64,000 bases of DNA from IMG/VR virus record IMGVR_UViG_3300006139_000001; one strand, 5' to 3'. The stretch is from a virus. The notes under the pieces were generated by a model. That model had not been told where the DNA came from, did no database searches, and worked only from the letters and a program-made list of their open reading frames with translations. Both the position numbers and the translations under genes were made by a program. Shown here piece after piece: positions 1 through 64,000 of this stretch. Numbering within the stretch: the stretch's first letter is position 1; the number at the start of each line of letters is the position of its first letter.

Positions 1-10
1 TTGTAAAAAA

Positions 11-790
11 TTGGCTTCTTGGACGCATGAAATTTTAAGAATGGAATTCGCTGGTTCAGATAGATACCGTTTATCTGGTTCTACAAGCCAACGTGCAAAT
101 GCCTCGTTCTTTGCAAATAATGCCCTACCTTTGTTAAGAAAAATGAATCCAACTGCTACAAATGTTGGTGGATGGGATGAAAGTGAAATGCGTAGGTTCT
201 TAAACACTCGTGTTTATGAGGCATTACCATATAATTGGCAAGCTGCAATTAAACAAGTAAAAATTTCTGCTTCTGCTGGTAATCAGTCATCGGAAATCGT
301 TATATCAAATGACTATATTTATTTGGCTGCAAATAGAGAACTTGGTGGATGGACTTCTACTCCTTATATCAACGAAGGTGATGCAATTAGTTATTTCACT
401 ACTAATGCAAGCAGAATTAAATTCTGTGGATTAATAGTTGATGAAAATGCTCAGTTTATTACAGAAAGTTCAGACCCAACTCAGCTAACTTCTTATACTG
501 TAAAAGAGGGCGATATATGGATTAATACTAATAATTCAAGTGTTGGTTATTATTATATGACAGCCGATACAGTTGCAAAACATAGCCGAATTGGGTATAG
601 AGATATTTCATCTGCTGATAATATACCAGCTTCTAATGGCGGTATGTGGGTTCGTGCGTACTACTGGTGGGAGCGTTCTCCGAATGCCTCTACCTCCACT
701 AACTTTGTTTATGTCACCACCAACGGCAACCCGTACAACAACGGCAACGCATCTAGCGCCTATGGCGTGGCTTTCGGCTTCTCAATCTAA
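11..790 (+). CDS. DGR target protein. The C-terminal ~50 aa are encoded by the variable region; an in-frame ATG at 41 is a possible alternative start, and an in-frame stop at 4-6 confines the start to this window.
   Basis: ORF ends at 790 with ...WVRAYYWWERSPNASTSTNFVYVTTNGNPYNNGNASSAYGVAFGFSI. The last 142 nt are near-identical to the template repeat at 1782-1923. Asn/Tyr/Gly-rich C-terminus typical of C-type-lectin-fold variable proteins. Confidence 0.6.
   Translation: MASWTHEILRMEFAGSDRYRLSGSTSQRANASFFANNALPLLRKMNPTATNVGGWDESEMRRFLNTRVYEALPYNWQAAIKQVKISASAGNQSSEIVISNDYIYLAANRELGGWTSTPYINEGDAISYFTTNASRIKFCGLIVDENAQFITESSDPTQLTSYTVKEGDIWINTNNSSVGYYYMTADTVAKHSRIGYRDISSADNIPASNGGMWVRAYYWWERSPNASTSTNFVYVTTNGNPYNNGNASSAYGVAFGFSI
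642..783 (+). repeat. DGR variable region (VR)
   Basis: 142 nt aligning to 1782-1923 with 11 mismatches. Every mismatch sits at an adenine in the downstream copy (A to T/C/G at TR 1802, 1833, 1850, 1857, 1860, 1874, 1883, 1884, 1896, 1901, 1919). There are no non-A differences. Confidence 0.85.
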
Positions 791-829
791 TATCCCTTAA
801 AATCTTTAATTTGTTATAAAATACGGAAT

Positions 830-859
830 CGGCTACATTTGCGAGAGCAGGTGTAGCCG
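830..859 (+). promoter_or_regulatory. GC-rich hairpin ~40 nt downstream of the VR (cggctaca...tgtagccg, 8-bp stem). Candidate DGR homing-enhancing structure.
   Basis: Perfect 8-bp inverted repeat read directly. Its position relative to the VR end matches where DGR cruciform/hairpin elements occur. Confidence 0.45.
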
Positions 860-887
860 AAATTTATATGCACTGATAGGAGGATTT

Positions 888-1727
888 ATGTCAGTTCGAG
901 TAAATGATAGACATTTATCAGATATAGAATATGAGAACACATACGGAAAAATAAACGAATATATTTCTTTAAAATTAAAAGGATTGCCAAAAAGATACAG
1001 ATATTTTTTAGGAAAGCCGTTTAACAAAGTTCTTAATGACATCTATAGAGATATTATTGAACTTACAAATCTATATATGATTGGCAAAGGTAAAAGTATT
1101 GCTCGATATAGGCTGTGTGTAAAAATATTAAAGTCATTTGAAGAAGTTATCAGTTTATCTTATACATATTGGAATTTATCTGGGAATAACCAAAACAAAA
1201 TCAAATATGTTAATGCACGAGTTAGAATATTTTGGACTGACCTTATAAATAAGGAGATAGCATTAATCGTTGGTGTTATGGGTAAATGTAATTCCGATAA
1301 GAAAGTTGCAGTTAATATTCCTATTATGAAACCACATACAAAAAGTGAAATTAACGATGTTATATTTTTAAAAAAGTTATCTACTTTACAAGAGATAATT
1401 TATAAAAGAGCAATTCATATAAGTAAAGATTACCAAGATGCTAAAGTAGAAATGCTTGTGGAATTATCAAGAAGTGCATTATTTAATGCTACGCAAGGGA
1501 ACGATATTTTTGTCAATCAAGATGAACAGTTATACAGCAAGCGTAAAAATTTTATATCTAATGCACTTGGTGATTTATATGCTATGAATAGACCTATAAA
1601 GGAACTGAGTTTTAACGATATATTTAGCGAAGATGAATTAGAAAATGTATGTAATCTATCTACTGAATGTATTAAAATTTTGAAATCTATTCAAGAAACA
1701 GATAAGAGTTTATTTAATAAACAATAA
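888..1727 (+). CDS. Hypothetical protein between VR and TR (possible DGR accessory gene; larger than a canonical Avd)
   Basis: 279-aa AT-rich ORF with an RBS-like aggagg 7 nt upstream of the ATG. Its position between target gene and TR matches where avd normally sits. Confidence 0.4.
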   Translation: MSVRVNDRHLSDIEYENTYGKINEYISLKLKGLPKRYRYFLGKPFNKVLNDIYRDIIELTNLYMIGKGKSIARYRLCVKILKSFEEVISLSYTYWNLSGNNQNKIKYVNARVRIFWTDLINKEIALIVGVMGKCNSDKKVAVNIPIMKPHTKSEINDVIFLKKLSTLQEIIYKRAIHISKDYQDAKVEMLVELSRSALFNATQGNDIFVNQDEQLYSKRKNFISNALGDLYAMNRPIKELSFNDIFSEDELENVCNLSTECIKILKSIQETDKSLFNKQ

Positions 1728-1781
1728 GTAATAGATACGTTATGATTTGTGATAACTGCGTGTCGCCGTGTGGTAGGTGTC

Positions 1782-1923
1782 GTATGTGGGTTCGTGCGTA
1801 CAACTGGTGGGAGCGTTCTCCGAATGCCTCTAACTCCACTAACTTTGTTAATGTCAACAACAACGGCAACCCGAACAACAACAACAACGCATCTAACGCC
1901 AATGGCGTGGCTTTCGGATTCTC
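1782..1923 (+). repeat. DGR template repeat (TR). Non-coding RNA template; the ORF-track entries 1742-1936 and 1749-1955 are not genes.
   Basis: Adenine-rich (AAC-rich) copy of the VR. All VR/TR differences fall on TR adenines. Located immediately upstream of the RT gene. Confidence 0.85.
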
Positions 1924-2231
1924 TGAAAACAAGTAACCTGAACAAATCTGTTTAGACGCATAGTGTTCATATAAAAGGTGAAGATTTTAATAATAGAGTT
2001 AATTTTTTGGAGAAGGAAATTATAACGTTTCAGAAAACGATTTTCTGATAAATATACTTGTTCACATAACGAACAGCGCTTTATGACGGCGGCTATGATT
2101 GCAAAGCTGAAAAGTTTATTTTCAAATATGGGCTGAACTGTATATCATAAAGCCTATGCTTTGAAAGAGTTCTACGGATATACAAAATATAGAACCATAG
2201 TAGAGAGTCATTAGTTATTTTATGCAGGGAG

Positions 2232-3437
2232 ATGAGTGTTGATGACGTGAAGAAATTTAAAATAACACTTGAAGAAGCTATTACATATCAAAACTATTTT
2301 CATGCATTAAAAGAATGCAATAAAAATGTTAATTATAAATATAGTGTTCAAGAATTTGATTGTAATTGTGTTGTTCAAATTACCAACACTATAAATACAA
2401 TCTGTGATGGGCTAATCCCTAATGTAAAAAGTATAAACCCTATTACTATCTTTGAAAGAGGTAAGCAAAGAATTATAACTCCAATAGATATTAGTGATAG
2501 GATAACTCAAAAAGTATTATGCGATAATGTTTTAGTACCTTCTATTTGCCCTCATTTAATATTTGATAATGGTGCAAGTATGAAAAATAAAGGAACAGAT
2601 TTTGCTAGAAGGAGAGTTAATTCATTTATAGAAGATGCGAAGCGAGAGTATGGTGGCGAAAACTTATATGCTCTCGTTTTTGATTTTAAGAGTTATTTTG
2701 ACAGCATTCCTCACGAACAATGTTATAGAGTGTTAAAGAAATATCTATATGACGAAAGACTTGTTGACCTGACAATCGGCATTATTGAATCTTATAAATT
2801 GCGCAATATAGCAACAATAGAAGATGATGAACAGCGTAAAAAAGCTCTTGAAACATTGCATAATCATAAGGATGTCGGTATATGTCTTGGAAGCCAAATA
2901 TCTCAAATTATGGCGGTAGCCGTTCCAAATGAATTTGACCATTATATTAAAGATGTATTGAGATTAAAATATTATGAGCGTTATATGGATGATGGGATTA
3001 TTATTTTGAATGACAAAAATAAATTATTGCAACTTAAAATAGAACTTGGAGATTTGGCAAAAAAGTATGGTTTAAAATTTAATGATAAGAAAACCTATGT
3101 TACAAAGCTAACGAAAGGTTTTACATTTTTAAAAATAAAATACCATATTAATTCTGAAGGTAAAACAATTAAAAGGCTTGTGCGTTCTGGTATAGTGAGG
3201 GAACGTAGAAAACTAAAGAAGTTCAGGGTGAAAGTTGAGGATAGTGGTATGTCATTAGATGATGTGTATAATAACATACAGTCTTGGAATGCGCATTCTA
3301 AGATTGCAAAATGCTATACAACATCTAAAAATATGTTCGGATTATATAATGAGTATTTTGATGGGTATAAAATGACCCAAAAGTATTTTAAAGATAATCC
3401 AAATACAATACGTAAAAGAAAGGTGGTTAGAGTATGA
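2232..3437 (+). CDS. Reverse transcriptase (DGR-type)
   Basis: RT motifs YALVFDFKSYFDSIPH (motif 2), LGSQISQ (DGR-type motif 4), RYMDDGIIIL (YxDD catalytic motif). Positioned directly after the TR. Confidence 0.85.
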   Translation: MSVDDVKKFKITLEEAITYQNYFHALKECNKNVNYKYSVQEFDCNCVVQITNTINTICDGLIPNVKSINPITIFERGKQRIITPIDISDRITQKVLCDNVLVPSICPHLIFDNGASMKNKGTDFARRRVNSFIEDAKREYGGENLYALVFDFKSYFDSIPHEQCYRVLKKYLYDERLVDLTIGIIESYKLRNIATIEDDEQRKKALETLHNHKDVGICLGSQISQIMAVAVPNEFDHYIKDVLRLKYYERYMDDGIIILNDKNKLLQLKIELGDLAKKYGLKFNDKKTYVTKLTKGFTFLKIKYHINSEGKTIKRLVRSGIVRERRKLKKFRVKVEDSGMSLDDVYNNIQSWNAHSKIAKCYTTSKNMFGLYNEYFDGYKMTQKYFKDNPNTIRKRKVVRV

Positions 3438-4195
3438 AGTATTATAAGTTACTTAATGATAAAGAATTTGTTGGTGTTGGGACTTCTTTTGATTTAAGAA
3501 AATTCCAGCTAAAACATAGCATTCTTCTAACAAGTGATGATGAATCAGCTCAATATATTCAAATTAATGATAGATTATACAGAGATGATTGGTTTTCTCC
3601 TGTTATTACGGAGTTAATAAACTATACTACTGCTAAAATTATTGTAATTGAAAAAGAAGAATACGATACTTTATTTGAGGCAATAGAAACTGGTAAAGAA
3701 ATAGAAATTACAAATGACGAGCAAGATGTCCAAGAAGAATTGCCGCCAATTAACAAAGATGAGGAAGTTACTATTGAATATATTAAGGCAATTAAAAATG
3801 CAGAAATGAGTGCAATATGTAACAAGACTATCACGGGTGGTTTTGATGTTATTTTAAGTGATGGAGCAAGTCACCACTTTTCATTAACAATTCAAGACCA
3901 ATTAAATCTCATTACACTATCTTCTATGATTTCAGCAGGAGAAACAGTAATCCCTTATCACGCCGATGGTGAACTTTGTAAAGGCTATTCAGCCGAAGAT
4001 ATTACTACAATCATAAATACTGCCACTGCATTTAAAACATTTCATGTAACTTACTATAACTCGTTAAGAGCATATATTGAATCAATAGATGATATTTCTG
4101 AAATAAATAGTATTGTATATGGTATGGATATTCCAGAAAAATATCAGTCTGATATTCTAAAGACATTACTGATGAAAAAATTACAGGAAAATTAA
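3434..4195 (+). CDS. Hypothetical protein
   Basis: 253-aa ORF overlapping the RT stop by 4 nt (atga), i.e. translationally coupled. No recognisable motif. Confidence 0.4.
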   Translation: MKYYKLLNDKEFVGVGTSFDLRKFQLKHSILLTSDDESAQYIQINDRLYRDDWFSPVITELINYTTAKIIVIEKEEYDTLFEAIETGKEIEITNDEQDVQEELPPINKDEEVTIEYIKAIKNAEMSAICNKTITGGFDVILSDGASHHFSLTIQDQLNLITLSSMISAGETVIPYHADGELCKGYSAEDITTIINTATAFKTFHVTYYNSLRAYIESIDDISEINSIVYGMDIPEKYQSDILKTLLMKKLQEN

Positions 4196-4196
4196 T

Positions 4197-4646
4197 ATGA
4201 AAATTAACAAAACAATTCTTTTGTTTTTAGTTGGATATTGTACATATATCGCAGTTGAAGTTACATATAGAAACATTTCATACCCAATTATGGGTGTTTG
4301 TGGCGGATTGGTAATAATATTACTTGATAAAATTAATGATAATATTTCTTGGGATATAGATATAATTATTCAAGGATTATGTGGTTCAGCGCTTGTTACA
4401 TTTTTTGAATTAGTAATTGGTGAAATTGCTTTGCATACAGAATTGTTGCCAGTTATGTGGAACTATTCAAATGTTCCTTTAAACTTTGACGGAGTAATTT
4501 GTTTTCCGTTTAGTGTTATATGGTTCTTTTTATCTTTGCTTGCTATATTTCTTGCAGATGCAATAAACTATTATATATTAGATGAACCACAAACTCCATA
4601 CTATAAATTATTTGGGAAAACTATTATCAAATTTAAAGAAAAGTGA
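4197..4646 (+). CDS. Small integral membrane protein (about 4 TM segments; holin-like?)
   Basis: 149 aa with several hydrophobic stretches (ILLFLVGYCTYIAV, GVCGGLVIILL, FPFSVIWFFLSLLAIFLA). Confidence 0.45.
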   Translation: MKINKTILLFLVGYCTYIAVEVTYRNISYPIMGVCGGLVIILLDKINDNISWDIDIIIQGLCGSALVTFFELVIGEIALHTELLPVMWNYSNVPLNFDGVICFPFSVIWFFLSLLAIFLADAINYYILDEPQTPYYKLFGKTIIKFKEK

Positions 4647-4665
4647 TTTATTATCATTTATAATT

Positions 4666-4706
4666 GGGGGTTACGAGACTAACAATCTTGTAACCCTATT
4701 TTTTTG
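4666..4706 (+). terminator. Rho-independent terminator-like hairpin plus T-run after the membrane-protein gene. Also a candidate att core (imperfect 9-bp inverted arms ggttacgag / cttgtaacc).
   Basis: ggttac(N15)gtaacc followed by tattttttt. Confidence 0.4.
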
Positions 4707-4891
4707 CGCTATTCGTTTGTAAAATATTCTATTAAGTAATAGGAGATTTTATAAAAGAATACCATATCTTGTGTTTCTTCAATATGTAATCGGCAGATAT
4801 TGAAGTGCTGGCTATCAAATTTTAATCTCCTTAATTAAGTGAATCCCCTGTTTCACATAGTTAAGGATATTGCCTACTAAAAAAAATATAA

Positions 4892-6502
4892 TCAGTCAAT
4901 CTTCCCGATAAAGCGGTAGAATATCTCAACCTCTTGCTCCTTGCCACCTTCCGTTTCTACAGATTCATGTACTATAATCTTTTCGATTAAAGCATTGAGC
5001 AATGGTGCTGTAAGTTCTTGTGGGTCAGTGTACTGCTTTATAAGAGCAATCCACTTTTCCTTGTTACTTGCGTTCTCTTTTTCTTCTTGAAGTTTGGCTG
5101 ACAATGTTTCAACGAGTTCATGAAGTTCATCTTGCTCTTGCTGGTATTTAGCTGTTAGCATATTGAAGTTTCTCTCATTGATTTTGTCTTGTAACCTATC
5201 TTCATAAAGTTTCGCAAAGAGCGTATCTAACTCTCTTAGTCTTTTCTCAGATTTCTTTATATCTGAAATTGCTCTTTGCCGGGAGGAAGCAAACTCTTTA
5301 TCGCCACTTTTTATAAGGTATGCGAGTAGCTTATCTTCATCTTTCTGAGCTATAGCCGTCCAATAACGAATTCTTGATAAAACATACTCATACAATGTGT
5401 CGTAACGAATATAGTGCATTGAACAGAAAACTTTGCCCATTTGACCATATTTGCTACACGAGAAGTAACTATATGGGTTTTTGTTTTGAGTATTCGTACC
5501 AAACCTCATTGACCATCCGCAATCAGCACACTTAACCAATCCAGCGAATATTTGTTGTTGAGTGTTTTTCATGTTCCTACGTCTTGACTCTATCATACCT
5601 TGGATTTGTTTAAATTCTTCTTTGCCAATAATAGGTTCATGTGTATTCTCGATTCTTAACCATTCGCTTTTAGGTTTTCTCACACGTTTCTTATTCTTAA
5701 ACGAAATAGTACTTTGCTTATTGTGAATTGTATTGCCGATATAGGTTTCATCCTTCAGAATGTGTTTAACCTGAGCAATCGTCCACATATATCGTTTGTT
5801 TTCTGGCTGTCCATCAAAAATGTGTGCAAATGTGCCATCTTTCTGATAGTTAATCCAAGCAGGTGTTGGTACTTGCTCTTTAATAAGAGCCTTAGTGATT
5901 TTTGCCGCACCAATTCCACTTAATGCGTATGTGAAGATTTTCTCAATAATCCATTTGGTTTCTTCATCGACGATGAGCTTTCCAACTGAGTCTGGACTTT
6001 TCTTATATCCAATTGGTGCATAAGCACAATAGCGTTCGCCCATTGCAAATTTGGTTTGAAATGCCGCATGAACCTTTTTGCTAATGTCTCTTGCATACCA
6101 TTCGTTGATGATATTTTTAAATGGCGCAAATTCGTTATCGCCATTAAGACTGTCCACACTGTCGTTTATAGCAATGAAGCGCACATTATGGCTTGGAAAA
6201 TACAGCTCTGTATATTGACCAGTGAGGATATAATTTCTACCAAGTCGAGAAAGGTCTTTCACGATTACACAGTTAATCTTACCATCCTCAATATCTTGAA
6301 TCATACGCTGAAAATCTGGTCGGTCAAAATTTGTACCAGACCAACCATCGTCAACATATTCGTCATAGACATTTATATGGTGGTCAATAGCATACTTTCT
6401 TAGCATTTGGCGCTGAGTGATAATACTTGAACTATCACCTTGCAATTCATCGTCTCTACTCAATCGTAGATAGAGTCCAGCATCATAAGTGGGTTCTGTC
6501 AT
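4892..6502 (-). CDS. Large serine recombinase (serine integrase)
   Basis: N-terminal resolvase domain YLRLSRDD...GTNFDRP...VIVKDLSRLGRN, followed by a long recombinase and zinc-ribbon region (CADCGWSM...CSKY) and a coiled-coil C-terminus. 536 aa. Confidence 0.85.
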   Translation of the reverse strand: MTEPTYDAGLYLRLSRDDELQGDSSSIITQRQMLRKYAIDHHINVYDEYVDDGWSGTNFDRPDFQRMIQDIEDGKINCVIVKDLSRLGRNYILTGQYTELYFPSHNVRFIAINDSVDSLNGDNEFAPFKNIINEWYARDISKKVHAAFQTKFAMGERYCAYAPIGYKKSPDSVGKLIVDEETKWIIEKIFTYALSGIGAAKITKALIKEQVPTPAWINYQKDGTFAHIFDGQPENKRYMWTIAQVKHILKDETYIGNTIHNKQSTISFKNKKRVRKPKSEWLRIENTHEPIIGKEEFKQIQGMIESRRRNMKNTQQQIFAGLVKCADCGWSMRFGTNTQNKNPYSYFSCSKYGQMGKVFCSMHYIRYDTLYEYVLSRIRYWTAIAQKDEDKLLAYLIKSGDKEFASSRQRAISDIKKSEKRLRELDTLFAKLYEDRLQDKINERNFNMLTAKYQQEQDELHELVETLSAKLQEEKENASNKEKWIALIKQYTDPQELTAPLLNALIEKIIVHESVETEGGKEQEVEIFYRFIGKID

Positions 6503-6762
6503 ACAATACCTCCTTATAATAGAACCCGCACTTACAATATTCTGCCTTTTAGTATTATATCATAAATGCGGGCGTTTTTCAATATTTATTATTTACATTT
6601 GTTTTTCTGATGTAATTGGTTCTTTTGTAGAAGTTGATTTAGCTTCCCTGCTTATAGCATCTTTAATAACATCTTCTAAACTTTTGCCATGTTTATTAAA
6701 GTGTTCTGAAATGATGATTTTTGTTCCGTTATGTATAAAATATTGTTTATTATTCTGTTCGC

Positions 6763-7155
6763 TCATATCCGTTTGCCCCTATCTGATAGACTCAAAAGAA
6801 ATATCGGAATCCCATTTTGGGCAGATTCGTAATCATTGAATACTCTAAGTTTTAATCCGCCTTTACTGTATAAAACAACGTCGGGAGTAGGATTTTGATG
6901 ATTACGGGTAAAGCAGTATGCGCATTTCTGCTTGTTATTGATTCTATACAATGTCATATGTTCTACTTTTGGTTGTTTGTTTACATAGGATATAACATAA
7001 TACTTCCTTCCGATTATCATCTGTTTTGAGCAGTATTCTTCTATGATTTGTAAAGCATCAGAAAGTCCAACGACATAGCTCCGTTGTTCGTCTGTCATGT
7101 TCGCTGAACTTTCAAGTGCAATTTTGCTTTTAAGGATTTCTATAATTTCCTGCAT
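6763..7155 (-). CDS. Hypothetical protein
   Basis: 130-aa ORF upstream of the integrase. No motif recognised. Confidence 0.35.
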   Translation of the reverse strand: MQEIIEILKSKIALESSANMTDEQRSYVVGLSDALQIIEEYCSKQMIIGRKYYVISYVNKQPKVEHMTLYRINNKQKCAYCFTRNHQNPTPDVVLYSKGGLKLRVFNDYESAQNGIPIFLLSLSDRGKRI

Positions 7156-7586
7156 TAACTCTTACCTGTACTTCCAAATCCACCACGGTCTGTATCTGCA
7201 AGATGTTCAACAGTCTGGAATTCAATTTCAGGCTGTTTCTTTACAATACGGAACTGGCAAATTCTATCGTTTTTGTGGATAACAGTATCTCTCAAAGCAA
7301 ATGCTGGGAAGCGCCACTGGTCATTATCGCCACAATAACTTTCATCAATAATGCCACAATGATTTGTCTGAATAACGCCAAAATTCTTAAATGTGCTGCT
7401 ACGAGGAACAACATGGGCTTCATAACCACTAGGAAGAATCATGCCGATACCAAGTTTGATAAGTTTGAATTCACCCTGCTTTAACTCAACTGTTTCAGCA
7501 GAACGAAGGTCAATCCAGTCACCCTTATCAATCTTTTCAATTCTTTCAATTTCGTCATTAAAATACTTAATCTTAATGGTTTCCAT
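7155..7586 (-). CDS. dut: dUTP pyrophosphatase (trimeric dUTPase)
   Basis: Motifs VVPRSSTF (motif II) and [10 protein letters not shown] (motif III). 143 aa. Confidence 0.8.
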
Positions 7587-7591
7587 TATGT

Positions 7592-8128
7592 TTACACTCC
7601 TAAATTTTTATGAATTACATAATCAGCAATTTTGTCATATTCTTCAACATTGCCTTTTACTGTCTTATATTTGATATTTCTACCTTGAAGTAGTTTTTCT
7701 AAAGGCTCTTTAAGGGAATCACTTTCGGCTTCGGTTTGGAGTCTACCTTTAGGGTTATACGGTTTATCTCTTAGCAGAAGATAAGAAATGTTATCAAATG
7801 AGTTAAAGCAATTCATTATGGTTTTATTGAAATCTTCACCAAGAACTTTGCTTTTGTTGTAAAAGATTGAAAGTGGTAAAGGGCTATCTGTAATGATTAC
7901 ATCTACCTTATCTCTGCATCTGCTCATTCTATAAAACTGTTTACCAAATAAGTAACACTGGTTATCTGGTTTGAAAACCTCTGAGTTTTCTTCCCAAACC
8001 TTATCTTTTGCGAATTCTGTAATGAGTTCTGCATTGATACCAGCCATTTTGATTTTACTGAATATGTACGCTGCACCAGTTGATTTACCGGCTGAAGGTA
8101 CACCGAAAAGATTTACTACTATCATCAA
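7592..8128 (-). CDS. P-loop NTPase / nucleotide-kinase-like protein
   Basis: Walker [11 protein letters not shown] near the N-terminus. 178 aa. Sits in the nucleotide-metabolism block. Confidence 0.5.
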
Positions 8129-8141
8129 TTATCCTCTTTGC

Positions 8142-8669
8142 TTAGTTGTCATATAAAACAACAGTATCGTTCTCAAATGATTTTTGTACATCAATAACTC
8201 TCTGATTTAGGCTACCGACCCACAAAACTTGTTTATGATTTATGTCTTGTTTATCAATCTGAAATTGCCCATCTGCAACAACATCTGATAATGCAACGGT
8301 CATTAGTCTCGTTAAAGCATATTGCGATGTTTGATTTATAATGTTTTCCCATTTATAACCAGTGAAAATCCAAATCTTCTTCTCTGGATATAAAGATTTA
8401 AGTCTTTGGATAATATGAAATACTGTTTCAACATTCTCGTCTGCAAGTGGTTCTCCGCCTAAAAATGAGATTCTTTGAATATACGGTTTATTAGCCAACT
8501 CAATAAATTTATCTTCAATTTCTGGTGTCCATTCATATCCACCACTGAAATCCCATGTTTCCTGATTAAAACATCCTTGACAATGGAAGTGACACCCTTG
8601 GACGAACAGGGAGATTCCCACTCCCTGCCCGTTTGAGATGTCCATTTTGCGGATTAGTGAATACCTCAT
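8142..8669 (-). CDS. nrdG: Anaerobic ribonucleotide reductase activating protein (radical SAM)
   Basis: CHFHCQGC (CxxxCxxC radical-SAM cluster motif). Directly downstream of nrdD, with a start/stop overlap at 8669. Confidence 0.8.
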   Translation of the reverse strand: MRYSLIRKMDISNGQGVGISLFVQGCHFHCQGCFNQETWDFSGGYEWTPEIEDKFIELANKPYIQRISFLGGEPLADENVETVFHIIQRLKSLYPEKKIWIFTGYKWENIINQTSQYALTRLMTVALSDVVADGQFQIDKQDINHKQVLWVGSLNQRVIDVQKSFENDTVVLYDN

Positions 8670-10894
8670 TAGACATCACCATCACTGTACGCTTTGTCAT
8701 CAATATGTAATACTCTCTCTTTGATTTCCTGTGTTCTACCCTGATTCCAGAAGTTAGTCCCGATATAGCCACACGTTCTTCTTGCAACACTCATCTTGTT
8801 CTGGTCACGGTTGCCACAATTTGGGCATTCCCAAATGAGCTTCCCAGAGGTTTTATCGGTAATGATTTTAATTTCCTTGTCATAACCGCAAACCATGCAG
8901 TAGTCGCTCTTAGAGTTGAGTTCTGCATACATAATATGATTGTAGATGAACTGCATTAACTGAATAACCACTTGAAGGTTGTCATTCATGTTCGGGATTT
9001 CAACATAGCTAATAGCACCACCAGGGGATAGCTTCTGGAATTTTGCTTCGAGTTCAAGTTTATCAAATGCGTTGATTTCCTCAAACACAGGAACATGATA
9101 TGAATTTGTAATATAGTTTCTATCGGTAATCCCATCGACTTCGCCAAAGCGCTTCTTTAGGCATTTTGCGAATTTATATGTAGTACTTTCGATTGGAGAA
9201 CCATACAAGCTATAATCAATATGTTCAGCTTCTTTCCACTGAGTACATTTATCATTAAGTGCTTGCATTACCTTCAGACCAAATTCTTCACCAATACCAC
9301 CATCTGTATGACTATTACCAGTCATATACTTCACGCATTCGTATAAACCAGCATAACCAAGGGAAATTGTGGAATATCCGTTATGAAGTAACTTATCAAT
9401 CGGTTCACCTTTTTTAAGTCTTGCAAGTGCGCCATGCTGCCACAGAATTGGAGCAACATCTGAAGGAGTTCCTTCAAGTCTCTTATGACGTAGCTGTAGT
9501 GCCTTATGGCAAAGTTCTGTACGGGTTTCAAACAGTTTCCAGAATGTGTCCATATCTTTGCCAGATGAAAGCGCAATATCAGGTAGATTGATAGTTACAA
9601 CACCCTGATTAAATCTTCCATAATACTGAGGTTTGCCCTTTTCGTTGATATAAGGAGTAAGGAAACTTCTGCAACCCATGCAGGGATAGCAATTACCATT
9701 TCCATTCTTATCAACCTTGTATTCAAGCATTTTCTTTTCAGAGATGTAATCTGGCACAAGTCGTTTTGCAGAACACTCAGCGGCAAGTTTAGTTAGATAG
9801 AAATACTTGCTATTCTCGTATACATTATCTTCCTCCAGAACATAGAGAAGTTTTGGAAATGCGGGAGTAACCCATGCGCCCTGTTCATTCTTTACACCCT
9901 GAATACGCTGCCTTAGTACTTCTTCGATAATAAGTGCGAGGTCTGCTTTTGTTCTATCATCTTTAGCTTCGCCGAGATACATAAATACAGATAAGAAAGG
10001 TGCTTGACCATTTGTTGTCATTAGTGTAACAACCTGGTACTGAATTGTTTGAACACCCTTGTTGATTTCATCTCTTAGGCGCTTATCAACAATATCCATA
10101 TATTCATTATAATCATCTTCGCTTTGTGGTTCATGTCCAGTAAATTCAATATATTCGGCTAATACCTGTTCTTTGATTTTCTTTCTGCTGACTTCAACAA
10201 ATGGAGCAAGATGAGTAAGGCTAATACTCTGACCGCCATACTGACTTGAAGCTACCTGTGCGATAATCTGAGTAGCGACATTACAAGCCGTTGAGAAACT
10301 ATGCGGTTTTTCAATCATAACATTGCTAATAACCGTACCATTTTGCAACATATCTTCAAGATTAATTAAGTCACAGTTATGTGTAGCATTCTGACCAAAA
10401 TAGTCCATATCGTGAAAATGGATAATACCATCTTCATGAGCTTGAATAATGTCTGGTGTAAGCAGCATTCTCATACTAATATCAGTGCTTTCGATACCAG
10501 CCATATAATCTCTTTGAGTAGTTACAAGCATTGCATTCTTATTGGAGTTTTCTTCATTCCAATATTCACTATTATGTTCTAACAACTCCATAATAGATTC
10601 ATCGGTTGAATTTTTTACATCTCTTTGAAACTCTCTAACTCTACGATAACCCTCATAAGATTTTGCAGTAAGCACTTCGCCTTTTGCAATCAGCTTATCA
10701 AAAACCATTTCTTCTACCATGTAGATGTCAAGGTCATTAACACCTTGCACTTCCGTCTCGATTTCACTAGCAATATTTCTTGCGATTTCTGGTTTAATAA
10801 TACCACTGCCAAATGTCATCGCCTTCATGATAGCTTCATAAATCTTTTCTTTGTTAAATGGGGCTTCGGAACAATCTCTTTTAATAATGTTCAT
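8669..10894 (-). CDS. nrdD: Anaerobic ribonucleoside-triphosphate reductase (class III RNR)
   Basis: 741 aa. C-terminal zinc ribbon CMVCGY...CPNCG and glycyl-radical motif RRTCGYIG. N-terminal ATP-cone-like region. Confidence 0.9.
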   Translation of the reverse strand: MNIIKRDCSEAPFNKEKIYEAIMKAMTFGSGIIKPEIARNIASEIETEVQGVNDLDIYMVEEMVFDKLIAKGEVLTAKSYEGYRRVREFQRDVKNSTDESIMELLEHNSEYWNEENSNKNAMLVTTQRDYMAGIESTDISMRMLLTPDIIQAHEDGIIHFHDMDYFGQNATHNCDLINLEDMLQNGTVISNVMIEKPHSFSTACNVATQIIAQVASSQYGGQSISLTHLAPFVEVSRKKIKEQVLAEYIEFTGHEPQSEDDYNEYMDIVDKRLRDEINKGVQTIQYQVVTLMTTNGQAPFLSVFMYLGEAKDDRTKADLALIIEEVLRQRIQGVKNEQGAWVTPAFPKLLYVLEEDNVYENSKYFYLTKLAAECSAKRLVPDYISEKKMLEYKVDKNGNGNCYPCMGCRSFLTPYINEKGKPQYYGRFNQGVVTINLPDIALSSGKDMDTFWKLFETRTELCHKALQLRHKRLEGTPSDVAPILWQHGALARLKKGEPIDKLLHNGYSTISLGYAGLYECVKYMTGNSHTDGGIGEEFGLKVMQALNDKCTQWKEAEHIDYSLYGSPIESTTYKFAKCLKKRFGEVDGITDRNYITNSYHVPVFEEINAFDKLELEAKFQKLSPGGAISYVEIPNMNDNLQVVIQLMQFIYNHIMYAELNSKSDYCMVCGYDKEIKIITDKTSGKLIWECPNCGNRDQNKMSVARRTCGYIGTNFWNQGRTQEIKERVLHIDDKAYSDGDV

Positions 10895-10927
10895 TCTAAC
10901 ACTCCTGTAATACTTTTTCTGATTTAA

Positions 10928-11323
10928 TTAAACAGACAAAAAACTTTGAATGTAATCAACAGCACTTTCATAGTTTGGTTCGAGATGAAAGATTACAGAT
11001 TTAATGTGCGGTTTTAATTCTGTATTTTGTTCTCCAATACCAATAACAAAAATGTGTTTATCGCCAAATGTATTTATAGAGTCGATGATACCAATTTCAT
11101 AAAGGTTGTTGTCATCAACTTCTTTTACATTTACAATTACAATATCACTGTTATAAATTTGCCGCTTATTCCATTCTACAAATTCTTTATCTTCTAATCC
11201 TACCTTATACAAAGGTGGGTGGATAAATGAAACCGCATTGCCACCTTGCAGATAGATTTCTTCAACCTGTCTACGCCATACCATATCATTTCCACCCATC
11301 GTATAAACCTTAATTCTTTTCAT
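10928..11323 (-). CDS. Nucleoside 2-deoxyribosyltransferase-like protein
   Basis: 131 aa, MKRIKVYTMGG...NSDIVIVNV...IGIIDS pattern resembling the NDT/DUF4406 fold. Context is nucleotide metabolism. Confidence 0.45.
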   Translation of the reverse strand: MKRIKVYTMGGNDMVWRRQVEEIYLQGGNAVSFIHPPLYKVGLEDKEFVEWNKRQIYNSDIVIVNVKEVDDNNLYEIGIIDSINTFGDKHIFVIGIGEQNTELKPHIKSVIFHLEPNYESAVDYIQSFLSV

Positions 11324-11912
11324 CTATGATACCCATATCAAATAGTGAAAGTTGTTCGTACTCAGGTTCGGGGGATTCTGTTTTAAGAATCTCTTGGAAA
11401 CACTTTAATACTTGGTTCTCATCCATATGGAACTTTGTATTATCAATTACATAATCGACTTCCTGGATTACTTCATCAAACTGCCCAACATCGGATAAAT
11501 TTCTTCTATATGCTTCATCAATATTATCACCACGAGCTAAGATATTGATTAGTCGAGAACGACGGTCAACATACACATAGATAGAGGTCACTTTATAGCC
11601 AAGTCGCTTTAGCGCTCTAAGACCAGCCGGAGTAAGAATAGCAATAGCATTTTCAGACTCACAATCAGTCTTTGCAGTACCATAAGACCAATCTCTATAT
11701 TTTGCGTGTTCAACGAAGAAGCCACGCTTTACAAATTCATCAAAGGTAGCTTGTGGAATGAAATGGTAATCAACTCCATCAACCTCTCCTTCTCTCATTG
11801 GTCTTGTGGTATATGTAACAATTTTGTGGTATTTCGGATTTGCTTCAATCAACATCTTCAAAAGAGTTGTTTTGCCAGAAGCAGATTCTCCAAGAATTAC
11901 AATCATACACAT
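11310..11912 (-). CDS. gmk: Guanylate kinase
   Basis: P-loop GESASGKTT plus the canonical GMP-kinase motif TTRPMREGEVDGVDYHF...YGT. Confidence 0.75.
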   Translation of the reverse strand: MCMIVILGESASGKTTLLKMLIEANPKYHKIVTYTTRPMREGEVDGVDYHFIPQATFDEFVKRGFFVEHAKYRDWSYGTAKTDCESENAIAILTPAGLRALKRLGYKVTSIYVYVDRRSRLINILARGDNIDEAYRRNLSDVGQFDEVIQEVDYVIDNTKFHMDENQVLKCFQEILKTESPEPEYEQLSLFDMGIIDEKN

Positions 11913-11920
11913 TCCCTTTC

Positions 11921-12268
11921 TTAGTCATATATTTCGGAAATATCAACTTCCAATGCATCTGCTTTTTCTGTAATGGTTAGGTCATCAAACACATCTTGGA
12001 GATATTCTTTTGCACAACCTTCGCAATAATCTTCTCCATCAATCCTATATGTAGCACCTTCTTTACCACATGAATCGCAATAATCTCTTGATACGTTTAT
12101 GTATGGGCATGAATTACCTAGACATCCCATTTCAGTAGGACAGCCCACACATTCATTTTCGTACTTACGCATTGGGCAACTCAATATCATCGAATACAAC
12201 AGGGATTCTCTGCTGTAGTTCTCTGCATAGTGGGATTGCAACTTCTCTAATCTGAGGATGAGCATCAT
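11921..12268 (-). CDS. Cys-rich small protein (zinc-ribbon-like). True start probably internal, since the 5' end overlaps thyX.
   Basis: Multiple CxxC pairs (CVGCP, CDSCG, CEGC). Confidence 0.3.
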   Translation of the reverse strand: MMLILRLEKLQSHYAENYSRESLLYSMILSCPMRKYENECVGCPTEMGCLGNSCPYINVSRDYCDSCGKEGATYRIDGEDYCEGCAKEYLQDVFDDLTITEKADALEVDISEIYD

Positions 12269-12845
12269 TCGTAGTTCTCAGCTTAAAGAATGTTCTCCAC
12301 TCTCTATAGTTAGCTGTAATAGTGATATTTGTTTTGGTTGAATTAGGAAGAACAGAACGAGCAATCTGCGGAGGTGCGCCAAGTTCAATCATTTTCATAT
12401 AATGTCTCTCAGCATCTTCCATAGCTCTCAACCACTCAGAATAAATTTCTCCAATAAGGTCTGCATCGAAGTTCTTCATCTTATTGTCGAGATTGATACC
12501 GCCAATTAGGTCGATTACAGCAATCTCACTACCATACTTATCTTTAGCATAGTTTACATATCTGGTGCTTTCTTGTGCAAAACTTGCAATTCTATGTCTT
12601 ACCATTTCGTGTGATACACCACGGTCACAAGTGAAAATAACAGACAATGTACTATGCTCAATCATAGCCTCATGATGGTTATTGATAAGCATTTTTACGA
12701 AACGTTTTGCACTTTCGCCATCTTCCGTAATCTTATCTTCTGACTTATAGCAAACACGTCCAATTCTTTCAATGTGTTTTAACTCATTAACGCCACCATC
12801 TGAAATTGGCGTAAGAATCTCATACCCTGCCTTTAAAATATTCAT
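12165..12845 (-). CDS. thyX: Flavin-dependent thymidylate synthase
   Basis: ThyX signature RHRIASFAQESTRY (RHRx7S). 226 aa. Confidence 0.8.
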   Translation of the reverse strand: MNILKAGYEILTPISDGGVNELKHIERIGRVCYKSEDKITEDGESAKRFVKMLINNHHEAMIEHSTLSVIFTCDRGVSHEMVRHRIASFAQESTRYVNYAKDKYGSEIAVIDLIGGINLDNKMKNFDADLIGEIYSEWLRAMEDAERHYMKMIELGAPPQIARSVLPNSTKTNITITANYREWRTFFKLRTTNDAHPQIREVAIPLCRELQQRIPVVFDDIELPNA

Positions 12846-12854
12846 CTAACACCC

Positions 12855-13085
12855 TCATTTCTTATTCGCTACACCCAATGACCGTTCACAAAAGTCAATA
12901 ATATCTTGAAGCCTCTCGTGTTCAGTTTTTGTGTTGTCTTTTGCCTTTTCGAGAACAACTCCGCAAATTGCCTTGCTACCAGCAAGTAAACCGGAGTCTC
13001 TGACTTTTTGCATTTGCTCTCTAATTTCTTTGTTAAGCTGCTTTTCTTGGCTTTTATTCATGTGATACCTCTTATTGTTGCTCAT
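12855..13085 (-). CDS. Hypothetical protein
   Basis: 76-aa ORF only. Confidence 0.3.
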   Translation of the reverse strand: MSNNKRYHMNKSQEKQLNKEIREQMQKVRDSGLLAGSKAICGVVLEKAKDNTKTEHERLQDIIDFCERSLGVANKK

Positions 13086-13533
13086 CGTACATCTTTGCGG
13101 TATTTATAAAAATCTGTTTAAGCTGAGAAGTCATATTAAACCGAGTCGTATTCACATCAATGCTTTTGAGAAGATTGCCATCATTATGTCGCATAGAAGA
13201 TGCTTTCCAATCACAGAACATCTCAACGAGGTCAACAAGAGTCATGTCATTGATGCCTTTTTCAAAATGCTCTGGATGATGTCTATAATTAGCATAATGA
13301 TGTTGTAATGCTGGTTTCATTTCTTCAAGAAATTGCATATATTCTTCGCTGCCATATGTAGTTTCTGCAAGTTTTGGAGTGTACTCAGCAAAGATTTCTA
13401 TTTCCGGACTTTCAAGTTTAAGTTTATCATGGTCTACTGCTCTGGTAATAAGTTTGCTTACAAATACCCTAATGACTTCTCTGACTTTTTCAATATGCTT
13501 GATTGTCTCAACTTGGCACTCCGCAATAGTCAT
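13072..13533 (-). CDS. Hypothetical protein (all-alpha; possibly an NTP-pyrophosphohydrolase-like fold)
   Basis: 153-aa ORF with no definitive motif. Mentioned because a MazG-like enzyme would be expected if the PurZ hypothesis were true; MazG identity is not established. Confidence 0.3.
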   Translation of the reverse strand: MTIAECQVETIKHIEKVREVIRVFVSKLITRAVDHDKLKLESPEIEIFAEYTPKLAETTYGSEEYMQFLEEMKPALQHHYANYRHHPEHFEKGINDMTLVDLVEMFCDWKASSMRHNDGNLLKSIDVNTTRFNMTSQLKQIFINTAKMYDEQQ

Positions 13534-13739
13534 AAGTTGCCTCCTATTTTATATACTTGTTGTTGAGCCTAACAGCGTGTTCGTTGCCTTATGCAATCAC
13601 TGTTGCCATCAAATGATGTCTCAGGGTTACTGGTTTGCTCAACCCTACTGGAAACCCTTTTTCGGATATTTTGTGTGTGGGAAACAAATAAAACAGCAAT
13701 TTTATTTGCATTCATTTGTTTTTCTGATTTACACAATCT

Positions 13740-13788
13740 ATTATAACATACTCCGCTCAATCTGTCAATGCTTTTTCTGATTTAATTC
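13740..13788 (-). promoter_or_regulatory. Consensus sigma-70/sigma-A promoter (TTGACA-17-TATAAT, minus strand) preceded by the conserved AATTAAATCAGAAAAA element
   Basis: rc(13763-13768)=TTGACA, 17-nt spacer, rc(13740-13745)=TATAAT. Conserved motif at 13771-13788. A second motif copy (variant) at 13721-13735. Confidence 0.6.
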
Positions 13789-15002
13789 TTCAATTCAATA
13801 AGATAATGGATAGTACATTGTTCTTCCTTATAGACAATTATTTCATCATTACGGAGCATACTTCCTTCGTGGGCATGTAAGCAATTTGCGCCAGGACAAT
13901 TTCTCTGTAGTGCTTCGTAGTTGAAATTATAATACTTGCTATCAAAAGAATACACATCATACGGCTTTCCATATGCGACATCCATTAAAGCCATGAACCC
14001 TGAGTTTGAACTACCTCTTGCCCAATAGCTACCAGATAGACTTGTGTAACCAAGTGACTTTCTTGCCTTTGGCGCATAATAAATACCATAACCAAACATC
14101 TTGCCAGTAATCACAGCATTTGTTGGTTTAAGCATCAAACCACTATTGATAATTGACCACCAGTTCTCATTGCGACTACCATGGAATAGTAACTTAGTAT
14201 CTTTGATATTATTTGCTTTTACAAATTCATCGTAACGTTTCTGAGTTTTAAGATTTTTAACTCTCCACGCTTTATAGAACTTATCTGCACAAGAACCAAG
14301 TGCCGCTTTAATTGTTGCAATGTCGTTGTTGTCGCATTCCTCAAATTCAAGACCAAGCTGTTCAAGGATAGTATAATCACATTTTTCAGTTTCTTTTTGC
14401 TCAGTCTCGTCGATAACCTGATGCTGTACTACCTGACCTCTCATAACGTCAAGAAGGTCTTGCTCTTTATCAATAATCTTCGCAAAATCATCTTTCGAGT
14501 TTGCCAGATAATACTTAACATTACTCATCTTGCGAGGAATCGTAACGAATAACTTTAGTAGAATGTCATTGAATTCGTCAACTGTTTTTGCATCAAGCAA
14601 ACTGGTCAAAATATTCTGCGCTTCATCAACCATTGCTTGTGTAACCTTATTGGATGAAATTGTATAGTTATCACTAATGGCTTTCTTAGCCATACTCTGC
14701 AATCTTTCAACAATCTCTGCGATTACTTTATTTTCGATTTCTCTGTATTTGCTATCAGTCTTAGGCTTCTCAACTTGTATTAAATCTTCAACTAAATCAC
14801 TTTGGTCAACATATCCTTTGCGTATTTTCTCGTTATATTTTGAATCCCATTGGCTCATAGGATATGTTCGGCGTTGTGGACTGCTCCCTACTCTACCGTA
14901 TTCGGCAGTCCAACTATCGCCATTAGGAATCTGTTTGTAATACTTATTGTTATTTGCAGAAGCCGTAACCATAACTAAATAGCGTGGTTTATAATCTGCC
15001 AT
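13782..15002 (-). CDS. Poly(ADP-ribose) polymerase homolog (WGR domain, helical regulatory domain, PARP catalytic domain)
   Basis: N-terminal WGR-like NNKYYKQIPNGDSWTAEYGRVGSSPQ. Catalytic H-Y-E triad intact: LLFHGSR, GKMFGYGIYYAP, RNDEIIVY. 406 aa. Confidence 0.8.
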   Translation of the reverse strand: MADYKPRYLVMVTASANNNKYYKQIPNGDSWTAEYGRVGSSPQRRTYPMSQWDSKYNEKIRKGYVDQSDLVEDLIQVEKPKTDSKYREIENKVIAEIVERLQSMAKKAISDNYTISSNKVTQAMVDEAQNILTSLLDAKTVDEFNDILLKLFVTIPRKMSNVKYYLANSKDDFAKIIDKEQDLLDVMRGQVVQHQVIDETEQKETEKCDYTILEQLGLEFEECDNNDIATIKAALGSCADKFYKAWRVKNLKTQKRYDEFVKANNIKDTKLLFHGSRNENWWSIINSGLMLKPTNAVITGKMFGYGIYYAPKARKSLGYTSLSGSYWARGSSNSGFMALMDVAYGKPYDVYSFDSKYYNFNYEALQRNCPGANCLHAHEGSMLRNDEIIVYKEEQCTIHYLIELKN

Positions 15003-15014
15003 AACAACAACTCC

Positions 15015-15452
15015 TTATAGTACATAAACTACAATCTCGATGTCTGAATCCTCAAACACATCCTCGATGACATCCACAACTCTATCCCAATCCAGCTTAT
15101 CAAGTCCTGCGCCAATTCTTGGCATAGCCAGCTTGGTAATATCCAAATTCTCACACTGTTCTCTCATATCAACAAGAGTTTCGTACAAGGAGTCGTATGT
15201 CGGCTTATGAAAACATCTTGCCTTAGTAACAAGGTTGAATACATTATCAACTAGTAGCGCTTCTCCTACATAGCCATACTTCTCTCCGTCCGCAATGGGA
15301 TAATCTCTGTACAGCTTGAAGCGCATATTGTACACTTCATCAAACTTCTTGGCAATGCCAGCACCAAGGGCAAAATCGCCAGAAATACAATGTGCAAGGT
15401 AATATCCCTGCGGTGCGGTAAACAAATCGCCGTTTTTCTCAGTAAAAGTCAT
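15015..15452 (-). CDS. Macro-domain protein (ADP-ribose binding/hydrolase, MacroD/DarG-like)
   Basis: YYLAHCISGDFALGAGIAKKF and MPRIGAGLD macro-domain motifs. 145 aa. Immediately downstream of the PARP gene. Confidence 0.8.
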   Translation of the reverse strand: MTFTEKNGDLFTAPQGYYLAHCISGDFALGAGIAKKFDEVYNMRFKLYRDYPIADGEKYGYVGEALLVDNVFNLVTKARCFHKPTYDSLYETLVDMREQCENLDITKLAMPRIGAGLDKLDWDRVVDVIEDVFEDSDIEIVVYVL

Positions 15453-15477
15453 AATTCATTCCTCCAAAAATATTTTG

Positions 15478-15780
15478 TTACTGAACTACATTGAAACTTC
15501 TCATGATTTGTGGATTTCTAAATTCTACAAATACTACTTCTGGTTCTTTCTTTGGTTTTATTTCTGCCTTTGCAAAGAACAACTTGACATATGTTAAGAT
15601 AACATTTGCAGTCGAATATAGAATTGCAACTGCGCCATCTCCATAGATATTATCAATGTAATATTCTTTGAAAGGATTGCAGAATAGTGAATTATCAATA
15701 GCCTCTTTTGGTGTTGCTGCCGAGACACGATATAACCGGATATTCTGCTCTAACACTCTAACAACTAAATATTCGCTCAT
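15478..15780 (-). CDS. Hypothetical protein
   Basis: 100-aa ORF overlapping the polymerase stop by 4 nt. Confidence 0.3.
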   Translation of the reverse strand: MSEYLVVRVLEQNIRLYRVSAATPKEAIDNSLFCNPFKEYYIDNIYGDGAVAILYSTANVILTYVKLFFAKAEIKPKKEPEVVFVEFRNPQIMRSFNVVQ

Positions 15781-18700
15781 ATGTTATCTACCTTTTCGTA
15801 CTTTGTTAGCCAAATTTCAGAAGTGCCAGGAATAGGCTCGTATGTACCATCTTCCAATCTTCTTGACTTTGGTTTTTTGTTTTGGCTTGATACACGGATA
15901 ATGTCACACTTTTCAAGTTTGTTTTTGTTGTAGGTTCTTTTATCAACCTTAACTTCAAGCATAGTACCATTTTTCAATGAATACACTTTTAATCTTGGTG
16001 AGTACTTTGTATCTACAGACATTATTGCTAACATCCTACTATATCTACTATCCGCAATATCGAGATAGCCAAGATGTTCTGTCTGGGCTTTAACCTTTTC
16101 CTTCAGGGTTCTTTTTTTGGATTCTATGTGCTTTGCAAGTTCCACTAAAAGACCTCTTGTATGTATCTTTGCGAACATCTTATCTGTTTCTCGTTCTGCA
16201 AATGGTCTTACAATATCATGTTTGATACCAAGGCTATCCAACTTATCTTTTTTGATTTGAACTTTACCACCAAATTCATCAAATAAACTTGAAAGTCTTA
16301 ACAGATAGTTCGCATCTCCAAATTCCTCAAAGAAATCAAGTTCAATAAGGATATTTAGTTGCCTGGAATTGAGACTCGTTTTCTCTTTGAGGTCATAGAG
16401 CAAATCAATGAAAGTGTTATAGCTGTTATCTTTTAATGCGTAGATTTCGTTCGCAACATTCGCATTCATAAACTTAATTGAAGAAATACCTTTGAATATC
16501 TGGTTTGTTTCCTTGTCAAAGCTATATTTTGCGATTGAATGTCTGAACTTAATTGGCGAAATCGTTATTCCACGCTTTTTTGCATAATCAATAATTGATA
16601 AGCTCTTTTCTTCTTTCCCCTCGAAGATATTCAGTGCTGTTGTAATAAATTCGAGAGGATAATAATACCTTAGATAGCCACAAATATAACCAATCCAAGA
16701 ATAAGGGTCTGCATGATTTTTTGAGAATAGATAAGCACTTGCATCTTCAATAACCTTGATGAAATTCACAATCAGTTTGTCTGATTCTTCTGATGAAACA
16801 CCATACTTCTCCATCATTGTTTTTGTAAAACCGGCTTTGATTTTCGGAATAAATTTCTCAGTACCAGTTTTCTTAGCAAATCCACGACGTACTATATCGG
16901 CTTCGCCCATTGTGTAACCACAAAATGAATGTAAGAACTCAATAATTTGTTCCTGGTAAACAAGATAGCCAAGGGTTGGCGCAAGAAAGTTGTTTAAAGC
17001 CTTATGCCCATTATCTTGATAAATACCTTGTGCAAGTTTATCACGGTACGACTCACCAGCCGGTCTGATAGCTCCGTTACCGATTGAAAGCAAATCCATA
17101 TATGATAAATTCTCATTACCTTCACGAATTCGCTTAATAGTTTCGTCGCTTAATAGTTGTCTTAAATATTGTGTAGCACTTTGAGACTCCCATTGGAATA
17201 TCATCGTAGTATCATCCCTAATGCTTTCCCATACTGCTGCATCGTCTGCTGGAATGTTATCCGGTGTTGCAAATGGAATACCAGCCATATCACAAGTTTT
17301 GTAAATTAGACCGATATTATCAAGACCAAGAATATCCAATTTGACGAAATTTAGAGAGTCAATCTCTTTCATGTTCAGAAGTGATATTGGATATTCATCG
17401 GAAGAAGTAGTAAAAGTGCCAAACCACTCATCAACCGGAATTGGAGAAACAACGCATCCCGCCGGATGATTACCAACAGAAACAACAACACCATTTACCA
17501 AATCAACATACTTAAACAGTTTCTTATACTGTTTTCTTAGTGATTCTTCATCTGTCTCAACTTGGTCACAAATTGCATCAACTTCTTTTAATGGAATCTC
17601 TAATGCTCTACCAATGTCACGAATAGCACCTTTTAGTGCAATAGTGTTGAACGTAACGATGTCACAGCAATACAATCCTTGCTTACCATACAGATAATCT
17701 TTAACAGCTTTTCTGTCCTCAGATAGCCAGTCAGAGTCAACATCTGCCAAGCTAACACGTTCCTTGTTCATGAAGCGCTCAAAGTTTAGGTTGTACTTAA
17801 CACTATCAATCTCCGTAATATATAGTAGATATGCGATAATACTGCCAGATACAGAACCACGAGAATAGCCGTATTTGATATTTAGCTTGCGCATCTCAGA
17901 TTTATAGTTTTCTTCAAGCAGCATAAAGTCAATAGCGCCATTGTGCTTGTAAACATCATATTCATAGTGAATTCTATCAAGATATTCCTGATAGTTTGGA
18001 TAATTCATTATTCCACGGCTTTTTACGCCTTCGTTTATTTTCTGCTTGAATACTTCTTCCGAATTCTCATACAATTTAGGGTATTTGGGTGAGTAATCCA
18101 GTTTGAATTCTTCGACCATATCTGCCATTACATTGGTGTTGTTAATTGCTTCGTAGACAACATCCATAGGTAAAGCATTTTGTTTTTTGAACGCTGTAAC
18201 TAATTGCTCAAACGACTTAAATGTTAAATCCCAATCGTCCTCATTTGCAAAGTGAACACCTTTTGCTTTTTGCAACATCAATCTACCATCAATGTGTTCA
18301 TCGTTTAAAGCATGTGTATCAGTTCCGGCAATAAGCGGTACTCCCATGTCTAAATGTAGCTGGTAGAGTAACTTATTATATTCTGCCTGGTCTTTGCAAT
18401 TGTGATGTTGGATTTCCAAAAAACATCTATGCTTATTCTTCTGAATAAAATTCAGAAATTTCTCTTTTGCTGAAGGTGTTCCGCTATACAAAACACCACC
18501 AAGACAAGCAGAGGTAACTATAATGTTATCAGATGTGGCAAAAAGTTCTTCAAACGAAATTCGTGGCATATAGTAGAAATGAAAATCATCTCTACAGAAT
18601 GATTTTGAAACAAGTTTGTTTAACTCTTTTACACCATCATAATTTTTCGCAATTAAGACAATATGGTAATTGTCTCTGCCTTTTTTATATCCTTCATCTT

Positions 18701-19085
18701 TAATTGTGTCTTTCTCAATAGGCACATCTTCTGATGTCTCTATATCTCTTGCGTATTGTATACCATCACTTGTTTCCCACGTTTCAAAAAATTGTATCTT
18801 TGTACCACCAAAAATACTTATCGCACTATATAGATGGGGCTTATTTTCGCTATCTTCTGTTAAATAAGCCTCAATAGCGTGGATATATTTCATACCACAA
18901 GATTCTATGTACTCTTTCTTTTTTAACCAGGCAAACAAAGAACCGTGTTCACTAAAAGCAAACGCTTTCATACCAAGTTTCTCTGCAACGTCAACATAAT
19001 CGTGAAAATCCGTGATACTATCAATATTTGTAACACCATTACTCAACATCGTATGAATATGATAAGGAGTATAGTTTTCAACCAT
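15777..19085 (-). CDS. DNA polymerase III alpha-type (DnaE-like) replicative polymerase with N-terminal PHP domain
   Basis: 1102 aa. PHP motif YHIHTMLSNG...AFSEHGS...HAIEAY. Polymerase palm/fingers region length consistent with the C-family. Confidence 0.8.
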   Translation of the reverse strand: MVENYTPYHIHTMLSNGVTNIDSITDFHDYVDVAEKLGMKAFAFSEHGSLFAWLKKKEYIESCGMKYIHAIEAYLTEDSENKPHLYSAISIFGGTKIQFFETWETSDGIQYARDIETSEDVPIEKDTIKDEGYKKGRDNYHIVLIAKNYDGVKELNKLVSKSFCRDDFHFYYMPRISFEELFATSDNIIVTSACLGGVLYSGTPSAKEKFLNFIQKNKHRCFLEIQHHNCKDQAEYNKLLYQLHLDMGVPLIAGTDTHALNDEHIDGRLMLQKAKGVHFANEDDWDLTFKSFEQLVTAFKKQNALPMDVVYEAINNTNVMADMVEEFKLDYSPKYPKLYENSEEVFKQKINEGVKSRGIMNYPNYQEYLDRIHYEYDVYKHNGAIDFMLLEENYKSEMRKLNIKYGYSRGSVSGSIIAYLLYITEIDSVKYNLNFERFMNKERVSLADVDSDWLSEDRKAVKDYLYGKQGLYCCDIVTFNTIALKGAIRDIGRALEIPLKEVDAICDQVETDEESLRKQYKKLFKYVDLVNGVVVSVGNHPAGCVVSPIPVDEWFGTFTTSSDEYPISLLNMKEIDSLNFVKLDILGLDNIGLIYKTCDMAGIPFATPDNIPADDAAVWESIRDDTTMIFQWESQSATQYLRQLLSDETIKRIREGNENLSYMDLLSIGNGAIRPAGESYRDKLAQGIYQDNGHKALNNFLAPTLGYLVYQEQIIEFLHSFCGYTMGEADIVRRGFAKKTGTEKFIPKIKAGFTKTMMEKYGVSSEESDKLIVNFIKVIEDASAYLFSKNHADPYSWIGYICGYLRYYYPLEFITTALNIFEGKEEKSLSIIDYAKKRGITISPIKFRHSIAKYSFDKETNQIFKGISSIKFMNANVANEIYALKDNSYNTFIDLLYDLKEKTSLNSRQLNILIELDFFEEFGDANYLLRLSSLFDEFGGKVQIKKDKLDSLGIKHDIVRPFAERETDKMFAKIHTRGLLVELAKHIESKKRTLKEKVKAQTEHLGYLDIADSRYSRMLAIMSVDTKYSPRLKVYSLKNGTMLEVKVDKRTYNKNKLEKCDIIRVSSQNKKPKSRRLEDGTYEPIPGTSEIWLTKYEKVDNI

Positions 19086-19097
19086 ATTACACTACCT

Positions 19098-19904
19098 CTA
19101 CTTCCATGTTGTGGTTTTTGCATACTCACAACTATTTCTGAAATTACAGAGATTGGTGCAATAGAAATAATCCAGTGTTACATCATAATCTGTTTCTTGC
19201 TCAATAGCATGAATCGTATCAACAAACCACTTTACCGCTGCATCATACTCATCTTTCTTAAATGGAATTGTTGCAAATTTGCCACCATCTTTGAAGTGAT
19301 TCCAAGTGATTTCTTTAGGAAACTCGCCATACTTCTCCATGACTGCGTATGAGTATAAGTACATCTGTTTCTTGTAGTTTTCAAAACTATGCTTTGACTT
19401 TGCCTTAACATCGCCATTTAGCTTAAATGGATATTCGCTTGACTTATTATCTACAACGACAATTTTGCCATCTCGTTTATCTCTAAGCAATAAGTCTATG
19501 TAACCAACAAAATCATAGCCTTCTAATTTGAATTTGACCTCTAGCTCAACGCCAAGAATCTCATAGTCGTTTAGCCAACCAAAGTCAACGTTTGCGAAAT
19601 AATCTGCACAAGTTTCAAATGTCTTATCCATCGTAGACTTTCTAGTTTTGTAGAAAACATTGTTATCAAAATTATCTACATAATACTGCGATGCTTCATC
19701 TGGCGTTAATTCACCATTGAAAATCATCGCAAGAATTTCATGAACAAAACTGCCGACTTCTGCATAGAAATTGCCCTCAGATAAATACTCGTTATCATCA
19801 TTGACAATGTAGTTTAAGTAAAATTCGTACTTGCAATGCTCAAAAGAAGTTAGTCTTGAATAAGACCATCGCATTTTGTCAATATCTTCTTTGTATTCGC
19901 ACAT
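19098..19904 (-). CDS. PD-(D/E)XK nuclease, Cas4/RecB-like, with Fe-S cysteines
   Basis: N-terminal CKYEF plus C-terminal CTNLCNFRNSCEY cysteine cluster. Central ELEVKF...GYIDLLLRDK...VVVDNKS nuclease core. Confidence 0.65.
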   Translation of the reverse strand: MCEYKEDIDKMRWSYSRLTSFEHCKYEFYLNYIVNDDNEYLSEGNFYAEVGSFVHEILAMIFNGELTPDEASQYYVDNFDNNVFYKTRKSTMDKTFETCADYFANVDFGWLNDYEILGVELEVKFKLEGYDFVGYIDLLLRDKRDGKIVVVDNKSSEYPFKLNGDVKAKSKHSFENYKKQMYLYSYAVMEKYGEFPKEITWNHFKDGGKFATIPFKKDEYDAAVKWFVDTIHAIEQETDYDVTLDYFYCTNLCNFRNSCEYAKTTTWK

Positions 19905-20926
19905 TAGACCACCTTCTTTCTACTGTTATATAATTCTTCCCAAATTTCTTCTCCAAGGTCTACAGGCGCATTCTTAGCATCTTTGCCACCAAGCAAATGT
20001 TTTTTGTCTTGAATTATATAGACATTCGTAATTCGTTTTAGCTTATCAATACTTTGTCGAACACTGCTATCTCTATAATCGACATCTGAATCATAGGCGA
20101 AAACGATGTTGACTTTGAGTTTTGCTAGCAAATCAACTTGTTCTTTTGTAAGCGTGTGCTTCTCGGCAGAGGCACAGTTTTTATACCCCCACCCATAGGC
20201 TTTCATGACTGATTTTATTGACTCAAAAATGATAATTTCATTTGCTTCTTTTACATATGGCAATGTAATATTCAATCCTTGAAAATAATCCATAACTCCA
20301 ACAGTAAAGTAGTTAATATACTTTGGTATTTTTAAAGCTTTAAAATTCTTGTTTCTGGTTCTACCCTTAACATTGATTAAGTTACCATTAATATCACAAA
20401 CTGGATAAACAATTCTGTTTTGACCGTTCTGACTGGCATCTATTCTAATATCAAATAAATCCATGACATCTTGCTTAATACCTTCATCAAGCCATTCTTG
20501 CACTGGCTCTTGTTCATATTTGTTAAATTCTTCCCAATCTAAAATTCGGTGTTGATATGGTGCTTGTTTTGGCTCATTCAAAGCTCTCATCTTTTTTAGA
20601 AATGTTATTGTGCTTGAATGACACATCTTAGATAGGTCAACTTCTGCTAACCTTGCTGCCTTTTCAACTGCATCCTCAAATTCCAGACCTTCAAAGTCAA
20701 TCAAATACCCAATAATGCCGCCAGAACGATGGCATGAAAAGCAGTAGTAAGAGTTTTTTGCGGGGGTAAAAGAAAGGGATGGCGTATTATCTGTATGAGC
20801 TGGGCAATGAGCAAAATAGTCATCACCTTTCTTCTCCAACTCCAAGGATTGGCTTACATAACCTAAAAGGTCAGCATTTTCGTTGATTTGTTGTAGCATC
20901 TCATCATCGTAATTATCCAACATCAA
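19904..20926 (-). CDS. DnaG-like DNA primase (CHC2 zinc finger plus TOPRIM)
   Basis: Zinc-binding motif CPAHTDNTPSLSF...CFSCHRSG. TOPRIM-like IIFESIKS...VFAYDSDVD. Confidence 0.75.
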   Translation of the reverse strand: MMLDNYDDEMLQQINENADLLGYVSQSLELEKKGDDYFAHCPAHTDNTPSLSFTPAKNSYYCFSCHRSGGIIGYLIDFEGLEFEDAVEKAARLAEVDLSKMCHSSTITFLKKMRALNEPKQAPYQHRILDWEEFNKYEQEPVQEWLDEGIKQDVMDLFDIRIDASQNGQNRIVYPVCDINGNLINVKGRTRNKNFKALKIPKYINYFTVGVMDYFQGLNITLPYVKEANEIIIFESIKSVMKAYGWGYKNCASAEKHTLTKEQVDLLAKLKVNIVFAYDSDVDYRDSSVRQSIDKLKRITNVYIIQDKKHLLGGKDAKNAPVDLGEEIWEELYNSRKKVV

Positions 20927-20943
20927 CGAACTTGCCTCCCTTC

Positions 20944-22287
20944 TTAGTAGTCATCCTGTCTGTAGTGTTGCTCGGCTTCCACAATCGTCATTGTGTCGCC
21001 TGAGAATACAAAATCAATGTAATCCTCATCATCATCTTCTTGCATTTGTCTACCAAGGCGATTTACATATATCTTTGCAAAAGCGTTTCCACACTGCATA
21101 CCATCTTTAGCAATCATCTCCTGGGTTTTGTATTCCCACTTGATACCAACAGACAGATAACGATTAATTTTCATACTGTCAGCAACTTCGCCGTTCCTAT
21201 TTAGCTGGCAAGCAGCAAGTACAGGAATATCGAGTTCACCGGCGATATTGTTCTTCAAAAAGTCGCATTTTGCACCAAGCAAGTTGTAGTTATCACTTGA
21301 TGATGTTTCATTGCTTTTCAAATAGTCATAAACAACAAACCCAAGACCGATTTTGTTTTGCAACATCTTACAGATAGAGTAAAGTCGCTCCATTGTAAGA
21401 TTTGGGTTGTAGATATGTACAAACGGCTGTTCCTTCAACCATGTAATGCAGTTTTGAATAACCTCGGCTTCTTCATCGCTATATCTACCATTTTTAATTC
21501 GCTTCATATCAATTCCTGTAAGGTGAGATAGAAGTCGCTCAGTATAAAGTCTTGTTGGCATTTCACTGTCAACAACCAATGTTGGTACGCCATTCTTTAA
21601 TTTGTGAACAACCTCGTTCATGAGGAATACTGATTTACCTTGCTTATACTTTGCCTGGATAACAACAAGTTCTCCTGGCTCATATGTAAAGTAATCAATG
21701 AATGACGGGAACTTAGATGGAATTCCATACATACCATCTGCTGTTCTTCTGCTAACAATGTCATCCCATATATTTTCAATATCGTTTCCAAGAGTGTGAA
21801 TCTCAGTGGTGACGATATATTTTTGTGTCAATTCGTCCAGTTCTGAATAAACCGAACTACTTAGTTTTTCAAGTGTGAAATCTGGTTTGTAACAGTTCGC
21901 ACTTATCTGGTTTAATGTCTTAATTAAATCTCTCTTGAAAGCAAGCGTGACAATGTTTTCGGCAAGCATTTTATATTCTTCCAGAGTATTTCTTGCCGCA
22001 CCTTTATACAGTTCAACGAACTCTTGAACCGATGGGAGATTGTATTTATCAATGGTTTTTTGTACTCCCTGATGACTCTGCAACTTATTTGAAATATTGT
22101 AGGCATCTATGTTTGTAATACCTTCTTTGTACAATTCCTGAATTGCCCAATAAATACAGGAATTTTCTTTACCAAAGAAATAATTCGGTTTCAAGTAGTC
22201 GGTATGTGTAATAAACTCTGGATGATAAATCAATGAGCCAATCACGCCACTCTCAGACTGAATATCTGAAAGTTCTGCAATATCCAT
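20944..22287 (-). CDS. DnaB-family replicative helicase
   Basis: 447 aa. Walker A GELVVIQAKYKQGKS. RecA-like core with Walker B LVVDSE. Confidence 0.75.
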   Translation of the reverse strand: MDIAELSDIQSESGVIGSLIYHPEFITHTDYLKPNYFFGKENSCIYWAIQELYKEGITNIDAYNISNKLQSHQGVQKTIDKYNLPSVQEFVELYKGAARNTLEEYKMLAENIVTLAFKRDLIKTLNQISANCYKPDFTLEKLSSSVYSELDELTQKYIVTTEIHTLGNDIENIWDDIVSRRTADGMYGIPSKFPSFIDYFTYEPGELVVIQAKYKQGKSVFLMNEVVHKLKNGVPTLVVDSEMPTRLYTERLLSHLTGIDMKRIKNGRYSDEEAEVIQNCITWLKEQPFVHIYNPNLTMERLYSICKMLQNKIGLGFVVYDYLKSNETSSSDNYNLLGAKCDFLKNNIAGELDIPVLAACQLNRNGEVADSMKINRYLSVGIKWEYKTQEMIAKDGMQCGNAFAKIYVNRLGRQMQEDDDEDYIDFVFSGDTMTIVEAEQHYRQDDY

Positions 22288-22300
22288 CGCTTACCTCCTA

Positions 22301-22822
22301 TTAGCCATTGTTTTTAATGATACTTTGAAATCCATTTGGCTTTTTGTTTAAGGAAAACTTTGGTGCAGCATCTTCCTTTTCAACTACAACAAAACTATCT
22401 TTGCTGTAGCCAGTTGCACTGAGCTTCTTCTTCGTGTAAGCATCTTTAATTTCTTTCTTATCAACGAAATACTTGAAACCAGCCGGATAATTCAAATTTA
22501 ATTTGTGTTCGATAATATAGTTCATTACGAACACAAGATAATCAGATTCAATACCTCTTGCGATAAGGTCATTAAGCACTCGGAACAACTGACTATACAC
22601 AACAGTCTTGTTAATATGTTCAAGCCAAAGGTTTTTGATAAGCTGAAGGTCTGCTTTAGTAGCTTCATCTTTCCATTCGCCGCTCACTTTCGCCTTATAG
22701 CAATCCTTGTGATAGTACATATTTCCTTTAACCACATACTCATCGCAAGTAATATCAATATCTTTAGTTGTGTGTTTACATTGCCGATAACGGCAAGTTT
22801 TAATGTCAGATTTCTTCGCCAT
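22301..22822 (-). CDS. Hypothetical protein with N-terminal zinc-finger-like Cys/His cluster
   Basis: CRYRQCKH...CDEY...HKDC at the N-terminus. 173 aa. Confidence 0.3.
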   Translation of the reverse strand: MAKKSDIKTCRYRQCKHTTKDIDITCDEYVVKGNMYYHKDCYKAKVSGEWKDEATKADLQLIKNLWLEHINKTVVYSQLFRVLNDLIARGIESDYLVFVMNYIIEHKLNLNYPAGFKYFVDKKEIKDAYTKKKLSATGYSKDSFVVVEKEDAAPKFSLNKKPNGFQSIIKNNG

Positions 22823-22824
22823 GC

Positions 22825-23442
22825 TTATTCTTCCTTTTCAAGTAAATACGTTGATTCTAAATCTGCTTCAAAAATCGCTAGAACAAGCGGATATTTTTTA
22901 ATAGCAAGAGATAGAGTGTTCCAATTTTCTTTTGCCTCTGTGAAACCCATATGCCATCTAATTGCATAGCGCTCAATTGGTTTCAGCTTAATGAATTCCT
23001 CAATCATCATCACAGACTTCTCGCCATGACCATATGGAATCTTGTCATCAACTGTATAACCAGGCACAGTTTCCCAATCGTATCTGCCAGCGCTATCAGA
23101 CTTCTTACCATGGTCGCTGTAGATTTTCTTGTTCTTCATCTCAACGGCATAGTAGTTAGACTTGCAAATATCGTGAAGAAGGGCAGCAATAATAATGCTT
23201 TCTCGCCCAACCTCGCCTAATCTATCTGCCCAAACAGGGTCATTGAGTTTATCTAAGAGGCAATCGGCTACATTCAAACTATGTTCCACTAAGCCACCCT
23301 CATGGCACGAATGAAATCTCGTGCTTGCAGGAGCGGTATAGAAGTCTGACTTTCTGAGATATTCAAGAAGTTTATCCATACCGTCCCTATCGCACTCAGA
23401 CAGCATAGCTTCAAATCTTTCAATATAATCTTGATTTGCCAT
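22825..23442 (-). CDS. HD-domain phosphohydrolase (dNTP hydrolase candidate)
   Basis: H...HD metal-binding pattern: FHSCHEGGLVEHSL...AALLHDICK. 205 aa. Confidence 0.7.
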   Translation of the reverse strand: MANQDYIERFEAMLSECDRDGMDKLLEYLRKSDFYTAPASTRFHSCHEGGLVEHSLNVADCLLDKLNDPVWADRLGEVGRESIIIAALLHDICKSNYYAVEMKNKKIYSDHGKKSDSAGRYDWETVPGYTVDDKIPYGHGEKSVMMIEEFIKLKPIERYAIRWHMGFTEAKENWNTLSLAIKKYPLVLAIFEADLESTYLLEKEE

Positions 23443-23458
23443 GCTTATTACCTCTCAA

Positions 23459-23920
23459 TTAAAACGGAAGTTCATCCTCGTCATCTGCATCTTCCTGCGC
23501 AGCAGCTTTGGTCTTTGCCTTACTACCAGTAGCAGACTTCTTACCCTTGCCAGTACTCTTTGCGCTGGAGTTATTTGAACTATCGCCACCATTGTTATCG
23601 GGAATTTCAAACCCAAAGATAACGCAGTTGGTGTACAGCTTCTTAGTCTTGGTATCGTAATTGTTTGTTACATCACAAGAAGAAATCTTTACTGAGACAC
23701 CCTTATCACTTTGAGAGTCAAATTCCTCTCTCGTAGGAAGTCCAAGGTCTTTTGCGGCTTCATGAGCCGAACCAACAAGACGGACATATCCATCGCTGAA
23801 CTCAACATCATACTTGCCGGTTTCCTTATTCTTTCTACTAACACTGACATTTGCCGTACTATACTTGCCCTCGTCGTTTACACTCCAAATTCGTGCAAAA
23901 GCACCCTGTCTAAATCCCAT
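23459..23920 (-). CDS. ssb: Single-stranded DNA-binding protein
   Basis: OB-fold-sized N-terminal domain, Gly/Ser/Lys-rich linker, and acidic C-terminal tail DADDEDELPF typical of SSB. Confidence 0.7.
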   Translation of the reverse strand: MGFRQGAFARIWSVNDEGKYSTANVSVSRKNKETGKYDVEFSDGYVRLVGSAHEAAKDLGLPTREEFDSQSDKGVSVKISSCDVTNNYDTKTKKLYTNCVIFGFEIPDNNGGDSSNNSSAKSTGKGKKSATGSKAKTKAAAQEDADDEDELPF

Positions 23921-23930
23921 ATGTAATTCC

Positions 23931-24566
23931 TCACTTTCTAACCGCTAAAAGCTGCTTCTCTAAGTTGGTCAGAATATCAACATCTTCGATGTTGTTGTAG
24001 TTACCGGTGATAAGGTCATCGTCCAGATTTGGATTAGCCTGTTTCTCCGCCGCCTTACAAAGTTCAGCAACCTTTGCTTTTGATTTATCGGATAGAGCCA
24101 CCTTCTTGGCAGCAAGTTCCTTAATCTTCTCTTTTAGTTCGATAGTCTTAGAAGTTTCTTCCGGCAAATCCTCGCCCTCATAGATGTACAAACCAAGACC
24201 ATGTAATGCACACGCCTTAACCAGACAGCGCTTTAAGCTCTTGTTGGCATCAACGGAAGTAATCTGGTCAGCAGGAATACTCTTATTCTTGAAATCCATG
24301 ATTGCAAGAGTCTCAACAATCTCTTGACCGTTTACCGTTACACCAACTTCAACCCAGCCGGTTCTACCATCATCATGCCAGTAGCGAGTATTGCCTCCTT
24401 CATCCATAACCTGCGGATAAATCTTGTACGTCGCATCTGGATACTTCTTCTTAACCTCTGCCCACGCAGAAGCCCAAGATAGATACGATAAACCATTCTT
24501 TGTCTTAATCTTGGTAGAAACATCAACTGCGTTCAAAATGTCAAATACACTTTTATTTTCAGCCAT
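23931..24566 (-). CDS. Putative single-strand annealing / recombination protein (Rad52/Sak-like)
   Basis: N-terminal NGLSYLSWASAWAEVKKKYP pattern reminiscent of Sak/Rad52-family annealases. Adjacent to ssb. Assignment from memory of the family, not verified. Confidence 0.4.
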   Translation of the reverse strand: MAENKSVFDILNAVDVSTKIKTKNGLSYLSWASAWAEVKKKYPDATYKIYPQVMDEGGNTRYWHDDGRTGWVEVGVTVNGQEIVETLAIMDFKNKSIPADQITSVDANKSLKRCLVKACALHGLGLYIYEGEDLPEETSKTIELKEKIKELAAKKVALSDKSKAKVAELCKAAEKQANPNLDDDLITGNYNNIEDVDILTNLEKQLLAVRK

Positions 24567-24711
24567 TTCTCATTTACCTTTCATTTCTTTTTCTGATTTA
24601 ATTCTTCGCTCTAAACTAAGCGTCTCTTACCGAACAATCAATAGAATCACCTTTTCTTTATTTTGAAATATCTATATTAAACACCCTTGCGGATGGGATT
24701 GTTTGATGAAC

Positions 24712-25568
24712 TTAATAATTTGTAATTAGTACCTCAACACTACTGTTCGCAGATTTATCCTTGGTTTGGTAGTTGCAATTTTTATAGTCCATATTTAGAT
24801 AGTGGACATTGTACTTTTTGCACCATTGCTTTAGAATATCATTAGATTTGCCTTTATGTTCTAACACATTTGAAAGCGCCCATTTATATTCCGCTGCATT
24901 CAGTTCATCCAGATAATCAAGGAGTTTCTTTTCGTAGTCGGCAGACCATTTACAAAAATAGTCTCTTTCATATGCGCCGACAGTAATCAGATATGGTGGG
25001 TCAACATACACAAAAGCATTCTCAGGATTACACAACGAGCCTATATCTACATCAACGAAGTCCTTAGATAGAAATAAAATGTTGCTTTTATTTTTGACTT
25101 CTATATAGGATTTTAGCTTTTCTCTTAGTTGCGGACTAAAGTAGCTTCGTCCTGCGCCAGATGGCATATTGTACTCACCTTTTGAGTTAAAAGCTATCTG
25201 ATAGTTAAAAGCGTGTGTTAGTAGGCAATATAGGAGAACTGCATTTTCTCTGCTGGTCATTGCACCTAAATGCTCATTGTAATATTGTCGCAAATTCAGG
25301 AAACCTTGTTTGTTTTCTTTTGAGAGTTGCCATCTATTAATGACATTATCTACATCTGCAACAAAGTCGCTATCCAGGTTTTTGAAGATATTAACCAGCG
25401 GAGCAGATTTCTCGTTGTATATGTATTTGTTTGCTTCTGTATTAAATGTTACTTCGCCACTCCCCCGAACAAATCTACAAATGTATCAATGTCTGACGGG
25501 AAAAGAGGAAGTATTTGTGGTAATAGTTTGTACTTTGCTCCAATGTAGTTGAATGGATTCTTGTACAT
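24712..25568 (-). pseudogene. DNA adenine methyltransferase (Dam family) interrupted by a frameshift at a G5 tract (plus-strand C5 at 25462-25466)
   Basis: ATG at 25568 opens MYKNPFNYIGSKYKLLPQILPLFPSDIDTFVDLFGG, then a stop. With six instead of five G the frame continues ...FGGSGEVTFNTEANKY... into ORF 24712-25293, which carries the DPPY motif (VDPPYLITVGAYERDY). Preceded by an RBS and a consensus promoter. Confidence 0.75.
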
Positions 25569-25573
25569 AAGCT

Positions 25574-25620
25574 ATTATACCTCCTTTTCTCTGCTATGTC
25601 AATAGTTTTTCTGATTTAAT
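25574..25620 (-). promoter_or_regulatory. Consensus promoter (TTGACA-17-TATAAT) plus conserved upstream element, driving the Dam gene
   Basis: rc(25597-25602)=TTGACA, spacer 17, rc(25574-25579)=TATAAT. The ATG at 25568 lies only 5 nt after the -10, suggesting a leaderless or near-leaderless transcript. Motif at 25606-25620. Confidence 0.55.
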
Positions 25621-25622
25621 TT

Positions 25623-26746
25623 TTAATTGCAGACAGTTATATCTTCATTGACATCATCTGCATATTTATCAATCATCTTCCAACGAAAATGTCTATCATT
25701 TGGCACAAGCCCAAGTTCTTCAAGAAGAAAGCGTCTATCATAATCGTGAACTGTATGACCATCAGACTTGAATGTTGTTGGACTATCTAAATCCCATTTG
25801 AGCAATAAAGCCCAAAGGTTAGGATAGTCTTTTCTTAATATTCTTAACTGGTCAACGCCTTGATTATGGCAGAACCAACAACCGCCTCTTGTAGCGGTTG
25901 TATATATTGGTGAGAGCAAATTATTTTCTTCACACCATTGTCTGCAATATGCTTCATCCCATCCAATATCTACCAATGGAAGAATCTTGTCTGGAACACT
26001 GTGCCTTTTAATACGCTCTGGCTCATCGGCTGCTATTCCAAGGTACTGCACGATATTTTTCTTTGCGCCTCGCACAGTGGCGCTATCTGAAAACCCTCTG
26101 TTTGAGCTGAGTACACCAATTCCCTCTGCCGATTGAGATTGGAAATCCGTAAGGCAGCAAGTTTGAGGTCGCTGTTGCACCAAGTTCCTCTTGGGATTGG
26201 GAATCCGAGAATTGATTGTTCGCATTGCAGCGACTTTGAGTTGTGAGTTCGCTCCGCAACCTGCTCCGTGTCTCTGCCAACCGTCTCTCTCTTGTGGTTT
26301 CTTCCTGCGATTCGGAATGTGATAGAATAGCTTCTCGTAAGTCACCTTTTCCAATTCTTGACAGGGCATTGACTTTGAGCCTACTGTTACACCACGCTCC
26401 GAGCGTGTACGGGAAACCATAGATTCGGTTTTTGTTTTTTCCTGTGTTAATCCATTCATAGAATTGGATTTCGTAGGTAAGTTTCTTACCCCCGAACAGC
26501 GCAGATATGTTCAACCTCGATACCATATTTCTCTTTGATAATCTTGTCGGCGTAAGCCTTGAACTCTACCATAGGTGGTAAATCAGCCGGAATAGTATCG
26601 GTAGCCCATACTTCTGCGTGAATAATTCTGTCGAGAGGATAACCGAGTTCTTTGATGGCTTCCAAACACGCTATGCTGTCTTTGCCATATGACAATGACA
26701 ATATATATTCTGTATTTGGTTCTCTTTGCATCGATAATCCTTTCAA
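25623..26746 (-). pseudogene. PAPS-reductase / PP-loop ATPase family gene in two pieces, separated by a ~0.4 kb non-protein-like insert. N-part 26486-26731 (SYGKDS PP-loop); C-part about 25623-26075.
   Basis: N-piece MQREPNTEYILSLSYGKDSIACLEAIKELG... ends at a stop at 26486, immediately after a G5 tract. C-piece resumes with PAPS-reductase-like ...KKNIVQYLGIAADEPERIKR...GGCWFCHNQG. ATG at 26731 with an AAAGGA RBS. Confidence 0.6.
26076..26485 (-). other. GC-rich (~50% GC) intervening segment inside the PAPS-reductase-like gene. Internally repetitive (degenerate 30-60-nt tandem units) and open in two frames. Candidate self-splicing intron, iteron array or other RNA/DNA element.
   Basis: Composition sharply different from the flanking AT-rich coding DNA. 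Translation is low-complexity. Direct repeats ccaattccctctgccgattgagattggaaatccg / ccaagttcctcttgggattgggaatccgag, and ttTGAGgtcGCTGTTgCAC recurring three times. Confidence 0.4.
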
Positions 26747-26822
26747 TTTCTTTTTCCTTTTGTTATCTGTGCTATAACTTTACATCTATGTTTTATCTGC
26801 AACAAACGGTAACACGCAATTA

Positions 26823-28088
26823 TCAGTCCAATGTTTTTTCTGATTTAATCTTTTGAATTATATTTGACTTCCCATTAAAGTCATAATATTGTTGAGCAAT
26901 ATGTGGGTAAAGCGCCTCAACCATCTCCATCGCTCTCCACTCTGAACCTTTTATACCAATATCTTTTAGATACTGCTCAACATCTCTTTTGTAAAGTTTA
27001 TATCCATTTTTTCTCATCCCTCTACATTGACAAAATAATCGGAATGTAAATGTATTAAATATTGATGGTTGGTTACACCAAGCAGCAACAGCAGCATAAA
27101 ATGATGAAAACTCAGACTCATATACCTTTTCAAAACGCATTATATATGGCTTTGCACCATATTTGCTTAATATATCAATCCTATCAAACAGATTTTTTAT
27201 ATCTGTTTCCCAAAACGAGTTATCATATTTATCTTTCTTGTCGCATCCACAGAAAACATAAAATTTCAATTCTCTTTTCCAATTTGGTACGGTTTTTCTT
27301 ATCAATTCAAGTTTGGATATTATCAAATCTTTATCTTCAATATTATCAAATGCAAATATCATTTCTCCATCGTACTTCCACTTGGAAATTTCAAGTATTT
27401 TTTCTACTGTCAGCAATCTTTCATCTAACCCTTGTTTAAACTGAAATCTCTTTCCGCTATTAATTACTGGTTGTATTAGTTCTTTCCACTTTGCATATCC
27501 AAAGAAATTATCGTCTAAGAAACATACTTTTGGTCTACTATCATCTAAGAATTCGCTCAAAGAGCTTGCCTGAACAGCACCTTTATAATTCCTATTCACA
27601 CAATAATAACAACCTCTAAAACATTTTCTTGTAAGATAACCAATAGAATAATCAAGATAATATGTAAATTCAGAGCGTTTTGCTCCATTGGCTATTGCAT
27701 TGTTTACCCATTCATCGTATAGATGATAGTCTGGCATGATATGTTCTATCTCATTTGGCAGAGATGGCGCTTTATCATAAAAAAAACCAGTTCCACCGTA
27801 TTCGATATTTGGTTGTTTTAGAAATTCATTATCCTTATACCATTCTGAAATATTATCAGATGTTTTATTTGATTTATCTTCTGGCTCTCCTGGAATTTCT
27901 GTATCGGTAAATACTTTTGAGATATATACCTTATCAAATACTTCTAAACCTTCATAATCGGTTTTTAGTATAACATTGTCACCAAGTTTTTTATGATAAG
28001 CCGATATTTTCATGGAACACAAATTCGGAAATCTGTGCTTTTTCTTGCCTACAATATCAGCATCTATAACCGCAATTTTTCTACTCAA
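26823..28088 (-). CDS. Radical SAM enzyme (possibly with an N-terminal cobalamin-binding-like domain)
   Basis: CFRGCYYC (CxxxCxxC) about 160 aa into a 421-aa protein. N-terminal RKIAVIDADIVGKKK...KISAYHKKLGDNVIL resembles B12-binding-domain starts of class B radical SAM enzymes. Tentative. Confidence 0.55.
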   Translation of the reverse strand: MSRKIAVIDADIVGKKKHRFPNLCSMKISAYHKKLGDNVILKTDYEGLEVFDKVYISKVFTDTEIPGEPEDKSNKTSDNISEWYKDNEFLKQPNIEYGGTGFFYDKAPSLPNEIEHIMPDYHLYDEWVNNAIANGAKRSEFTYYLDYSIGYLTRKCFRGCYYCVNRNYKGAVQASSLSEFLDDSRPKVCFLDDNFFGYAKWKELIQPVINSGKRFQFKQGLDERLLTVEKILEISKWKYDGEMIFAFDNIEDKDLIISKLELIRKTVPNWKRELKFYVFCGCDKKDKYDNSFWETDIKNLFDRIDILSKYGAKPYIMRFEKVYESEFSSFYAAVAAWCNQPSIFNTFTFRLFCQCRGMRKNGYKLYKRDVEQYLKDIGIKGSEWRAMEMVEALYPHIAQQYYDFNGKSNIIQKIKSEKTLD

Positions 28089-28115
28089 TTTGCACTCCTA
28101 TATTTTTCAATTATT

Positions 28116-28361
28116 TTATAGTCCTGTATTTTGATTCTTGGTAACAGTAACATGCGTACCGCTTGTGTTTCCGATGAGTCTATTTGCACGTCTTATACTA
28201 TCTGCAAATTCATCGGCTTCATCTTTATTAGTAAATGCTTGATAGCATTGTTCTGTTTGACCGTAAAATTCACCATAGCGACGTGTCCATTCTACAACCC
28301 AAATGTCAATACCACTCTTTAAAGTGTGAGTTCCTTTCTTAAAAATTTTAATTATAGACAA
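28116..28361 (-). CDS. Hypothetical small protein
   Basis: 81-aa ORF. Confidence 0.3.
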   Translation of the reverse strand: MSIIKIFKKGTHTLKSGIDIWVVEWTRRYGEFYGQTEQCYQAFTNKDEADEFADSIRRANRLIGNTSGTHVTVTKNQNTGL

Positions 28362-28574
28362 TTTTCATTACTCCTATCAATAATTTCTATATTGAATAAT
28401 TCGTTTTGCTTATTTGGTAGAATATCATAATTTTCAAATGGAAGTAAATCAGGAACTCCATTAACAACATTTATACCAATTTTATTATTCATTCTAATTT
28501 TGACACGTTGGTATGTAACAATATATTTGTTTTTTGAATCCGAAAATATTTGATTTTGTAAACCTCAAACTATT

Positions 28575-28859
28575 TTAATATTTTGGGTCGATAGCGACAG
28601 TACCAACAATTTGCATAGGTCTAATAATACAATTAAACCATTCTGTATCTCGAATATCCTCTGTTGTATATACAAAATTTACTCGCCTACCTTTGAAATT
28701 TGTAAATGGTTTAACCCAATAAAAGTACAAAATAGGTGTTTCATATACAAATTCATTAGTGGAGTTAATTTTTACCACACCATTCGGAGCATTTATTGCA
28801 ACAAAACTTTTTGCAGTTTCTATATCTTCAAAAACTAAAGCAATTTTTATACGATTCAT
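28575..28859 (-). CDS. Hypothetical small protein
   Basis: 94-aa ORF. Confidence 0.3.
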   Translation of the reverse strand: MNRIKIALVFEDIETAKSFVAINAPNGVVKINSTNEFVYETPILYFYWVKPFTNFKGRRVNFVYTTEDIRDTEWFNCIIRPMQIVGTVAIDPKY

Positions 28860-29038
28860 TTTGCATTCAAATAACCTTTAAAATTAATTCCACAATTTCG
28901 TTTTACAAGTTCATCCCATAGTTCATTCCAATTTTTGCAAACAAATAATAGTTCTCTATCTTTATTATCATAAACTTGCAAATTGTTTTGCTCATCAATA
29001 TAAGCATTCAATGTACCTTTGTTGTCCATAATGTATAA

Positions 29039-29428
29039 TCATCCTTTCTTTTTACCATAATCAATAGTTTCTATAAATGAAGCAACTCTTTTTCCATTTT
29101 TGTGAGCATAAATATTTCTAAACTCTAAACAATGAGCTTCAACATTTATCATTCTCCCATCAATTTTTGTAGTTAATATAACTTTCTCTTTGGGATTTTG
29201 TGTTATGTATTCATGCGGTGTCCATTCTCTTATGAGCGCACCATCACTTCTAACCCAAGTCCTACATAGAATTTCGTAATCAGTTTTGTCACAAGTTGCA
29301 ATTATATCTTTATTGATTTCAGCACTCTTTGTTTCAATTATATGCACTTCTAAATTAACTACCATCCATAAATTTAAACCAAAATGGTATTCCAGCTCTA
29401 AACGGATATATTGTAAAATCTTTAGCAC
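29039..29428 (-). CDS. Hypothetical protein
   Basis: 129-aa ORF. Confidence 0.3.
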   Translation of the reverse strand: MLKILQYIRLELEYHFGLNLWMVVNLEVHIIETKSAEINKDIIATCDKTDYEILCRTWVRSDGALIREWTPHEYITQNPKEKVILTTKIDGRMINVEAHCLEFRNIYAHKNGKRVASFIETIDYGKKKG

Positions 29429-29628
29429 TCCATACTTGCATTGCGTGTTGATGTTTTCCTTTATCTATCTTTATCTTATTTGAATCCTTAAAAAGCATAT
29501 CAATATGCGCCGGACTATAACGACTATTATTGTTTATTAAAGTTAGAATATAAGATTTTTCTGTTTCTTTTACAGAAATAATAATCTCATATCCAAACAT
29601 ACCATCTTCCGTTGCCATATATTGACCA

Positions 29629-30096
29629 CTAATCAACATTTTCAATAAGCCTTCTTCCACACTCAGGACAGAATTTCATCTTATATATACCAACATCAAT
29701 ATTGCGTCCAAGACTTTCTTCCCATTTTGAAACAATAAGCACAGTCGGTTTACCATCGCCAGACCTAATATGCATCCCATATCCTTCAGTGGTTTCGCCA
29801 ACACTAATATAACTCAAATCATTATCTGACGTTAATTCTGGCTCAACCGTAGCATTGCAGCAAACATGGCAATAATTACGAGCATCTTCTTCTTTTTCAA
29901 TAATCTCTAATTTTATTCTGCTATACCCAGCGCACGCTAAACGAAGTTTAATATACTTTACATCTAATTCTGCTGCATCATACGAATAATACTCTCCAAC
30001 CGTTTTTGTTTCATCTGGATTTCCATAAATGCTGTCTTTTGTTTTCCAAACATCTATCTTTATTGAATAACTCATGTCATACCTCACATTAAACAA
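29629..30096 (-). CDS. Hypothetical protein with zinc-ribbon cysteines
   Basis: CHVCC...CPECG pairs. 155 aa. Confidence 0.3.
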   Translation of the reverse strand: MFNVRYDMSYSIKIDVWKTKDSIYGNPDETKTVGEYYSYDAAELDVKYIKLRLACAGYSRIKLEIIEKEEDARNYCHVCCNATVEPELTSDNDLSYISVGETTEGYGMHIRSGDGKPTVLIVSKWEESLGRNIDVGIYKMKFCPECGRRLIENVD

Positions 30097-30362
30097 TCTT
30101 TAACTATTCGCTTTTTCTGTATATGGTCATATTCGGCAAACTTATCCCACTCAACAAGACAACTTTCTGGTTCAACAATACCAGTCCAGTCGTAATATTT
30201 ACCATTATATAAGTAGACAAAATGACCATCTATTACATCATAATAAACAATTCCTCCAGGAAACTTATCTTTAAGAATTAAAGCGAAATAGTAGCAATTT
30301 CCACTTATCCAATCACAATCCTTTGTGAAACGACGTTGGATAAATTCTAAAACTTCGTCCAT
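30084..30362 (-). CDS. Hypothetical small protein
   Basis: 92-aa ORF. Confidence 0.3.
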   Translation of the reverse strand: MDEVLEFIQRRFTKDCDWISGNCYYFALILKDKFPGGIVYYDVIDGHFVYLYNGKYYDWTGIVEPESCLVEWDKFAEYDHIQKKRIVKDCLM

Positions 30363-30365
30363 ATC

Positions 30366-30752
30366 TCAATCTTTATCAGTGATGCAAAAATTCTTTAAAT
30401 TATCTAGTATATGAAAACGAATAAGGCATAAAATCATTTGGTATATATCTCCTTCGCAACTATCCCATTCAAAATAAACTGAATTTTCTCTTACCATTTC
30501 AATTAGTTCATCAATTTTATCTTCAAAACATTCTGATGCCTCTGCTCCTGTATCGGTTGTTACCCAAGTGTCGTATGCCGTTTCTTCTCGCCTAATTCGT
30601 GGTTCTAACTCAGTTTTAATGCGGAACTCATAATGTTGTCTAGTGTCTTGCTCTTTTTTAAGTTTTATATTTAACTCTCGAATTATATCCCGTTGTTCAT
30701 CAATTTTGTATTTAAGTTGGCGTATGTATTCTTCATATTCTTTTTCGCTCAT
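30366..30752 (-). CDS. Hypothetical protein (coiled-coil N-terminus)
   Basis: 128-aa ORF. Confidence 0.3.
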   Translation of the reverse strand: MSEKEYEEYIRQLKYKIDEQRDIIRELNIKLKKEQDTRQHYEFRIKTELEPRIRREETAYDTWVTTDTGAEASECFEDKIDELIEMVRENSVYFEWDSCEGDIYQMILCLIRFHILDNLKNFCITDKD

Positions 30753-31546
30753 ATTTTACCTCGCAACACTGATAACAAATAGTTATCGAGATAGTTTTCT
30801 AGTATTTTGTCGGCAGATTTCAATATTTCATCATTGCTATTATCAAATAATTCTTCTGCTATTCCGCCACCTATTGCACATAGAGTATCTGTATCACATT
30901 TCAAACTAAAAACATTTCTTATAAATTCTGTGTAGCTATTTGCTTCATAAACACATCTAATTGCAACTGGCACACTCCCTTGGCATGTTTCATTCCAAAG
31001 ATAGTCGTGTTTGATTTCGTTAATGCTTAAAGCTGCACTATATGTATATTTGTCTTTTGGATAATGTGAAATAGTATACTGTAAAATATCATCTCGTGTA
31101 TATCCATTTTTCGCCATCCAAATACACATTGCTGTTATGATTGCACCTTTCAATCCTTCCGGATGGTTATGTGTGCATTCTGCGGATTTTTTAGCATACT
31201 CAATTACTTTATCTATTGTTTTAAAATGGTCTGCGACAAATGATACTCTCATAGCAGAGCCATTACCATAACTTTCATATGGTTTATCTTCTTGTTCATC
31301 AATCCATTCAGCAAAACGACTACCATAACCAACATCACGATATTTCAATCCAAAGAACTGATATGATTGTGCAAATGGAATATTATGTTCAATCGCATAT
31401 TTTGTAGCAATGCTCATTACTGTGTCATCTGTAAACTTGCATTTATCTGATAATAGTGCAGCGGTTTTGTCATTAAAACCTTCTGGTTTTTTGAATTCAT
31501 ATTGAGAACCAATAATGTCGCCAAGTATTGCTCCTTTAATTGCCAT
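30749..31546 (-). CDS. ADP-ribosylglycohydrolase (ARH/DraG family)
   Basis: N-terminal GAILGDIIGSQYEF and the family signature YGNGSAMRVS. 265 aa. Confidence 0.75.
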   Translation of the reverse strand: MAIKGAILGDIIGSQYEFKKPEGFNDKTAALLSDKCKFTDDTVMSIATKYAIEHNIPFAQSYQFFGLKYRDVGYGSRFAEWIDEQEDKPYESYGNGSAMRVSFVADHFKTIDKVIEYAKKSAECTHNHPEGLKGAIITAMCIWMAKNGYTRDDILQYTISHYPKDKYTYSAALSINEIKHDYLWNETCQGSVPVAIRCVYEANSYTEFIRNVFSLKCDTDTLCAIGGGIAEELFDNSNDEILKSADKILENYLDNYLLSVLRGKI

Positions 31547-31563
31547 GTTGTTTACCTCGTAGT

Positions 31564-31881
31564 TTACTTATCAATTTCAATCAAAACTTGATTGTTTGCA
31601 TCATATAAATATGGAAATCCGGTTGATGCATAATATGGCGACATATAACCATATCCTTGATAGCCTTCGTATTCATTAAAAACTAAATAAACAATTTTAG
31701 TACTACGGTCATAATACAAATTTTTATATCCAGTTATGGCAATAAGATTTGTGTTATTTTCATAATTCTTGTTGCCCTCAGATGGTTCGCAAGCAACCAA
31801 AGTAAAGCACATTATTAATACCAATAGAAAAGCAAATACCTTTTTCATTATTAACACCCACCTATTCTTACGACTTGTCAA
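31564..31881 (-). CDS. Lipoprotein
   Basis: Signal peptide with lipobox MKKVFAFLLVLIMCFTLVAC. Confidence 0.5.
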   Translation of the reverse strand: MTSRKNRWVLIMKKVFAFLLVLIMCFTLVACEPSEGNKNYENNTNLIAITGYKNLYYDRSTKIVYLVFNEYEGYQGYGYMSPYYASTGFPYLYDANNQVLIEIDK

Positions 31882-32101
31882 ATACCATAGAAATAAGCAT
31901 CACGAGCAAAATAACAATTAAAATTACAAGTACGATTGTAAACGGAATCCAAAGCGGAGATAGTACCCATAACCAAGACCACTCAATTATATGGCATAGC
32001 TTTAGAACAATAAATACAATGGCTAATAAACCACAAAAACCGATACCCCCGCTCCTTGCGGAACTATTATTGCTGTTACTATTACTGTTATTGTAAGACA
32101 T
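31868..32101 (-). CDS. Small membrane protein with Asn/Ser-rich N-terminus
   Basis: SYNNSNSNSNNSS followed by two hydrophobic helices. Confidence 0.35.
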   Translation of the reverse strand: MSYNNSNSNSNNSSARSGGIGFCGLLAIVFIVLKLCHIIEWSWLWVLSPLWIPFTIVLVILIVILLVMLISMVFDKS

Positions 32102-32116
32102 AACTTATATCCTTTC

Positions 32117-32596
32117 TTATAAGACAATATTGTTCTTTTCCATAGCAGCGTAAAATTCGCTACCTTTCATTTCGACAAATCCTTCTGGTGTTTCAACATC
32201 AATAGGGCAATCAAATGTGCAATAAATCACACTATCATAGTCAAATAACCTATACTGGCTTCTTCCGACATAATTGAATAAGAATGGAACAAATGGCTTG
32301 TCAATATATTCAACACCTTCATCAGCACATTTCTTAACCCATGCCTTATTCATTTCAGAGTTTTTCTTGAATCTACCTTGGTCTTTAAGTGTGAATTGAT
32401 TTCCATACTTATCCTCATCTTCTTTTTCTGGTACAATCCATAACAAAGTGTGACTCGGATGAAATTTTGTTGCCTTGATACCATGTTCTTTTGTGAATTC
32501 ATCAAATGCTTTCAAAATTCTCTTTTCAGATTCAACATAGCGCCAATAGTCGCTACCCACTTTACTATCATTTGAAATAATATAAAACTTCTCCAT
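32117..32596 (-). CDS. Hypothetical protein
   Basis: 159-aa ORF. Confidence 0.3.
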   Translation of the reverse strand: MEKFYIISNDSKVGSDYWRYVESEKRILKAFDEFTKEHGIKATKFHPSHTLLWIVPEKEDEDKYGNQFTLKDQGRFKKNSEMNKAWVKKCADEGVEYIDKPFVPFLFNYVGRSQYRLFDYDSVIYCTFDCPIDVETPEGFVEMKGSEFYAAMEKNNIVL

Positions 32597-32605
32597 ATGT
32601 TCTCC

Positions 32606-33625
32606 TTAGTGCGCTGCCAAATCAGCTTCGTTCAGTTTCATGACTTCATCAAAGAATTCTTCTCCGACCTGAACCTTGACTCTACGCTCAATACTCTTAC
32701 TCTGTTTCCAAGAAGTAAACGGCATCATATGGTAATAAATTAAGTTTGCAATATGTAATCTATCTGTATAGGGAATGTGTAAGACATCCATATAGAAGAA
32801 GGAATCGTATGAGCCGCAATTCTGGTGGTTATAATAATGGCATTCAGTATCAACCTCACCACGAGAATTCAAATGTGACTTCGTAAACACTTTGCCAATA
32901 TCATGAAGAAGTGCAGCAGTTCTCAGCGCAAGGTTATTAGGAAAATGCTCCCTTACATATTCTGCTGCTTCAAGACAATGACCACCGATAGTTGACTTAT
33001 GATGACTATTCTCCTGGTCAATATCGTTTGCATTAATTTCACCATAAAAGAAGTTATCTAAAGTAAACTTGTTCTTATCAATATCACCATAATTGTAAGC
33101 CAGAACAATATTGTCGAATCCCTCATCCATAGCTGGAGGACTCCAACTCAGATACATCCTCTTAATCGCATCTTCCGGCACTTTGCGCTCTCTATTGCTA
33201 TTCTGCTGAAGGACAACTTCATAAGGAGTAAGAACACAAACGCAAACCTTGTGGCAATCAATATTCTTCAACTCCTGAAGGAATGCTTTGCGACGCTTCT
33301 TGTTAATATTAGTTGCGTCATATACAACATCTTTGCCGTTGCGCAAATCTTCTTTGATACGACGGTGAAGTTCATTAAACAAATCACCGTTATGCTCTTG
33401 GTTATTCTCATCACCATAAAGTTCAACTCTGAGCGCATCGGAAGAATGGATAATAGGTTTTACAAAATCGCCATCTCTCTTGGTTACAAGGGTTTCAGCA
33501 ACAAAAGACTTGCCACTACCGGCTAACCCTTCCATCATAAATAAAACGGGAATTTTATTTGCATTTTCGCACTCATAAACGCTCCTAATAGGAGGGTTTG
33601 CATTTTCAAAATTCTTGTCACTCAT
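32606..33625 (-). CDS. P-loop kinase fused to HD phosphohydrolase domain (polynucleotide kinase/phosphatase-like RNA end-healing enzyme candidate)
   Basis: Walker A MMEGLAGSGKSFVAE N-terminally. C-terminal HD motif AALLHDIGK with upstream His residues. 339 aa. Confidence 0.6.
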   Translation of the reverse strand: MSDKNFENANPPIRSVYECENANKIPVLFMMEGLAGSGKSFVAETLVTKRDGDFVKPIIHSSDALRVELYGDENNQEHNGDLFNELHRRIKEDLRNGKDVVYDATNINKKRRKAFLQELKNIDCHKVCVCVLTPYEVVLQQNSNRERKVPEDAIKRMYLSWSPPAMDEGFDNIVLAYNYGDIDKNKFTLDNFFYGEINANDIDQENSHHKSTIGGHCLEAAEYVREHFPNNLALRTAALLHDIGKVFTKSHLNSRGEVDTECHYYNHQNCGSYDSFFYMDVLHIPYTDRLHIANLIYYHMMPFTSWKQSKSIERRVKVQVGEEFFDEVMKLNEADLAAH

Positions 33626-33646
33626 CGTAAACGCCCCCTTTCTTGG

Positions 33647-33892
33647 TCATTTTTTTGTCAAATACATCGAAAATCCGTATTTGAGAGGCACAATTTTAAT
33701 ATATCGTGTTGTGTAGTGCCGAAGGATAGTACAAATCTCAAAAACATTTTCGTTATAGCCAATACCATATTGAATAACATCTTTTTCTTTATTCGCCGCA
33801 ATGTACTGAACTATTCGACCTGCTTTATACCATGATTTATTGTCAAACGACTTCTCGTTGATGGATAATTTCATACGCTTCTTTCCAATCAT
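33647..33892 (-). CDS. Hypothetical small protein
   Basis: 81-aa ORF. Confidence 0.25.
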   Translation of the reverse strand: MIGKKRMKLSINEKSFDNKSWYKAGRIVQYIAANKEKDVIQYGIGYNENVFEICTILRHYTTRYIKIVPLKYGFSMYLTKK

Positions 33893-34406
33893 TTACCCGA
33901 TATATTCCATTCGCACTTGCGTTATAACTTCTATTGTGTGGAGCTGTCATTAGAATTTTGATAAAGTTCCCATTTTCAAGATTGTGGATTCCATCATCAA
34001 TCAAATAATCGGCTTGAATCATTTGCTTATTACTTGCAACAATTACATGATTCCACTTGATATAAGGAAAATATCGCTTAACTATGTATTCGTACTTTGC
34101 ACGAACATTTCTGTAATCAGTAGATGTACAAAGGAAAATGTTATATCCTTCATTAAACAATTTCTCTACATATTCCATAGCATCAGGCTTTGGTTTGACT
34201 GTTTCCCAAAAACCGTCATGATGCAGAGGTTCAAAAACCTGCTCTCTTGTCAACGACGGATAGAACATACACATATCCCAACCTGTAATGTCATCAACAG
34301 AAACATTCATGTTGAATCTGCTATTTAGGCAATACACCCAAGCCTGTAGCAATTCTTCGATTGTGTCATCTATATCAATTAACAACACTGGCATTTCTTT
34401 ATTCAA
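33843..34406 (-). CDS. HAD-superfamily phosphatase (DxDxT)
   Basis: N-terminal VLLIDIDDTIEE, the HAD motif I, as in the T4 Pnk phosphatase domain. 187 aa. Confidence 0.5.
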   Translation of the reverse strand: MNKEMPVLLIDIDDTIEELLQAWVYCLNSRFNMNVSVDDITGWDMCMFYPSLTREQVFEPLHHDGFWETVKPKPDAMEYVEKLFNEGYNIFLCTSTDYRNVRAKYEYIVKRYFPYIKWNHVIVASNKQMIQADYLIDDGIHNLENGNFIKILMTAPHNRSYNASANGIYRVNDWKEAYEIIHQREVV

Positions 34407-34966
34407 TCAGTAACCTCATTTCCAAAACAATCCCAGCCAGGTCTTGTATTTCTTGCATACATCTCTAACTTCTTCAAATCTGGATAAAGTCGCTCAATAA
34501 TTTCATAGGCGATTTCTGGTTTTTTACTATGTTTCGTAACTTTTTCTCTGAAAACCGTATGTATTTTGCCACGTTCATCTTTAGCTACCGGAGTTAATTT
34601 ACCCTTGTACATATAAAGTAAATATTCATGTCCATATCTCACAGTGAACGCAGCGGGAATACCAGTTACCTTATCCCAAATCATTCTTGCGTGGAGTTTA
34701 TAACCAAGACTTTCGGCTATTTCTTGTGCTTCAAATAAGTATTTGTCTATTGTCCATAGAAATAGGATTGAGTTCTCCCCCGAAGCATTTGTTGCAAGCT
34801 GTAGATGCTCTTTGATTTCATCTAAGCTGCAAACAGGATAATCAAGAGGTTTGCCACTACTATTTTCACGAACAGATTTCTTTCCACCTTTACTTTGTTT
34901 CCAAGGTGGGTCAGCATAAATCAAATCATGCTGACCCTGGATATTATGCAAATCATTTACTACCAT
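34403..34966 (-). CDS. MT-A70-family N6-adenine methyltransferase
   Basis: DLIYADPPWKQSKGGKK, the DPPW catalytic motif. 187 aa. Confidence 0.65.
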   Translation of the reverse strand: MVVNDLHNIQGQHDLIYADPPWKQSKGGKKSVRENSSGKPLDYPVCSLDEIKEHLQLATNASGENSILFLWTIDKYLFEAQEIAESLGYKLHARMIWDKVTGIPAAFTVRYGHEYLLYMYKGKLTPVAKDERGKIHTVFREKVTKHSKKPEIAYEIIERLYPDLKKLEMYARNTRPGWDCFGNEVTD

Positions 34967-34977
34967 TGTTTTCGCCT

Positions 34978-35322
34978 TTAGCTTAAAAGTGCTTCAAAAT
35001 TGGCAATAATCTTTTCATTGCCAGTGCGCAATTCGCCAAGAGAACCATTGGTTGACTGAAGGCTTGCAATCTTCTCAACATTTCTTTCGCATTCTTCCGC
35101 AATCTCTGAATTGGCGGCTTTCAGTTCATCAATAGTGGTACGAATAATATTTACAGCATTAGCCGATTTCTGCTGTAATGTTTCTAATGCGGTTTGTGAT
35201 TTAGTAAGTCTCATTTTGTTATTCTCCTTGTTTTTGTTTATAGTAAAAGTAGTAGCAATAGCCACCACATTGAGTAGTTGATAGCCAAGTAAACAGCCAA
35301 TCCAACTACAAAAATGTACCAA
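34978..35322 (-). CDS. Hypothetical coiled-coil protein (start likely internal, at MRLTKSQ)
   Basis: ORF only. Confidence 0.25.
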   Translation of the reverse strand: MVHFCSWIGCLLGYQLLNVVAIATTFTINKNKENNKMRLTKSQTALETLQQKSANAVNIIRTTIDELKAANSEIAEECERNVEKIASLQSTNGSLGELRTGNEKIIANFEALLS

Positions 35323-35337
35323 ACATATTTCATATCA

Positions 35338-36648
35338 TCATTCTGCATCGTAAATCAGTTCCTCGGCTTCTTCAATGTCAGGAGCATCAGCAGTGTCCTT
35401 AATAATGCCCTCCAGCACCTTGAATGCAAAAGATTTCGTTTTATAAGCCGTAAACTTAGAACGATTGTCGATTCTCACAACTATGCCTTCAGTAACATGA
35501 CTACCATTGGCAAGCGGTTCGGGAATATCAAGATACTGTGCACATCTTTCGTTCAAATCTTCCCAAGTGGTATAAAGGAATTTTTCAAGAAGCGGAACAT
35601 ATTCGCAACCAAGACGGTCACACCATTTAATCGTTTCCTCGGTAGGAATTTCAATGGTAATGCCATCATCATTGGTCATTGTAATGCGATAGATATAGCA
35701 CCTATTTTCGCCAGGATTGCAACCATATGTAAAAATCGTTTCAGCACCATACTGTTTGGTGAACTCTTTATCCTTAACCTTAGAATTGCTACACTTAGGC
35801 ATAATCGGAGTGTTTTCATCAATCCAGCCGACAATTTCACCATACACGGTCATTCCCTTTGGAAGTTTATCAACAAAGAAGTCGTTGTACTTCTTACGGA
35901 ACGCATTAGAACCATAGTAACCACCGTCGTAATCTCTCAAAACAACACGGCGAGTACCACTGATAATCTGAAACTTAGAAGTAACCTTATCCGGCATATG
36001 GAATAACTTCTTCAAAATAGGATTGCGCTTGGTTGTAGTGAATTCCAGGCAGTTGCTTACACGGAAAGAAGTACCATGCAACTTGCGAGTAAGATAGATA
36101 ATATCGTTCTCTCTAAATGCTTGCTGGTTATATGCAAGCTGCTCCGTATCAATATGCTCTGTGAAGAAAGGATAAGAAATCTTCTGGTGTTCCTCTTTCT
36201 TATTCTTAGAAATTTTTACACCACCAGAATGAGTTCTTCGATTACCACGAGGAATATACTTTTTGCAAATCTCATGACCATCAAGAACCGTAATCTGGTC
36301 GCCATCTTTCAGGCTTTCAACATCGGTATACTTCGCCAAAACAGCGACGGGAAGTACCAAACCATCAGATTTCTCACCACGGAGTTTTAATGCTCGAATA
36401 TTTCTCTTGTCGGGTTCAAGATAACCACCGACATTATTACCATTTTCATCTTTCCTGCGAACCAAGTTATTGTCATTTGCAAATTCTTCACTAAGCTGAC
36501 CATCCACAGGAAAATAAATAACTCTATCCCCCGCAGCGTAGCTCATATCGACAATAACGTTGTTCCCGAAAATCTCACAACACTGTAGCCTGTCGGCGTT
36601 AGAATGCTTATGGATTTCTTTAATTGTCGTAATATAAGCACAATACAT
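35338..36648 (-). CDS. ATP-dependent RNA ligase (Rnl2-like nucleotidyltransferase)
   Basis: Motif I LTRKLHGTSFR (KxHGxx, lysine adenylation site as in T4 Rnl2). Motif IV TEGIVVRIDN. Motif V KTKSFAFK. 436 aa. Confidence 0.6.
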   Translation of the reverse strand: MYCAYITTIKEIHKHSNADRLQCCEIFGNNVIVDMSYAAGDRVIYFPVDGQLSEEFANDNNLVRRKDENGNNVGGYLEPDKRNIRALKLRGEKSDGLVLPVAVLAKYTDVESLKDGDQITVLDGHEICKKYIPRGNRRTHSGGVKISKNKKEEHQKISYPFFTEHIDTEQLAYNQQAFRENDIIYLTRKLHGTSFRVSNCLEFTTTKRNPILKKLFHMPDKVTSKFQIISGTRRVVLRDYDGGYYGSNAFRKKYNDFFVDKLPKGMTVYGEIVGWIDENTPIMPKCSNSKVKDKEFTKQYGAETIFTYGCNPGENRCYIYRITMTNDDGITIEIPTEETIKWCDRLGCEYVPLLEKFLYTTWEDLNERCAQYLDIPEPLANGSHVTEGIVVRIDNRSKFTAYKTKSFAFKVLEGIIKDTADAPDIEEAEELIYDAE

Positions 36649-36660
36649 TAATCTTTCTCC

Positions 36661-36888
36661 TTACTTTTTCTTTTTCTTTGCTGTGCACTTTAGTTGGTGC
36701 TTTCTATCAGAAGTATTAGAATTAATATCTGTCTTTTTCTGATTTACTTCTTTATCCTTAAAAATAAGAGGTATCTTTTTGGACTCATACCAGCAACGTG
36801 GACATCGGTGAAATTCGTATGCTTTACTATCGTAAAAGCTCATTACACGTTTCATGACCTGGTTGCATTTCCTACAGAACATAATCAC
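36661..36888 (-). CDS. Small zinc-ribbon protein
   Basis: CRKC...CPRC. Lys-rich tail. 75 aa. Confidence 0.3.
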   Translation of the reverse strand: MIMFCRKCNQVMKRVMSFYDSKAYEFHRCPRCWYESKKIPLIFKDKEVNQKKTDINSNTSDRKHQLKCTAKKKKK

Positions 36889-36914
36889 AATACTCCTTTC
36901 TTGACTTCATATAC

Positions 36915-36964
36915 ATTATAGCACATTCCGTTCTGTTTGTCAATACTTTTTCTGATTTAATTTA
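36915..36964 (-). promoter_or_regulatory. Consensus promoter TTGACA-17-TATAAT plus conserved upstream element
   Basis: rc(36938-36943)=TTGACA, rc(36915-36920)=TATAAT. Motif at 36945-36964. Confidence 0.55.
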
Positions 36965-38168
36965 TGATTTTTTGTGAATACTCTAATAGTGTATCATGTT
37001 CGTTTGTTAGGCGTTCTTCGATAACAGCAGATAGCAAAGCATTTAACACAACACCAATTTCCTTACCGGAATAACCAACAGCTTTTATGTCCTTTCCATC
37101 TACCTTTAGATGTGATATTTTATAACATTCATTCCTGCACTTTGGCAAACATTCTCCCATACTATCGGCAAATACATAATAGGTTGTAGTGCTATCAAGA
37201 TATGAAGTGCATCTTAGTGCAGAAACAACATCATCTGCTATAGTATCATTATAATTAAGTACACGCCTTATTACAATCTGCGGAACAAGTTCATCGTCGC
37301 TGTAAGCACGAATATTATATGTCCACTTACGAATACCGCAAACATTCTTGATAGTTTTGTTATCAAACTTCAAGCGCTGCAATATCTCTTTTTGCTTATC
37401 TTCATCAAAATTGAACAACAAGGCAATTCTAACATTTGTGGATGTATCAAAAATACCTATCATTGTCATTGCGCTATTAACCATTCTATCTGTAAGTTCT
37501 GGAACAACAACTTGTAGAATTTTACCCATAACAACAGAATAACCATGCGATAGCGCTTTTGTTATTTCTGAATTGATACGCTCTACTGAAATGTTTTTTA
37601 GAAGATTCTTGTTTTCATAAATTGACCGTAATGTTTTTGATTCAATATCATATCCAAGAGTAATTGAAAATCTGATTGCTCTGAGGATTCTAAGTGCGTC
37701 CTCACTAAATCTATCATCTGGTTTTCCAACACATTTAATTACTTTATTCTTTATATCACTTTTACCACCAAAGAAATCAATCAAACCAATAGAAGGATTA
37801 TATGCCATTGCATTGATTGTAAAATCTCTGCGTCTCAAATCCTCTTTTAAGCTATTTGTAAATGTTACTTCTACTGGATGCCTATTATCTTCGTATTCAC
37901 CATCTATTCGATAAGTTGTTACCTCGTACTGTTCATCATCCATAACAATAGTAACCGTTCCATGTTTTAATCCAGTTGGAATGATTTTGTTGTCACTAAA
38001 AACTTCTACAATTTGCTTCGGCAAGGCAGAAGTGCAAATATCCCAATCATGCGGCACTAAGCCTATGATGCTATCACGGACGCATCCGCCAACAACATAG
38101 GCTTCATAACCACATTTATTGAGCTTATTCAAAATGTACTTTGCGTTGTTAGGTAATCTTAATTCCAC
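36957..38168 (-). CDS. tRNA nucleotidyltransferase (class II CCA-adding enzyme / poly(A) polymerase head domain)
   Basis: YVVGGCVRDSIIGLVPHDWDICT (GGxVRD...DxD). 403 aa. Confidence 0.75.
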   Translation of the reverse strand: MELRLPNNAKYILNKLNKCGYEAYVVGGCVRDSIIGLVPHDWDICTSALPKQIVEVFSDNKIIPTGLKHGTVTIVMDDEQYEVTTYRIDGEYEDNRHPVEVTFTNSLKEDLRRRDFTINAMAYNPSIGLIDFFGGKSDIKNKVIKCVGKPDDRFSEDALRILRAIRFSITLGYDIESKTLRSIYENKNLLKNISVERINSEITKALSHGYSVVMGKILQVVVPELTDRMVNSAMTMIGIFDTSTNVRIALLFNFDEDKQKEILQRLKFDNKTIKNVCGIRKWTYNIRAYSDDELVPQIVIRRVLNYNDTIADDVVSALRCTSYLDSTTTYYVFADSMGECLPKCRNECYKISHLKVDGKDIKAVGYSGKEIGVVLNALLSAVIEERLTNEHDTLLEYSQKIIN

Positions 38169-39112
38169 GGATTATTCACTTCCTCCAAGAATTTGGCAAG
38201 TTTACCATCATGATAGAACACCAAATCATTCTCAGTAATAGGTTTACCAAAGTAATGCTTAACAATCTGGTGGAAGATTTCGGCATTCAGACACTTAAAT
38301 TCAACATCGTTAGAGTCGCTGTTATGAATCTTCATATATCCATCAGTGCCTTCAATCTTGTACAATTCAAACATTTCAACCCTTACAAGCTGACCGATAC
38401 CAAGAGGGCAACTATTTACAGACGTTTTCAACTCGGAAAGAGAAAATCCACAGCCTGCTCCATATTCACGAGGGACACTAATAATAATCTCATCTTCACC
38501 TAGACTGAAAACAGAAACACCAGAAATTGTATCCATAATATGCTTGCACAAAATATTCATAAGGTAATGTTCATATCTAATCTGCTTTTTGGGGTTGCAA
38601 GCGCCAAGAATAACCTGGCGAATATATTTGCTATGTATAATATGCTGGTTATCGGTAAACTTAGCCATAAACTGTTCCCAAGTATCTGCTCCATCAAAAA
38701 TCTTGGTAGAGTAATGCTTCATCGCAGAGAAGTTCGCTTTTTTCATATCAATAGATATAAACGCACTACCGTCGTTGTCCTCTACATATACATTCCTCTT
38801 AGAAACAACATACTCAGTTGGGTGGTTATCATTAATAAAAGCGTTGTATTCATCCTTTGCCTTAATAAAGTCAATAATAGAGTCTTTAACTTTATTGTAA
38901 TATTCAAAATAATCCTGCTCATTTGCAAATCGCTGCAATTCAGCACAAAACACATCGAACTTATCTACACAATCGAACAGGATGTCGATGGTTTGCAAAC
39001 GCTCATAAAAATATGGATTATCAAAGACAACAATAGGCAAATTGCTATCTTTGCAGAAACGCTTTTTCAGCGCAATGGAATTCATTACTTCTTCTCTGGT
39101 CATATGTAGCAT
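38159..39112 (-). CDS. Hypothetical protein
   Basis: 317-aa ORF overlapping the CCA-enzyme start by 10 nt (same operon). Confidence 0.3.
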   Translation of the reverse strand: MLHMTREEVMNSIALKKRFCKDSNLPIVVFDNPYFYERLQTIDILFDCVDKFDVFCAELQRFANEQDYFEYYNKVKDSIIDFIKAKDEYNAFINDNHPTEYVVSKRNVYVEDNDGSAFISIDMKKANFSAMKHYSTKIFDGADTWEQFMAKFTDNQHIIHSKYIRQVILGACNPKKQIRYEHYLMNILCKHIMDTISGVSVFSLGEDEIIISVPREYGAGCGFSLSELKTSVNSCPLGIGQLVRVEMFELYKIEGTDGYMKIHNSDSNDVEFKCLNAEIFHQIVKHYFGKPITENDLVFYHDGKLAKFLEEVNNPWN

Positions 39113-39118
39113 CCTCCT

Positions 39119-40171
39119 TTAACCTAAACAAACCTTTTCATTCACACTTGCAACAAAGTCGTTCACCTTATTCATATCAACTCGCTCCGGCAGAATTGTG
39201 TTCTCTTTGTCGTAGTCAAGGCGTTTCTCTAAACCATCAACCATTTCATAGAACTCTGCTGTTGGCTGTCTATTTTCATCAAGATACTCACCATTGCGAA
39301 TTGCCATTAGTAAATCATGTTCTGTCTCTCGATAAGTATTGATTTCGCCTTTTTCAAGAATGTCAAAACACATAAAGTACAATCTTACTAGGTGCATCAT
39401 GTGTTTGCCTAGCTTATCATGCGCAATAGCTTTTTCATTTCTCTTGCCGATTTTACCATAAGCCTTGACAATGGCGTGCATCTCAGACCACATATCCTTA
39501 AAGTCACGCAATGGATAATGTGTAAGGTTTACATCCATAAAGATTTCAGAATCGTAATCCTCTCTGAAGGACTTATCAATAAACAACTTGATTGCATCTT
39601 CTGGATGTTCAAAATACTTCGCCTTATAATCAACGGATGCGTGTTCAATACTTTTTAAGATATTTGCTTCTTGCTGGCTTTGTGAAACGAGACGAGCTGC
39701 TTTATTTTCTAAACGACGCAACTGTGCATTAGCATATCCACCGAATGAATGTACAGCAGCCTGAGACAAAAATAGGCTCTTATTTGCCAATAACTGCTCC
39801 CCCGCATACGAAAGATACAAATAGTGTTCCGACTTTAACCCAAGAATCTCGATTGTGTTTGGATTACATGAGCATAGCAACTTTATAATCTTATCAAACG
39901 AATATACGGTTGTATCTGTTTCCACTTCAACAACCTGCTCAAAATCTTTCCCAATAAAAATGTTACGGCGTGAATTTGTTGCTACACCACGAACATCAAG
40001 GTCAGAATTTTCATTACTTGTACCATAGGCATGACTACCACCAAGACCAAGCAAAATGATATTGCCACCAAGATTTTCGTTATATCTCAAAAAATCGTAC
40101 TCTGTAGATTGTAGCTTTCTCTTTATTTCAGTTAGATTCATTTTCATCCTCCTCGATTGTATACTTGACAT
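39119..40171 (-). CDS. Pol-beta-superfamily nucleotidyltransferase (GS...DxD), first gene of the RNA-repair operon
   Basis: LLGLGGSHAYGTSNENSDLDVRGV nucleotidyltransferase core followed by a ~230-aa helical region. 350 aa. Specific family (CD-NTase, ANT, tRNA-end NTase) not resolvable by eye. Confidence 0.55.
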   Translation of the reverse strand: MSSIQSRRMKMNLTEIKRKLQSTEYDFLRYNENLGGNIILLGLGGSHAYGTSNENSDLDVRGVATNSRRNIFIGKDFEQVVEVETDTTVYSFDKIIKLLCSCNPNTIEILGLKSEHYLYLSYAGEQLLANKSLFLSQAAVHSFGGYANAQLRRLENKAARLVSQSQQEANILKSIEHASVDYKAKYFEHPEDAIKLFIDKSFREDYDSEIFMDVNLTHYPLRDFKDMWSEMHAIVKAYGKIGKRNEKAIAHDKLGKHMMHLVRLYFMCFDILEKGEINTYRETEHDLLMAIRNGEYLDENRQPTAEFYEMVDGLEKRLDYDKENTILPERVDMNKVNDFVASVNEKVCLG

Positions 40172-40260
40172 TTTAGAAAATCCGATGTATAATATGCGTA
40201 TATCGGGTCACATTTTCTAAACCGTACTCTAAGTATAGCAGATAATTTTCTAATTGTCAA
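40165..40260. promoter_or_regulatory. Divergent promoter/operator switch region: plus-strand TTGACA(40165-40170)-17-TATAAT(40188-40193); minus-strand TTGACA(rc 40255-40260)-17-TATACT; three copies of the 9-bp operator-like word TTAGAAAAT
   Basis: Word at 40173-40181 (plus orientation), 40212-40220 and 40245-40253 (reverse orientation). They flank or overlap the -10/-35 boxes between the Xre repressor gene and the minus-strand operon. GGAGG RBS before ATG 40171. Confidence 0.6.
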
Positions 40261-40303
40261 GAGGAAATTTAGAATATTTGACCGCACTTTAGGAGGAAAC
40301 ATT

Positions 40304-40663
40304 ATGGAATCCATTTTATATCAGAGAATAAAAGCATTATGTGAAAGAAAAGGAATAAGCATTGCAAAATTAGAATCAGAATTAGGATTTGGTAACGCTT
40401 CTATCAAAAAATGGGGTCGTGTCAGCTCTCCATCTGTAGATAAGATAATAAAAGTCGCTGGTTATTTTGACGTTTCGGTAGATTACTTACTTGGTAGGAC
40501 AGATATAGAGGGTTCTATATCTGAGGTAATTGGCGACGAAGATATTATTTCATTCCAAAGAGCAAGACAGAAAATGACTCAAAAGGATAAAGAGCGTATG
40601 ATGCAAATGCTTAAACTTGGCTTTGAGTATGCTTTCTCTGACCAGGAGGGCGATGGTAAATAA
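40304..40663 (+). CDS. XRE-family helix-turn-helix transcriptional regulator (phage repressor-like)
   Basis: HTH LCERKGISIAKLESELGFGNASIKKWG. 119 aa. Confidence 0.75.
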   Translation: MESILYQRIKALCERKGISIAKLESELGFGNASIKKWGRVSSPSVDKIIKVAGYFDVSVDYLLGRTDIEGSISEVIGDEDIISFQRARQKMTQKDKERMMQMLKLGFEYAFSDQEGDGK

Positions 40664-41272
40664 ATGGTGCGATATGTCTATATAAATAATTTGGTGCTTG
40701 ACATTTATGAAATGCTACCAAAGATTCAGTTTCCTCTCGATATTAAAAGTGTTATCAATTATTTCCCTAACTGTAGATATATGTCTTATCAAGATTTTGC
40801 AAAGATTAATAGATGCTCAATCGAAGATGTTATTCAAATTTGCGAAAGCAAATCTGGTTGCACACATTACGACATAATGCAAAATAGATACTTAATTCTT
40901 TGCAATCAGTCAACACAGGACAACAATAACATTGGTAGGCAACGTTGGACTTGTGGGCATGAAATTGGTCATGTGGCTTGTAATCATCATGCTATATCTG
41001 CTTATGAGAAACTTTCAGAAAACAGCCTATTGCAGATTGACAATGCCGAATATGAAATGGAAGCCGATTATTTTGCTGCCACCATATTAGCACCATTTCC
41101 ATTATTTAAGTTGTTTGATGTTAAGTCTGCTATTGACATTCAAAACATATTTGGTCTTTCTACGGAAGCATCTTTGTATAGGTATAAACAATATTTAAAA
41201 TGGCTCAAAACAAGAGTTAAAACTTCCTGGGAAAATGATATGATAAGACTTTATAAGCAGAAGAATATTTAA
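40664..41272 (+). CDS. ImmA/IrrE-family metallopeptidase (anti-repressor protease)
   Basis: HEXXH zinc motif CGHEIGHVACNHH. Immediately downstream of the Xre gene. Confidence 0.7.
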   Translation: MVRYVYINNLVLDIYEMLPKIQFPLDIKSVINYFPNCRYMSYQDFAKINRCSIEDVIQICESKSGCTHYDIMQNRYLILCNQSTQDNNNIGRQRWTCGHEIGHVACNHHAISAYEKLSENSLLQIDNAEYEMEADYFAATILAPFPLFKLFDVKSAIDIQNIFGLSTEASLYRYKQYLKWLKTRVKTSWENDMIRLYKQKNI

Positions 41273-41323
41273 CCATTCATTTTTAATCATCTCACGGAGA
41301 AACTAACCGTGGGGTGATTTTTT

Positions 41324-41755
41324 ATGAATGAACAAGAATACAAGCATATTCGCAATTTAGCGTGGGATTTACTGATTGATGCAAACATCTCACAGTTGCC
41401 GGTTGATATAAATGCTATTGCGGCTTTATATGATTTGCAGCATTTAGTTGATAATCGTAAGTCCCTATATGACAATACTCTTTTTGTTGCCGAAGGTATC
41501 TTGAAAATTTTTGGATTGACAAACCATAAATTCACAAGATACCTCACAGTCAGAATTCTTGCTCCAATGATTGTTTTCAAAGAGTTAGGTGTCAATTCTG
41601 CGGAAGAAATGAGCAATCTTTCTGGACTTCCAATAGACTTGGCAAAGCAACGTTTTGAGCGCTTTGAAATGCTCTTAGTACGGAATGCTTTTGAAACCTC
41701 ACGCCTTGAAACCATTGTATTATCACAATTCCGTGAATGGTTGAATAATCGTTAA
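41324..41755 (+). CDS. Hypothetical protein
   Basis: 143-aa ORF with a strong RBS-like ggggtga upstream. Confidence 0.3.
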   Translation: MNEQEYKHIRNLAWDLLIDANISQLPVDINAIAALYDLQHLVDNRKSLYDNTLFVAEGILKIFGLTNHKFTRYLTVRILAPMIVFKELGVNSAEEMSNLSGLPIDLAKQRFERFEMLLVRNAFETSRLETIVLSQFREWLNNR

Positions 41756-42423
41756 TCTTTGTTTTCAAGAACAAAGATAGAAGAATCAAGAATCAAAAAC
41801 GGACGAACACCGCAGCAATAGCCACAAACGCCCCAATTCAGAAAGCCATCGGAGTAGACATAGCAAACGTCACGAGAATAATCATTGCTCGGAGTGGATG
41901 CAGGAGTGATAGTCCACCACCAGTCAGGATAGTTAGACTTCAAACCAAGGATTTTATGATATTTTGCGTACTCACTTGCAGATAAAAGAGTAATTTTATC
42001 AGTACAAGCACCATAGTCATCCAAACCATCAAGAGAGGTCAAATCTCGCTCCATAGGGATGATATTATTCGCTCCAACTAGCTTAGAAATTTTGTTGTAG
42101 TATTCGCCGTTTAGCAGAGTGCGGATAGGTGACTGTTTCCAATCAGCGCAATCTCCAAACTTCTTATCACTATATGCGAACTGCTTTGAAATGACTCTCG
42201 TACCAGACTCAGTTTGTTCTAAAACGATGAATTCCTCATCACCAATCTTAAAGACATCCTTCGGTTTCAGAGTGGAGAGCTGCACTTTCCCCATATTCAG
42301 AATGTCATTGATTTGTGCAGAATCAATGTCAATGATAACTTTACCATCTTCAATTGTGACATTTGCCTTATCAATCGTAATCTTCATTTTACCTTTCTCC
42401 TTTTTCTTGCGATTAAAGAACAT
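41752..42423 (-). CDS. Hypothetical protein
   Basis: 223-aa ORF. Confidence 0.3.
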   Translation of the reverse strand: MFFNRKKKEKGKMKITIDKANVTIEDGKVIIDIDSAQINDILNMGKVQLSTLKPKDVFKIGDEEFIVLEQTESGTRVISKQFAYSDKKFGDCADWKQSPIRTLLNGEYYNKISKLVGANNIIPMERDLTSLDGLDDYGACTDKITLLSASEYAKYHKILGLKSNYPDWWWTITPASTPSNDYSRDVCYVYSDGFLNWGVCGYCCGVRPFLILDSSIFVLENKD

Positions 42424-42485
42424 ATGCTAAACCTTCTCTTTTCAACGGTTTTGTATTGCGGATTTTGGTTTTGTAAAACAGTGTT

Positions 42486-43541
42486 TTACTCTCCATTATT
42501 ATTTGTATCAATACCAAACATTATAGAACTGCTATCACCAGACACATACTGCGGAAGCTGACCATTCCACTTTTTAATCCACATTTCCTGTAAAATCTGT
42601 TCAGTAATAGATTTTTCAAGTAGCTCATTAGCCTCTGCTTCTGCCTCTGCTGCAATGACCTTTGCTTCTGCTTCGGCTTCTGCATTGGTCTTTTTAACAG
42701 TAGCGTCTGCCTCTGCTTTTTCGATTGCTCTTTGGTTTTCAATAGCTTGCTGTTCGGCTTCAAGTTGTGCTTGCTGCTTTGCCGCAATAGCCTGGTTATA
42801 CGAATCTTCAAAATCGGCGTTGCTGATAATCACCTTGTTAATATATACAACATTCTCACCATACTTCTCATCGAGAGATTTTTGAAGATTCTCCATAGCA
42901 ATAGGTTCAATAATAGAACGGTTAGTTGCATCTGTATCAGATAGGCTCTTGCTACTTGCCTTTATAGCAGATGCTACAATGCTCTGATTAATAAGTGCAT
43001 CTTTATAATTAGCTACGTTTGCATAAATCCAAGCAGACTTCTCAGGATTAATTTGATATGTGATAATAACTCCATCATAGTAAATAGCGGTTCGCTTAGA
43101 AGTCTCAGACCAAATTTGCCCATCAAATGTAATATCCTGCTGTTTATTATTCACCTTTTCAATAGATTGTATATAAGGTAACTTCCAGTTGAAACCATTT
43201 TGAACAGTAACAGAATCAATCTGTCCAAATGTAGTGCGTACACCAGTGTAACCAGTTGGAATAATTACGATTGCGCAAGAGAATGTAAATAGTACGATAG
43301 CTACCAAAACGCCAACAATAGTGTACTTAGTTTTTACCTTGGTATATGTACCATCGCCATGATACGAATTTCTAACCTTTCTTGCTCGTGCAGAGTTAAT
43401 CATAACTGGAATTACAATAGCTACGACAAAAATTAAGATAGCCACAATTTTCAAAAATACTGTCATTTTTGTTTTAATCTCCTTATCTTGATGATTGAAT
43501 ATCATCTGAATATTTAGTTTTTGAAGTATATATATTATCAA
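42486..43541 (-). CDS. SPFH/band-7 (prohibitin/HflK-like) membrane protein
   Basis: N-terminal TM segments, SPFH core, and a long Ala/Glu/Gln-rich coiled coil (AKQQAQLEAEQQAIENQRAIEKAEADA...). Confidence 0.65.
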   Translation of the reverse strand: MIIYILQKLNIQMIFNHQDKEIKTKMTVFLKIVAILIFVVAIVIPVMINSARARKVRNSYHGDGTYTKVKTKYTIVGVLVAIVLFTFSCAIVIIPTGYTGVRTTFGQIDSVTVQNGFNWKLPYIQSIEKVNNKQQDITFDGQIWSETSKRTAIYYDGVIITYQINPEKSAWIYANVANYKDALINQSIVASAIKASSKSLSDTDATNRSIIEPIAMENLQKSLDEKYGENVVYINKVIISNADFEDSYNQAIAAKQQAQLEAEQQAIENQRAIEKAEADATVKKTNAEAEAEAKVIAAEAEAEANELLEKSITEQILQEMWIKKWNGQLPQYVSGDSSSIMFGIDTNNNGE

Positions 43542-44694
43542 AATACTGCCTTAAATCATTTATTGTACAATTACCAGCAATATCATTGGTATAATTGAGA
43601 TGAGAAACCAAAAGAGAAATTGTTGCATCTTGGATAACACTCTTTGATAAACCAATATCTTTTTGTACTCTGCCCAAGAATTCATCAAGGTCGAATTTTC
43701 CATATCTGATAGATTCTTGAAAATCGTTATGCACATTCGTTTTATCTTCAATGCAAGGATTTATTTCTTCTTTTTGGCACTCAGTAGGAAACGCACCCGC
43801 TCCATGTCTTGTAAAATAAGACCTCGTTATGTAACAGATTTCAACATCAAAACCATATGGCTTAATTCGATTTATGGGGATAAATGAAGTTGTTTTGCTT
43901 GCTGTAATATATGGAAGTGCTTTTTTGTTATCCTCGTCAAGTTCAAGTCCCTGCGCACCCTCAAAAACAATGATGTCATACATAGAGATAAGTTTATCAA
44001 ATGAAATCTGAATAACCTCTCTCTGCATTTGTCTAAGGTCTGACAAATAATGTTTAGCTAAACCATAAGAATTAATAAGTTTTTGATATTCTTCTGGTAT
44101 CTCTGTTATACCATAGCTGGCAAGTCGTTCTGGGAGATACTTATAAGCAATATCATGCAAATAACGAATGATTTCGTAATCTGTTTTGTGCTGTAATTCG
44201 CCGTATTTTAATGAATACCTTCCATCTTCGTATCGCTTTTGTGTTTCCCAAATACCATATCCACAAGAGCCATGCCTATTGTTTGCCCTTGATGTTTCAA
44301 CAATTTGGTTGATAAACATATCGTATGGTGTTGTTACTCTGCATTCCGGCGAAATATAACACTTTGGGAATTCATATCCAAATTCTTTCATTATGGTGCA
44401 GAGTGTTTCTTTTTCTTCAACAAACACCATAGGGTTCACCATAAAGTCTTGGTCAAAGTAAGTATGAGCATTATCAAATGAGCCAGAACCGAAGTGATGG
44501 AAAATGTGTCGAATGCCATTTTTCAATTCTACTGTATGACCTCTTTGACATCCACCATTAAAGAGAATATTTAAACAGAATTTGTTATCTTGATTTGCTT
44601 TTTGTGAAAAGTAGTGAGTTGCAAGACCTTTGCCTTCATCTCCATAATTGCTACCTACTACTACTTTGACCTCAACTTTACTCATATCTATCAC
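43483..44694 (-). CDS. Adenylosuccinate-synthetase-family protein (PurA homolog; candidate PurZ)
   Basis: N-terminal VVVGSNYGDEGKGLATHYF (GDEGKGK P-loop of PurA) and NGGCQRGHTV (PurA QGGHNAGHT region). 403 aa, shorter than bacterial PurA (~430). Confidence 0.7.
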   Translation of the reverse strand: MIDMSKVEVKVVVGSNYGDEGKGLATHYFSQKANQDNKFCLNILFNGGCQRGHTVELKNGIRHIFHHFGSGSFDNAHTYFDQDFMVNPMVFVEEKETLCTIMKEFGYEFPKCYISPECRVTTPYDMFINQIVETSRANNRHGSCGYGIWETQKRYEDGRYSLKYGELQHKTDYEIIRYLHDIAYKYLPERLASYGITEIPEEYQKLINSYGLAKHYLSDLRQMQREVIQISFDKLISMYDIIVFEGAQGLELDEDNKKALPYITASKTTSFIPINRIKPYGFDVEICYITRSYFTRHGAGAFPTECQKEEINPCIEDKTNVHNDFQESIRYGKFDLDEFLGRVQKDIGLSKSVIQDATISLLVSHLNYTNDIAGNCTINDLRQYFDNIYTSKTKYSDDIQSSR

Positions 44695-45548
44695 CAGGAA
44701 ATTTCAGTATTGGATTCAGCAACAACTTCATCCTTTGCGTCAGTAACAATGTTTACAATCGCATTGGAGATATTATTCAAATTAACAACACGAAAATGCC
44801 TTTCATCGAGATATTCACCAAACGATTTCTTAATATGTTCTTCGTGCCAATTATAGCTTGTTTCTCTGTCATCAACGGCAAGATGGTAAATATCAAACTT
44901 AGCACTTGCAGCTTCATACAAAGAATCAGTCTCAACATCACCCTGCAACTTATCACCGGTTACACGGCTTAAAGCACTATGTGGAAGATAGGGATTCAGA
45001 GGTTCATCGCCCATTGTAATGATAATGCCCTTCTTGCCACGTTTCCAGCAATCCAATTTTGTGTGCTTCAAGCCAAAATACCAAGCGCCAGTATAAGACT
45101 CATAGGCATTTCCGCCTCCGCCACCTTCAAAATAAATCTTGTCAAGTTGTTCTGCAATACGAACATCAGATTCAAACTGAGATGCCTGAATTGGTGCAGA
45201 GTCATACGCTAAGTCGCCAATCCCCATAACAAGAAACTCAACATCAGCAACTTTCTCATAGAGCTTGGTCATTACTTCATTCAGCTTTTTAGCAACCTCT
45301 GCCGCAGCGCTTCCCATACTTCCAGTAACATCAAGAGCAAGAATTACAGGAATTGTATTGGGATGCTCTGCGCTATCACAGCACTCACGCACAACATTAT
45401 AAGGGTCTAACTCAGGCTGAATTCTGTGTGATTTAAATAAATCCTGTGCCGAATAGCTAGAATGAAGTGTCCCATCATTAAGAACCGTTCTACCTACAGA
45501 TTTTGAGTAAGAAGAATATGCACTAGTAGTCCAAGAACCGCCACCCAT
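44691..45548 (-). CDS. von Willebrand factor A (vWA) domain protein
   Basis: MIDAS-like ILALDVTGSMGSAA. 285 aa. Confidence 0.5.
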   Translation of the reverse strand: MGGGSWTTSAYSSYSKSVGRTVLNDGTLHSSYSAQDLFKSHRIQPELDPYNVVRECCDSAEHPNTIPVILALDVTGSMGSAAAEVAKKLNEVMTKLYEKVADVEFLVMGIGDLAYDSAPIQASQFESDVRIAEQLDKIYFEGGGGGNAYESYTGAWYFGLKHTKLDCWKRGKKGIIITMGDEPLNPYLPHSALSRVTGDKLQGDVETDSLYEAASAKFDIYHLAVDDRETSYNWHEEHIKKSFGEYLDERHFRVVNLNNISNAIVNIVTDAKDEVVAESNTEISW

Positions 45549-46153
45549 TATTCATCCTCCGTTTCCTTATCACCATCGTCATCATCGGTGTCAAAATCGA
45601 ACATACCGTCAAACATATCGGCAAATCCGTTGCTACCCATCATCATAAAGGGAAGCATAGCACCCATTCCGCCAGATGTATTTCCAGAAGTCATACCGTT
45701 TCCGGTAGCACCCTTCATCATCTCTGACATGAGCATATAAGACATCATCTTATTCATGCCTTTCTTGCCCTTCATAATGTCAGAACCGAACATAGAAACA
45801 ATCTTGCCATAAAAATAGGTGTTACCCATAAACACATGACGCTCTGGCAAAATATTCTCAACCGTAGAATCCTCATAGTTGATAACCTTAATTGTGTCCT
45901 TATCATTAGAAACAACACACTTCGGCTTTCCAGAAACGATGATGATGTCACCAGGTTCAACCTTGTTGGTAGGAATAACAAAGAAGAATTCCTCTCCAAC
46001 GTTGAAAACAAAGTTATTGCAATTCGTCAGTCGGTTAGTTTTAAGATTATAAGTCTTATAACCACCATTGGTTTTAACTGCGATGCCCCCGTTCATGGAG
46101 AGTCTGCACATCCCATTGGCAACCTTGCCAAACATTCCATTAAACATATCCAT
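45548..46153 (-). CDS. Hypothetical protein with Gly/Met-rich region and acidic tail
   Basis: 201-aa ORF. C-terminus DTDDDDGDKETEDE. Confidence 0.3.
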   Translation of the reverse strand: MDMFNGMFGKVANGMCRLSMNGGIAVKTNGGYKTYNLKTNRLTNCNNFVFNVGEEFFFVIPTNKVEPGDIIIVSGKPKCVVSNDKDTIKVINYEDSTVENILPERHVFMGNTYFYGKIVSMFGSDIMKGKKGMNKMMSYMLMSEMMKGATGNGMTSGNTSGGMGAMLPFMMMGSNGFADMFDGMFDFDTDDDDGDKETEDE

Positions 46154-46185
46154 TTTTAGTTCCTCCGTTATATGTAATTTTTAAT

Positions 46186-46425
46186 TTAATGGCATAATAC
46201 ATACTTTGTGTATCGAGCTTCATTCCCATATCTATCGGTGCATACCATATCTTCACCATTGATATTGAACTGTTTGCGTAAATTGTAGATAATGGCACTC
46301 AGTCTTGTTGCGCCATATAAGTCAATCGCCTCCAGGCTTGTAATTGAACCGAACTTCTGCAAATGTTCTAACACTTTTTCTGTCTTATTCATTGACCTTG
46401 TGTTTCTCGTTCTTCGCTTCATCAT
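46186..46425 (-). CDS. Small basic protein (winged-helix DNA-binding?)
   Basis: 79 aa. RBS GGAGG 8 nt upstream. Conserved motif directly upstream. Confidence 0.35.
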   Translation of the reverse strand: MMKRRTRNTRSMNKTEKVLEHLQKFGSITSLEAIDLYGATRLSAIIYNLRKQFNINGEDMVCTDRYGNEARYTKYVLCH

Positions 46426-46490
46426 TACTAATCCTCCAATCGTTTTTCTGATTTAATTATTTGGATACTCGAATAAGGTGTTTGTTTGGT

Positions 46491-47165
46491 TCACCTTACA
46501 TTAGACATTATATCATACTTTTTTGGATTTGTCAATACTTTTTCGGATTTAATTCTAATTTCTTTTCGTTGCATTATCCACCAGTAATCAACTTGCTTGT
46601 AATCTCTACCAAAATAGTAGATATAGATATAATCATCTTTTTCAGAAACAAACAATCTACCATTGTAGCTGACCGGCGCTCTTTTGATTGACTTCATGAT
46701 TTTTCTGGCAATCTTGTCAACAGTACTTTGTGTCATACCCCAATTTCCATCGAAATATGGTTCAATCCAATTATTAAAATTGAGCCGATGTTCTTTATAT
46801 TCTTCTCGCTGCTTTAGTATACTCTTATAAGCCACCTCCAGTTCTTCAATAGTGTGCGGCTCTTTAGAATACCTAAAATCCTCTTTCTTTTCCTGGATTT
46901 CTTCTAAGTTCAAAATAGTATTGAAAAAAGATGTACCAAACGGCTCTATCTGTTTATGTATATAGAGATAATCCATATACATATTAAATTCTTCCTCATC
47001 GTAGTCTGGCTCTGAATCATAGAAATGCTCAGTAAATTCTCTTACAAAGTAATGCTGAAAAAGCCAATCAATGAACTTATTGCTTGGCTTCAATCGTCTA
47101 AATGTTAAATCCTCTGTCCTGTTAATATGTAGCGCCTTTTCAATCAAATCAGTACGTATATTCAT
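46491..47165 (-). CDS. Hypothetical protein
   Basis: 224-aa ORF. SD AAAGGAG and a consensus promoter upstream. Confidence 0.35.
   Translation of the reverse strand: MNIRTDLIEKALHINRTEDLTFRRLKPSNKFIDWLFQHYFVREFTEHFYDSEPDYDEEEFNMYMDYLYIHKQIEPFGTSFFNTILNLEEIQEKKEDFRYSKEPHTIEELEVAYKSILKQREEYKEHRLNFNNWIEPYFDGNWGMTQSTVDKIARKIMKSIKRAPVSYNGRLFVSEKDDYIYIYYFGRDYKQVDYWWIMQRKEIRIKSEKVLTNPKKYDIMSNVR
46507..46555 (-). promoter_or_regulatory. Consensus promoter TTGACA-17-TATAAT plus conserved upstream element (overlaps the 3' end of the upstream ORF)
   Basis: rc(46530-46535)=TTGACA, rc(46507-46512)=TATAAT. Motif variant tttttcGgatttaat at 46538-46552. Confidence 0.5.
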
Positions 47166-47188
47166 TGCTAATCTCCTTTGTTGTACTT

Positions 47189-47238
47189 ATTATATCACAC
47201 TTTATAGCGAATGTCAATACTTTTTCGGATTTAATTTG
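47189..47238 (-). promoter_or_regulatory. Consensus promoter TTGACA-17-TATAAT plus conserved upstream element
   Basis: rc(47212-47217)=TTGACA, rc(47189-47194)=TATAAT, then AAAGGAG and ATG 47165. Motif at 47220-47235. Confidence 0.55.
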
Positions 47239-47417
47239 TTGTCTTTTTTATAAACAAGATACAAGTAAGAATAACCACCTATATTTCCTACTGGTGCAGC
47301 ATTCAAACACATTGCAATCTCGTTAGAATCATATACTCTATTACCCTGTCTATACTGTTTACCAAAGTTTATATCACCGAATCCCCAGACCAGTTTGGGT
47401 TTGCTTTCATTACTCAT
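47214..47417 (-). pseudogene. Fragment resembling the C-terminal TRD/motif-IX region of a C5-cytosine methyltransferase
   Basis: QGNRVYDSNEIAMCLNAAPVGNIGGYSYLYLV closely parallels the M.HhaI region QGERIYSTRGIAITLSAYGGG...GGYLV. 67-aa ORF that stops before motif X. Confidence 0.4.
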
Positions 47418-47564
47418 TATACGCCTCTATCAGTTTATATGAATTTCTTAAAGCACAGCTACCCACCGTAGTAGTTATTGTACCTATCGTGTTTTGGTCA
47501 GCTCTTACATTACTATTATAATCATCGTAGATAATTATACTTTTATCTCCCCCCGCAAGATTGC

Positions 47565-49236
47565 TTATGTTACGCTCACTTGCGGAATGGTAAAATTTTC
47601 ACTGTTAATATCATCAAATAATCTATCTAAACCGACTTCAAAAGCGCCGATACCAGAGAAGTAACTACCAACTTTCAAATCATCAAACAAATAAGGCATC
47701 GCTTCGTATAGCTCTTTGAATATGTAATACAGAACATTTGTGACGATAGAGTTACCAGCTTGTTTATATAGCTGGCTATTGCTTACTCCTGCTTTCTCAG
47801 CTCTGTCAAATGCTTCATCTGAAAAACCCATAAGCCTCCAGCATTCTTTTGGCGTTAGTTTTCTAATTCTATAACCAACATCATTATTTTCAATCACTCG
47901 TTTGTCACCCCCGAATCAATGGTTCTAATCGTACCGATTGCATCATCTTTGAATGTTCGTAGACCTTCATCCATACGTCTTTCACATACCATTTTCATAT
48001 CATTTACCTTAACCAACACTTTAGGTTCTCGCTCTCCCCCCTGACAAGTGTTTATTGTTGGAGCAATACCGCCAATAGAATACACTCTGCCACATTGAGG
48101 ATTGCTAAATGTTGGTGTTCCTTTTCTTAAATTTCCTAATTGGATTATCTTGTTCATTATCATTCTCCAAAATCATTATTGAAGTTTTGATACCCAACGC
48201 TGCACATAAGGTAGGTGCAACACCCCCCCGCACCATATACAATGTTGGACTGATGCTTACCAGTTCCTTTTTCTAAAAAACCTACTTCTTCGATATTTCT
48301 CATAATTACTTCTTTGATAAGGCTACAACTCCATTCATACTTTGGTTTCCAAATCCTTTATAGTCTCTGGCAAGAAGTGTATTTGCAACTTCGGTTTCTC
48401 TATCGAAAACGCTACATTGTTTTGAGAAAAGTCCAGGCATTAAATCTGAACCATATCCCATTGATGTCGGTCTACACTTCCTCTCTCCCCCCCGCCCTTA
48501 TGGTGTTGGATATTTCTTTATCAAGTTTGCCACTTGATACAAGGTCATCAATAAGTGCTTTAGCTTGTGGAGTGTTGATATAATATTTCTCGTCAACTTC
48601 ATCTTCAAGAATATCTTTCAGCCTTAGACCATTATCAAACGGTTCTGGGAATTTGAACTTACCGTTATCAAACTCCTTCAGAATAATAATCAGATATACA
48701 CGTTCACGGTTTTGTGGAATACCGTAGTCTTTTGCATTTAACACCTGGAAATATGTATTATAGCCGTACTCGTGCAGCTCACCTAAAAACATCTGGAATG
48801 TCTCTTTGAACTGTTTACCGACGATGTTTTTGACATTTTCATAGATACCCCATTTAGGTTTATTGGCTCTAATAATTCTGAGCCATTCAACAAGTAACGA
48901 ACTTCTTGTTTTGTCAAGGCTCTCGCTGCCGCAATTCGGGCATTGATGTCTCTTTGAATAATGCACGGTGAGTGGATTGTATTCGTGACCACAATTAGAA
49001 CACTGCCACTTGCTACCTGCTTGCTTACCGGCTACTGAGAAATCTTGACACGGACTACCGCCACAAATCATATTAAATGGTTTTAGACTTGTCTCATCTA
49101 CTTTTGTTATATCTCCAAGATTTAAGGAATCATCAACACCATGCACAGCGCAGTAACTTTTCACAGCGTACTTATCAAACTCACAAAAATTCGCAAGTTC
49201 ATAACCTTTTCTTGAAGTGCTGTTTTTATTATCCAT
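47565..49236 (-). pseudogene. C5-cytosine DNA methyltransferase coding region broken into at least 3 ORFs (48472-49236, 47894-48163, 47565-47897) with G7 tracts at the breaks, and motif I located after motif X
   Basis: 48472-49236: PCQ (GGSPCQDFSVAGK), ENV, QNRERVYLI, starting right after the motif-I position (GYELANFCEFDKYA). 47894-48163: GRVYSIGGIAPTINTCQGG. 47565-47897: motif X RKLTPKECWRLMGFSD...AGNSIVTNV, then in frame motif I LKVGSYFSGIGAFEVGL. Minus-strand G7 tracts at 48487-48493 and 48223-48229. A -1 shift at each restores MTase-like sequence (…ANTLLARDYKG…, …IVYGAGGVAPTLCAALG…). Confidence 0.6.
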
Positions 49237-49377
49237 TTTCTATCTAAACACTCCTTATTCCAATACTTTTATCAACACCTAATAAATAATCAACTTACAC
49301 CATTCCTGTAACCTCTCAAAGTAGGAGAGGTTACTTTTGTTATTTCGTCGATAAAAACAGCATTTTATTATCTTTTA

Positions 49378-49701
49378 TTAAGCAAATGGGTCATATTCCT
49401 TTGGGTCTGCTTTATTTGCCCAATCAACCCACTTTAAAACTTTTTCACGTAATTCATCGTCTAGAAGAAATGGCTCTCGCACAAGAATAAGGTGTGAATC
49501 ATTCTTCATCATTTCTGCATTGCTAACAATTTCTTCGTAGTCAACTGGAAATAACAACATTTTTGAATAAACTCTATCTCCACGAGAATTAATTCGTCGT
49601 GTAAAAGTTGCTTCTCTAAATTCAAATTTTTTAGTAAGATGCGGATTCATTTCCAAGTCATATTCAACTATATAACCTATTTTCATAGATGCTCTGCTCA
49701 T
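49378..49701 (-). CDS. Hypothetical protein
   Basis: 107-aa ORF. Confidence 0.3.
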   Translation of the reverse strand: MSRASMKIGYIVEYDLEMNPHLTKKFEFREATFTRRINSRGDRVYSKMLLFPVDYEEIVSNAEMMKNDSHLILVREPFLLDDELREKVLKWVDWANKADPKEYDPFA

Positions 49702-49706
49702 ATATT

Positions 49707-49901
49707 TTACCTCCTACAGTTCATACAGTATTGATACGCTTCAATCTGACCTTCAAGAAATTTAATCTGAGCATTTTGTCCAACAATAGTTTCACGGCTT
49801 TGTTTTGATTCAATTTCACACTTACAAAGTTCATCTTTAAGTTTATCAACTTGACAACGCAACTCCTGATTTTCACACTTTAGTGCATTTAATTCGTCCA
49901 T
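49707..49901 (-). CDS. Small coiled-coil protein
   Basis: 64-aa ORF. Confidence 0.25.
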   Translation of the reverse strand: MDELNALKCENQELRCQVDKLKDELCKCEIESKQSRETIVGQNAQIKFLEGQIEAYQYCMNCRR

Positions 49902-49924
49902 ATGTAATCTCCTATCTTATTTTT

Positions 49925-50989
49925 TTACACAATTTCCTTGCATTTTTTCTCCCACGGAAATACACCATTACCAAAGTGACCAAACATTGCAGTAGGATAG
50001 TACTTAATATCTTTCAAATTAAGGTCACGAATAATATTAGATGGAGCGCATTCAGGATAAACCCAGTTAAGGTCAGTAATATTACCTTTGTCGGTTCTTA
50101 CATAAATACCAAGTGGGACATCTAAGCCAATGGCATAAGATAGCTGGATTTCGCACCAGCTAATATCTGGTTTAGATTCAAGACATTCAATAGCAAGCTG
50201 TCTTGCTTTGTATGCGGCACTACGGTCAACCTTTGTCGGGTCTTTACCGCTAAAGGCGCCTCCACCAACATTTGCAAACGATTGGTAATTATCAACCACA
50301 ATCTTTCTGCCGGTCAGACCTGCATCACCATCAAAACCTCCAATAAGGAACTTACCAGTGGGATTGATATGAAAAGATTCAATATTATCAATGTCATATT
50401 CGTGACAAACCTCAGTTACAAAGTCAATTAGAATCTTATCGGTTTCTTCTCGTTCAACCTCTGTATTCTGATAAGAGATAGTGAAGTCTTTAATACCAAT
50501 CAGTTTTTTGTCATTATCGTAAATACCAGTAATTTGAGCTTTACCATCTGGCAAAAATCTTTTATCATTGTGACATAGTGCATCATAAAACTTTGATAAT
50601 GTCTGAAGGATAACCATTGCTTTGGGTAAATACTGTGGCGTTTCTCTGCAAGCATAGCCGAACATCATTCCCTGGTCGCCAGCTCCACCAGTATCTACAC
50701 CCTGCGCAATATCTGGCGACTGCATTCCAATATTGTTGATAATCTCATAATTAGTCTTATAACCAATATCACGGAGAACAGATTTGACTACCGTTTCTAT
50801 GTTCACGTTTGCCGCCGAAGTGACTTCACCTGTGATAAAGATTTTACCCTTGCCACCAACTACTTCAATTCCGCAACGACTATTCTTATCCTGTTCAAGA
50901 AACGCATCAAGCAAAGCATCGCTAATCTGGTCGCAAACTTTGTCTGGATGTCCTCTAAACACAATCTCATTACTGTAAAAATAACTCAT
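49925..50989 (-). CDS. metK: S-adenosylmethionine synthetase
   Basis: MetK hallmarks GHPDKVCDQISDA, GAGDQG, GGGAFSGKDPTKVDRSAAY. 354 aa (somewhat shorter than bacterial MetK). Confidence 0.8.
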   Translation of the reverse strand: MSYFYSNEIVFRGHPDKVCDQISDALLDAFLEQDKNSRCGIEVVGGKGKIFITGEVTSAANVNIETVVKSVLRDIGYKTNYEIINNIGMQSPDIAQGVDTGGAGDQGMMFGYACRETPQYLPKAMVILQTLSKFYDALCHNDKRFLPDGKAQITGIYDNDKKLIGIKDFTISYQNTEVEREETDKILIDFVTEVCHEYDIDNIESFHINPTGKFLIGGFDGDAGLTGRKIVVDNYQSFANVGGGAFSGKDPTKVDRSAAYKARQLAIECLESKPDISWCEIQLSYAIGLDVPLGIYVRTDKGNITDLNWVYPECAPSNIIRDLNLKDIKYYPTAMFGHFGNGVFPWEKKCKEIV

Positions 50990-50993
50990 TCCA

Positions 50994-51266
50994 TTACTCC
51001 TTTGTGGGATTATAAACGCCTTGTTTTTCTATATAAACTTCAAAGCCGCCATCAACATTATCATTACATCTAACAAATGAATCTGGTTCTTCTCGAAGAA
51101 CAACACGGTTTTTAATCATGCACTCTATAATAGACTTATAAGTTTTAGCATTTTGCCTACGCTTGTGACACTTTAGGTCAGATTGAATATCTTCAATAAC
51201 TTTCAACACATCTTGTAATGCCGCTGTATATCCTTGAACGTAGGTAAAAGGGAACATTTTGTCCAT
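50994..51266 (-). CDS. Hypothetical protein
   Basis: 90-aa ORF. Confidence 0.3.
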   Translation of the reverse strand: MDKMFPFTYVQGYTAALQDVLKVIEDIQSDLKCHKRRQNAKTYKSIIECMIKNRVVLREEPDSFVRCNDNVDGGFEVYIEKQGVYNPTKE

Positions 51267-51268
51267 AT

Positions 51269-52642
51269 TTATATCTCCGTAATTTTATCTGCAACGTATA
51301 ACCCCATTGCGGCAGACTGACTTAAACCACGTGCAATTCCAGCACCATCGCCAATAAGATAGATATTATCGTAAATCATAAAGTTCTCATCATGTTTTGG
51401 TTTGATAGAGTAATATTTGCTCTCCAACCCATATAGCAAGGTATCATCGTTTGCCGTACCAGGAGCAACTTCATCAAGTGCATAAATTGTTTCAATAATA
51501 TTAGTCAAAATCCTATGTGGCAGTGCAAGAGATAAGTCGCCAGCAGTAGCTTTTAGTGTTGGCTTGACTGTATTTTGAGAAAGCCTATGGTCATTGGTTC
51601 TTCTACCACGAATTAAATCGCCAAACCTCTGCACAAGTACATTCCCGTTACCAATAAGATTAGCCATCATACTAAAACTTTTTGCATATACGGTTGGGTC
51701 ATTAAATGGTTCTGTAAAATTGATAGATGATAGAATGGCAAAATTGCAGTTCTCAGTTTTCTTATCAATATCTGAAAATGCGTGACCATTCGCCGTAATT
51801 ACACTACCATTATTTTCTGCGCTTACAATACCACCTTGGTTAAAACAAAACATTCGAGTCTTATCTTCAAAAGTCTTTGTTCGATACAGAATCTTAGGCT
51901 CGTAAATCTTAGAAGAAAACTCTCGCCAAATTGCATCTTCCATCTCTACACGAACACCAATATCAACAGCGTTTGAAACCACTGGAACGCCAAACTGTTT
52001 ACAAACATTCTGTACAAACTCTGCACCATTTCTGCCGGTGGCAAGGATAATCTTGTTTGTAAAATAATTTACATTCTTGCTTGATAACTGATAGCCACCA
52101 TCATCACACTTACTGATTTCAAGAATTTCTGTATCTGGTACTAACTCAACATAGTGGTTATACAACCAATTAATCAGCCTACTCATAATATCTAAGTTAT
52201 TGTCTGTACCAAAGTGTTTTACATTCATATCGAGCAACTGAAGGTTATGCTGTAAGCATTTTAGCTTTAATTCTTCATTTGTGCCGAATGTAGGAATATT
52301 CACACCTTCAGGGACAAAACAATCAAGAATATCATTTGCTGCGTTTATATAATCTATAGCGGTTTGTTCTCCAAGTTCATCGCCAAGAGTGCCACCATAA
52401 GCTGTACCAAGATTGTATTTACCATCAGAGAATGCACCTGCTCCGGCAAACCCACTTGTAATTGCACAGACATTGCAATGAGTGCAAGACATGCCATTTG
52501 ATGATGGACATTTTCGCTCATCAATCATCTTACCTCTGTCAATAACAGCAATCTTTAAATTGTTATCCCTTACTTTTAGACCATAAGCAGCCATAAGACC
52601 ACCAATGCCAGCGCCAACAATAATTACATCGTATTTGCTCAT
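51269..52642 (-). CDS. FAD-dependent oxidoreductase (COG2509-like)
   Basis: N-terminal dinucleotide-binding fold YDVIIVGAGIGGLMAA. Cys cluster CTHCNVC. 457 aa. Confidence 0.55.
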   Translation of the reverse strand: MSKYDVIIVGAGIGGLMAAYGLKVRDNNLKIAVIDRGKMIDERKCPSSNGMSCTHCNVCAITSGFAGAGAFSDGKYNLGTAYGGTLGDELGEQTAIDYINAANDILDCFVPEGVNIPTFGTNEELKLKCLQHNLQLLDMNVKHFGTDNNLDIMSRLINWLYNHYVELVPDTEILEISKCDDGGYQLSSKNVNYFTNKIILATGRNGAEFVQNVCKQFGVPVVSNAVDIGVRVEMEDAIWREFSSKIYEPKILYRTKTFEDKTRMFCFNQGGIVSAENNGSVITANGHAFSDIDKKTENCNFAILSSINFTEPFNDPTVYAKSFSMMANLIGNGNVLVQRFGDLIRGRRTNDHRLSQNTVKPTLKATAGDLSLALPHRILTNIIETIYALDEVAPGTANDDTLLYGLESKYYSIKPKHDENFMIYDNIYLIGDGAGIARGLSQSAAMGLYVADKITEI

Positions 52643-52650
52643 AATTTATC

Positions 52651-53145
52651 TTACTTCTCACTAAAAATTTCTTTAATTTCACCATTCTTGTAATAGATTC
52701 TTGCGTCAGGTGTAGTCCAACCATACTCATTAGCAAGATACTGCGCATATTCTTCGATGTTCTTGAACGCAATAGTACCAACATATTGTCTAGCGGAACT
52801 ATAAGAAGGAGTTTCAAATTCAGGCTGCTTAATAACGGTATATTTCCCATATTTACGATTCCATTCATCAATTACTGCATCTCTACCATGGAAATCATAC
52901 GAAGAAACCTTATAACCATCGGAATTGAGTTTTTCGATGTCGATTTCATCATAATAAGAACTCCATCTATCGCCGCAACATGGGCAATCTATACCCTTGC
53001 TTACACCATCCCAATAACAACCAAGGCTCTCGGCAATTTCAAGTGCATCTCCCCCGCAATCTGCCTCAATAAACAAACGATGGCATACTTTATCATTCAC
53101 GATAAAAGCACCGCCAGAATTATTCTGGTCAAACAAATAGAACAT
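52651..53145 (-). CDS. Hypothetical protein
   Basis: 164-aa ORF. Confidence 0.3.
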   Translation of the reverse strand: MFYLFDQNNSGGAFIVNDKVCHRLFIEADCGGDALEIAESLGCYWDGVSKGIDCPCCGDRWSSYYDEIDIEKLNSDGYKVSSYDFHGRDAVIDEWNRKYGKYTVIKQPEFETPSYSSARQYVGTIAFKNIEEYAQYLANEYGWTTPDARIYYKNGEIKEIFSEK

Positions 53146-53180
53146 AATAAACTCTCCTTTATTTTCTTTGTTTTTCTGAT

Positions 53181-54089
53181 TTAATTTATATATGTAAAGA
53201 TATATGCTATTACATCAACTGTCCAGCCATCTCCAATCAAGTCTGCTGCATCTTTTTCCGAAAGATTCTTTATATACTTTTCAGGAATAGTTTGTAATTT
53301 TGCTCGTTCCTCTTTCCAAAGGTATCTTGCACAATCAAATACATTTCCACTGTAATTATCAAATATCTCTGCTTTTGGTTTTGCGTTCCCAACAACTCTT
53401 TCAAACTCTTTCTTGCATTCTTCAAATTTCTCTTTGTTTGGGAATATCATCGTTGAAAAAGCCTTGTAAAACCATCTGTAAAACCTTTTGCTTGAAGTCC
53501 AATTACAACCATTGTAATAACCGTGAGAATCATTCTTCATTAAACAGCGAGATTTTTTATATGGGTAATAACCTTCAATTAAAATGTCGTTCACACTTAC
53601 ATCTTTTGTTGGAAAATTATCCACTGAAAAAGGTATGTTCGTCCAATAAAGTCTATCTCTCATTTGTGCGGTTATCTGTTTAGAATTTATACGAACCGGT
53701 TTTACTCCAAGCGATTCGGTTATAACTTGTTCGTCATCTTTCTTCATAATGACATTTTCCATTAGGAAATATCTTGGATTAACCTCATGTAAAACTCTAT
53801 TACATTCTAAAAACAAACCAGACCGAATCCTATCTTCAAGACCAATTCTTCTTTCTATTTTCATTGCTCTGCTAAAACTTTGGCAAGGAGAACCGAACAT
53901 TACCAAATCAAATGTTTCTTCAAACTTCCCAAAATCAGTGAATAAAATGCCATCTTTGTATTGAACATTATTTACATCTCCAATATGTATCGTGTCTGGA
54001 AAATTTTCTTTGGTCGTCCTAATTGCTATTTCTTTTATTTCAGAAGCATAATACTTCTTTACTTTGATGCCGACCTTTTCAAGCGCCAT
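53181..54089 (-). CDS. C5-cytosine methyltransferase-like protein lacking a translated motif I
   Basis: PCQ (MFGSPCQSFSRA), ENV (FLMENVIM), QxRxR (QMRDRLY), and a motif-X-like C-terminus. The open frame upstream of ATG 54089 encodes a degenerate motif I (ITVLSLCDGISCGR) but has no start codon back to the stop at 54171-54173. Confidence 0.55.
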   Translation of the reverse strand: MALEKVGIKVKKYYASEIKEIAIRTTKENFPDTIHIGDVNNVQYKDGILFTDFGKFEETFDLVMFGSPCQSFSRAMKIERRIGLEDRIRSGLFLECNRVLHEVNPRYFLMENVIMKKDDEQVITESLGVKPVRINSKQITAQMRDRLYWTNIPFSVDNFPTKDVSVNDILIEGYYPYKKSRCLMKNDSHGYYNGCNWTSSKRFYRWFYKAFSTMIFPNKEKFEECKKEFERVVGNAKPKAEIFDNYSGNVFDCARYLWKEERAKLQTIPEKYIKNLSEKDAADLIGDGWTVDVIAYIFTYIN

Positions 54090-54318
54090 TCTTCCACAAC
54101 TAATACCATCACATAGACTTAAAACTGTAATTCCATCTTGTGATGATAAAATATCTTTTTTATTACACCGCTAACCTTCAAAGTTTGAGAGGTTAAAAGC
54201 GTAAATAAAACCGATAGAACATATTGCTCAATGCTAAACTCCCAAATTAGGAGGATTTATGGAAGAAACAAGTGTTAAAAAAGATATTTACTCTTTGCCT
54301 CTCCCAATTACATTTCAT

Positions 54319-54366
54319 ATTATAGCACATTTCTATCGGTTTGTCAATAGTTTTTCTGATTTAATC
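54319..54366 (-). promoter_or_regulatory. Consensus promoter TTGACA-17-TATAAT with extended TGc -10, plus conserved upstream element
   Basis: rc(54342-54347)=TTGACA, rc(54319-54324)=TATAAT. Motif at 54351-54365. Confidence 0.55.
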
Positions 54367-54376
54367 TATGTGTTTT

Positions 54377-54739
54377 TTATTCTTGCCATTCGCTGCAATC
54401 AAAACCATTATCCTTCAACCAATTAGCAACTAAATGTCTGTGGCAAAAATCAGATGGTTTTTCATAACATACCAAGGCAATATCTTTTGTATCTGCCATA
54501 CCAAGAAGTTCTTTTACAACTTCTTTAGCGCTCAAAGTGTTTAATACCAATTTGTCATAGTTCTCAATATAATAATCATTGTCGTGGGTTTCTTTCCACA
54601 TCTTAAAGAATTCCCATTTTGGAGCTAACTTCTTATAAGACAAACCGGTATAAAACTTTGGCAAGCCACCACAAATTGCGATTGGTGTTATTGTCCCTGG
54701 CAACTTCCTTAATTTTGCAAAGTACGTTGTATAAATCAT
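54377..54739 (-). CDS. DUF488-like protein
   Basis: LVCYEKPSDFCHRHLVANWL pattern. 120 aa. Confidence 0.35.
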   Translation of the reverse strand: MIYTTYFAKLRKLPGTITPIAICGGLPKFYTGLSYKKLAPKWEFFKMWKETHDNDYYIENYDKLVLNTLSAKEVVKELLGMADTKDIALVCYEKPSDFCHRHLVANWLKDNGFDCSEWQE

Positions 54740-54742
54740 TGT

Positions 54743-56743
54743 TTATCCCTCGCACATTTTAATGAATTGTTCCTCAGTAATAATAGCAGTTCCAAACTTT
54801 GCTGCTTTCTGATTTTTACTTGAACCGCTATCAGGCTCATTTGTAATCAGATAGTTTGTTTTTGAAGTGACACTCGATACAACCTTGCCTCCAAACTTCT
54901 CAATATCATCAACAAGCCTATCTCTATTTTCATACTTAAACAGCTTTCCAGTAATGCAGAATGTCTTACCGCCAAATTTATTGTTTGTCGTTTCATCTTC
55001 ACTATCTTCTGCAATATTTAAGATAGAAATTAGCGGCTCAATTTTACTCAAATTGCTCTGCACATAAACATTGATTGCTGCACTCATAGAACTACCGAAA
55101 TTTTCAAGTACAGTCCAATCGTAGTTACTGCAAGCCAGGTCAACAAATACTCTAAAAATTCCTTTGTCGCTTTGAATTGCCGAGCAATGCTTTGATATTG
55201 TTTTTGCAGTAGACTTACCAATACCAGGAATACCAATCGCAACAAGAATATTGGAGAACTTGCAATTAATACTATCATCAATAGCTTTTATCAGGTTATC
55301 AACACTTGCTTTGCCAAAACCATCAATTTTTGCAATCTCGTCACGGTAATCCTTTAGATGATATATACTTGCAAAATCAGTAATGAAACCTCTATCCATG
55401 AGCGTTTTTAAGCGTTCTTCGGAAATACCAACGATATTCATTGCTTCTCTATGCGCAAAGTTTGAAATTCTATCGTGGTTAATACCTGGGCAATTGTTGT
55501 TTGTACAGAACAACATCTCTCTGCCAGTATCATTTTTTAGTGTAAGAGGTTGACCACAATTAGGGCAAACCGTTGGTAACTTATAATTGTTGCTTCTCGT
55601 TAGATTATCTGTAATCTGCGGAATAATCTGATTTGCCTTAATAATAGTAAGTGTATCACCAATACCAAGTTCAAGCTCTTTGATAATACTAACATTGCTA
55701 AGTGTCGCTCTGCAAACGGTAGTACCATCAATTTCAACTGGCTCAACAATAGCAACTGGATTAACCATACCAGTTCGGCTCGTACTCCACTCAATATCAA
55801 TCAGTGTTGTTTCATTGCGCTCCTGGTAAAACTTGAAAGCCAAAGAATGTTTTGGATGATGACCAGTACTACCGAGGCTATTACCATAATCAACATCATC
55901 AAATGCACCAACAATACCATCAAGAGGATATTTCATATTATCACATTCATCTTTTAGCTTGTTTGTTACCATATTAAAATAACCAGTGCATTCCATATGG
56001 CTTACAAAATTATGCTCACCACAATAATACGGAACTACTTCAAAACCAAGACTTTTTAAAAAACCAAAACCCGCACTATATGTTTTTACATACGGAAGAA
56101 TATCACCATTTTCATCTTTTGCACTATACAGCTTCCACGCAATAAACCTAACATGGCGATTAGCAGCAATCTTACTGTCAAGCTGGCGAACAGTACCGCT
56201 TACAAGATTTCTCGGATTCTTGTATTGGGTATTCTCATTCTTGTTAATCTGTTCAAAAGTGCCATAATCAATAATACATTCACCATCAATGATAAGTTCA
56301 CCAAGGAAAGGAATTGTAGCTGGAAGATTAGCAAATGTTTTTACATTATGCGTAATATCCTCTCCTACTTCACCATTGCCACGGCTCTCACCAAGAACGA
56401 GTTTACCTCCGCTATACTTAATAGATGCAGTCAACCCATCCATTTTAGCCATAAGACAAAAAGCGTAACCATTGAAATAATCAGCAAATTCCCGAATGTC
56501 AGTTGTCTTTCCAAGAGAAAGCAATGGATGATTATGCTTAACCTTATTTAACTTACTTACTACTTCATATCCAACAGTAGCAGTAGGAGAATCTGCATAC
56601 ACAATGCCAGTAGTCTGCTCCATCTCTGCAAGCTGGTCGAAAAGTAAATCATATTCCTTATCGGAAACAAGACTCATATTGTCGTTGTAATATGAGTCTC
56701 TATATTTGTTTAGCTTATCCACAAGCGTTCTCATTTCATTCAT
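54743..56743 (-). CDS. ligA: NAD-dependent DNA ligase
   Basis: Adenylation site MAKMDGLTASIKY (KxDG). GESRGNGEVGEDIT. Zinc finger CPNCG...CTNNNCPG. C-terminal BRCT GKTFCITGKL. 666 aa. Confidence 0.85.
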   Translation of the reverse strand: MNEMRTLVDKLNKYRDSYYNDNMSLVSDKEYDLLFDQLAEMEQTTGIVYADSPTATVGYEVVSKLNKVKHNHPLLSLGKTTDIREFADYFNGYAFCLMAKMDGLTASIKYSGGKLVLGESRGNGEVGEDITHNVKTFANLPATIPFLGELIIDGECIIDYGTFEQINKNENTQYKNPRNLVSGTVRQLDSKIAANRHVRFIAWKLYSAKDENGDILPYVKTYSAGFGFLKSLGFEVVPYYCGEHNFVSHMECTGYFNMVTNKLKDECDNMKYPLDGIVGAFDDVDYGNSLGSTGHHPKHSLAFKFYQERNETTLIDIEWSTSRTGMVNPVAIVEPVEIDGTTVCRATLSNVSIIKELELGIGDTLTIIKANQIIPQITDNLTRSNNYKLPTVCPNCGQPLTLKNDTGREMLFCTNNNCPGINHDRISNFAHREAMNIVGISEERLKTLMDRGFITDFASIYHLKDYRDEIAKIDGFGKASVDNLIKAIDDSINCKFSNILVAIGIPGIGKSTAKTISKHCSAIQSDKGIFRVFVDLACSNYDWTVLENFGSSMSAAINVYVQSNLSKIEPLISILNIAEDSEDETTNNKFGGKTFCITGKLFKYENRDRLVDDIEKFGGKVVSSVTSKTNYLITNEPDSGSSKNQKAAKFGTAIITEEQFIKMCEG

Positions 56744-57497
56744 GCTTATATTCCTCCCAAGGTATTCTTACCTTATATTTGTTCTCATAATATGTAGTTC
56801 TGACACCACAGGTTTTACACCAATTATCCAAGAAGTCTTGTAATTCTTTTCGTGCTGTGTCACTTATATCATCACTTGCATCTTCATATAAATCATCTGT
56901 CGCATTTGAAATAACATCATAAGCGTCAATACTCATATCAACAGGGTCAGTCGCCCAAACAAATTCAGGTCGCTCATCTTCATTAACTTCGCCATTTTCG
57001 TGCCAATAGTCAAAGAATTCTTCCCAATCACTAAAATAGCCATTGTCATAACCATAATCATCAGAATAGAAAAAATAAGATTTTTCTAATACATCTGGCG
57101 GTGCAAACGGAGCATCAATTAAAGCCTGTTTTCTTTTTCTTGCGTATTCTTTCTCATTAATCTCTCGTTGCTTCTTACAATTATGCTTTAGAAAACCACG
57201 TTCAATTATTTCACCACATTGTTCGCAACGATGGATAATACCATTAAAGCAATGTGGACAGAATATAACAGATTGGTGATTATATGGGAATAAGCCAAGT
57301 CTTTTGTCTGGGTCATCAGATAAACCGTATGGATTATCTCTAATCACCAAACCAGTTCCGTGACAATATGGACAGATTTCTTCGTTTCTATGTAAATCTT
57401 TTCGCAAATTCGCATTTATAAGGCTTTCCATATATTCTTTATCAGTTACATACTCTGTTTTTGGTTTTACAAAGTTACTCATTTTCATTCCTCCCAC
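56736..57497 (-). CDS. Hypothetical zinc-finger protein with acidic C-terminal half
   Basis: CPYCHG...CPHC...CEQCG. 253 aa. Confidence 0.3.
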   Translation of the reverse strand: MGGMKMSNFVKPKTEYVTDKEYMESLINANLRKDLHRNEEICPYCHGTGLVIRDNPYGLSDDPDKRLGLFPYNHQSVIFCPHCFNGIIHRCEQCGEIIERGFLKHNCKKQREINEKEYARKRKQALIDAPFAPPDVLEKSYFFYSDDYGYDNGYFSDWEEFFDYWHENGEVNEDERPEFVWATDPVDMSIDAYDVISNATDDLYEDASDDISDTARKELQDFLDNWCKTCGVRTTYYENKYKVRIPWEEYKHE

Positions 57498-57870
57498 TAT
57501 ACCTTTTAACCCTAACTTTTAGATTATATTTATGAGCAAGGTTTATCATATGTTTTGTACCTTTACTATGACCATCCCAAAATGCAACAAGTGCATCTGC
57601 ATTTTTAGCCATCTGTTCATTTCTTATATAACCCGCTCTTTTACCATATAAATCCCAATTCGCTGGATAATAGTCTACTTGATAACCTTTTGATTTCGCA
57701 TACTTCTCACCAAGGCTATCAGTTCCATGTGCCATTCCACACACAACAACAATATTTACCTTAACATTGGAAAGAAGATTATCCATCGTCTTTTCTAACA
57801 AAGGATAATCGTCAAATTTCCTCCCTCCAGAAATAATAACTCTAAATGTGGTTAGCGCACACACGGGCAA
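57475..57870 (-). CDS. SLOG/DUF2493-like nucleotide-binding protein
   Basis: IISGGRKFDDY...VVCGMAHGTDSLGEKYA pattern. 131 aa. Tentative. Confidence 0.35.
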   Translation of the reverse strand: MPVCALTTFRVIISGGRKFDDYPLLEKTMDNLLSNVKVNIVVVCGMAHGTDSLGEKYAKSKGYQVDYYPANWDLYGKRAGYIRNEQMAKNADALVAFWDGHSKGTKHMINLAHKYNLKVRVKRYSGRNENE

Positions 57871-57886
57871 GACCTCCTAAATTGTG

Positions 57887-58348
57887 TCACGTAGGACAAT
57901 AATCATAGATGCCTTTAGATTGTAAAATTTCTAAAACAATATCTATGTAAGCACTTGCTGCATCTGTTTCACTTAGAGCATCTTTTGCATTAATAAGGCT
58001 CTGTATCATTCGCTCTAATTCAACGCCATCAATCAGGCAAACACCGCCTTCATACTGGTCTGATACCTGGAAAGCAAGTAAAGTAGGATTCTTAATTAAG
58101 ATGTAGGAAACCTTATCCTCATAATAAGAAATTGTCACATCAGAAAAAGTAGAATAGCAACCATTTCCTTTTGTAGCAATATCAACACAAACTTGCTCGT
58201 AATGTTCATTTTCTTTTTCAGTAACTCGCCCAGACGTTTCAAGAGCATCCGTAGTATCTACGCTTTCTGACAAGGTACTTCTATTTGTACAACCAGCAAA
58301 TGAAACACACAAACACAAACAAATTAAAATCGCAATTATCTTTTTCAT
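57887..58348 (-). CDS. Lipoprotein
   Basis: MKKIIAILICLCLCVSFAGC lipobox. Confidence 0.5.
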   Translation of the reverse strand: MKKIIAILICLCLCVSFAGCTNRSTLSESVDTTDALETSGRVTEKENEHYEQVCVDIATKGNGCYSTFSDVTISYYEDKVSYILIKNPTLLAFQVSDQYEGGVCLIDGVELERMIQSLINAKDALSETDAASAYIDIVLEILQSKGIYDYCPT

Positions 58349-58920
58349 TATGATTCATCTCCTACTTTACTTAAAATATCTTCAAGTGTTCTTGGTGTAT
58401 AATCCATATAGTCAACCATGCAACCAACATTGTACATATGACTATCCTTTTCATATAGTGCTTTCATTTCATATTGCACTCGCTTCATCATATTCCACTC
58501 AAAACTGATATGAACATGACCATACAAGTGATACCACCCATAATAATGATGGTTATAACACGGAATAGGATAGTGGCTCAGAACAACACCAACCTTGTCA
58601 TTTAGTTGGATTTCCTTGTAGTCAACAATTTCTACAAATAAATCTCTTACACCTTTGTTTTTAAGTAATTTCTTATCGTGATTGCCAATACATAGATGTT
58701 TAATACCGTTGAGCTGATTAAAAATCTCAATCGTCTTTGTGGCATTGTACCAGCTAATATCGCCAAGAATCCAAACCTCATCGTCAATACCTACCGCTTC
58801 ATTCCAGCGCCGAATTAGTTCGTTATCGTGTTCTTCGATATTCTTAAATGGTCTATTATCAAATGCCAAACAGTTGATATGCCCAAAGTGTAAATCTGAA
58901 ATATAAAATGTCTTTCCCAT
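58348..58920 (-). CDS. Calcineurin-like metallophosphoesterase
   Basis: FYISDLHFGH...WILGD...GNHD motifs. 190 aa. Confidence 0.7.
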   Translation of the reverse strand: MGKTFYISDLHFGHINCLAFDNRPFKNIEEHDNELIRRWNEAVGIDDEVWILGDISWYNATKTIEIFNQLNGIKHLCIGNHDKKLLKNKGVRDLFVEIVDYKEIQLNDKVGVVLSHYPIPCYNHHYYGWYHLYGHVHISFEWNMMKRVQYEMKALYEKDSHMYNVGCMVDYMDYTPRTLEDILSKVGDES

Positions 58921-59093
58921 CAGAATTCATTCCTATCTTTTACTCTATCCTTATCAGCACTATTACAATACTTTGCCTGTCCGCAATCCTCACAATCGGT
59001 ATTGCCATTAGCAGAGATAAGCGCCATTAAGAAAAATCCAATCAGACATCCGACAAATATACCAATAATTAGACCACCTAAAAATCCCATAGT

Positions 59094-59324
59094 TTACTCC
59101 TTTTCTTTCTTGTAGAAATTACACTTACTCTCATCTCCACCACAAGTACATTCTTCACGTTCTTTAGTCCCGTAACAAACTGTCTTTCCATACTCTACTA
59201 CAAAACTACTGCACTTATTTTTGTTTGCAGCTTTCTTTGGATTACAAATCTCTGAGCATGGTTTGTTATAATATGTACATAACCCACATGGTGCGTGATA
59301 ATTACAAAACGCTACATCAAACAT
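59094..59324 (-). CDS. Cys-rich small protein
   Basis: 76 aa with about 10 Cys. Confidence 0.3.
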   Translation of the reverse strand: MFDVAFCNYHAPCGLCTYYNKPCSEICNPKKAANKNKCSSFVVEYGKTVCYGTKEREECTCGGDESKCNFYKKEKE

Positions 59325-59408
59325 TTCCTCACCTACACAACATATAGTGTTTATTTTTTCTATTAGCTCAATATATTGATAATTTTTGATAATAAAACTG
59401 ATATTTTA

Positions 59409-59642
59409 TTATGATTTACTTCTTACATTTTGGTGCAAGCCAATAATAGAGCGATAATAGACTTTTTCATCCATATCTCCATTTCTCTGATACATAAATC
59501 CAGCATCTAAGTTTCCACACTGTTCGCATTCATAATGATAGATTGGAATACCATATCCATCTCTAATGTTTGCAACCGTACCTTTGGGTAGCTTATCTAT
59601 TTCTTTTTCAAATCCACATTTAGGACAATAAAAGTAAAACAT
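59409..59642 (-). CDS. Zinc-ribbon small protein
   Basis: CPKCG...CEQCG. 77 aa. Confidence 0.3.
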   Translation of the reverse strand: MFYFYCPKCGFEKEIDKLPKGTVANIRDGYGIPIYHYECEQCGNLDAGFMYQRNGDMDEKVYYRSIIGLHQNVRSKS

Positions 59643-59651
59643 ATATTACCT

Positions 59652-60266
59652 TCACTTTCTTTTTACAATCGGAGTCGTTATCCATCGCATAAATAGCGCT
59701 CCAACACCATTAAAAATAGACACAACAAAAATGAAATACAAAAAATTTACAACCTGTTCAAATGAGTCAATAGCTAATACACAATAATTCATATCAGCAA
59801 TACTATGTTCAAACCCACATAGAATAAAGGCTGATACACAAAGAAAAATTCCTAAGATTCCACTCAATGAATCTGGATGCCTTGAATAGTTATCAACGGC
59901 TAAGAACATCAAGAAACCACATAGTATTGATAACAGCGCAATAGATATAAATTCTTGCTGTAGTTTATTTGAAACAAGTTCTGCTGCTATAATTTTCAGC
60001 TCTGGTTTTGCGAACCGAATCATTGTAGAAACTGCAATGCTCCCAATAAGATTACCTATCCAAATCACCAAACAATTCGGTTTGTTCCTTGTCCTAACCG
60101 CATACCCTATCTTGCCTGTGAATAGATACATCCCAAAAGAACAAATCATAAACAATCCTATCGAGAATAATATTGCTCCGATAATTTTGTTATCAAGTAC
60201 AAGGTATATAGTAGAGCCAATTCCAATCATCATTCCGGCTAAAATCGAATTTCTTAAAGAATCCAT
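59652..60266 (-). CDS. Integral membrane protein (about 6 TM; channel/transporter-like)
   Basis: 204 aa, highly hydrophobic. Confidence 0.4.
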   Translation of the reverse strand: MDSLRNSILAGMMIGIGSTIYLVLDNKIIGAILFSIGLFMICSFGMYLFTGKIGYAVRTRNKPNCLVIWIGNLIGSIAVSTMIRFAKPELKIIAAELVSNKLQQEFISIALLSILCGFLMFLAVDNYSRHPDSLSGILGIFLCVSAFILCGFEHSIADMNYCVLAIDSFEQVVNFLYFIFVVSIFNGVGALFMRWITTPIVKRK

Positions 60267-60278
60267 AATTCAACTCCG

Positions 60279-61043
60279 TTATTTTAGTCTAACAATATCC
60301 TCGTACAGAATATGAAACTTGCCAATAATTCTATCATTTCTATGGTAATGACCACACCACCAGGAATCAAATAGCAACCCATTTTGCAACAGCTTATTGA
60401 AATACATTGTTAAACTGTCACCATTACGATAACCAGCAATAGAAGCTATCTCTTGCGGTAAACAATGAGAAATAACATAGTCAACCTTATATCCAGCATC
60501 GCTCAGAGTTTTCTCACCAAATTCCATTTCTTCTTGGCTTGGTAGTTCTTCTTTCCACCATGACAGATGGTTTACTCTAAACAGTTTGCCTTGACGTGTC
60601 ATTCTGTTATATGTTTTTGCAAACTCATCGTGTGATTCAAAATCTGAAACATTCAGAACACCATCTGAAATATCATGGGAACTTGCGCCACCCATGCAGA
60701 AGAACTTTTTACCTTCAAAATCAAAGATGTAGCCACGCATTAGATGATAAATATTGTCTCTAATCTTATGAGCTTTACCACCATGGAAGTCAACAACTTC
60801 AAATTCGTTGCTATGGTAATATCTATCGTAATTCTCATGGTTGCCATCTACATAGCATAGAGTAAATTGTTTTTCACTTAACCAATTCAACCAGTATCTT
60901 TCTTGCGCATTGTCACTCCAAATTCCGCCAAAATCGCCCAGAATAATAACTATATCATCTCTCGTCATTTCCTTTTGTTCTGGAAATATTCTTGTGCTAA
61001 ACCTTGTAAAATCAGCATGAGTGTCACCTGTTATGTATATCAT
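60279..61043 (-). CDS. Metallophosphoesterase (Ser/Thr phosphatase-like)
   Basis: MIYITGDTHAD...ILGDFGG...DGNHEN motifs. 254 aa. Confidence 0.7.
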   Translation of the reverse strand: MIYITGDTHADFTRFSTRIFPEQKEMTRDDIVIILGDFGGIWSDNAQERYWLNWLSEKQFTLCYVDGNHENYDRYYHSNEFEVVDFHGGKAHKIRDNIYHLMRGYIFDFEGKKFFCMGGASSHDISDGVLNVSDFESHDEFAKTYNRMTRQGKLFRVNHLSWWKEELPSQEEMEFGEKTLSDAGYKVDYVISHCLPQEIASIAGYRNGDSLTMYFNKLLQNGLLFDSWWCGHYHRNDRIIGKFHILYEDIVRLK

Positions 61044-61236
61044 TCTTCATTCTCCTAATTTCAGCTTCACTACACTTTGGGAATGGACAATCTTCACAAT
61101 TAAAATCGCATCCGCCGCAACGCCCGTCATTCCTAATGATTGAAACAATAACCAAAATGGCTACTGCAATCGCAATTATGAAAGCAATAATGTTTAGTAT
61201 TGCATTAATCATTTCTTTGCCCTCCATAATAAACAA
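61024..61236 (-). CDS. Small membrane protein with C-terminal Cys cluster
   Basis: 70 aa. TM helix then CGGCDFNCEDCPFPKC. Confidence 0.3.
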   Translation of the reverse strand: MFIMEGKEMINAILNIIAFIIAIAVAILVIVSIIRNDGRCGGCDFNCEDCPFPKCSEAEIRRMKNDIHNR

Positions 61237-61273
61237 TAGGGAGTTGTTACGCTCCCTATTGCATCAGTCGATA

Positions 61274-61900
61274 TTACTCTGCGGAAGCGTTTAGTTCTCT
61301 CATAGCACGAGCATAAGCCTCTGCTTGGATTCCGATAAGATATTCTCTCTCAGCAGCTTCACGCTTCGCTCTCTTTGCCGCTTTCTTCTGAGCCAGCTTT
61401 GCCATCTTAGTTTTAATTCGTTCGGCTTCCTCTGCATTCTTTACAGCCTTTTTCTGTGCGTCCTCATATACCTTCAGACCATGACGGACAATCTTGTTGT
61501 AAACGGAATTACCATGACCATAGCACTTTCCGGAAAGAAGTCGCTTAGTTACACAAATTGAAATACCATATTCAAGACTATAAGTATCATTTGCACTTAG
61601 AACGGCTTTTTCAGAAGTACCATCTGCAAATGAAACAACAACAACCTTAACTTCACCGTTATTCTCAATCGTGCGAACATCAACAATCTCCGGCATTACA
61701 CATACACCGTTCGGTGAATTCGGATGAGCAACCACAACCTTGCCACCAACGAATTTAACAACATTCTTTGCGCCATTCGCAAATTCAGTTGTCTTTTCCG
61801 CAATTTCTTTAAGTTTATCTGCAATTGGTGCATAGCTATAAAAATCATTTAGAAAACTTACACCAGCATAACAACCAGGATTCCACAAATTAGTACTCAT
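61274..61900 (-). CDS. Hypothetical protein with Lys/Ala-rich C-terminal helix
   Basis: 208-aa ORF. Confidence 0.3.
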   Translation of the reverse strand: MSTNLWNPGCYAGVSFLNDFYSYAPIADKLKEIAEKTTEFANGAKNVVKFVGGKVVVAHPNSPNGVCVMPEIVDVRTIENNGEVKVVVVSFADGTSEKAVLSANDTYSLEYGISICVTKRLLSGKCYGHGNSVYNKIVRHGLKVYEDAQKKAVKNAEEAERIKTKMAKLAQKKAAKRAKREAAEREYLIGIQAEAYARAMRELNASAE

Positions 61901-61964
61901 TTTTCTTCCTCCAGTAATGTAAATTAAATTCTTATAAAATCAAGAGAAAACTATTCTCTTTTAA

Positions 61965-62039
61965 TGGTAAGCTGTATGGGAGTCGAACCCATGCTTCTGC
62001 CGTGAAAGGGCAGCGTCTTAACCACTTGACTAACGGCTC
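61965..62039 (-). tRNA. tRNA-Glu (anticodon UUC), CCA encoded
   Basis: rc reads GAGCCGT-TA-GTC..GAC-G-CTGCC-CTTTCAC-GGCAG-AAGC-ATGGG-TTCGACT-CCCAT-ACAGCTT-A-CCA. One C:A mismatch in the acceptor stem. Confidence 0.6.
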
Positions 62040-62042
62040 ATA

Positions 62043-62119
62043 TGGCAGGAGAGGAAGGACTTGAACCCTCATCTACATCTGTTTTGGAGACAGGCGTTTT
62101 ACCATTAAACTACTCTCCT
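62043..62119 (-). tRNA. tRNA-Trp (anticodon CCA), CCA encoded
   Basis: Acceptor AGGAGAG/CTCTCCT. Anticodon loop CTCCAAA. T-arm GAGGG-TTCAAGT-CCTTC. Confidence 0.55.
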
Positions 62120-62122
62120 TTA

Positions 62123-62198
62123 TGGTCTGAGTGGCGGGACTCGAACCCGCAGCCTCGTGAACCCAAATCACGCCGTCTACCAGTTGACGTACACCCAG
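62123..62198 (-). tRNA. tRNA-Pro (anticodon UGG), CCA encoded
   Basis: Acceptor CTGGGTG/CACTCAG. Anticodon stem-loop CGTGA-TTTGGGT-TCACG. T-arm GCGGG-TTCGAGT-CCCGC. Confidence 0.65.
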
Positions 62199-62282
62199 AT
62201 ATAAATTCCTGTGACCAGCAGGAATCATATTTTTTATATCACGGACTCACATCTAAACAGTATTGATTGCCGTAAAGGTCTT

Positions 62283-62359
62283 TGGAGCGGATAAAGGGAC
62301 TTGAACCCTCACCACCTGCTTGGAAGGCAGGTATGCTAACCATTAAACACTATATCCGC
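62283..62359 (-). tRNA. tRNA-Gly (anticodon UCC), CCA encoded
   Basis: Acceptor GCGGATA/TATCCGC. Anticodon stem-loop CCTGC-CTTCCAA-GCAGG. T-arm GAGGG-TTCAAGT-CCCTT. Confidence 0.7.
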
Positions 62360-62363
62360 ATAA

Positions 62364-62450
62364 TGGTGCGGGAGAAGGGATTTGAACCCTCACGGTGGTT
62401 ACACCAGCGGATTTTAAGTCCGCTGCGTCTGCCGATTCCGCCACTCCCGC
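62364..62450 (-). tRNA. tRNA-Leu (anticodon UAA), long variable arm, CCA encoded
   Basis: Acceptor GCGGGAG/CTCCCGC. Anticodon stem-loop GCGGA-CTTAAAA-TCCGC. Variable arm GGTGTAACCACC. T-arm GAGGG-TTCAAAT-CCCTT. Confidence 0.7.
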
Positions 62451-62663
62451 ATAAGTCACAAGTGGATTAAAAATCGTCATCGTTAATCATTCAAATCCGT
62501 CGATTTGACACTTGTGAGAATATCCAACTTGGCTCTACATCACTATGGCAAATTGGTTGCCAAATGGTTTACTAACTCCATCAAAAGGTGCTGACAATTT
62601 GGACATGTAGCAGCCATACATGATTTGAATTTATGCTAAGTAGAGAGGTCACATAAATTCTAA

Positions 62664-62756
62664 TGGCGACAGCGGTAGGATTTGAACCCACGGGCGGCTC
62701 ATCACCGCCGCCTGATTTCAAGTCAGGTGCAATAAACCAAGCTCTGCCACGCTGCC
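62664..62756 (-). tRNA. tRNA-Ser (anticodon UGA), long variable arm, CCA encoded
   Basis: Acceptor GGCAGCG/CGCTGTC. Anticodon stem-loop CCTGA-CTTGAAA-TCAGG. Variable arm CGGCGGTGATGAGCCGCCCG. T-arm GTGGG-TTCAAAT-CCTAC. Confidence 0.65.
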
Positions 62757-62759
62757 ATA

Positions 62760-62834
62760 TGGTACTCCGTAATGGAATCGAACCAATATCTATCGCTTAT
62801 AAGGCGATTGCTCTAACCTCTGAGCTAACGGAGC
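62760..62834 (-). tRNA. tRNA-Ile (anticodon UAU, reads AUA), CCA encoded
   Basis: Acceptor GCTCCGT/ACGGAGT. Anticodon stem-loop ATCGC-CTTATAA-GCGAT. T-arm TTGG-TTCGATT-CCAT. Confidence 0.55.
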
Positions 62835-62837
62835 ATA

Positions 62838-62913
62838 TGGTGGAACTAATGGGAATTGAACCCATGACCTCCTGCTTGCAAGGCAGGTGCTCTCCCATCT
62901 GAGCTATAGCCCC
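62838..62913 (-). tRNA. tRNA-Ala (anticodon UGC) with G3:U70 identity pair, CCA encoded
   Basis: Acceptor GGGGCTA/TAGTTCC. Anticodon stem-loop CCTGC-CTTGCAA-GCAGG. T-arm ATGGG-TTCAATT-CCCAT. Confidence 0.7.
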
Positions 62914-62916
62914 ATA

Positions 62917-62993
62917 TGGTGCGTCAGGAGGGACTCGAACCCACGACCTACAGATTAGAAGTCCGTTGCTCTATCCAACTGAGCTACTGGCGC
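62917..62993 (-). tRNA. tRNA-Arg (anticodon UCU), CCA encoded
   Basis: Acceptor GCGCCAG/CTGACGC (one C:A mismatch). Anticodon stem-loop ACGGA-CTTCTAA-TCTGT. T-arm GTGGG-TTCGAGT-CCCTC. Confidence 0.6.
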
Positions 62994-63001
62994 ATAGTTT
63001 G

Positions 63002-63025
63002 TTCGGCTCTCTGTTTCAGGTAAAA
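63002..63025. repeat. Left arm of a perfect 24-bp inverted repeat (ttcggctctctgtttcaggtaaaa)
   Basis: Exact reverse complement found at 63469-63492. Confidence 0.8.
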
Positions 63026-63468
63026 ACCGATTGATTATTTTGTTTTCTGGTAAAGGTTGTAGCAACCAATGTTTTTGTTAATGCGGTTAATCCGCTTTTA
63101 TATCATTAAATCTAAATCAATTTCAATTTGATTAGCATCATAAGATACCCTATTATCTTCAAAGAACAGAGATTTGTGATGGTTATGCAAGTGACACATA
63201 TTGTACTCTGTACGCATAATAAATATCGAACTCATGCAGTAATGCAAATCGTGACTTTTGATTCTTGATATGATTGGCGCTTTTTGCCCCTAATTTGAAT
63301 TATGTACTTTCTTCAAGTAGACTTGAAAGCCTAATTATAAATCCCAAAGTATATTCAATCATTTTCGCTCAATGCGAAGTAGATAGAAAAATGTTCGGAG
63401 AAAACTATTATCGCTAATAGTAGCAGATATGTTCTGCCAAACACAGAAAGTCAAAACAACTTCTTCGA

Positions 63469-63492
63469 GCTTTTACCTGAAACAGAGAGCCG
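63469..63492. repeat. Right arm of a perfect 24-bp inverted repeat (ttttacctgaaacagagagccgaa)
   Basis: Exact reverse complement of 63002-63025. The arms enclose a 443-bp AT-rich non-coding segment. Confidence 0.8.
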
Positions 63493-63507
63493 AAATGCTA
63501 TCATTCG

Positions 63508-63996
63508 TTACTCTGTTGCTTCGAGGTCTACAATAAACTCCGCCATCACATCGTCAAAGGATTCGTTTACATCGAAACGAGGCTCATAATCTACCTTGGT
63601 ATTAATCATTGCAGCATCAATTTCGGAAGAAACTTCATCAGCTTTAGTAATCATGGTGCGCATAACTTTCTTTGCACTATCACGGTCAAAGGCATCCTTG
63701 CTCTCAACCTCAATATCATACACATATGCCATCTGATTGCCTTCAACATTGAACTTGTAATCACGCCCCTGTTCAACACGCTTGCCAGGAATATAACGGA
63801 GCATACTCTTAATTGAGCTATTCACAGATTGGCGGAACTTGTTGGTTTCAATAGCGGAGTCAAGGTCAAAACCAATAGATGTTTTTGCATTTCCGATTGC
63901 GGTTGTGAGTTTTTCACGTTCAGAAACAAGCCACTCCATAAAGGCAATAACCTTGTCATTTGGATAGAACTCGCCATTCTCAACGGTTTCATCCAT
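63508..63996 (-). CDS. Hypothetical acidic protein (ATG at 63996, near the window end; true start may lie beyond the window)
   Basis: 162-aa ORF only. Confidence 0.35.
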   Translation of the reverse strand: MDETVENGEFYPNDKVIAFMEWLVSEREKLTTAIGNAKTSIGFDLDSAIETNKFRQSVNSSIKSMLRYIPGKRVEQGRDYKFNVEGNQMAYVYDIEVESKDAFDRDSAKKVMRTMITKADEVSSEIDAAMINTKVDYEPRFDVNESFDDVMAEFIVDLEATE

Positions 63997-64000
63997 GTCT

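Follow-up and report, generated by a model that had tools for sequence, protein, structure and literature searches.

Does the left end of this viral sequence carry a working diversity-generating retroelement (DGR), and in what does it depart from known systems? The window analysed here is a 64,000-nt stretch of IMG/VR virus record IMGVR_UViG_3300006139_000001, read on one strand, with the element at positions 1-3437. We conclude, with a probability of about 0.9, that the element is a functional DGR of the BPP-1 type, situated where the tail and lysis genes end the genome of a large, low-GC phage (its tail/lysis end). The phage is of a large gut/rumen type, and the DGR is ordinary in mechanism save for its helper protein, a fused pair of Avd-like modules. 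[quoted passage not shown] This arrangement held: the mismatches are adenine-only, among solved structures the RT is closest to the Bordetella DGR RT, and eight related loci are alike. The BPP-1 DGR (mtd-avd-TR-brt) shares the order of target VR, hairpin, accessory gene, TR, spacer and RT. BPP-1 is a 42-kb podovirus, whereas the phage here is large and low in GC (related contigs reach 127-160 kb).

The repeats lie at the following positions:

642 to 783, plus strand: VR, the last ~47 target codons, ending 4 nt before the stop codon (788-790)
762 to 783, plus strand: invariant, IMH-like VR 3' end, ATGGCGTGGCTTTCGGCTTCTC, with C778 opposite TR A1918
1782 to 1923, plus strand: TR, a repeat of the VR with 38 adenines

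Ungapped alignment of the two segments (offset 1140, 142 nt) gave 11 mismatches, at VR/TR positions 662/1802, 693/1833, 710/1850, 717/1857, 720/1860, 734/1874, 743/1883, 744/1884, 756/1896, 761/1901 and 778/1918. The TR base was A at 11/11 of these, with T, C or G opposite in the VR (P ~1.5e-7 by chance, hypergeometric; 38 A in the 142-nt TR). The realignment agrees with the earlier description of two near-identical 142-nt segments whose 11 differences are all adenines in the RT-side copy, and BPP-1 likewise has adenine-only TR/VR differences. Homology ended abruptly on both sides of the pair, which falls within the numerical DGR criteria of PMC11792537 (at least 90 nt, at least 5 mismatches, at least 75% at A). 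A search of both strands of the 64-kb window found no further VR-like copies of the TR. The GC content of the TR was 49%, compared to ~34% for the genome. In the VR frame, 36 of the 38 TR adenines occupy codon positions 1-2. The TR had been called AAC-rich, and we counted 13 AAC codons together with 3 AAT.

All 11 mismatches had been taken as the signature of adenine mutagenesis. All do sit at TR adenines, but one of them looks different in kind. The 22-nt invariant VR end has a single fixed C/A difference from the TR (C778/A1918), which is synonymous in the window (GGC/GGA). Because each of the nine related loci with a readable base here has the same C in VR and A in TR, the mismatch is best read as an IMH/IMH* marker rather than a mutagenesis event. 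BPP-1 has an invariant VR 3' end unlike the TR (IMH/IMH*), and the VR end here is consistent with such an arrangement; in the window the putative IMH and IMH* differ at one position only.

Downstream of the TR, two genes follow:

2232 to 3437, plus strand: DGR RT, 401 aa, with LGSQISQ (motif 4) and YMDD; Pfam RVT_1
3434 to 4195, plus strand: neighbour gene outside the DGR core, encoding a 253-aa tail-fibre-like protein; Pfam DUF4376; its start overlaps the RT stop

The DGR-type motif 4 and the YMDD reported earlier were both found in the first of these ORFs. Its product matched phrog_1423 (E 6e-64). The best PDB match was 8ub7_A, the Bordetella DGR RT (E 1.5e-12), with the next matches near 1e-3; other RT classes thus trailed 8ub7 by nine orders of magnitude. 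Pairwise comparison with its homologue bRT of BPP-1 gave 25% identity over 300 aa (E 4e-19), in an alignment spanning LGxxxSQ, YMDD and the thumb motif SW.AH/SW.GH. In a tblastn search against known phages, the best 16 of 79 records included the DGR carriers Roseburia phage Shimadzu and Faecalibacterium phage Roos (the latter described as DGR-carrying in PMC11792537), and Bordetella phages were among the 79. These data show that the RT is related to DGR RTs, with DGR-clade motifs encoded adjacent to the TR. The product of the neighbour gene matched phrog_1348, a tail fiber protein (E 4.5e-17), and this gene was syntenic in nearly all related loci examined.

The repeat that would be rewritten closes the target gene:

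2 to 790, plus strand: 3' part (262 codons) of the DGR target gene, cut by the left window edge, with a C-terminal DUF6273 domain

We confirmed that the VR forms the last ~47 codons of this gene. The "250-aa target", earlier judged short for a tail fibre, proved to be an artefact of the window edge. Frame 2 is already open at nt 2, and window residues 2-262 of the target match residues 417-674 of a homologue 674 aa long at 64% identity, so the gene runs past the left edge. Its 5' part and the remainder of the tail module lie beyond the window. The C-terminus matched Pfam DUF6273 (E 4e-16), and the TR-encoded peptide falls on profile positions 127-164 of 172. DGR targets with a DUF6273 domain have been documented before, the VR lying at the C-terminus of that domain (PMC11792537, PMC10743442), and the fold of DUF6273 is C-type-lectin-like (PMC10743442). 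The BPP-1 target is Mtd, whereas that of the window has DUF6273, and targets in the related loci are 674 to about 2,700 aa long. The target is probably a giant, probably tail-associated receptor-binding protein with a diversified C-terminal tip. We infer the receptor-binding or tail role from the domain family, from published work, and from the tail-fibre-like and lysis genes nearby.

A DUF6273 target with the VR at the domain C-terminus is also present in the DGRs of Firmicute phages from the gut (Faecalibacterium phages Lelie, Roos, Pioen and CP11; Roseburia phage Shimadzu; PMC11792537). Their RTs share 27-32% identity with the window RT and figure among its best listed matches in known phages. 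The Shimadzu layout is that of the window (tail fibre, Avd, TR, RT, then lysis genes and integrase), but its Avd is a single 136-aa protein compared to the 279-aa tandem described below. The Shimadzu and Faecalibacterium phage RTs are only about 32% identical to the window RT, and the window phage backbone has no close match. The DGR itself is ordinary, a tropism-switching cassette of a gut or rumen phage whose target domain is known, and the main value of its analysis therefore lies in confirmation and correction.

The region around the TR contains a structured RNA:

1738 to 1748, plus strand: upstream strand of the predicted 'stop' duplex, CGTTATGATTT; partner 2017-2027
1919 to 1929, plus strand: TR 3' end and first spacer bases, TTCTCTGAAAA; predicted template:primer duplex with 2004-2014
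1924 to 2231, plus strand: 308-nt spacer separating TR from RT, a structured cis RNA
2004 to 2014, plus strand: spacer strand of the predicted template:primer duplex, A2014 being followed by GG
2017 to 2027, plus strand: spacer strand of the predicted 'stop' duplex, AAATTATAACG; 2 nt past the primer strand
2030-2048, 2058-2076 and 2084-2210, plus strand: spacer helices, of which 2084-2210 encloses 2102-2163, 2128-2157 and 2169-2195

RNAalifold predicted 55 pairs in the spacer, 36 of them with compensatory changes; the covariation sets are small (8-9 related sequences). Spacer cells were paired at 94.9%, compared to 38-49% when the partners were slid. No Rfam family matched the spacer. The helix joining 1919-1929 to 2004-2014, also predicted by RNAalifold, was 92% paired with compensatory changes in 5/11 pairs. 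The 11 pairs between 1738-1748 and 2017-2027 were 98.9% paired over 8 loci, and 5 of them were compensatory. Both duplexes together were 95.5% paired with 10/22 pairs compensatory, a value that 0/500 shuffles reached.

The same geometry is seen in the BPP-1 RNA, where a duplex of the TR 3' end with the spacer is followed 2 nt later by one between the spacer and a segment upstream of the TR; these are the template:primer and 'cPRT Stop' duplexes of the bRT-Avd-RNA cryo-EM structure (bioRxiv 10.1101/2023.10.23.563531). By analogy, 1738-1748:2017-2027 would correspond to the avd:Sp 'cPRT Stop' duplex of BPP-1, and A2014 is the predicted priming nucleotide, from comparison with BPP-1 Sp A56-G57. 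The BPP-1 spacer is 140 nt long, whereas that of the window is about 300 nt and has extra covarying helices. The spacer family offers clean covariation support for the BPP-1-defined duplexes in a distant Firmicute-phage lineage, and it also predicts a priming nucleotide. These findings could help the reprogramming of DGRs from low-GC hosts.

A further structured element follows the VR:

829 to 860, plus strand: hairpin 3' of the VR, with a 14-bp stem (9 perfect bp, two G.T pairs, 3 bp) and a GAGA tetraloop

A GC-rich hairpin with an 8-bp stem had been reported 40 nt past the VR stop. The hairpin is there, but it has 9 perfect bp (14 with the two G.T pairs) and begins 38 nt past the stop codon; the BPP-1 hairpin has 8 bp. 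A stem of 12-17 bp, mostly with a 4-nt loop, was found at the same site in 10/10 family loci. The stem sequences differ among these loci, and 12/12 aligned pairs showed compensatory changes. The G.U pairs are valid on the sense strand or RNA only, so an RNA role is possible. The hairpin also fits a loose terminator pattern, and T runs follow it in two related loci (L012 and L014). Its role could accordingly be to terminate transcription of the giant target gene or to stabilise the 3' end of its mRNA, and not to act in DGR target recognition. We consider this unlikely: in most loci the tail is A-rich with no T run, and the position just past the VR together with the 4-nt G-rich tetraloop resembles the BPP-1 hairpin, which Wu et al. 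described as a GC-rich inverted repeat downstream of the IMH (PMC5758913). The two roles can also coexist. We count the hairpin among the standard DGR parts of this element.

The mechanism we propose would run as follows. A transcript of the accessory gene end, the TR and the 308-nt spacer would fold into the conserved structure, in which 1919-1929 would pair with 2004-2014 to give the template:primer duplex and, two nt on, 2017-2027 would pair with 1738-1748 just upstream of the TR, as the counterpart of the BPP-1 'cPRT Stop'. The RT and the accessory protein would prime from the spacer, at the predicted nucleotide A2014, and the RT would copy the TR into cDNA with misincorporation opposite adenines. 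This cDNA would replace the VR from 642 to about 761 at the target gene 3' end, directed by the IMH-like VR end (762-783; C778 vs TR A1918) and the hairpin. As an outcome, about 16 AAY-coded residues would vary on the ligand-binding face of the DUF6273 (C-type-lectin-like) domain. This domain forms the C-terminal end of a large receptor-binding protein that is probably associated with the tail.

The accessory gene is the part that sets this element apart:

888 to 1727, plus strand: accessory gene between VR and TR, 279 aa, two Avd-like four-helix bundles in tandem

The sequence-only reading had suggested an accessory factor different from Avd. We found instead tandem Avd-like bundles, each half having Avd-sized relatives in the Avd slot. 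The N-half (residues about 1-140) has a pI of 9.7 and the C-half (residues 141-279) a pI of 5.7, with 9.2 for the whole protein. Each half has four long helices and the four-helix-bundle fold of Avd (about 110-130 residues, superposable on bAvd). Fold likeness alone is weak evidence for Avd identity, because four-helix bundles are common. The gene lies between the target and TR-RT in the window and in every RT-containing related locus examined. Stand-alone relatives of both halves (134-142 aa) fill the Avd slot of other DGRs and align to one another (E 4e-11), and the Avd of Roseburia phage Shimadzu aligns with the C-half (E 2.5e-4). Rank, gene position and these stand-alone intermediates together identify the 279-aa protein as two paralogous Avd-like four-helix bundles fused in one chain.

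An unrelated helical phage protein in this position, with a DGR that is independent of Avd or has its Avd encoded elsewhere, is highly improbable given those relatives and the conserved gene position. It would account for the absence of any curated Avd model above threshold for the protein (NF033474, the NCBIfam Avd model, at about 16.3 bits with a cutoff of 80; PF22296 at 13.7 bits with a cutoff of 40), for the lack of a match to PDB sequences even with a profile search, and for a non-significant hhalign comparison with bAvd; the four-helix bundle is also a generic fold. The Avd-model matches in the N-half do lie in register.

Read as a fused Avd pair, the protein can be set beside the known family. 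The Avd fold of BPP-1 is also that of the window protein, and the four long helices of the Avd/S23 (23S rRNA-intervening-sequence) family (Pfam PF22296/PF05635 fold; PDB 4dwl, 8ub7_B, 2gsc, 2rld) are present in both halves. The N-half is basic like bAvd (pI 9.55), and Avd proteins are strongly basic (mean pI about 9.5; PMC5758913); this half probably retains the nucleic-acid and RT-binding role of Avd. Unlike the Avd/S23 family, the window protein has two bundles fused in one chain, an acidic C-half, and sequence similarity under every curated threshold. The BPP-1 Avd is a single 128-aa protein, and Avd is characterised by a homopentameric barrel to which the RT binds. Wu et al. found avd genes to be similar in length and reported one DGR with two avd genes (PMC5758913).

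The accessory family forms 187 clusters at 50% identity, mostly full length. We found no relatives of the 279-aa protein in the INPHARED phage collection, no entry for the tandem in BFVD, and no description of it in a literature search. The tandem, conserved in over a hundred sequence clusters, is one of two features that take this DGR beyond the ordinary, the spacer RNA being the other. Cryo-EM of bRT-Avd gives Avd a structural role, positioning the template:primer duplex (bioRxiv 10.1101/2023.10.23.563531). A doubled Avd in which one half is acidic can therefore usefully serve as a natural experiment in Avd function. We raise, as a tentative possibility that we think less probable than its opposite, that the fused double Avd marks a distinct DGR ribonucleoprotein architecture, in which the RT works with an oligomer of tandem modules (a basic N-bundle that binds RNA and RT, and an acidic C-bundle). 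If so, the Avd barrel would differ in stoichiometry or geometry. The oligomer might also suit the longer (~300-nt) spacer RNA, or have gained a new role, for example in regulation or in the handling of target DNA.

We examined nine related loci, one of which (L015) ends before the TR. The order target-accessory-TR-RT was present in 8/9. In those 8 loci, TR/VR differences were A-only in 6 and A-biased in 2, with one non-A difference each. In the window, 10/37 mutable TR adenines differ, below the 12-25 differences of the relatives, and the VR in L001, the only other contig covering that of the window element, is identical. Such values could be expected of a fossil, in which the parts are kept, diversification has ceased, and the 10-11 A-specific differences are relics. 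We regard this as very unlikely. The RT ORF is intact with its YMDD, as are the accessory ORF, the covarying RNA helices and the hairpin, and the TR retains its AAY design. A sister lineage is, moreover, demonstrably turning over its VR. L004/L006 and L005 are 2-5 nt apart over 6.5-7.7 kb. Their TRs are identical, but their VRs differ at 22 positions, 21 of which are TR adenines. Because near-identical sister phages share a TR and differ at these 22 VR sites, their sequences indicate that this lineage is actively diversifying.

The two 142-nt near-identical copies that the sequence-only reading had described were confirmed at 642-783 and 1782-1923. They aligned without gaps at an offset of 1140 and differed at 11 of 142 positions, and identity dropped off at once outside both ends of the repeat. 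Realignment also upheld the claim of adenine-only mismatches: all 11 were A in the downstream copy (TR) and T, C or G in the upstream copy (VR; P ~1.5e-7, hypergeometric; 38 A per 142 nt in the TR). The TR codons included 13 AAC and 3 AAT, and codon positions 1-2 of the VR frame held 36 of the 38 TR adenines. Judged on sequence, this composition is that of a template of a diversity-generating retroelement (DGR). We found no second VR-like copy of the TR within the 64-kb window. A 64-aa ORF at 1742-1936 and a 79-aa ORF of the related locus L020 were rejected as genes because each is the TR read in frame.

The last of the 11 mismatches, C778 in the VR versus A1918 in the TR, is a synonymous difference in the third position of its codon. 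At the corresponding site, the VR had C and the TR had A in 9/9 related loci where it was readable (...G[C]TTCTCAATCTAA vs ...G[A]TTCTCTGA...). This difference is probably not mutagenesis, because a randomly mutagenised adenine would not become C every time. The invariant 22-nt VR end (762-783), with its one fixed difference, is best read as the IMH facing its TR counterpart, IMH*. On this reading, 10 substitutions are left in the diversified stretch, among 37 TR-adenine positions upstream of 762.

The accessory protein encoded between VR and TR had 48 close homologues, all metagenomic, and an exhaustive profile search with it returned 187 cluster representatives at 50% identity. We compared the window with nine related loci encoding the 279-aa protein (metagenomic contigs L004-L007 and L009-L015, near-duplicates counted once). 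The gene order in these loci was target (DUF6273), accessory, TR and RT, with L015 stopping short of the TR. Downstream of the RT there was usually a gene for a DUF4376 tail-fibre-like protein, then one for a small holin-like membrane protein, often one for an endolysin, and one for a large serine recombinase. A TR/VR pair with differences at TR adenines was present in 8/8 loci containing the TR, with one exception each in L004/L006 and L011. At these non-adenine exceptions, the VR had G opposite a TR T in L004/L006 (L004 ~7843) and opposite a TR C in L011.

L004/L006 and L005, which come from different samples, had identical TRs, and their target genes differed by only 2-5 nt in 6.5-7.7 kb. 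Their VRs differed at 22 positions, 21 of them at TR adenines. Such VR differences beside the same TR provide direct evidence for recent mutagenic retrohoming in the family. The one further contig covering the window element's VR had an identical VR; that the window element is itself currently active is inferred from its relatives.

L004 also carried a ~1.45-kb IS with a DDE_5 transposase (L004:8845-10296; compare L005:8838-8900), terminal inverted repeats CAGCAGTTTCCAAGTTTT and CACCAGTTTCCAAGTTTT, and a ~10-bp target duplication TGATATATAA. The IS has the accessory stop codon directly on one side and the 'ACGTTAC' RNA element upstream of the TR directly on the other; it splits the accessory gene from TR-RT, and the cis RNA elements stay intact. 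The L004 VR is the same as that of the IS-free L006.

The target had been described as a 250-aa protein. This did not hold, as the frame is open from nt 2 and the gene is cut by the window start. From its second residue, the truncated product aligned to residues 417-674 of a 674-aa related-locus protein (64% identity), and the gene at the same position in other related loci encodes 1,548 to ~2,709 residues. The short target is therefore an artefact of the window start. Its C-terminal domain matched Pfam DUF6273 (E 4e-16), with the TR-encoded peptide at the C-terminal end of the profile. Gut phages, among them those of Faecalibacterium, have DUF6273 as a C-type-lectin-like DGR target domain with a C-terminal VR (PMC11792537, PMC10743442). 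In the homologue search, relatives of the truncated target were mostly contig-end fragments. Short-read contigs with this element (for example L001, 4,958 nt) ended within the target gene, ~600 nt upstream of the VR, and the break point of these independent contigs was near the window start (window 1-43). Together, these breaks and the many contig-end homologues suggest that the target gene has a repeat, or varies between strains, in a way that breaks assemblies.

The RT ORF was recovered as reported (2232-3437, 401 aa, with LGSQISQ and YMDD), and its product matched RVT_1 and phrog_1423. Samples with exactly this RT included ERR2497918, SRR28895761, SRR20792760 and the JGI source of a 160-kb contig. 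Against all PDB sequences, its top relative was the Bordetella DGR RT (8ub7_A, E 1.5e-12), followed by Cas6-RT-Cas1 and Drt3a (E near 1e-3). [quoted passage not shown] In a tblastn search of 50,697 phage records, the best 16 of 79 matches included DGR-carrying phages. Among the best were Roseburia phage Shimadzu (32%), whose annotated Avd-RT cassette we inspected, and the DGR-carrying Faecalibacterium phage Roos (PMC11792537); Bordetella phages were within the 79.

The accessory ORF was likewise present as described (888-1727, 279 aa). We did not find support for the proposal that it encodes a factor different from Avd, since its fold and its stand-alone relatives read as two Avd-like modules. 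The AlphaFold model (24 homologues; pLDDT 87) was all-helical, its long helices forming two sets of four, and the C-half modelled separately (residues 141-279) reached pLDDT 82. In BFVD, the only meaningful matches were single-domain "Avd-like protein" entries covering half of the model. The exhaustive search also yielded 117-167-aa proteins matching the N-half only or the C-half only. In the contexts fetched, the DGR had a DUF6273 target, and such a half-size protein was its lone accessory, encoded at the Avd position. The related loci L018/L019 encode a 134-aa C-half-like protein and L020 a 142-aa N-half-like protein, and an alignment of these two stand-alone proteins spanned their full length (E 4e-11). 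Phage Shimadzu's annotated Avd (136 aa) aligned to the C-half at helices 3-4, in register (E 2.5e-4). The halves had different pI values: the N-half is basic (9.7; bAvd, the BPP-1 accessory protein, 9.55) and the C-half is acidic (5.7).

Curated databases (Pfam, NCBIfam, PHROGs) gave only sub-threshold or spurious matches to the accessory protein and no curated model. There was no match in PDB sequence searches, by single sequence or profile, or by tblastn against the 50,697 phage records. The sole sequence hints to Avd models placed N-half residues 20-63 in register with profile positions 8-51. Profile comparison by hhalign was not significant for the accessory family versus bAvd or for the N-half versus the C-half (E 0.18). 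Because the direct comparison of the halves was not significant, their paralogy rests on the intermediates and the fold. On these, the accessory protein is most simply read as two Avd paralogues brought together by fusion or duplication. The CH1, MSL and HRDC accessory classes (PMC5758913) were rejected for this ORF, given the predicted Avd fold in both halves and no match to any such domain. Known avd genes are similar in length, and one DGR carries two avd genes (Wu et al., PMC5758913). Within the searchable literature, we saw no account of a tandem Avd.

A hairpin reported after the VR was verified at 829-860, 38 nt past the stop codon, with 9 perfect bp. Its stem reaches 14 bp with two G.T pairs and its loop is GAGA. 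We observed a 12-17-bp stem between the target stop and the accessory start in 10/10 loci of the family (window included). Stem sequences varied among loci, and loops were usually 4 nt (GAGA, GTGA, GGGA, GGTA). In a loop-anchored alignment, 12/12 aligned pairs had compensatory changes; the hairpins were chosen by folding, so that the percentage paired is partly by construction. The hairpin matches the GC-rich inverted repeat downstream of the IMH in BPP-1 (PMC5758913). It also meets a loose terminator pattern. Its G.U pairs hold on the sense strand only, and it may have an RNA role.

The TR-RT spacer (285-308 nt) was conserved across the family. RNAalifold predicted 55 pairs in it, 35-36 with compensatory changes, and 94.9% of cells were paired, compared to 38-49% when partners were slid 1-3 columns. 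Two helices were notable:

1919-1929 with 2004-2014: the TR 3' end and first spacer bases pair with the spacer
2017-2027 with 1738-1748: the spacer, 2 nt further on, pairs with a segment upstream of the TR

The segment at 1738-1748 sits just past the accessory stop codon. Taken jointly over 8 loci, the two helices were 95.5% paired with 10/22 pairs compensatory, and 0/500 shuffles reached the observed values. In the bRT-Avd-RNA structure, a TR:Sp template:primer duplex is followed by two nt and then by an avd-3'-end:Sp "cPRT Stop" duplex (bioRxiv 10.1101/2023.10.23.563531). The predicted arrangement in the window, including the 2-nt gap, is the same. By analogy, the priming nucleotide would be A2014, which precedes GG in the manner of Sp A56-G57, and cDNA copying would begin at or beside A1918. 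Such a start fits position 1918 never being transferred to the VR. An Rfam scan of window 1-7000 (E up to 1) returned no family.

Overall, the sequence data indicate a genuine DGR with the working of the BPP-1 element, and the evidence from the sister lineage makes it probably active. The kind of DGR and the DUF6273 target domain are already known; what is new is the tandem Avd-like accessory, along with a well-supported RNA model for this lineage.

Elsewhere in the window, the minus strand carries a block of phage genes for replication and nucleotide metabolism. The features outside the DGR were:

6763-22287 and 43483-56743, minus strand: replication/nucleotide-metabolism module
Minus strand, nucleotide metabolism: dUTPase, NrdG, NrdD, guanylate kinase, ThyX, adenylosuccinate synthetase
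Minus strand, replication: PolIII alpha, PD-(D/E)XK nuclease, DnaG-type primase, DnaB helicase, NAD-dependent DNA ligase
13782-15002, minus strand: 406-aa protein with WGR and PARP catalytic domains (PF05406, PF00644)
35338-36648, minus strand: RNA ligase
36957-38168, minus strand: CCA-adding or poly(A)-polymerase-family nucleotidyltransferase
39119-40171, minus strand: RlaP-family nucleotidyltransferase
61965-62993, all minus strand: nine tRNA genes (Glu, Trp, Pro, Gly, Leu, Ser, Ile, Ala, Arg)
4197-4646: holin-like gene (PF06541)
4667-4697: strong terminator directly after the holin-like gene
4892-6502: convergent serine recombinase

The minus-strand genes at 35338-40171 are a possible RNA-repair cluster. 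GC was ~30-39% outside the final, tRNA-rich 2 kb and showed no host-like break, and related contigs reached 127-160 kb. A megablast search of window 1-25000 against the 50,697 phage records (INPHARED) matched only in the NrdD region (74% identity, MT835469, a 176-kb human faecal phage). By this comparison, the phage is without a close relative in INPHARED. Scans with the accessory profile found one locus among genome contigs, in a rumen Clostridiales MAG, and one among viral contigs, on an IMG/VR contig.

The GH25-CHAP-SH3 endolysin of L004-L006 and L009 was missing at 4197-6502 in the window, and likewise in L013. A ~1.97-kb segment with a 519-aa serine recombinase gene was inverted between L005 (14390-16354) and L006 (13228-15193), at 99.5% identity in reverse orientation; these contigs, from different samples, were otherwise near-identical. 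The segment may be invertible, or its orientation may be an assembly artefact at a phage end. The WGR-PARP protein within the replication block has a eukaryote-like poly(ADP-ribose) polymerase architecture.

Follow-up and report, generated by a model that had tools for sequence, protein, structure and literature searches.

Genome-wide repeated operators are experimentally known from few phage groups only, namely the Cluster A mycobacteriophages and SPβ. In the Bacillus phage SPβ, the SPβ repeated element (SPBRE) is the operator of the master repressor MrpR/YopR, whose peaks were reported only inside the prophage (PMC10516654), and the asymmetric sites of mycobacteriophage L5 are found both at promoters and in short gaps between genes, oriented along with transcription (PMC9283540). 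UP elements of B. subtilis have a proximal and a distal subsite centred near -43 and -53 (PMC4495994); the same source cites phi29 early promoters as reported users of UP elements, and boxes of the host regulator Spo0A sit in the early promoters of phi29 and Nf (PMC2731898).

The repeated box described here was analysed in a 64-kb stretch of DNA (hereafter the window) from a large, uncultured, temperate phage of Clostridia, whose relatives are ~160 kb long and carry box sequences at orthologous sites that differ from those of the window. Temperate marks are a serine integrase and an ImmR/ImmA pair in the phage, and the presence of relatives on host contigs. Structural-type genes occupy the plus strand at 1-4646, none of them preceded by a box, and the non-coding share of the minus-strand gene block is only 7.7%. 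Intrinsic terminators on the gene strand were not above chance, so read-through would need to be blocked. I propose, with about an even chance of being right, that the box is a sequence-specific protein-binding site placed over the UP position, which works like SPBRE/MrpR in SPβ or the operators and stoperators of L5.

A co-oriented box at gene boundaries

Searching the window for the plus-strand core TTTTTCTGATTTAAT with at most two mismatches returned 14 copies against 1.42 expected, while the largest count in 100 shuffles was 4 and none reached 14. The original prediction of about 13 copies and a weak variant at 6602 was thus close, with coordinates agreeing within 0-5 nt (Table 1). The box also tops the list of over-represented 11-mers in the window, with 11 copies compared to 5 for the next unrelated 11-mer, and no box 11-mer was found on the opposite strand. 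As predicted, orientation is constant: all 14 copies lie on the same strand, co-oriented with the minus-strand genes, and read along these genes the box is ATTAAATCAGAAAAA. Its consensus, A-ATTAAATCAGAAAAA-S-N-A, is 16-19 bp long, asymmetric and non-palindromic. All copies are located at gene boundaries, 11 of them in non-coding DNA or overlapping only the upstream stop codon and the remaining three in the last few codons of ORFs reading through the box. Among 45 non-redundant sites, a set that had been selected for at most two mismatches, the C is invariant (45/45) and the G is found in 41.

The CodY box is a 15-bp palindrome, AATTTTCWGAAAATT. Aligned to it by eye, the box agrees at 8 of 15 positions, mainly in the TCAGAAAA half; this identity was rejected, as the box is not palindromic and its non-matching half is perfectly conserved.

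Table 1. Box copies and associated features of the window, in order of position.
Feature	Core start	Coordinates (strand)	Sequence elements	Context
Weak variant	6602	6602..6616 (-)	ATTACATCAGAAAAA	19 nt upstream of the serine-integrase promoter -35, spacing off-register
Serine-integrase promoter			TTGAAA 6582-6577, TATAAT 6559-6554	
Class III	10914	10914..10928 (-)	no promoter	19 nt before nrdD start codon; stop of upstream gene overlaps box
Class II	13719	13719..13733 (-)	TGTAAATCAGAAAAA	53 bp from class I copy
Class I	13772	13740..13787 (-)	A-ATTAAATCAGAAAAA-gca-TTGACA(13768-13763)-17-TATAAT(13745-13740), TGn	TAA stop of upstream PARP-like gene within box
Class III	24588	24588..24602 (-)		21 nt before start codon of Sak-like annealing protein
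Class I	25606	25574..25621 (-)	box-cta-TTGACA(25602-25597)-17-TATAAT(25579-25574)	upstream of frameshifted Dam-like methyltransferase gene
Promoter-less	26835	26835..26849 (-)	-35-like TTGGAC follows, no -10	within last codons of radical-SAM ORF, 103 nt before next gene
Promoter-less	36734	36734..36748 (-)	AGTAAATCAGAAAAA	85 nt upstream of RNA ligase gene
Class I	36947	36915..36962 (-)	box-gta-TTGACA(36943-36938)-17-TATAAT(36920-36915), TGn	stop codon of CCA-adding enzyme gene within box
g66		46186..46425 (-)		79-aa extended winged-helix protein, PF14090
Class III	46443	46443..46457 (-)		17 nt before g66 start codon
Class I	46539	46507..46554 (-)	C variant (ATTAAATCCGAAAAA)-gta-TTGACA(46535-46530)-17-TATAAT(46512-46507), TGn	
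Class I	47221	47189..47236 (-)	C variant-gta-TTGACA(47217-47212)-17-TATAAT(47194-47189), TGn	
Class III	53171	53171..53185 (-)		25 nt before start codon of gene 52651-53145; stop of methyltransferase gene within box
Class I	54351	54319..54366 (-)	box-cta-TTGACA(54347-54342)-17-TATAAT(54324-54319), TGn	~230-nt leader, then DNA methyltransferase gene

Promoter-linked and promoter-less copies

Every perfect TTGACA-17-TATAAT promoter on the minus strand carries a box (6/6, without a single mismatch in the promoter), and the gap between AAAAA and TTGACA is an invariant 3 nt at all six of these class I sites, five of which also have a TGn extended -10. This bears out the six boxed promoters of the original prediction as well as its total of seven perfect promoters, the last of which lies on the plus strand (40165-40193), drives the ImmR-like repressor gene and has no box. 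Other good promoters at 40260 and 28380 are likewise without one. Early transcription by host sigma-A, as suggested at the time, is plausible.

The class I box spans -54 to -36, with A-tracts at -43 to -39 (A5), -50 to -48 (AAA) and -54/-53 (AA). The predicted UP-element or activator position therefore stands, supported by the A5 tract and by the same spacing at host promoters (see below). These features are also the strength of the main rival explanation, in which the box is purely a lineage-typical upstream element, contacted by the RNA polymerase alpha-CTD, that boosts the sigma-A promoters of host and phage. Position and A-tracts match the subsites near -43 and -53 (PMC4495994), the distance from the -35 does not vary, and phi29 early promoters, going by the citation in that source, offer a phage parallel. 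Such an element would leave the promoter-less copies as remnants of promoter cassettes or without a function of their own. The location of UP elements (-38 to -59) applies to six of the 14 copies, but the other eight have no promoter in register and four of these eight match the 15-nt core perfectly, which together with the evidence from other lineages and hosts makes this explanation rather unlikely.

One of the eight promoter-less copies covers an expected start site (class II), four precede start codons by 17-25 nt (class III), and the other three are 85-103 nt away from the next gene on its upstream side, the one at 6602 being 19 nt before a -35 in the wrong register. The three copies that had been placed just 5' of a Shine-Dalgarno sequence (10914, 24588, 46443) are indeed found there, joined by a fourth at 53171. 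The suggestion that such copies can also serve weaker promoters did not hold, as the promoter-less sites show no in-register -35/-10 and any start site would land inside a coding region.

The class II copy begins 6 nt past the TATAAT of the 13768 promoter and consequently covers its expected start site. Where a box follows the -10 in this way, the start is expected at box base 1 in the window, at base ~4 in relative L016 and at base ~7 in L029. This speaks against the dual DNA/RNA signal of the original prediction, since in L016 and L029 the RNA would lose part of the box; moreover, the promoter-linked and host boxes lie upstream of the start site and the leader is unremarkable. A signal acting in RNA only, with the transcribed box as a processing site, translational operator or translational enhancer in the leader, would suit the four A-rich, unstructured copies shortly before start codons, but meets the same objections. 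The leader at ~13.7 kb has no unusual fold (z = -0.79) and no Rfam match, and an A-rich enhancer would not need a perfectly conserved 15-mer, so I consider an RNA-level role very improbable.

The contiguous, oriented and lineage-specific block directly upstream of the Shine-Dalgarno sequence is also reminiscent of T7-type promoters. The box might then itself be a compact promoter, read by a polymerase of the phage or by one that the phage has modified, and serve middle or late expression, with starts at its 3' edge, 5' UTRs of ~15-30 nt and a tandem arrangement with sigma-A at the six composites. This is improbable: host chromosomal promoters carry the same box, the invariant -35 spacing in every lineage is left unexplained, the 64-kb window yielded no gene for an RNA polymerase or sigma factor, and no box precedes the plus-strand structural-type genes.

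Lineage variants and host copies

Box variants are consistent within each genome, at promoters and promoter-less sites alike. L023 uses AATAACACCG at both kinds of site, L053 has AATAAATCTGAAMAACYAC, and L020 and L029 carry AATAATTCAG at promoters and AATAAGACAG at promoter-less sites. The L054 box, ACCCAACAAAGTAG, is found at a promoter, before sak and before the RNA ligase gene, and is not an AT-rich tract. GAAAAA is kept in the promoter-linked copies of L051, L053 and L020 and altered in the promoter-less ones, which fits an extra UP constraint that would act at promoters only.

Diverged lineages retain promoter-less copies at the orthologous sak, RNA ligase and nrdD sites, and the sequence of these copies shifts in step with that of the promoter-linked ones. 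The site before sak carries each lineage's own box variant in four other lineages, as do the equivalents of the RNA ligase site in L003, L020, L053 and L054; at nrdD, the box is kept in L016, replaced by a variant in L029 and decayed in the close relative L009. The decay in L009 is what a pure upstream element would lead one to expect, but persistence and co-variation elsewhere, the L054 box, the invariant C and the nearly invariant G are not. Comparison of these genomes thus argues for the regulator-binding interpretation made originally, in that copies without promoters exist and vary in concert with the others within a genome.

The cassette at ~13.7 kb (class I and class II copy) is kept in L016 between flanking genes that are unrelated, the genes downstream of box cassettes differ between lineages, and a ~5.6-kb indel in the comparison with L003 has its end close to box copies. 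Box and promoter could on these grounds form a mobile cassette that marks the boundaries of gene-block exchange between phages, for which the promoter-stem-loop cassettes of T4-type phages are a parallel. Recombination of this kind accounts for the spread of the box but not for its function, and does not explain the fixed -35 register, the strict orientation or the copies at host tRNA promoters; as an explanation of the box it is quite improbable.

Host chromosomes contain the identical box at an identical spacing, namely in several related Clostridia MAGs from different families, at the promoters of tRNA-Leu, tRNA-Ser and tRNA-Met/Glu genes and of the rpmG-secE-nusG operon, and also at an ABC-transporter binding-protein promoter. 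A generic form, AAATAATWCAGAAAAA-NNA-TTGACA, turns up widely among phage contigs and host-like contigs. Given the identical spacing, the promoter-linked form is a host-type element at the UP position, and its choice of host promoters agrees with a pure upstream element, although the same host loci also have consensus promoters without a box. The host copies point towards the RNA polymerase of the host or one of its factors. A phage repressor that recognises the box would also hit these host promoters.

A proposed repeated-operator model and its relatives

With regard to the binder, ImmR was rejected, as its half-site TTTAGAAAAT clusters only at 40172-40277, occurs elsewhere at chance frequency, and is unchanged in L051 and L053, in which the box does change. 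As ImmR-type half-sites are confined to that cluster, the six strong promoters share no other candidate operator. Besides ImmR, the sole DNA-binding-type protein found in the window is g66, and Pfam and PHROGs scans of the window returned no sigma factor and no further regulator. I regard g66 as a weak candidate; its recognition helix is almost invariant across lineages with differing boxes, which counts against it.

In the repeated-operator model, the box would be a cis-regulatory DNA site laid over the position where the alpha-CTD contacts DNA, and at the six consensus sigma-A early promoters it would probably be a strong host-type upstream element and an operator at once. Through the class II copy over the start site and the class III copies in the gaps before early genes, the same protein may block initiation or read-through, so that the whole early/replication module could be shut down in the prophage or switched in the course of an infection. 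SPBRE/MrpR and the L5 operators/stoperators work in this manner. The analysis shows the anatomy and orientation of the box, its positional classes, its host copies and its lineage-specific variants, from which I infer that a protein, of phage or host, binds the box and that its binding represses.

A more specific version, in which a phage-encoded regulator recognises the same upstream element that the host employs at its promoters of tRNA and ribosomal-protein genes and UP-element mimicry serves as an immunity and host-takeover switch, is unlikely. If true, one protein would silence or time phage early genes at promoter, start-site and roadblock positions and compete with alpha-CTD at host translation-machinery promoters, and what it recognises would diverge from one phage lineage to the next, much as immunity groups do. 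In T4, Alt and ModA modify the RNA polymerase alpha subunit. By analogy, the PARP-like, Macro and ADP-ribosylglycohydrolase genes that the window also encodes might act on the contact between alpha-CTD and box.

A repeated operator in this phage would carry the principle into an uncultured family of ~160-kb temperate gut Clostridia phages that is large and widespread. Two features come on top: a fixed register ties the box to perfect sigma-A promoters at the UP position, and host promoters of tRNA and ribosomal-protein genes have the identical sequence as their upstream element. The natural specificity variants of at least five lineages are a resource for the search for the binder and for studying the evolution of immunity and promoter specificity, while the composite promoters are candidates for very strong, possibly regulatable promoters in Oscillospirales genetics.

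Among known systems, the box resembles UP elements (E. coli rrnB P1, B. subtilis and phi29 early promoters) in the position of its promoter-linked copies relative to the -35, its AT-rich sequence with A-tract phasing near -43 and -53, and its ties to tRNA and ribosomal-protein promoters and to very strong phage early promoters (PMC4495994). Unlike natural UP elements, it is far more conserved, is replaced lineage by lineage, and has copies out of promoter register. The Spo0A boxes of phi29 and Nf are a precedent for host-regulator sites at phage early promoters and would fit a host-encoded binder, but are short 7-mers without a fixed register.

Host phylum and sequence separate the box from the L5 system, and neither phmmer nor tblastn against the window gave a match to gp71, a monomeric repressor with an HTH and a stoperator domain, better than E = 0.57; promoter copies abut the -35 from upstream here, whereas L5 sites overlap it. 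A further mark of the L5-type system is that elongation is blocked in an orientation-dependent way. What is shared with the operators and stoperators of Cluster A mycobacteriophages is the presence of many asymmetric, transcription-oriented copies of a 13-mer-class site at promoters and in short intergenic gaps (here 14 in 64 kb, all co-oriented, 11 intergenic or on a stop codon) whose sequence varies with phage lineage (PMC9283540, PMC6550527).

For SPβ, an SPBRE consensus was derived here from seven MrpR ChAP-seq targets (PMC10516654). The two sequences are unrelated (CAAATACAAAWAATATGTATAT versus ATTAAATCAGAAAAA), the window has no homologue of the tyrosine-recombinase-like MrpR/YopR (best E = 0.079), the element stands 3 nt from the -35 here but 5 nt from it in SPβ, and the present box extends to host promoters, unlike the prophage-only MrpR peaks. 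In both cases, the phage is large, temperate and from Firmicutes, and an asymmetric element of ~15-22 bp is repeated in its early region only, co-oriented with the genes. The three kinds of position also coincide: directly ahead of the -35 (aimR and yonX in SPβ), just past the -10, and just before the Shine-Dalgarno sequence (yonX copy 2, yopV and yopM).

A repeated box at gene boundaries

The plus-strand core TTTTTCTGATTTAAT was found 14 times in the window at ≤2 mismatches, against 1.42 matches expected from dinucleotide shuffling, and none of 100 shuffles of the window reached 14 copies. All 14 lie on one strand, so that, read along the minus-strand genes, the box is ATTAAATCAGAAAAA; its 11-mers are far more over-represented than any others in the window, with 0 copies on the opposite strand. 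When 45 non-redundant sites of the window and of its relatives, a set pre-selected at ≤2 mismatches, were aligned, sharp edges emerged at A-ATTAAATCAGAAAAA-S-N-A, with an invariant C and a near-invariant G. Gene boundaries hold all 14 copies, though the non-coding share of the block is only 7.7%, and in four cases the TAA stop of the upstream gene falls inside the box. The repeated element of the original prediction was thereby recovered, with start positions agreeing within 0-5 nt, and the box is real, strongly non-random and biologically meaningful.

The copies fall into several positional classes (see the table). No perfect promoter of the gene strand falls outside the six of class I, and these have no element in common but the box; five of the six also carry a TGn extended -10. 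At these promoters the box extends from -54 to -36 and its A5 tract from -43 to -39, which bears out the predicted UP-type position in front of strong promoters. A pure UP element is nevertheless unlikely: position and A-tract phasing fit (PMC4495994), but the invariant C, the near-invariant G, eight copies without an in-register promoter and a non-AT-rich variant in one related locus (L054) do not.

The class II copy, judged by its distance from the -10, covers the start site; the expected start is the first base of the box in the window and lies inside the box in the class II cassettes of two other loci (L016 and L029). A -35/-10 in register was sought at the class III copies and not found, and hidden sigma-A promoters were rejected for the promoter-less sites in general on the same ground. 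The proposal had also allowed for a signal in RNA, which is very improbable given that promoter-linked and host copies lie 5' of the start site; Rfam returned tRNAs only and no family matching the box, and the leader fold was unremarkable. The original prediction thus proved correct on the position and the strong promoters and partly correct on function: the regulator-site reading is supported, the weaker promoters and the RNA signal are not. Counts of intrinsic terminators beside the boxes were not above chance.

Positions of the box copies and of other features of the window
Feature	Position	Strand	Detail
Class I (six)	13740-13787, 25574-25621, 36915-36962, 46507-46554, 47189-47236, 54319-54366	minus	composites; box, exactly 3 nt, then perfect TTGACA-17-TATAAT
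Class II	13719	minus	box begins 6 nt past -10 of 13768 promoter; 53 bp from class I copy
Class III	10914, 24588, 46443, 53171	minus	box end 17-25 nt before start codon; SD alone between
Other promoter-less copies	36734, 26835, 6602	minus	85-103 nt upstream of genes
g66	46186-46425	minus	79-aa protein
immR region	40142-41272		face-to-face consensus promoters (plus 40165, minus 40260)
TTTAGAAAAT-type half-sites (four)	40172-40277
ImmR-like HTH	40304-40663	plus
ImmA-like M78 protease	40664-41272	plus
Diversity-generating retroelement	41-3437
Reverse transcriptase	2232-3437
Template repeat	1782-1923
Variable repeat	642-783		3' end of target gene
DUF6273 target gene	41-790
Dam-like (D12) methyltransferase	24712-25568		behind 25602 promoter; broken
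C5 cytosine methyltransferase, N-terminal part	48472-49236		with zinc ribbon
C5 cytosine methyltransferase, C-terminal piece	47565-47897
WGR+PARP-like transferase	13782-15002
Macro-domain protein	15015-15452
ADP-ribosylglycohydrolase	30749-31546
Kinase/HD	32606-33625		RNA repair
RNA ligase	35338-36648		RNA repair
CCA-adding enzyme	36957-38168		RNA repair
RlaP nucleotidyltransferase	39119-40141		RNA repair
tRNA array	61965-62993		nine tRNA genes
Formate/nitrite transporter family	59652-60266
SPFH/Band 7	42486-43466
Adenylosuccinate synthetase-like	43483-44694
SAM synthetase	49925-50989

Host copies and lineage variants

A search for box-NNA-TTGACA in prokaryotic genomes, one for each species, gave 17 loci, mostly in rabbit-gut Clostridia MAGs and also in Acutalibacteraceae and Oscillospiraceae MAGs. 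About half are relatives of the window phage at roughly 80% nucleotide identity, and the remainder are host chromosome. Host composites lie directly 5' of tRNA-Leu(tag) (four MAGs, with a P-type ATPase and rplM adjoining), tRNA-Ser, tRNA-Met/Glu and the rpmG-secE-nusG-rplK-rplA-rplJ operon, so the promoter-linked form is a host-type upstream promoter element; a phage-specific promoter is improbable. The box is absent from the other consensus promoters of the same host loci, and no promoter-less copy was present in the ~60 kb of host DNA examined. A looser pattern, AAATAATWCAGAAAAA-NNA-TTGACA, is common in viral and metagenomic contigs, including one host ABC-transporter promoter. The exact class I pattern was absent from scans of IMG/VR and the JGI metagenome set, and in IMG/VR the L054-type box gave only single, chance-like matches.

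One host locus (L013) shares a 198,730-bp contig with two phage-like loci. Its homology to a phage-free relative (L005) breaks off precisely at the tRNA-Leu(tag) 3' end (L013 6538-6622, L005 5418-5502), so this tRNA may be the integration site of the related prophage or of another island.

In distant relatives, lineage-specific sequences replace the box around orthologous sak and immR genes and are uniform within each genome. L020 and L029 carry AATAATTCAGAAAAA next to the promoter; their promoter-less copies read AATAAGACAGAAAAA or ...AAGGCAG... and occur at the start site as well as ahead of sak, of nrdD and of an HNH gene that immediately precedes the RNA ligase gene. L023 has promoter-linked AATAACACCGAAAAA with an identical copy before sak, while L053 pairs AATAAATCTGAAAAACCAC with promoter-less ...CTGAACAACYAC before genes and L051 pairs AATAATTTAGAAAAACCTC with AATAAGATAGAATAATACA. 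In L054, ACCCAACAAAGTAG abuts TTGACA, and identical copies precede sak and the RNA ligase gene. Variants at orthologous sites indicate that promoter-less sites were kept in place while their sequence shifted together with the promoter-linked copies; a counter-example is the nrdD site of L009, where the box has decayed. Where the two forms differ, the A-tract is retained in the promoter-linked ones. A mosaic cassette is quite unlikely as an explanation of the box.

The phage and its other genes

The window represents the early/replication arm of a large temperate phage whose host is an anaerobic member of the Clostridia. It encodes a large serine integrase, NrdD/NrdG, ThyX, dUTPase, a DnaE-like polymerase, primase, DnaB, a Sak-type annealing protein, an RNA-repair set, an NAD-dependent ligase and several DNA methyltransferases. 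No close relative was found among deposited phages, the best DnaE relative being Clostridioides phage pCD1602_4 (~50% identity); metagenome relatives number thousands, many of them in contigs ~155-169 kb long and some in 200-390-kb host contigs.

Template and variable repeats of the retroelement differ at 11 of 142 positions, all 11 at template adenines. In the Dam-like gene a stop follows codon 39 and the remainder lies in another frame (24712-25293), owing either to a frameshift that has made it a pseudogene or to an assembly error; with an ATG 5 nt past TATAAT, its mRNA would be leaderless. The C5 cytosine methyltransferase is apparently split. The WGR+PARP-like transferase, the Macro-domain protein and the ADP-ribosylglycohydrolase form an ADP-ribosylation toolkit that could, by analogy with T4 Alt/ModA, modify RNA polymerase alpha, and the RNA-repair set together with the tRNA genes suggests a defence against tRNA-cleaving host systems. 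The transporter, SPFH/Band 7, adenylosuccinate synthetase-like and SAM synthetase genes are auxiliary genes unusual in phage.

A candidate operator and its known counterparts

Several identities were ruled out. In the divergent promoter region of immR there is a cluster of four TTTAGAAAAT-like half-sites, which occur only at chance frequency elsewhere and are unchanged in L051 and L053 despite different boxes; an ImmR operator was rejected because these half-sites differ from the box, are local, and are conserved while the box varies. The CodY box, IHF site (consensus WATCARNNNNTTR), Spo0A box and alternative-sigma consensus did not fit by eye. Searches of published full text with the box and its variant sequences gave no relevant match.

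I consider the chances about even that the box is a protein-binding operator. A sequence-specific protein would read the box, and at the six consensus promoters the box would also serve as a strong upstream element of host type. From a site beside the -35 this protein could repress initiation or modulate it; boxes over the start site would prevent initiation, and those ahead of early genes would stop read-through, which would matter in an early arm that lacks evident terminators. Six consensus promoters left unprotected in the replication module of a temperate phage would call for such silencing. The binder may be phage-encoded, as favoured by the lineage-specific variants, or host-encoded, as the sharing of one identical box among hosts from different families favours. 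Besides ImmR, the one DNA-binding-type protein found in the window is g66 (PF14090, extended winged helix), whose gene lies directly behind one class I and one class III copy. Its fold is generic, with best matches to TFIIE/TFE-alpha (TM about 0.68), and its recognition helix hardly varies from lineage to lineage, which makes it only a weak candidate for the binder.

A second conserved box, AGTAAATGAGTTAC, lies just past the -10 of class I-type promoters in several viral and metagenomic contigs (L031, L044 and L074); in L074 it stands before the gene for a 339-aa member of the tyrosine-recombinase family, reminiscent of MrpR-type regulators.

The operator reading has known counterparts. The SPBRE of SPβ, for which I derived a consensus of ~CAAATACAAAWAATATGTATAT from sequences 5' of seven published targets of MrpR (PMC10516654), occupies the same three positions as the box: immediately 5' of the -35 (aimR, yonX), right after the -10, and right before the SD (yonX copy 2, yopV and yopM). 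Repressor sites of the L5 type are asymmetric 13-mers that occur at promoters and in short gaps between genes; they run in the direction of transcription, and inverting them abolishes function (PMC9283540). The sequences of both are unrelated to the box, the window holds no homologue of MrpR or L5 gp71, and megablast against phages gave no match: the window is neither SPβ nor closely related to it. In its anatomy the box resembles the SPBRE/L5-type kind, and it belongs to neither family. Genome-wide repeated phage operators are a known kind; what is unusual here is that the box coincides with the upstream element that hosts have at promoters of tRNA and ribosomal-protein genes.

Follow-up and report, generated by a model that had tools for sequence, protein, structure and literature searches.

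What role could a PARP2-like enzyme have in a bacteriophage when it is encoded next to a macrodomain protein and among DNA-replication genes? The locus lies in a 64,000-nt stretch of viral DNA (IMG/VR record IMGVR_UViG_3300006139_000001, below called the window), for which an initial annotation had proposed a WGR-PARP and an adjoining macrodomain protein as a writer-eraser pair. Both open reading frames were found on the minus strand, at 13782..15002 (406 aa) and 15015..15452 (145 aa). The reading that we favor, with a probability of roughly 0.6, is that the phage uses the two proteins as a writer-eraser module for ADP-ribosylation whose expression accompanies that of its DNA-replication genes.

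The phage PARP has the domain order and the catalytic triad of PARP2

The 406-residue protein was found to be a PARP2-like ADP-ribosyltransferase in which a WGR domain, a helical domain and a catalytic domain follow each other, as in the PARP2/3-like architecture first proposed for it. In Pfam, the PARP catalytic family (PF00644) scored 87.9 bits against a cut-off of 26.7 (E = 8.4e-25) and WGR (PF05406) scored 25.2 bits against a cut-off of 22, and PHROG 23333 matched the protein with an E-value of 9e-59. The single sequence recovered PARP1 and PARP2 from the PDB with E-values of about 1e-11, and a profile of the clade aligned over positions 7-404 with residues 26-486 of the PARP2 chain, in one stretch across the WGR, helical (HD) and catalytic (CAT) domains (E = 4e-36). 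An AlphaFold model calculated from 50%-identity representatives had a pLDDT of 90.8 and a pTM of 0.85; input of 30 sequences with more than 82% identity gave a pLDDT of only 46, and that model was discarded. The best Foldseek matches to the retained model were PARP2 (6x0l_P, E = 4e-22) and PARP1 (4dqy_C, TMq 0.70), and the top structures were those of PARP2 and PARP1 on DNA double-strand breaks.

The WGR domain (about aa 7-68 according to Pfam; 14799..14984, minus strand) carries Y35-G36-R37 as its signature motif, i.e. YGR replacing WGR, with a tyrosine in the position of the tryptophan in PARP2 and PARP3, and NNNKYY at aa 17-22. Gly36 and Arg37 were invariant in 80 of 80 sequences, and position 35 was Tyr in 75, Phe in 3 and Trp in 2. 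Among representatives with about 40% identity, N17, N19, K20, Y22, G36 and R37 were nearly invariant, and the β-sheet and helix of the domain were modeled with pLDDT above 90. The helical, HD-like and putatively regulatory domain (about aa 85-250; 14253..14750, minus strand) was delimited by alignment and model. It aligned with the HD of PARP1 and PARP2 in both phmmer and profile alignments, and the model was all-helical from H92 to H241, which places an HD fold between the WGR and ART domains. Pfam PARP_reg had no match in the protein at E-values up to 0.01, and the autoinhibition of the helical domain is a prediction from its fold similarity.

The ART catalytic domain spans aa 251-406 (13785..14252, minus strand; Pfam PARP at aa 240-405). 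Its catalytic residues H274 (nt 14181-14183) in LLFHGSR, Y308 (14079-14081) in GYGIYYA and E387 (13842-13844) in NDEIIVY, all on the minus strand, aligned with H862, Y896 and E988 of PARP1, and G275, K315, S316 and Y319 of the NAD+ site aligned with G863, K903, S904 and Y907. All seven residues were invariant in the 79 complete relatives; in a set of 80 sequences with identities down to 38%, six were invariant and S316 nearly so. The motifs quoted in the initial annotation were correct, and the histidine and glutamate survived proper alignment. The phage PARP is apparently an active enzyme. PARP3 has the H-Y-E triad and is yet described as a mono-transferase (PMC8385414), and PARP4, which also has it, is labeled a mono-transferase in PDB molecule names; chain synthesis requires the triad, but the triad by itself does not ensure it.

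The partner is a TARG1-type macrodomain

The 145-residue protein (15015..15452, minus strand) matched human TARG1/OARD1 (4j5r and 2eee) over its full length (aa 4-145, E = 1.2e-27 with phmmer) and PHROG 335 with an E-value of 1.5e-27. Among the Pfam families suggested for the locus, PARP and WGR exceeded their cut-offs and Macro was borderline, its 21.4 bits lying just under the cut-off of 22. The predicted catalytic residues K77 (nt 15222-15224, minus strand) in LVTK and D118 (nt 15099-15101, minus strand) in GAGLDKL aligned with K84 and D125 of TARG1. The PADLOC model of DarG also matched (E = 3.9e-15), over model positions 26-143 of 329 and so over the macro half only; the NCBIfam model antitoxin_DarG gave 45.9 bits against a cut-off of 250, and the DarT-binding domain is absent. 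No DarT gene lies beside the macro gene, whose neighbors are the PARP gene and a 100-aa ORF, both without a PADLOC hit. In a PDB search the DarG structures 5m31 and 5m3i were found with E-values of about 1e-4, and Af1521 with only 0.15-0.28. Of the earlier label "MacroD/DarG-like", only the second half can be kept: by sequence, the protein is a member of the TARG1/DarG branch and not of MacroD, and it is a plausible eraser of ADP-ribose.

Across the PARP clade, the partner macrodomains kept the lysine in 75 of 78 cases and an Asp or Glu in 46 of 78. The equivalent of Asp125 was Asn, Gly or Ala in 32 of the 78, and 29 retained the lysine alone, as DarG does. The partners that lack the aspartate may use a DarG-like, lysine-only mechanism or may only bind ADP-ribose.

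The two genes are packed behind a replicative DNA polymerase gene

The PARP had been described as directly followed by the macro protein. They are indeed adjacent, 12 nt apart, but in the direction of transcription the macro gene comes first. The junction (15003..15014, minus strand) reads cta-TAAGGAG-ttgttgtt-ATG, and the stop codon TAA of the macro gene sits within the Shine-Dalgarno site of the PARP gene. Upstream of the pair is the 100-aa ORF (orf100; 15478..15780, minus strand), which overlaps by 4 nt the stop of a DnaE-type replicative polymerase gene (15777..19085, minus strand; PHP, Pol III alpha, fingers and HhH in Pfam). The run from DnaE through orf100 and macro to PARP has gaps of at most 25 nt, and a consensus promoter follows it. 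DnaE heads this packed run, two genes upstream of the pair rather than adjoining it, as had been thought. Its nearest phage relative is from Clostridioides phage pCD1602_4 (49.7% identity), and 50 of the 80 related loci have a DnaE homologue in their upstream flank.

The promoter scan revealed a perfect sigma-70-type promoter at 13740..13768 (minus strand; TTGACA, 17 nt, TG-TATAAT), with 12 of 12 matches and an extended -10 element. It starts 14 nt past the PARP stop, which makes PARP the last gene of its unit. Upstream of the macro gene, which follows orf100 after 25 nt, the consensus scan, which could miss a promoter, gave no strong one. Rfam had no match in 13400-15900, a range that takes in the 190-nt leader past the promoter. 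Two neighbors were rejected as members of the module. The first, orf100, had no match in Pfam, PHROGs, PADLOC or NCBIfam and no homologue in any of 80 related loci, and is probably a variable filler gene outside the module. The second, a downstream DUF5662 gene, was present in only 5 of 80 loci and is separated from PARP by the consensus promoter.

Neighboring genes in the window encode primase, DnaB, a PD-(D/E)XK nuclease, a Sak SSAP, ThyX and NrdDG, and the pair is within this replication and nucleotide-metabolism module. The window also encodes a large serine recombinase and, about 17-24 kb from the pair, an RNA-repair set (PNK-like protein, RNA ligase and CCA-adding enzyme), and an NAD+-dependent ligase is present in the same genome. 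A megablast search of 13000-19500 against the phage collection gave no match, and the collection thus lacks a close sequenced relative of this phage. The likely source is a large phage that infects Clostridia of the gut or rumen.

Macro and PARP genes stay together in related phages

The initial proposal of a writer-eraser pair was strengthened by comparison with relatives. Directly upstream of PARP and co-oriented with it, a macro gene was found in 87 of 108 distinct related PARPs; four of these pairs have a non-orthologous MacroD-type macro, and 11 are split only by a homing endonuclease. In 70 of the 77 related loci compared, the spacing lay between -16 and +13 nt. Gaps of ~850 nt in some loci were considered as the site of a third component, and this was rejected since they contain GIY-YIG/NUMOD homing endonucleases; GIY-YIG enzymes are the sole insertions tolerated between the two genes. 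The pair persisted where flanking genes differed (80 related loci), and the partner macro dropped to about 27-40% identity while PARP stayed at 61-88%. MacroD-type partners were found in the sister lineages L074, L077, L082, L158 and L075, in the last of which the macro lies two genes downstream of PARP and not upstream. As judged from these comparisons, the functional link between macro and PARP is real and the pairing is not due to chance.

In the more distant phage PARP lineages L002, L087, L161-L167, phi4:1 and XacN1, no macro was detectable within 5 kb of PARP, and the PARP family therefore does not always require a dedicated eraser. No common family was found as a shared alternative partner in the macro-less lineages. 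In L070, ORFs of 183-185 aa without a Pfam or NCBIfam match are located ahead of both PARP paralogues. In other phage lineages PARP lies beside nucleic-acid ligases, namely a LigA C-terminus (L149), RtcB (L162) and an ATP ligase (phi4:1). Viral-contig scans gave no matches, whether the seed was a distant PARP (P0328, P0252) or the ARH protein, and contigs looked up singly for distant representatives were mostly short and uninformative. PARPs are rare in phages (16 of 50,697 phage records), and the clade itself is widely distributed, with 691 clusters at 50% identity that reach an E-value of 1e-30 and with many contigs above 100 kb; relatives were found in the isolate genomes of the cultured Clostridia Ruminococcus sp. 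YE282 and Lacrimispora amygdalina.

An ARH3-like glycohydrolase is a second eraser candidate

The initial annotation overlooked an ORF of 265 aa at 30749..31546 (minus strand), 16 kb from PARP, that encodes an ARH3-like ADP-ribosylglycohydrolase. Pfam ADP_ribosyl_GH (PF03747) scored 94.3 bits against a cut-off of 26.2 (E = 1.3e-26), and all 11 PDB matches were to ARH3, the best with E = 3.2e-12. The motifs GDxxG..E17, TDDT (aa 39-42) and DTDT (aa 218-221) were identified by eye, and we take TDDT, DTDT and the N-terminal Glu to be the di-metal site of ARH3. A homologue lies 13 kb from PARP in phage LR756500, the sole other genome with documented co-occurrence. Pfam or PHROG scans of some 60 ORFs in the window gave no PARG (DUF2263). 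The ARH3-like protein is a candidate for the second eraser.

Relation to known PARPs and macrodomains

The order WGR, helical domain and ART is common to the phage PARP and human PARP2 and PARP3 (clade 1). Compared with them, the phage protein lacks an N-terminal extension, zinc fingers and a BRCT domain and is about 80-170 residues shorter, with trimmed ART loops, and its identity in the structural alignments is only 17-20%. We know of no HPF1-like partner for it. The bacterial WGR-PARPs HaPARP (Herpetosiphon aurantiacus) and CdPARP (Clostridioides difficile CD160) make PAR in vitro, which is reversed by their own PARGs, and HaPARP needs DNA (PMC8120803, PMC5966428). As described, they are compact WGR-(helical)-PARP proteins with the H-Y-E triad and share the logic of writer plus eraser with the phage. 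The bacterial eraser is a PARG, encoded in C. difficile CD160 at a locus tag distant from that of the PARP (QEW_4455 and QEW_4625, respectively; PMC5966428), whereas the putative phage erasers are the TARG1-type macro directly upstream and the ARH3-like protein elsewhere.

Among phages, PARPs are known from Cellulophaga phage phi4:1 (gp031), Xanthomonas phage XacN1 (ORF414) and Klebsiella phage FBKp34 (gp111), all in PHROG 23333. They are of similar length and 24-31% identical to the window PARP over at least 97%, and both GenBank and published surveys (PMC4245714, PMC7824862, PMC9503650) already list them as poly(ADP-ribose) polymerase. The window PARP is a member of this known family, and because phage PARPs are rare but already annotated and discussed, the find is less novel than first implied. 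None of the three phages has an adjacent macro, and only in FBKp34 is there a macro-like gene at some distance, 2.4 kb upstream. The window clade, in contrast, has mutual identities of at least 60%, contigs of 100-290 kb, Clostridia-linked records and a fixed macro-PARP operon. Such a conserved phage writer-eraser operon seems to be undescribed so far.

The 145-aa protein is a single-domain macro like human TARG1/OARD1 (C6orf130) and Fusobacterium mortiferum TARG1, and its homologues in Fusobacterium phages (44% identity) are annotated as OARD1-like. Unlike TARG1, it shares an operon with a PARP, and many orthologues in the clade have lost the aspartate. TARG1 reverses mono-ADP-ribosylation of Glu/Asp made by PARP (PMC4245714) and ADP-ribosylation of DNA ends made by PARP3 (PMC8385414). 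The macrodomain branch and the catalytic lysine are also common to the DarG antitoxin and phage AdfM. The phage protein differs from DarG in having no C-terminal DarT-binding domain and in having PARP, not DarT, as its partner gene, and by E-value it is much nearer to TARG1 than to the DarG structures.

A model for reversible ADP-ribosylation during phage replication

By analogy with PARP1-3, TARG1 and ARH3, we infer how the PARP could be activated by DNA, whether it makes chains or single units, which acceptors it uses and how the erasers divide their labor. The first step would be recognition of a DNA break or end by the WGR domain. As with PARP2 and PARP3, the ligand would most likely be a nick or terminus that carries a 5'-phosphate, and its binding would unfold the autoinhibitory helical domain. 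The H-Y-E domain would then attach ADP-ribose from NAD+, probably as chains. Since no HPF1-like partner is known, the expected acceptors are Glu/Asp residues on the PARP itself and on nearby phage or host DNA-metabolism proteins; terminal DNA phosphates may be a further acceptor. The macro protein, presumably translated from the same message just ahead of PARP, would cut the target-proximal linkage and so remove mono-ADP-ribose or release whole chains, which would reset the targets and limit self-modification of the PARP and the drain on NAD+. The ARH3-like glycohydrolase would shorten or remove chains.

PARP2 and PARP3 ADP-ribosylate 5'-phosphates of DNA in vitro, and the main substrate of the phage PARP could be DNA and not protein. 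By analogy, the 5'-phosphates at nicks or genome ends would be ADP-ribosylated and the ends reversibly capped. Capped phage ends, or replication and recombination intermediates, would resist host exonucleases or premature ligation, or alternatively host DNA breaks would be marked; the macro, aided by the ARH3-like enzyme, would uncap the ends for ligation or packaging. This fits the recurrent placement of phage PARPs by DNA and RNA ligases and the NAD+-dependent ligase in the genome, and we regard it as an unlikely main function.

Do the macro and PARP genes work together?

We rate it as unlikely that the two genes have independent, merely linked functions, the macro as an anti-DarT2 counter-defense like AdfM of chimalliviruses and the PARP as a host-takeover transferase like T4 Alt, ModA and ModB. 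The matches to the DarG macrodomain and the lysine-only partners are consistent with it, as is the structural likeness of TARG1 and DarG, which have the catalytic lysine in common (PMC8385414, PMC8120803). Experiments have demonstrated that a phage macrodomain can defeat DarTG2 (PMC13309987), and SCO6735, a macro of the TARG1/ALC1 branch, is reported to cleave thymidine-linked ADP-ribose from DNA (PMC9411070). Phage records with a TARG1-like macro numbered 215 and those with a PARP 16, and macros must therefore also have PARP-independent uses. However, independent functions leave unexplained the near-obligate adjacency with overlapping junctions, the survival of the pair while every other flanking gene changes, and the swap of a TARG1-type for a MacroD-type macro at one and the same position. 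No observation pointed to a link with Thoeris or Sir2 defense, which the initial annotation had also considered.

Next in rank, and improbable in our view, is a toxin-antitoxin-like module of a temperate phage for abortive infection or superinfection exclusion, in which the PARP toxin would sense incoming phage DNA ends and drain NAD+ or modify essential targets and the upstream macro would be the antitoxin. The eraser-first order and tight two-gene layout resemble phage ART/sirtuin-Macro pairs (PMC9503650), and a fast-evolving macro by a conserved PARP is reminiscent of conflict systems. The large serine recombinase and the relatives in Ruminococcus and Lacrimispora isolate genomes make a lysogenic or plasmid-like state plausible. 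However, the scan gave no strong promoter for the pair itself, which is packed behind orf100 and DnaE, so its expression looks tied to the lytic replication genes. The surroundings are the replication and nucleotide-metabolism genes and not a moron or defense hotspot, PADLOC gave PARP no match, and PARP is highly conserved and not diversifying.

It is very improbable that the module is devoted to RNA repair or to clearing metabolites and not to signaling on macromolecules, with a macro that hydrolyzes small ADP-ribose derivatives, for example ADP-ribose-1''-phosphate or O-acetyl-ADP-ribose, and a PARP that modifies RNA ends: the RNA-repair set in the window, the position of PARP after a CCA-adding enzyme in phi4:1 and after RtcB in L162, the deacetylation of O-acetyl-ADP-ribose by TARG1 (PDB names; PMC8120803) and the argument of Iyer et al. 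that most phage macros target soluble ADP-ribose derivatives (PMC9503650) agree with it, but WGR-HD-CAT is the architecture of PARPs activated by DNA breaks, the ARTs named as modifying RNA ends are PARP10, PARP11, PARP15 and TRPT1 (PMC8385414), and the pair lies among DNA-replication genes, far from the RNA-repair genes.

Implications

To our knowledge, a physiological role has yet to be established for any PARP of viruses or bacteria. At the time of a 2021 review, bacterial PARPs were known solely from in-vitro assays. The clade offers a minimal PARP2-like enzyme of 406 aa that has its own TARG1-type eraser as well as an ARH3-like enzyme, and genetic work may be feasible, since at least two cultured Clostridia harbor members of the clade. 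The compact PARP, predicted to sense DNA, would be a handy structural model for allosteric activation. The finding is also relevant to the proposed descent of eukaryotic PARPs from conflict systems of phages or bacteria. The favored writer-eraser module could reveal the role of PARP signaling outside eukaryotes, and it could test whether ADP-ribosylation of DNA ends is physiological. If DNA were the main substrate, this would be the first physiological role of PARP-type DNA-end ADP-ribosylation in any organism.

Identification of a PARP2-like enzyme and a TARG1-type macrodomain

The 406-aa ORF at 13782-15002 (minus strand) scored against the Pfam models for the PARP catalytic domain (E = 8.4e-25) and WGR (25.2 bits, cut-off 22), and as a single sequence it matched the PARP1 and PARP2 structures at about 1e-11. 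The motifs LLFHGSR, GIYYA and NDEIIVY aligned with H862, Y896 and E988 in these structures, bearing out the initial annotation of a WGR-PARP with an intact H-Y-E triad. When a profile of 20 phage PARPs was compared with PARP2, one unbroken alignment covered WGR, the helical domain and ART (7-404 to chain 26-486, E = 4e-36). The Pfam PARP_reg model gave no score on the protein, so the helical domain is assigned from fold and alignment only. The structure was predicted from 80 sequences that included representatives at about 40% identity, giving a pLDDT of 90.8 and a pTM of 0.85, compared to a pLDDT of 46 with a shallow alignment. A Foldseek search with this model placed PARP2 and PARP1 on double-strand breaks in the top ranks (6x0l_P, E = 4e-22; 4dqy_C, TMq 0.70). 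Residues H274, G275, Y308, K315, S316, Y319 and E387 were constant in 79 of the 79 complete relatives. Down to 38% identity, six of these seven NAD+-site or triad residues were invariant and S316 was nearly invariant, and the WGR motif read YGR in 75 of 80 sequences. Judged by its sequence, the ORF encodes a minimal PARP2-like enzyme that is intact and predicted to be active; the intact triad is no proof of chain synthesis.

The adjoining 145-aa protein (15015-15452, minus strand) was borderline for Pfam Macro, at 21.4 versus 22 bits. It matched human TARG1 (OARD1) over its full length with an E-value of 1.2e-27, compared to about 1e-4 for DarG structures and only 0.15-0.28 for Af1521, and its K77 and D118 aligned with the K84/D125 dyad of TARG1. 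PADLOC and NCBIfam matches to DarG, the antitoxin of DarTG2, were restricted to the DarG macrodomain half and fell far under the equivalog cut-off. From these scores, the dyad and the partial DarG match, we classify the protein as a predicted TARG1-type enzyme of the TARG1/DarG branch, and neither a MacroD nor a DarG antitoxin. The earlier description of the macro domain as MacroD/DarG-like does not hold for MacroD.

The macro and PARP genes form a conserved pair

Both genes belong to the same tightly packed run as a DnaE-type polymerase (15777-19085), and they close it. A 100-aa ORF overlaps the polymerase stop by 4 nt and is followed after 25 nt by the macro gene and after another 12 nt by the PARP gene. 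Strong Shine-Dalgarno sites precede both, and that of the PARP contains the macro stop codon. A sigma-70 consensus promoter with an extended -10 (12/12 match, minus strand, within 13545-13768) starts 14 nt past the PARP stop, and the PARP therefore closes its unit, with translation of the macro protein coming first. The initial annotation had the PARP directly followed by the macro gene, whereas in transcription order the macro gene comes first. The leader of about 190 nt between this promoter and a DUF5662 gene had no Rfam family match.

A survey of IMG/VR, GTDB genomes and protein collections recovered 108 distinct PARP sequences from 183 loci, and for 87 of these PARPs a co-oriented macro gene lay directly upstream. 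Of 77 loci found in the first viral scan, 70 had a junction of -16 to +13 nt. The pair was kept where all other neighbours changed, with DnaE in the upstream flank of only 50 of 80 loci, and identity among the macro proteins fell to about 27-40%, compared to 61-88% for the PARPs. In four lineages the upstream position was instead taken by a macro of the MacroD type carrying a GGG motif, and in one related locus, L075, a MacroD-type macro (Pfam Macro 29.2 bits) was located two genes downstream of the PARP. Gaps of about 850 nt in 11 lineages corresponded to free-standing GIY-YIG/NUMOD homing endonucleases. Inserts lay exactly between the two genes in loci L032, L036, L044, L072, L079, L082 and L137; such endonucleases were confirmed for L044 and L079, and the inserts of L032, L036, L072 and L082 were homologous to them. 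The L137 insert was unrelated to these and had no Pfam match. The macro-PARP junction seems to be a site of repeated homing. Because non-orthologous macros act as replacements and only selfish insertions are tolerated, there is strong comparative evidence that the PARP would need a macrodomain partner. This synteny weakens the alternative that the macro protein is an anti-DarTG2 enzyme like AdfM, a chimallivirus macrodomain (PMC13309987), and that the PARP is unrelated to it.

The pairing rule is limited to this PARP clade, and no macro gene was found within about 5 kb of the more distant phage PARPs in LR756500, L087, L161-L167, phi4:1 and XacN1. On one 290-kb viral contig (L070:3198-7224), there were two PARP paralogues of 415 and 406 aa, each preceded at the usual macro position by an ORF of 183-185 aa. 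These ORFs had no Pfam or NCBIfam match and may be an unrecognised alternative partner.

Genomic context and lifestyle

The window represents a region of replication, recombination and nucleotide metabolism, with genes for primase, DnaB, a PD-(D/E)XK nuclease, Sak SSAP, Dam, dUTPase, NrdD/NrdG, ThyX and a guanylate-kinase-like protein. The macro-PARP pair sits in this replication module, where a consensus scan showed no strong promoter of its own, which weakens its interpretation as a toxin-antitoxin or abortive-infection module. The minus strand also carries an RNA-repair set (PNK-like, RNA ligase, CCA-adding enzyme and more nucleotidyltransferases) and an NAD+-dependent DNA ligase (32606-40171 and 54743-56743). 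In other phage lineages, the PARP directly adjoins a LigA C-terminus in L149, RtcB in L162, and a CCA-adding enzyme and an ATP ligase in phage phi4:1. A role of the pair in RNA repair or metabolite clean-up is weakened by the DNA-sensor architecture of the PARP.

An ARH3-like ADP-ribosylglycohydrolase is encoded at 30749-31546 (minus strand; PF03747, E = 1.3e-26). ARH3 was its sole relative in the PDB, and the TDDT and DTDT motifs were kept. Homologues were rare in phages (10 of 50,697 records), and one of the ten was the huge phage LR756500, where the ARH gene lies 13 kb from the PARP that was closest to ours in that phage database. The enzyme probably belongs to the same ADP-ribose cycle as the PARP and macro proteins. 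No PARG, NADAR, Nudix or NAD-salvage genes were seen among the approximately 60 window ORFs scanned.

Four DNA methyltransferases on the minus strand, one Dam-type, one MT-A70 and two C5-cytosine enzymes (24712-25293, 34403-34966, 48472-49236 and 53181-54089), suggest heavy self-methylation against host restriction. A PurZ-like gene (43483-44694, minus strand; PHROG 1211, E = 2e-53) occurs alongside an HD-domain gene (22825-23442, minus strand), and in the distant lineage L161 a MazZ-like dATP/dGTP diphosphohydrolase gene (L161:6440-7327) adjoins the PARP. These genes hint that such phages may replace adenine with 2-aminoadenine. An RVT_1 reverse transcriptase (2232-3437) flanked by DUF6273 and DUF4376 proteins (11-4195, plus strand), together with a second DUF6273 protein (41752-42423, minus strand), may form a diversity-generating retroelement together with the genes it targets.

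The closest DnaE was that of Clostridioides phage pCD1602_4, followed by those of large Bacillus siphoviruses. Related contigs of up to 290 kb were classed as viral. Relatives also turned up in numerous Clostridia MAGs and, among isolate assemblies, in those of Ruminococcus sp. YE282 (NZ_FMUV01000013) and Lacrimispora amygdalina src4 (NZ_OAOF01000022). We infer a Clostridia host. A large serine recombinase (Resolvase, Recombinase, zinc ribbon and DUF4368; 4892-6502, minus strand) suggests that this large phage has an integrating, temperate or plasmid-like lifestyle.

A proposed ADP-ribose cycle

Two bacterial PARPs make PAR in vitro (PMC5966428, PMC8120803), and TARG1 reverses both the Glu/Asp mono-ADP-ribosylation made by PARPs (PMC4245714) and the DNA-end modification made by PARP3 (PMC8385414). 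By analogy with PARP1-3 and the two bacterial enzymes, DNA breaks or ends would switch on the phage PARP, which would modify acidic residues on itself and on nearby proteins, and possibly DNA 5′-phosphates as well. The ARH3-like enzyme would shorten chains and the TARG1-type macro protein would take off the proximal linkage. Making the eraser first would protect from runaway use of NAD+.

A 2014 paper lists phage PARPs (PMC4245714), a 2021 one mentions them for jumbo phages (PMC7824862), and a 2022 one ranks them with the common families of viral ARTs (PMC9503650). Homologues are already annotated as PARP in GenBank and JGI, PHROG 23333 exists, and the PARP protein thus belongs to a known family, represented by 691 clusters at 50% identity. 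In the limited literature accessible to us, neither a conserved operon pairing a TARG1-type macro with a PARP nor a phage combining a PARP with TARG1-like and ARH3-like enzymes was described. We rate the operon as a variant on known writer-eraser systems, unsurprising in kind, and as a tractable system for studying what PARPs do outside eukaryotes.
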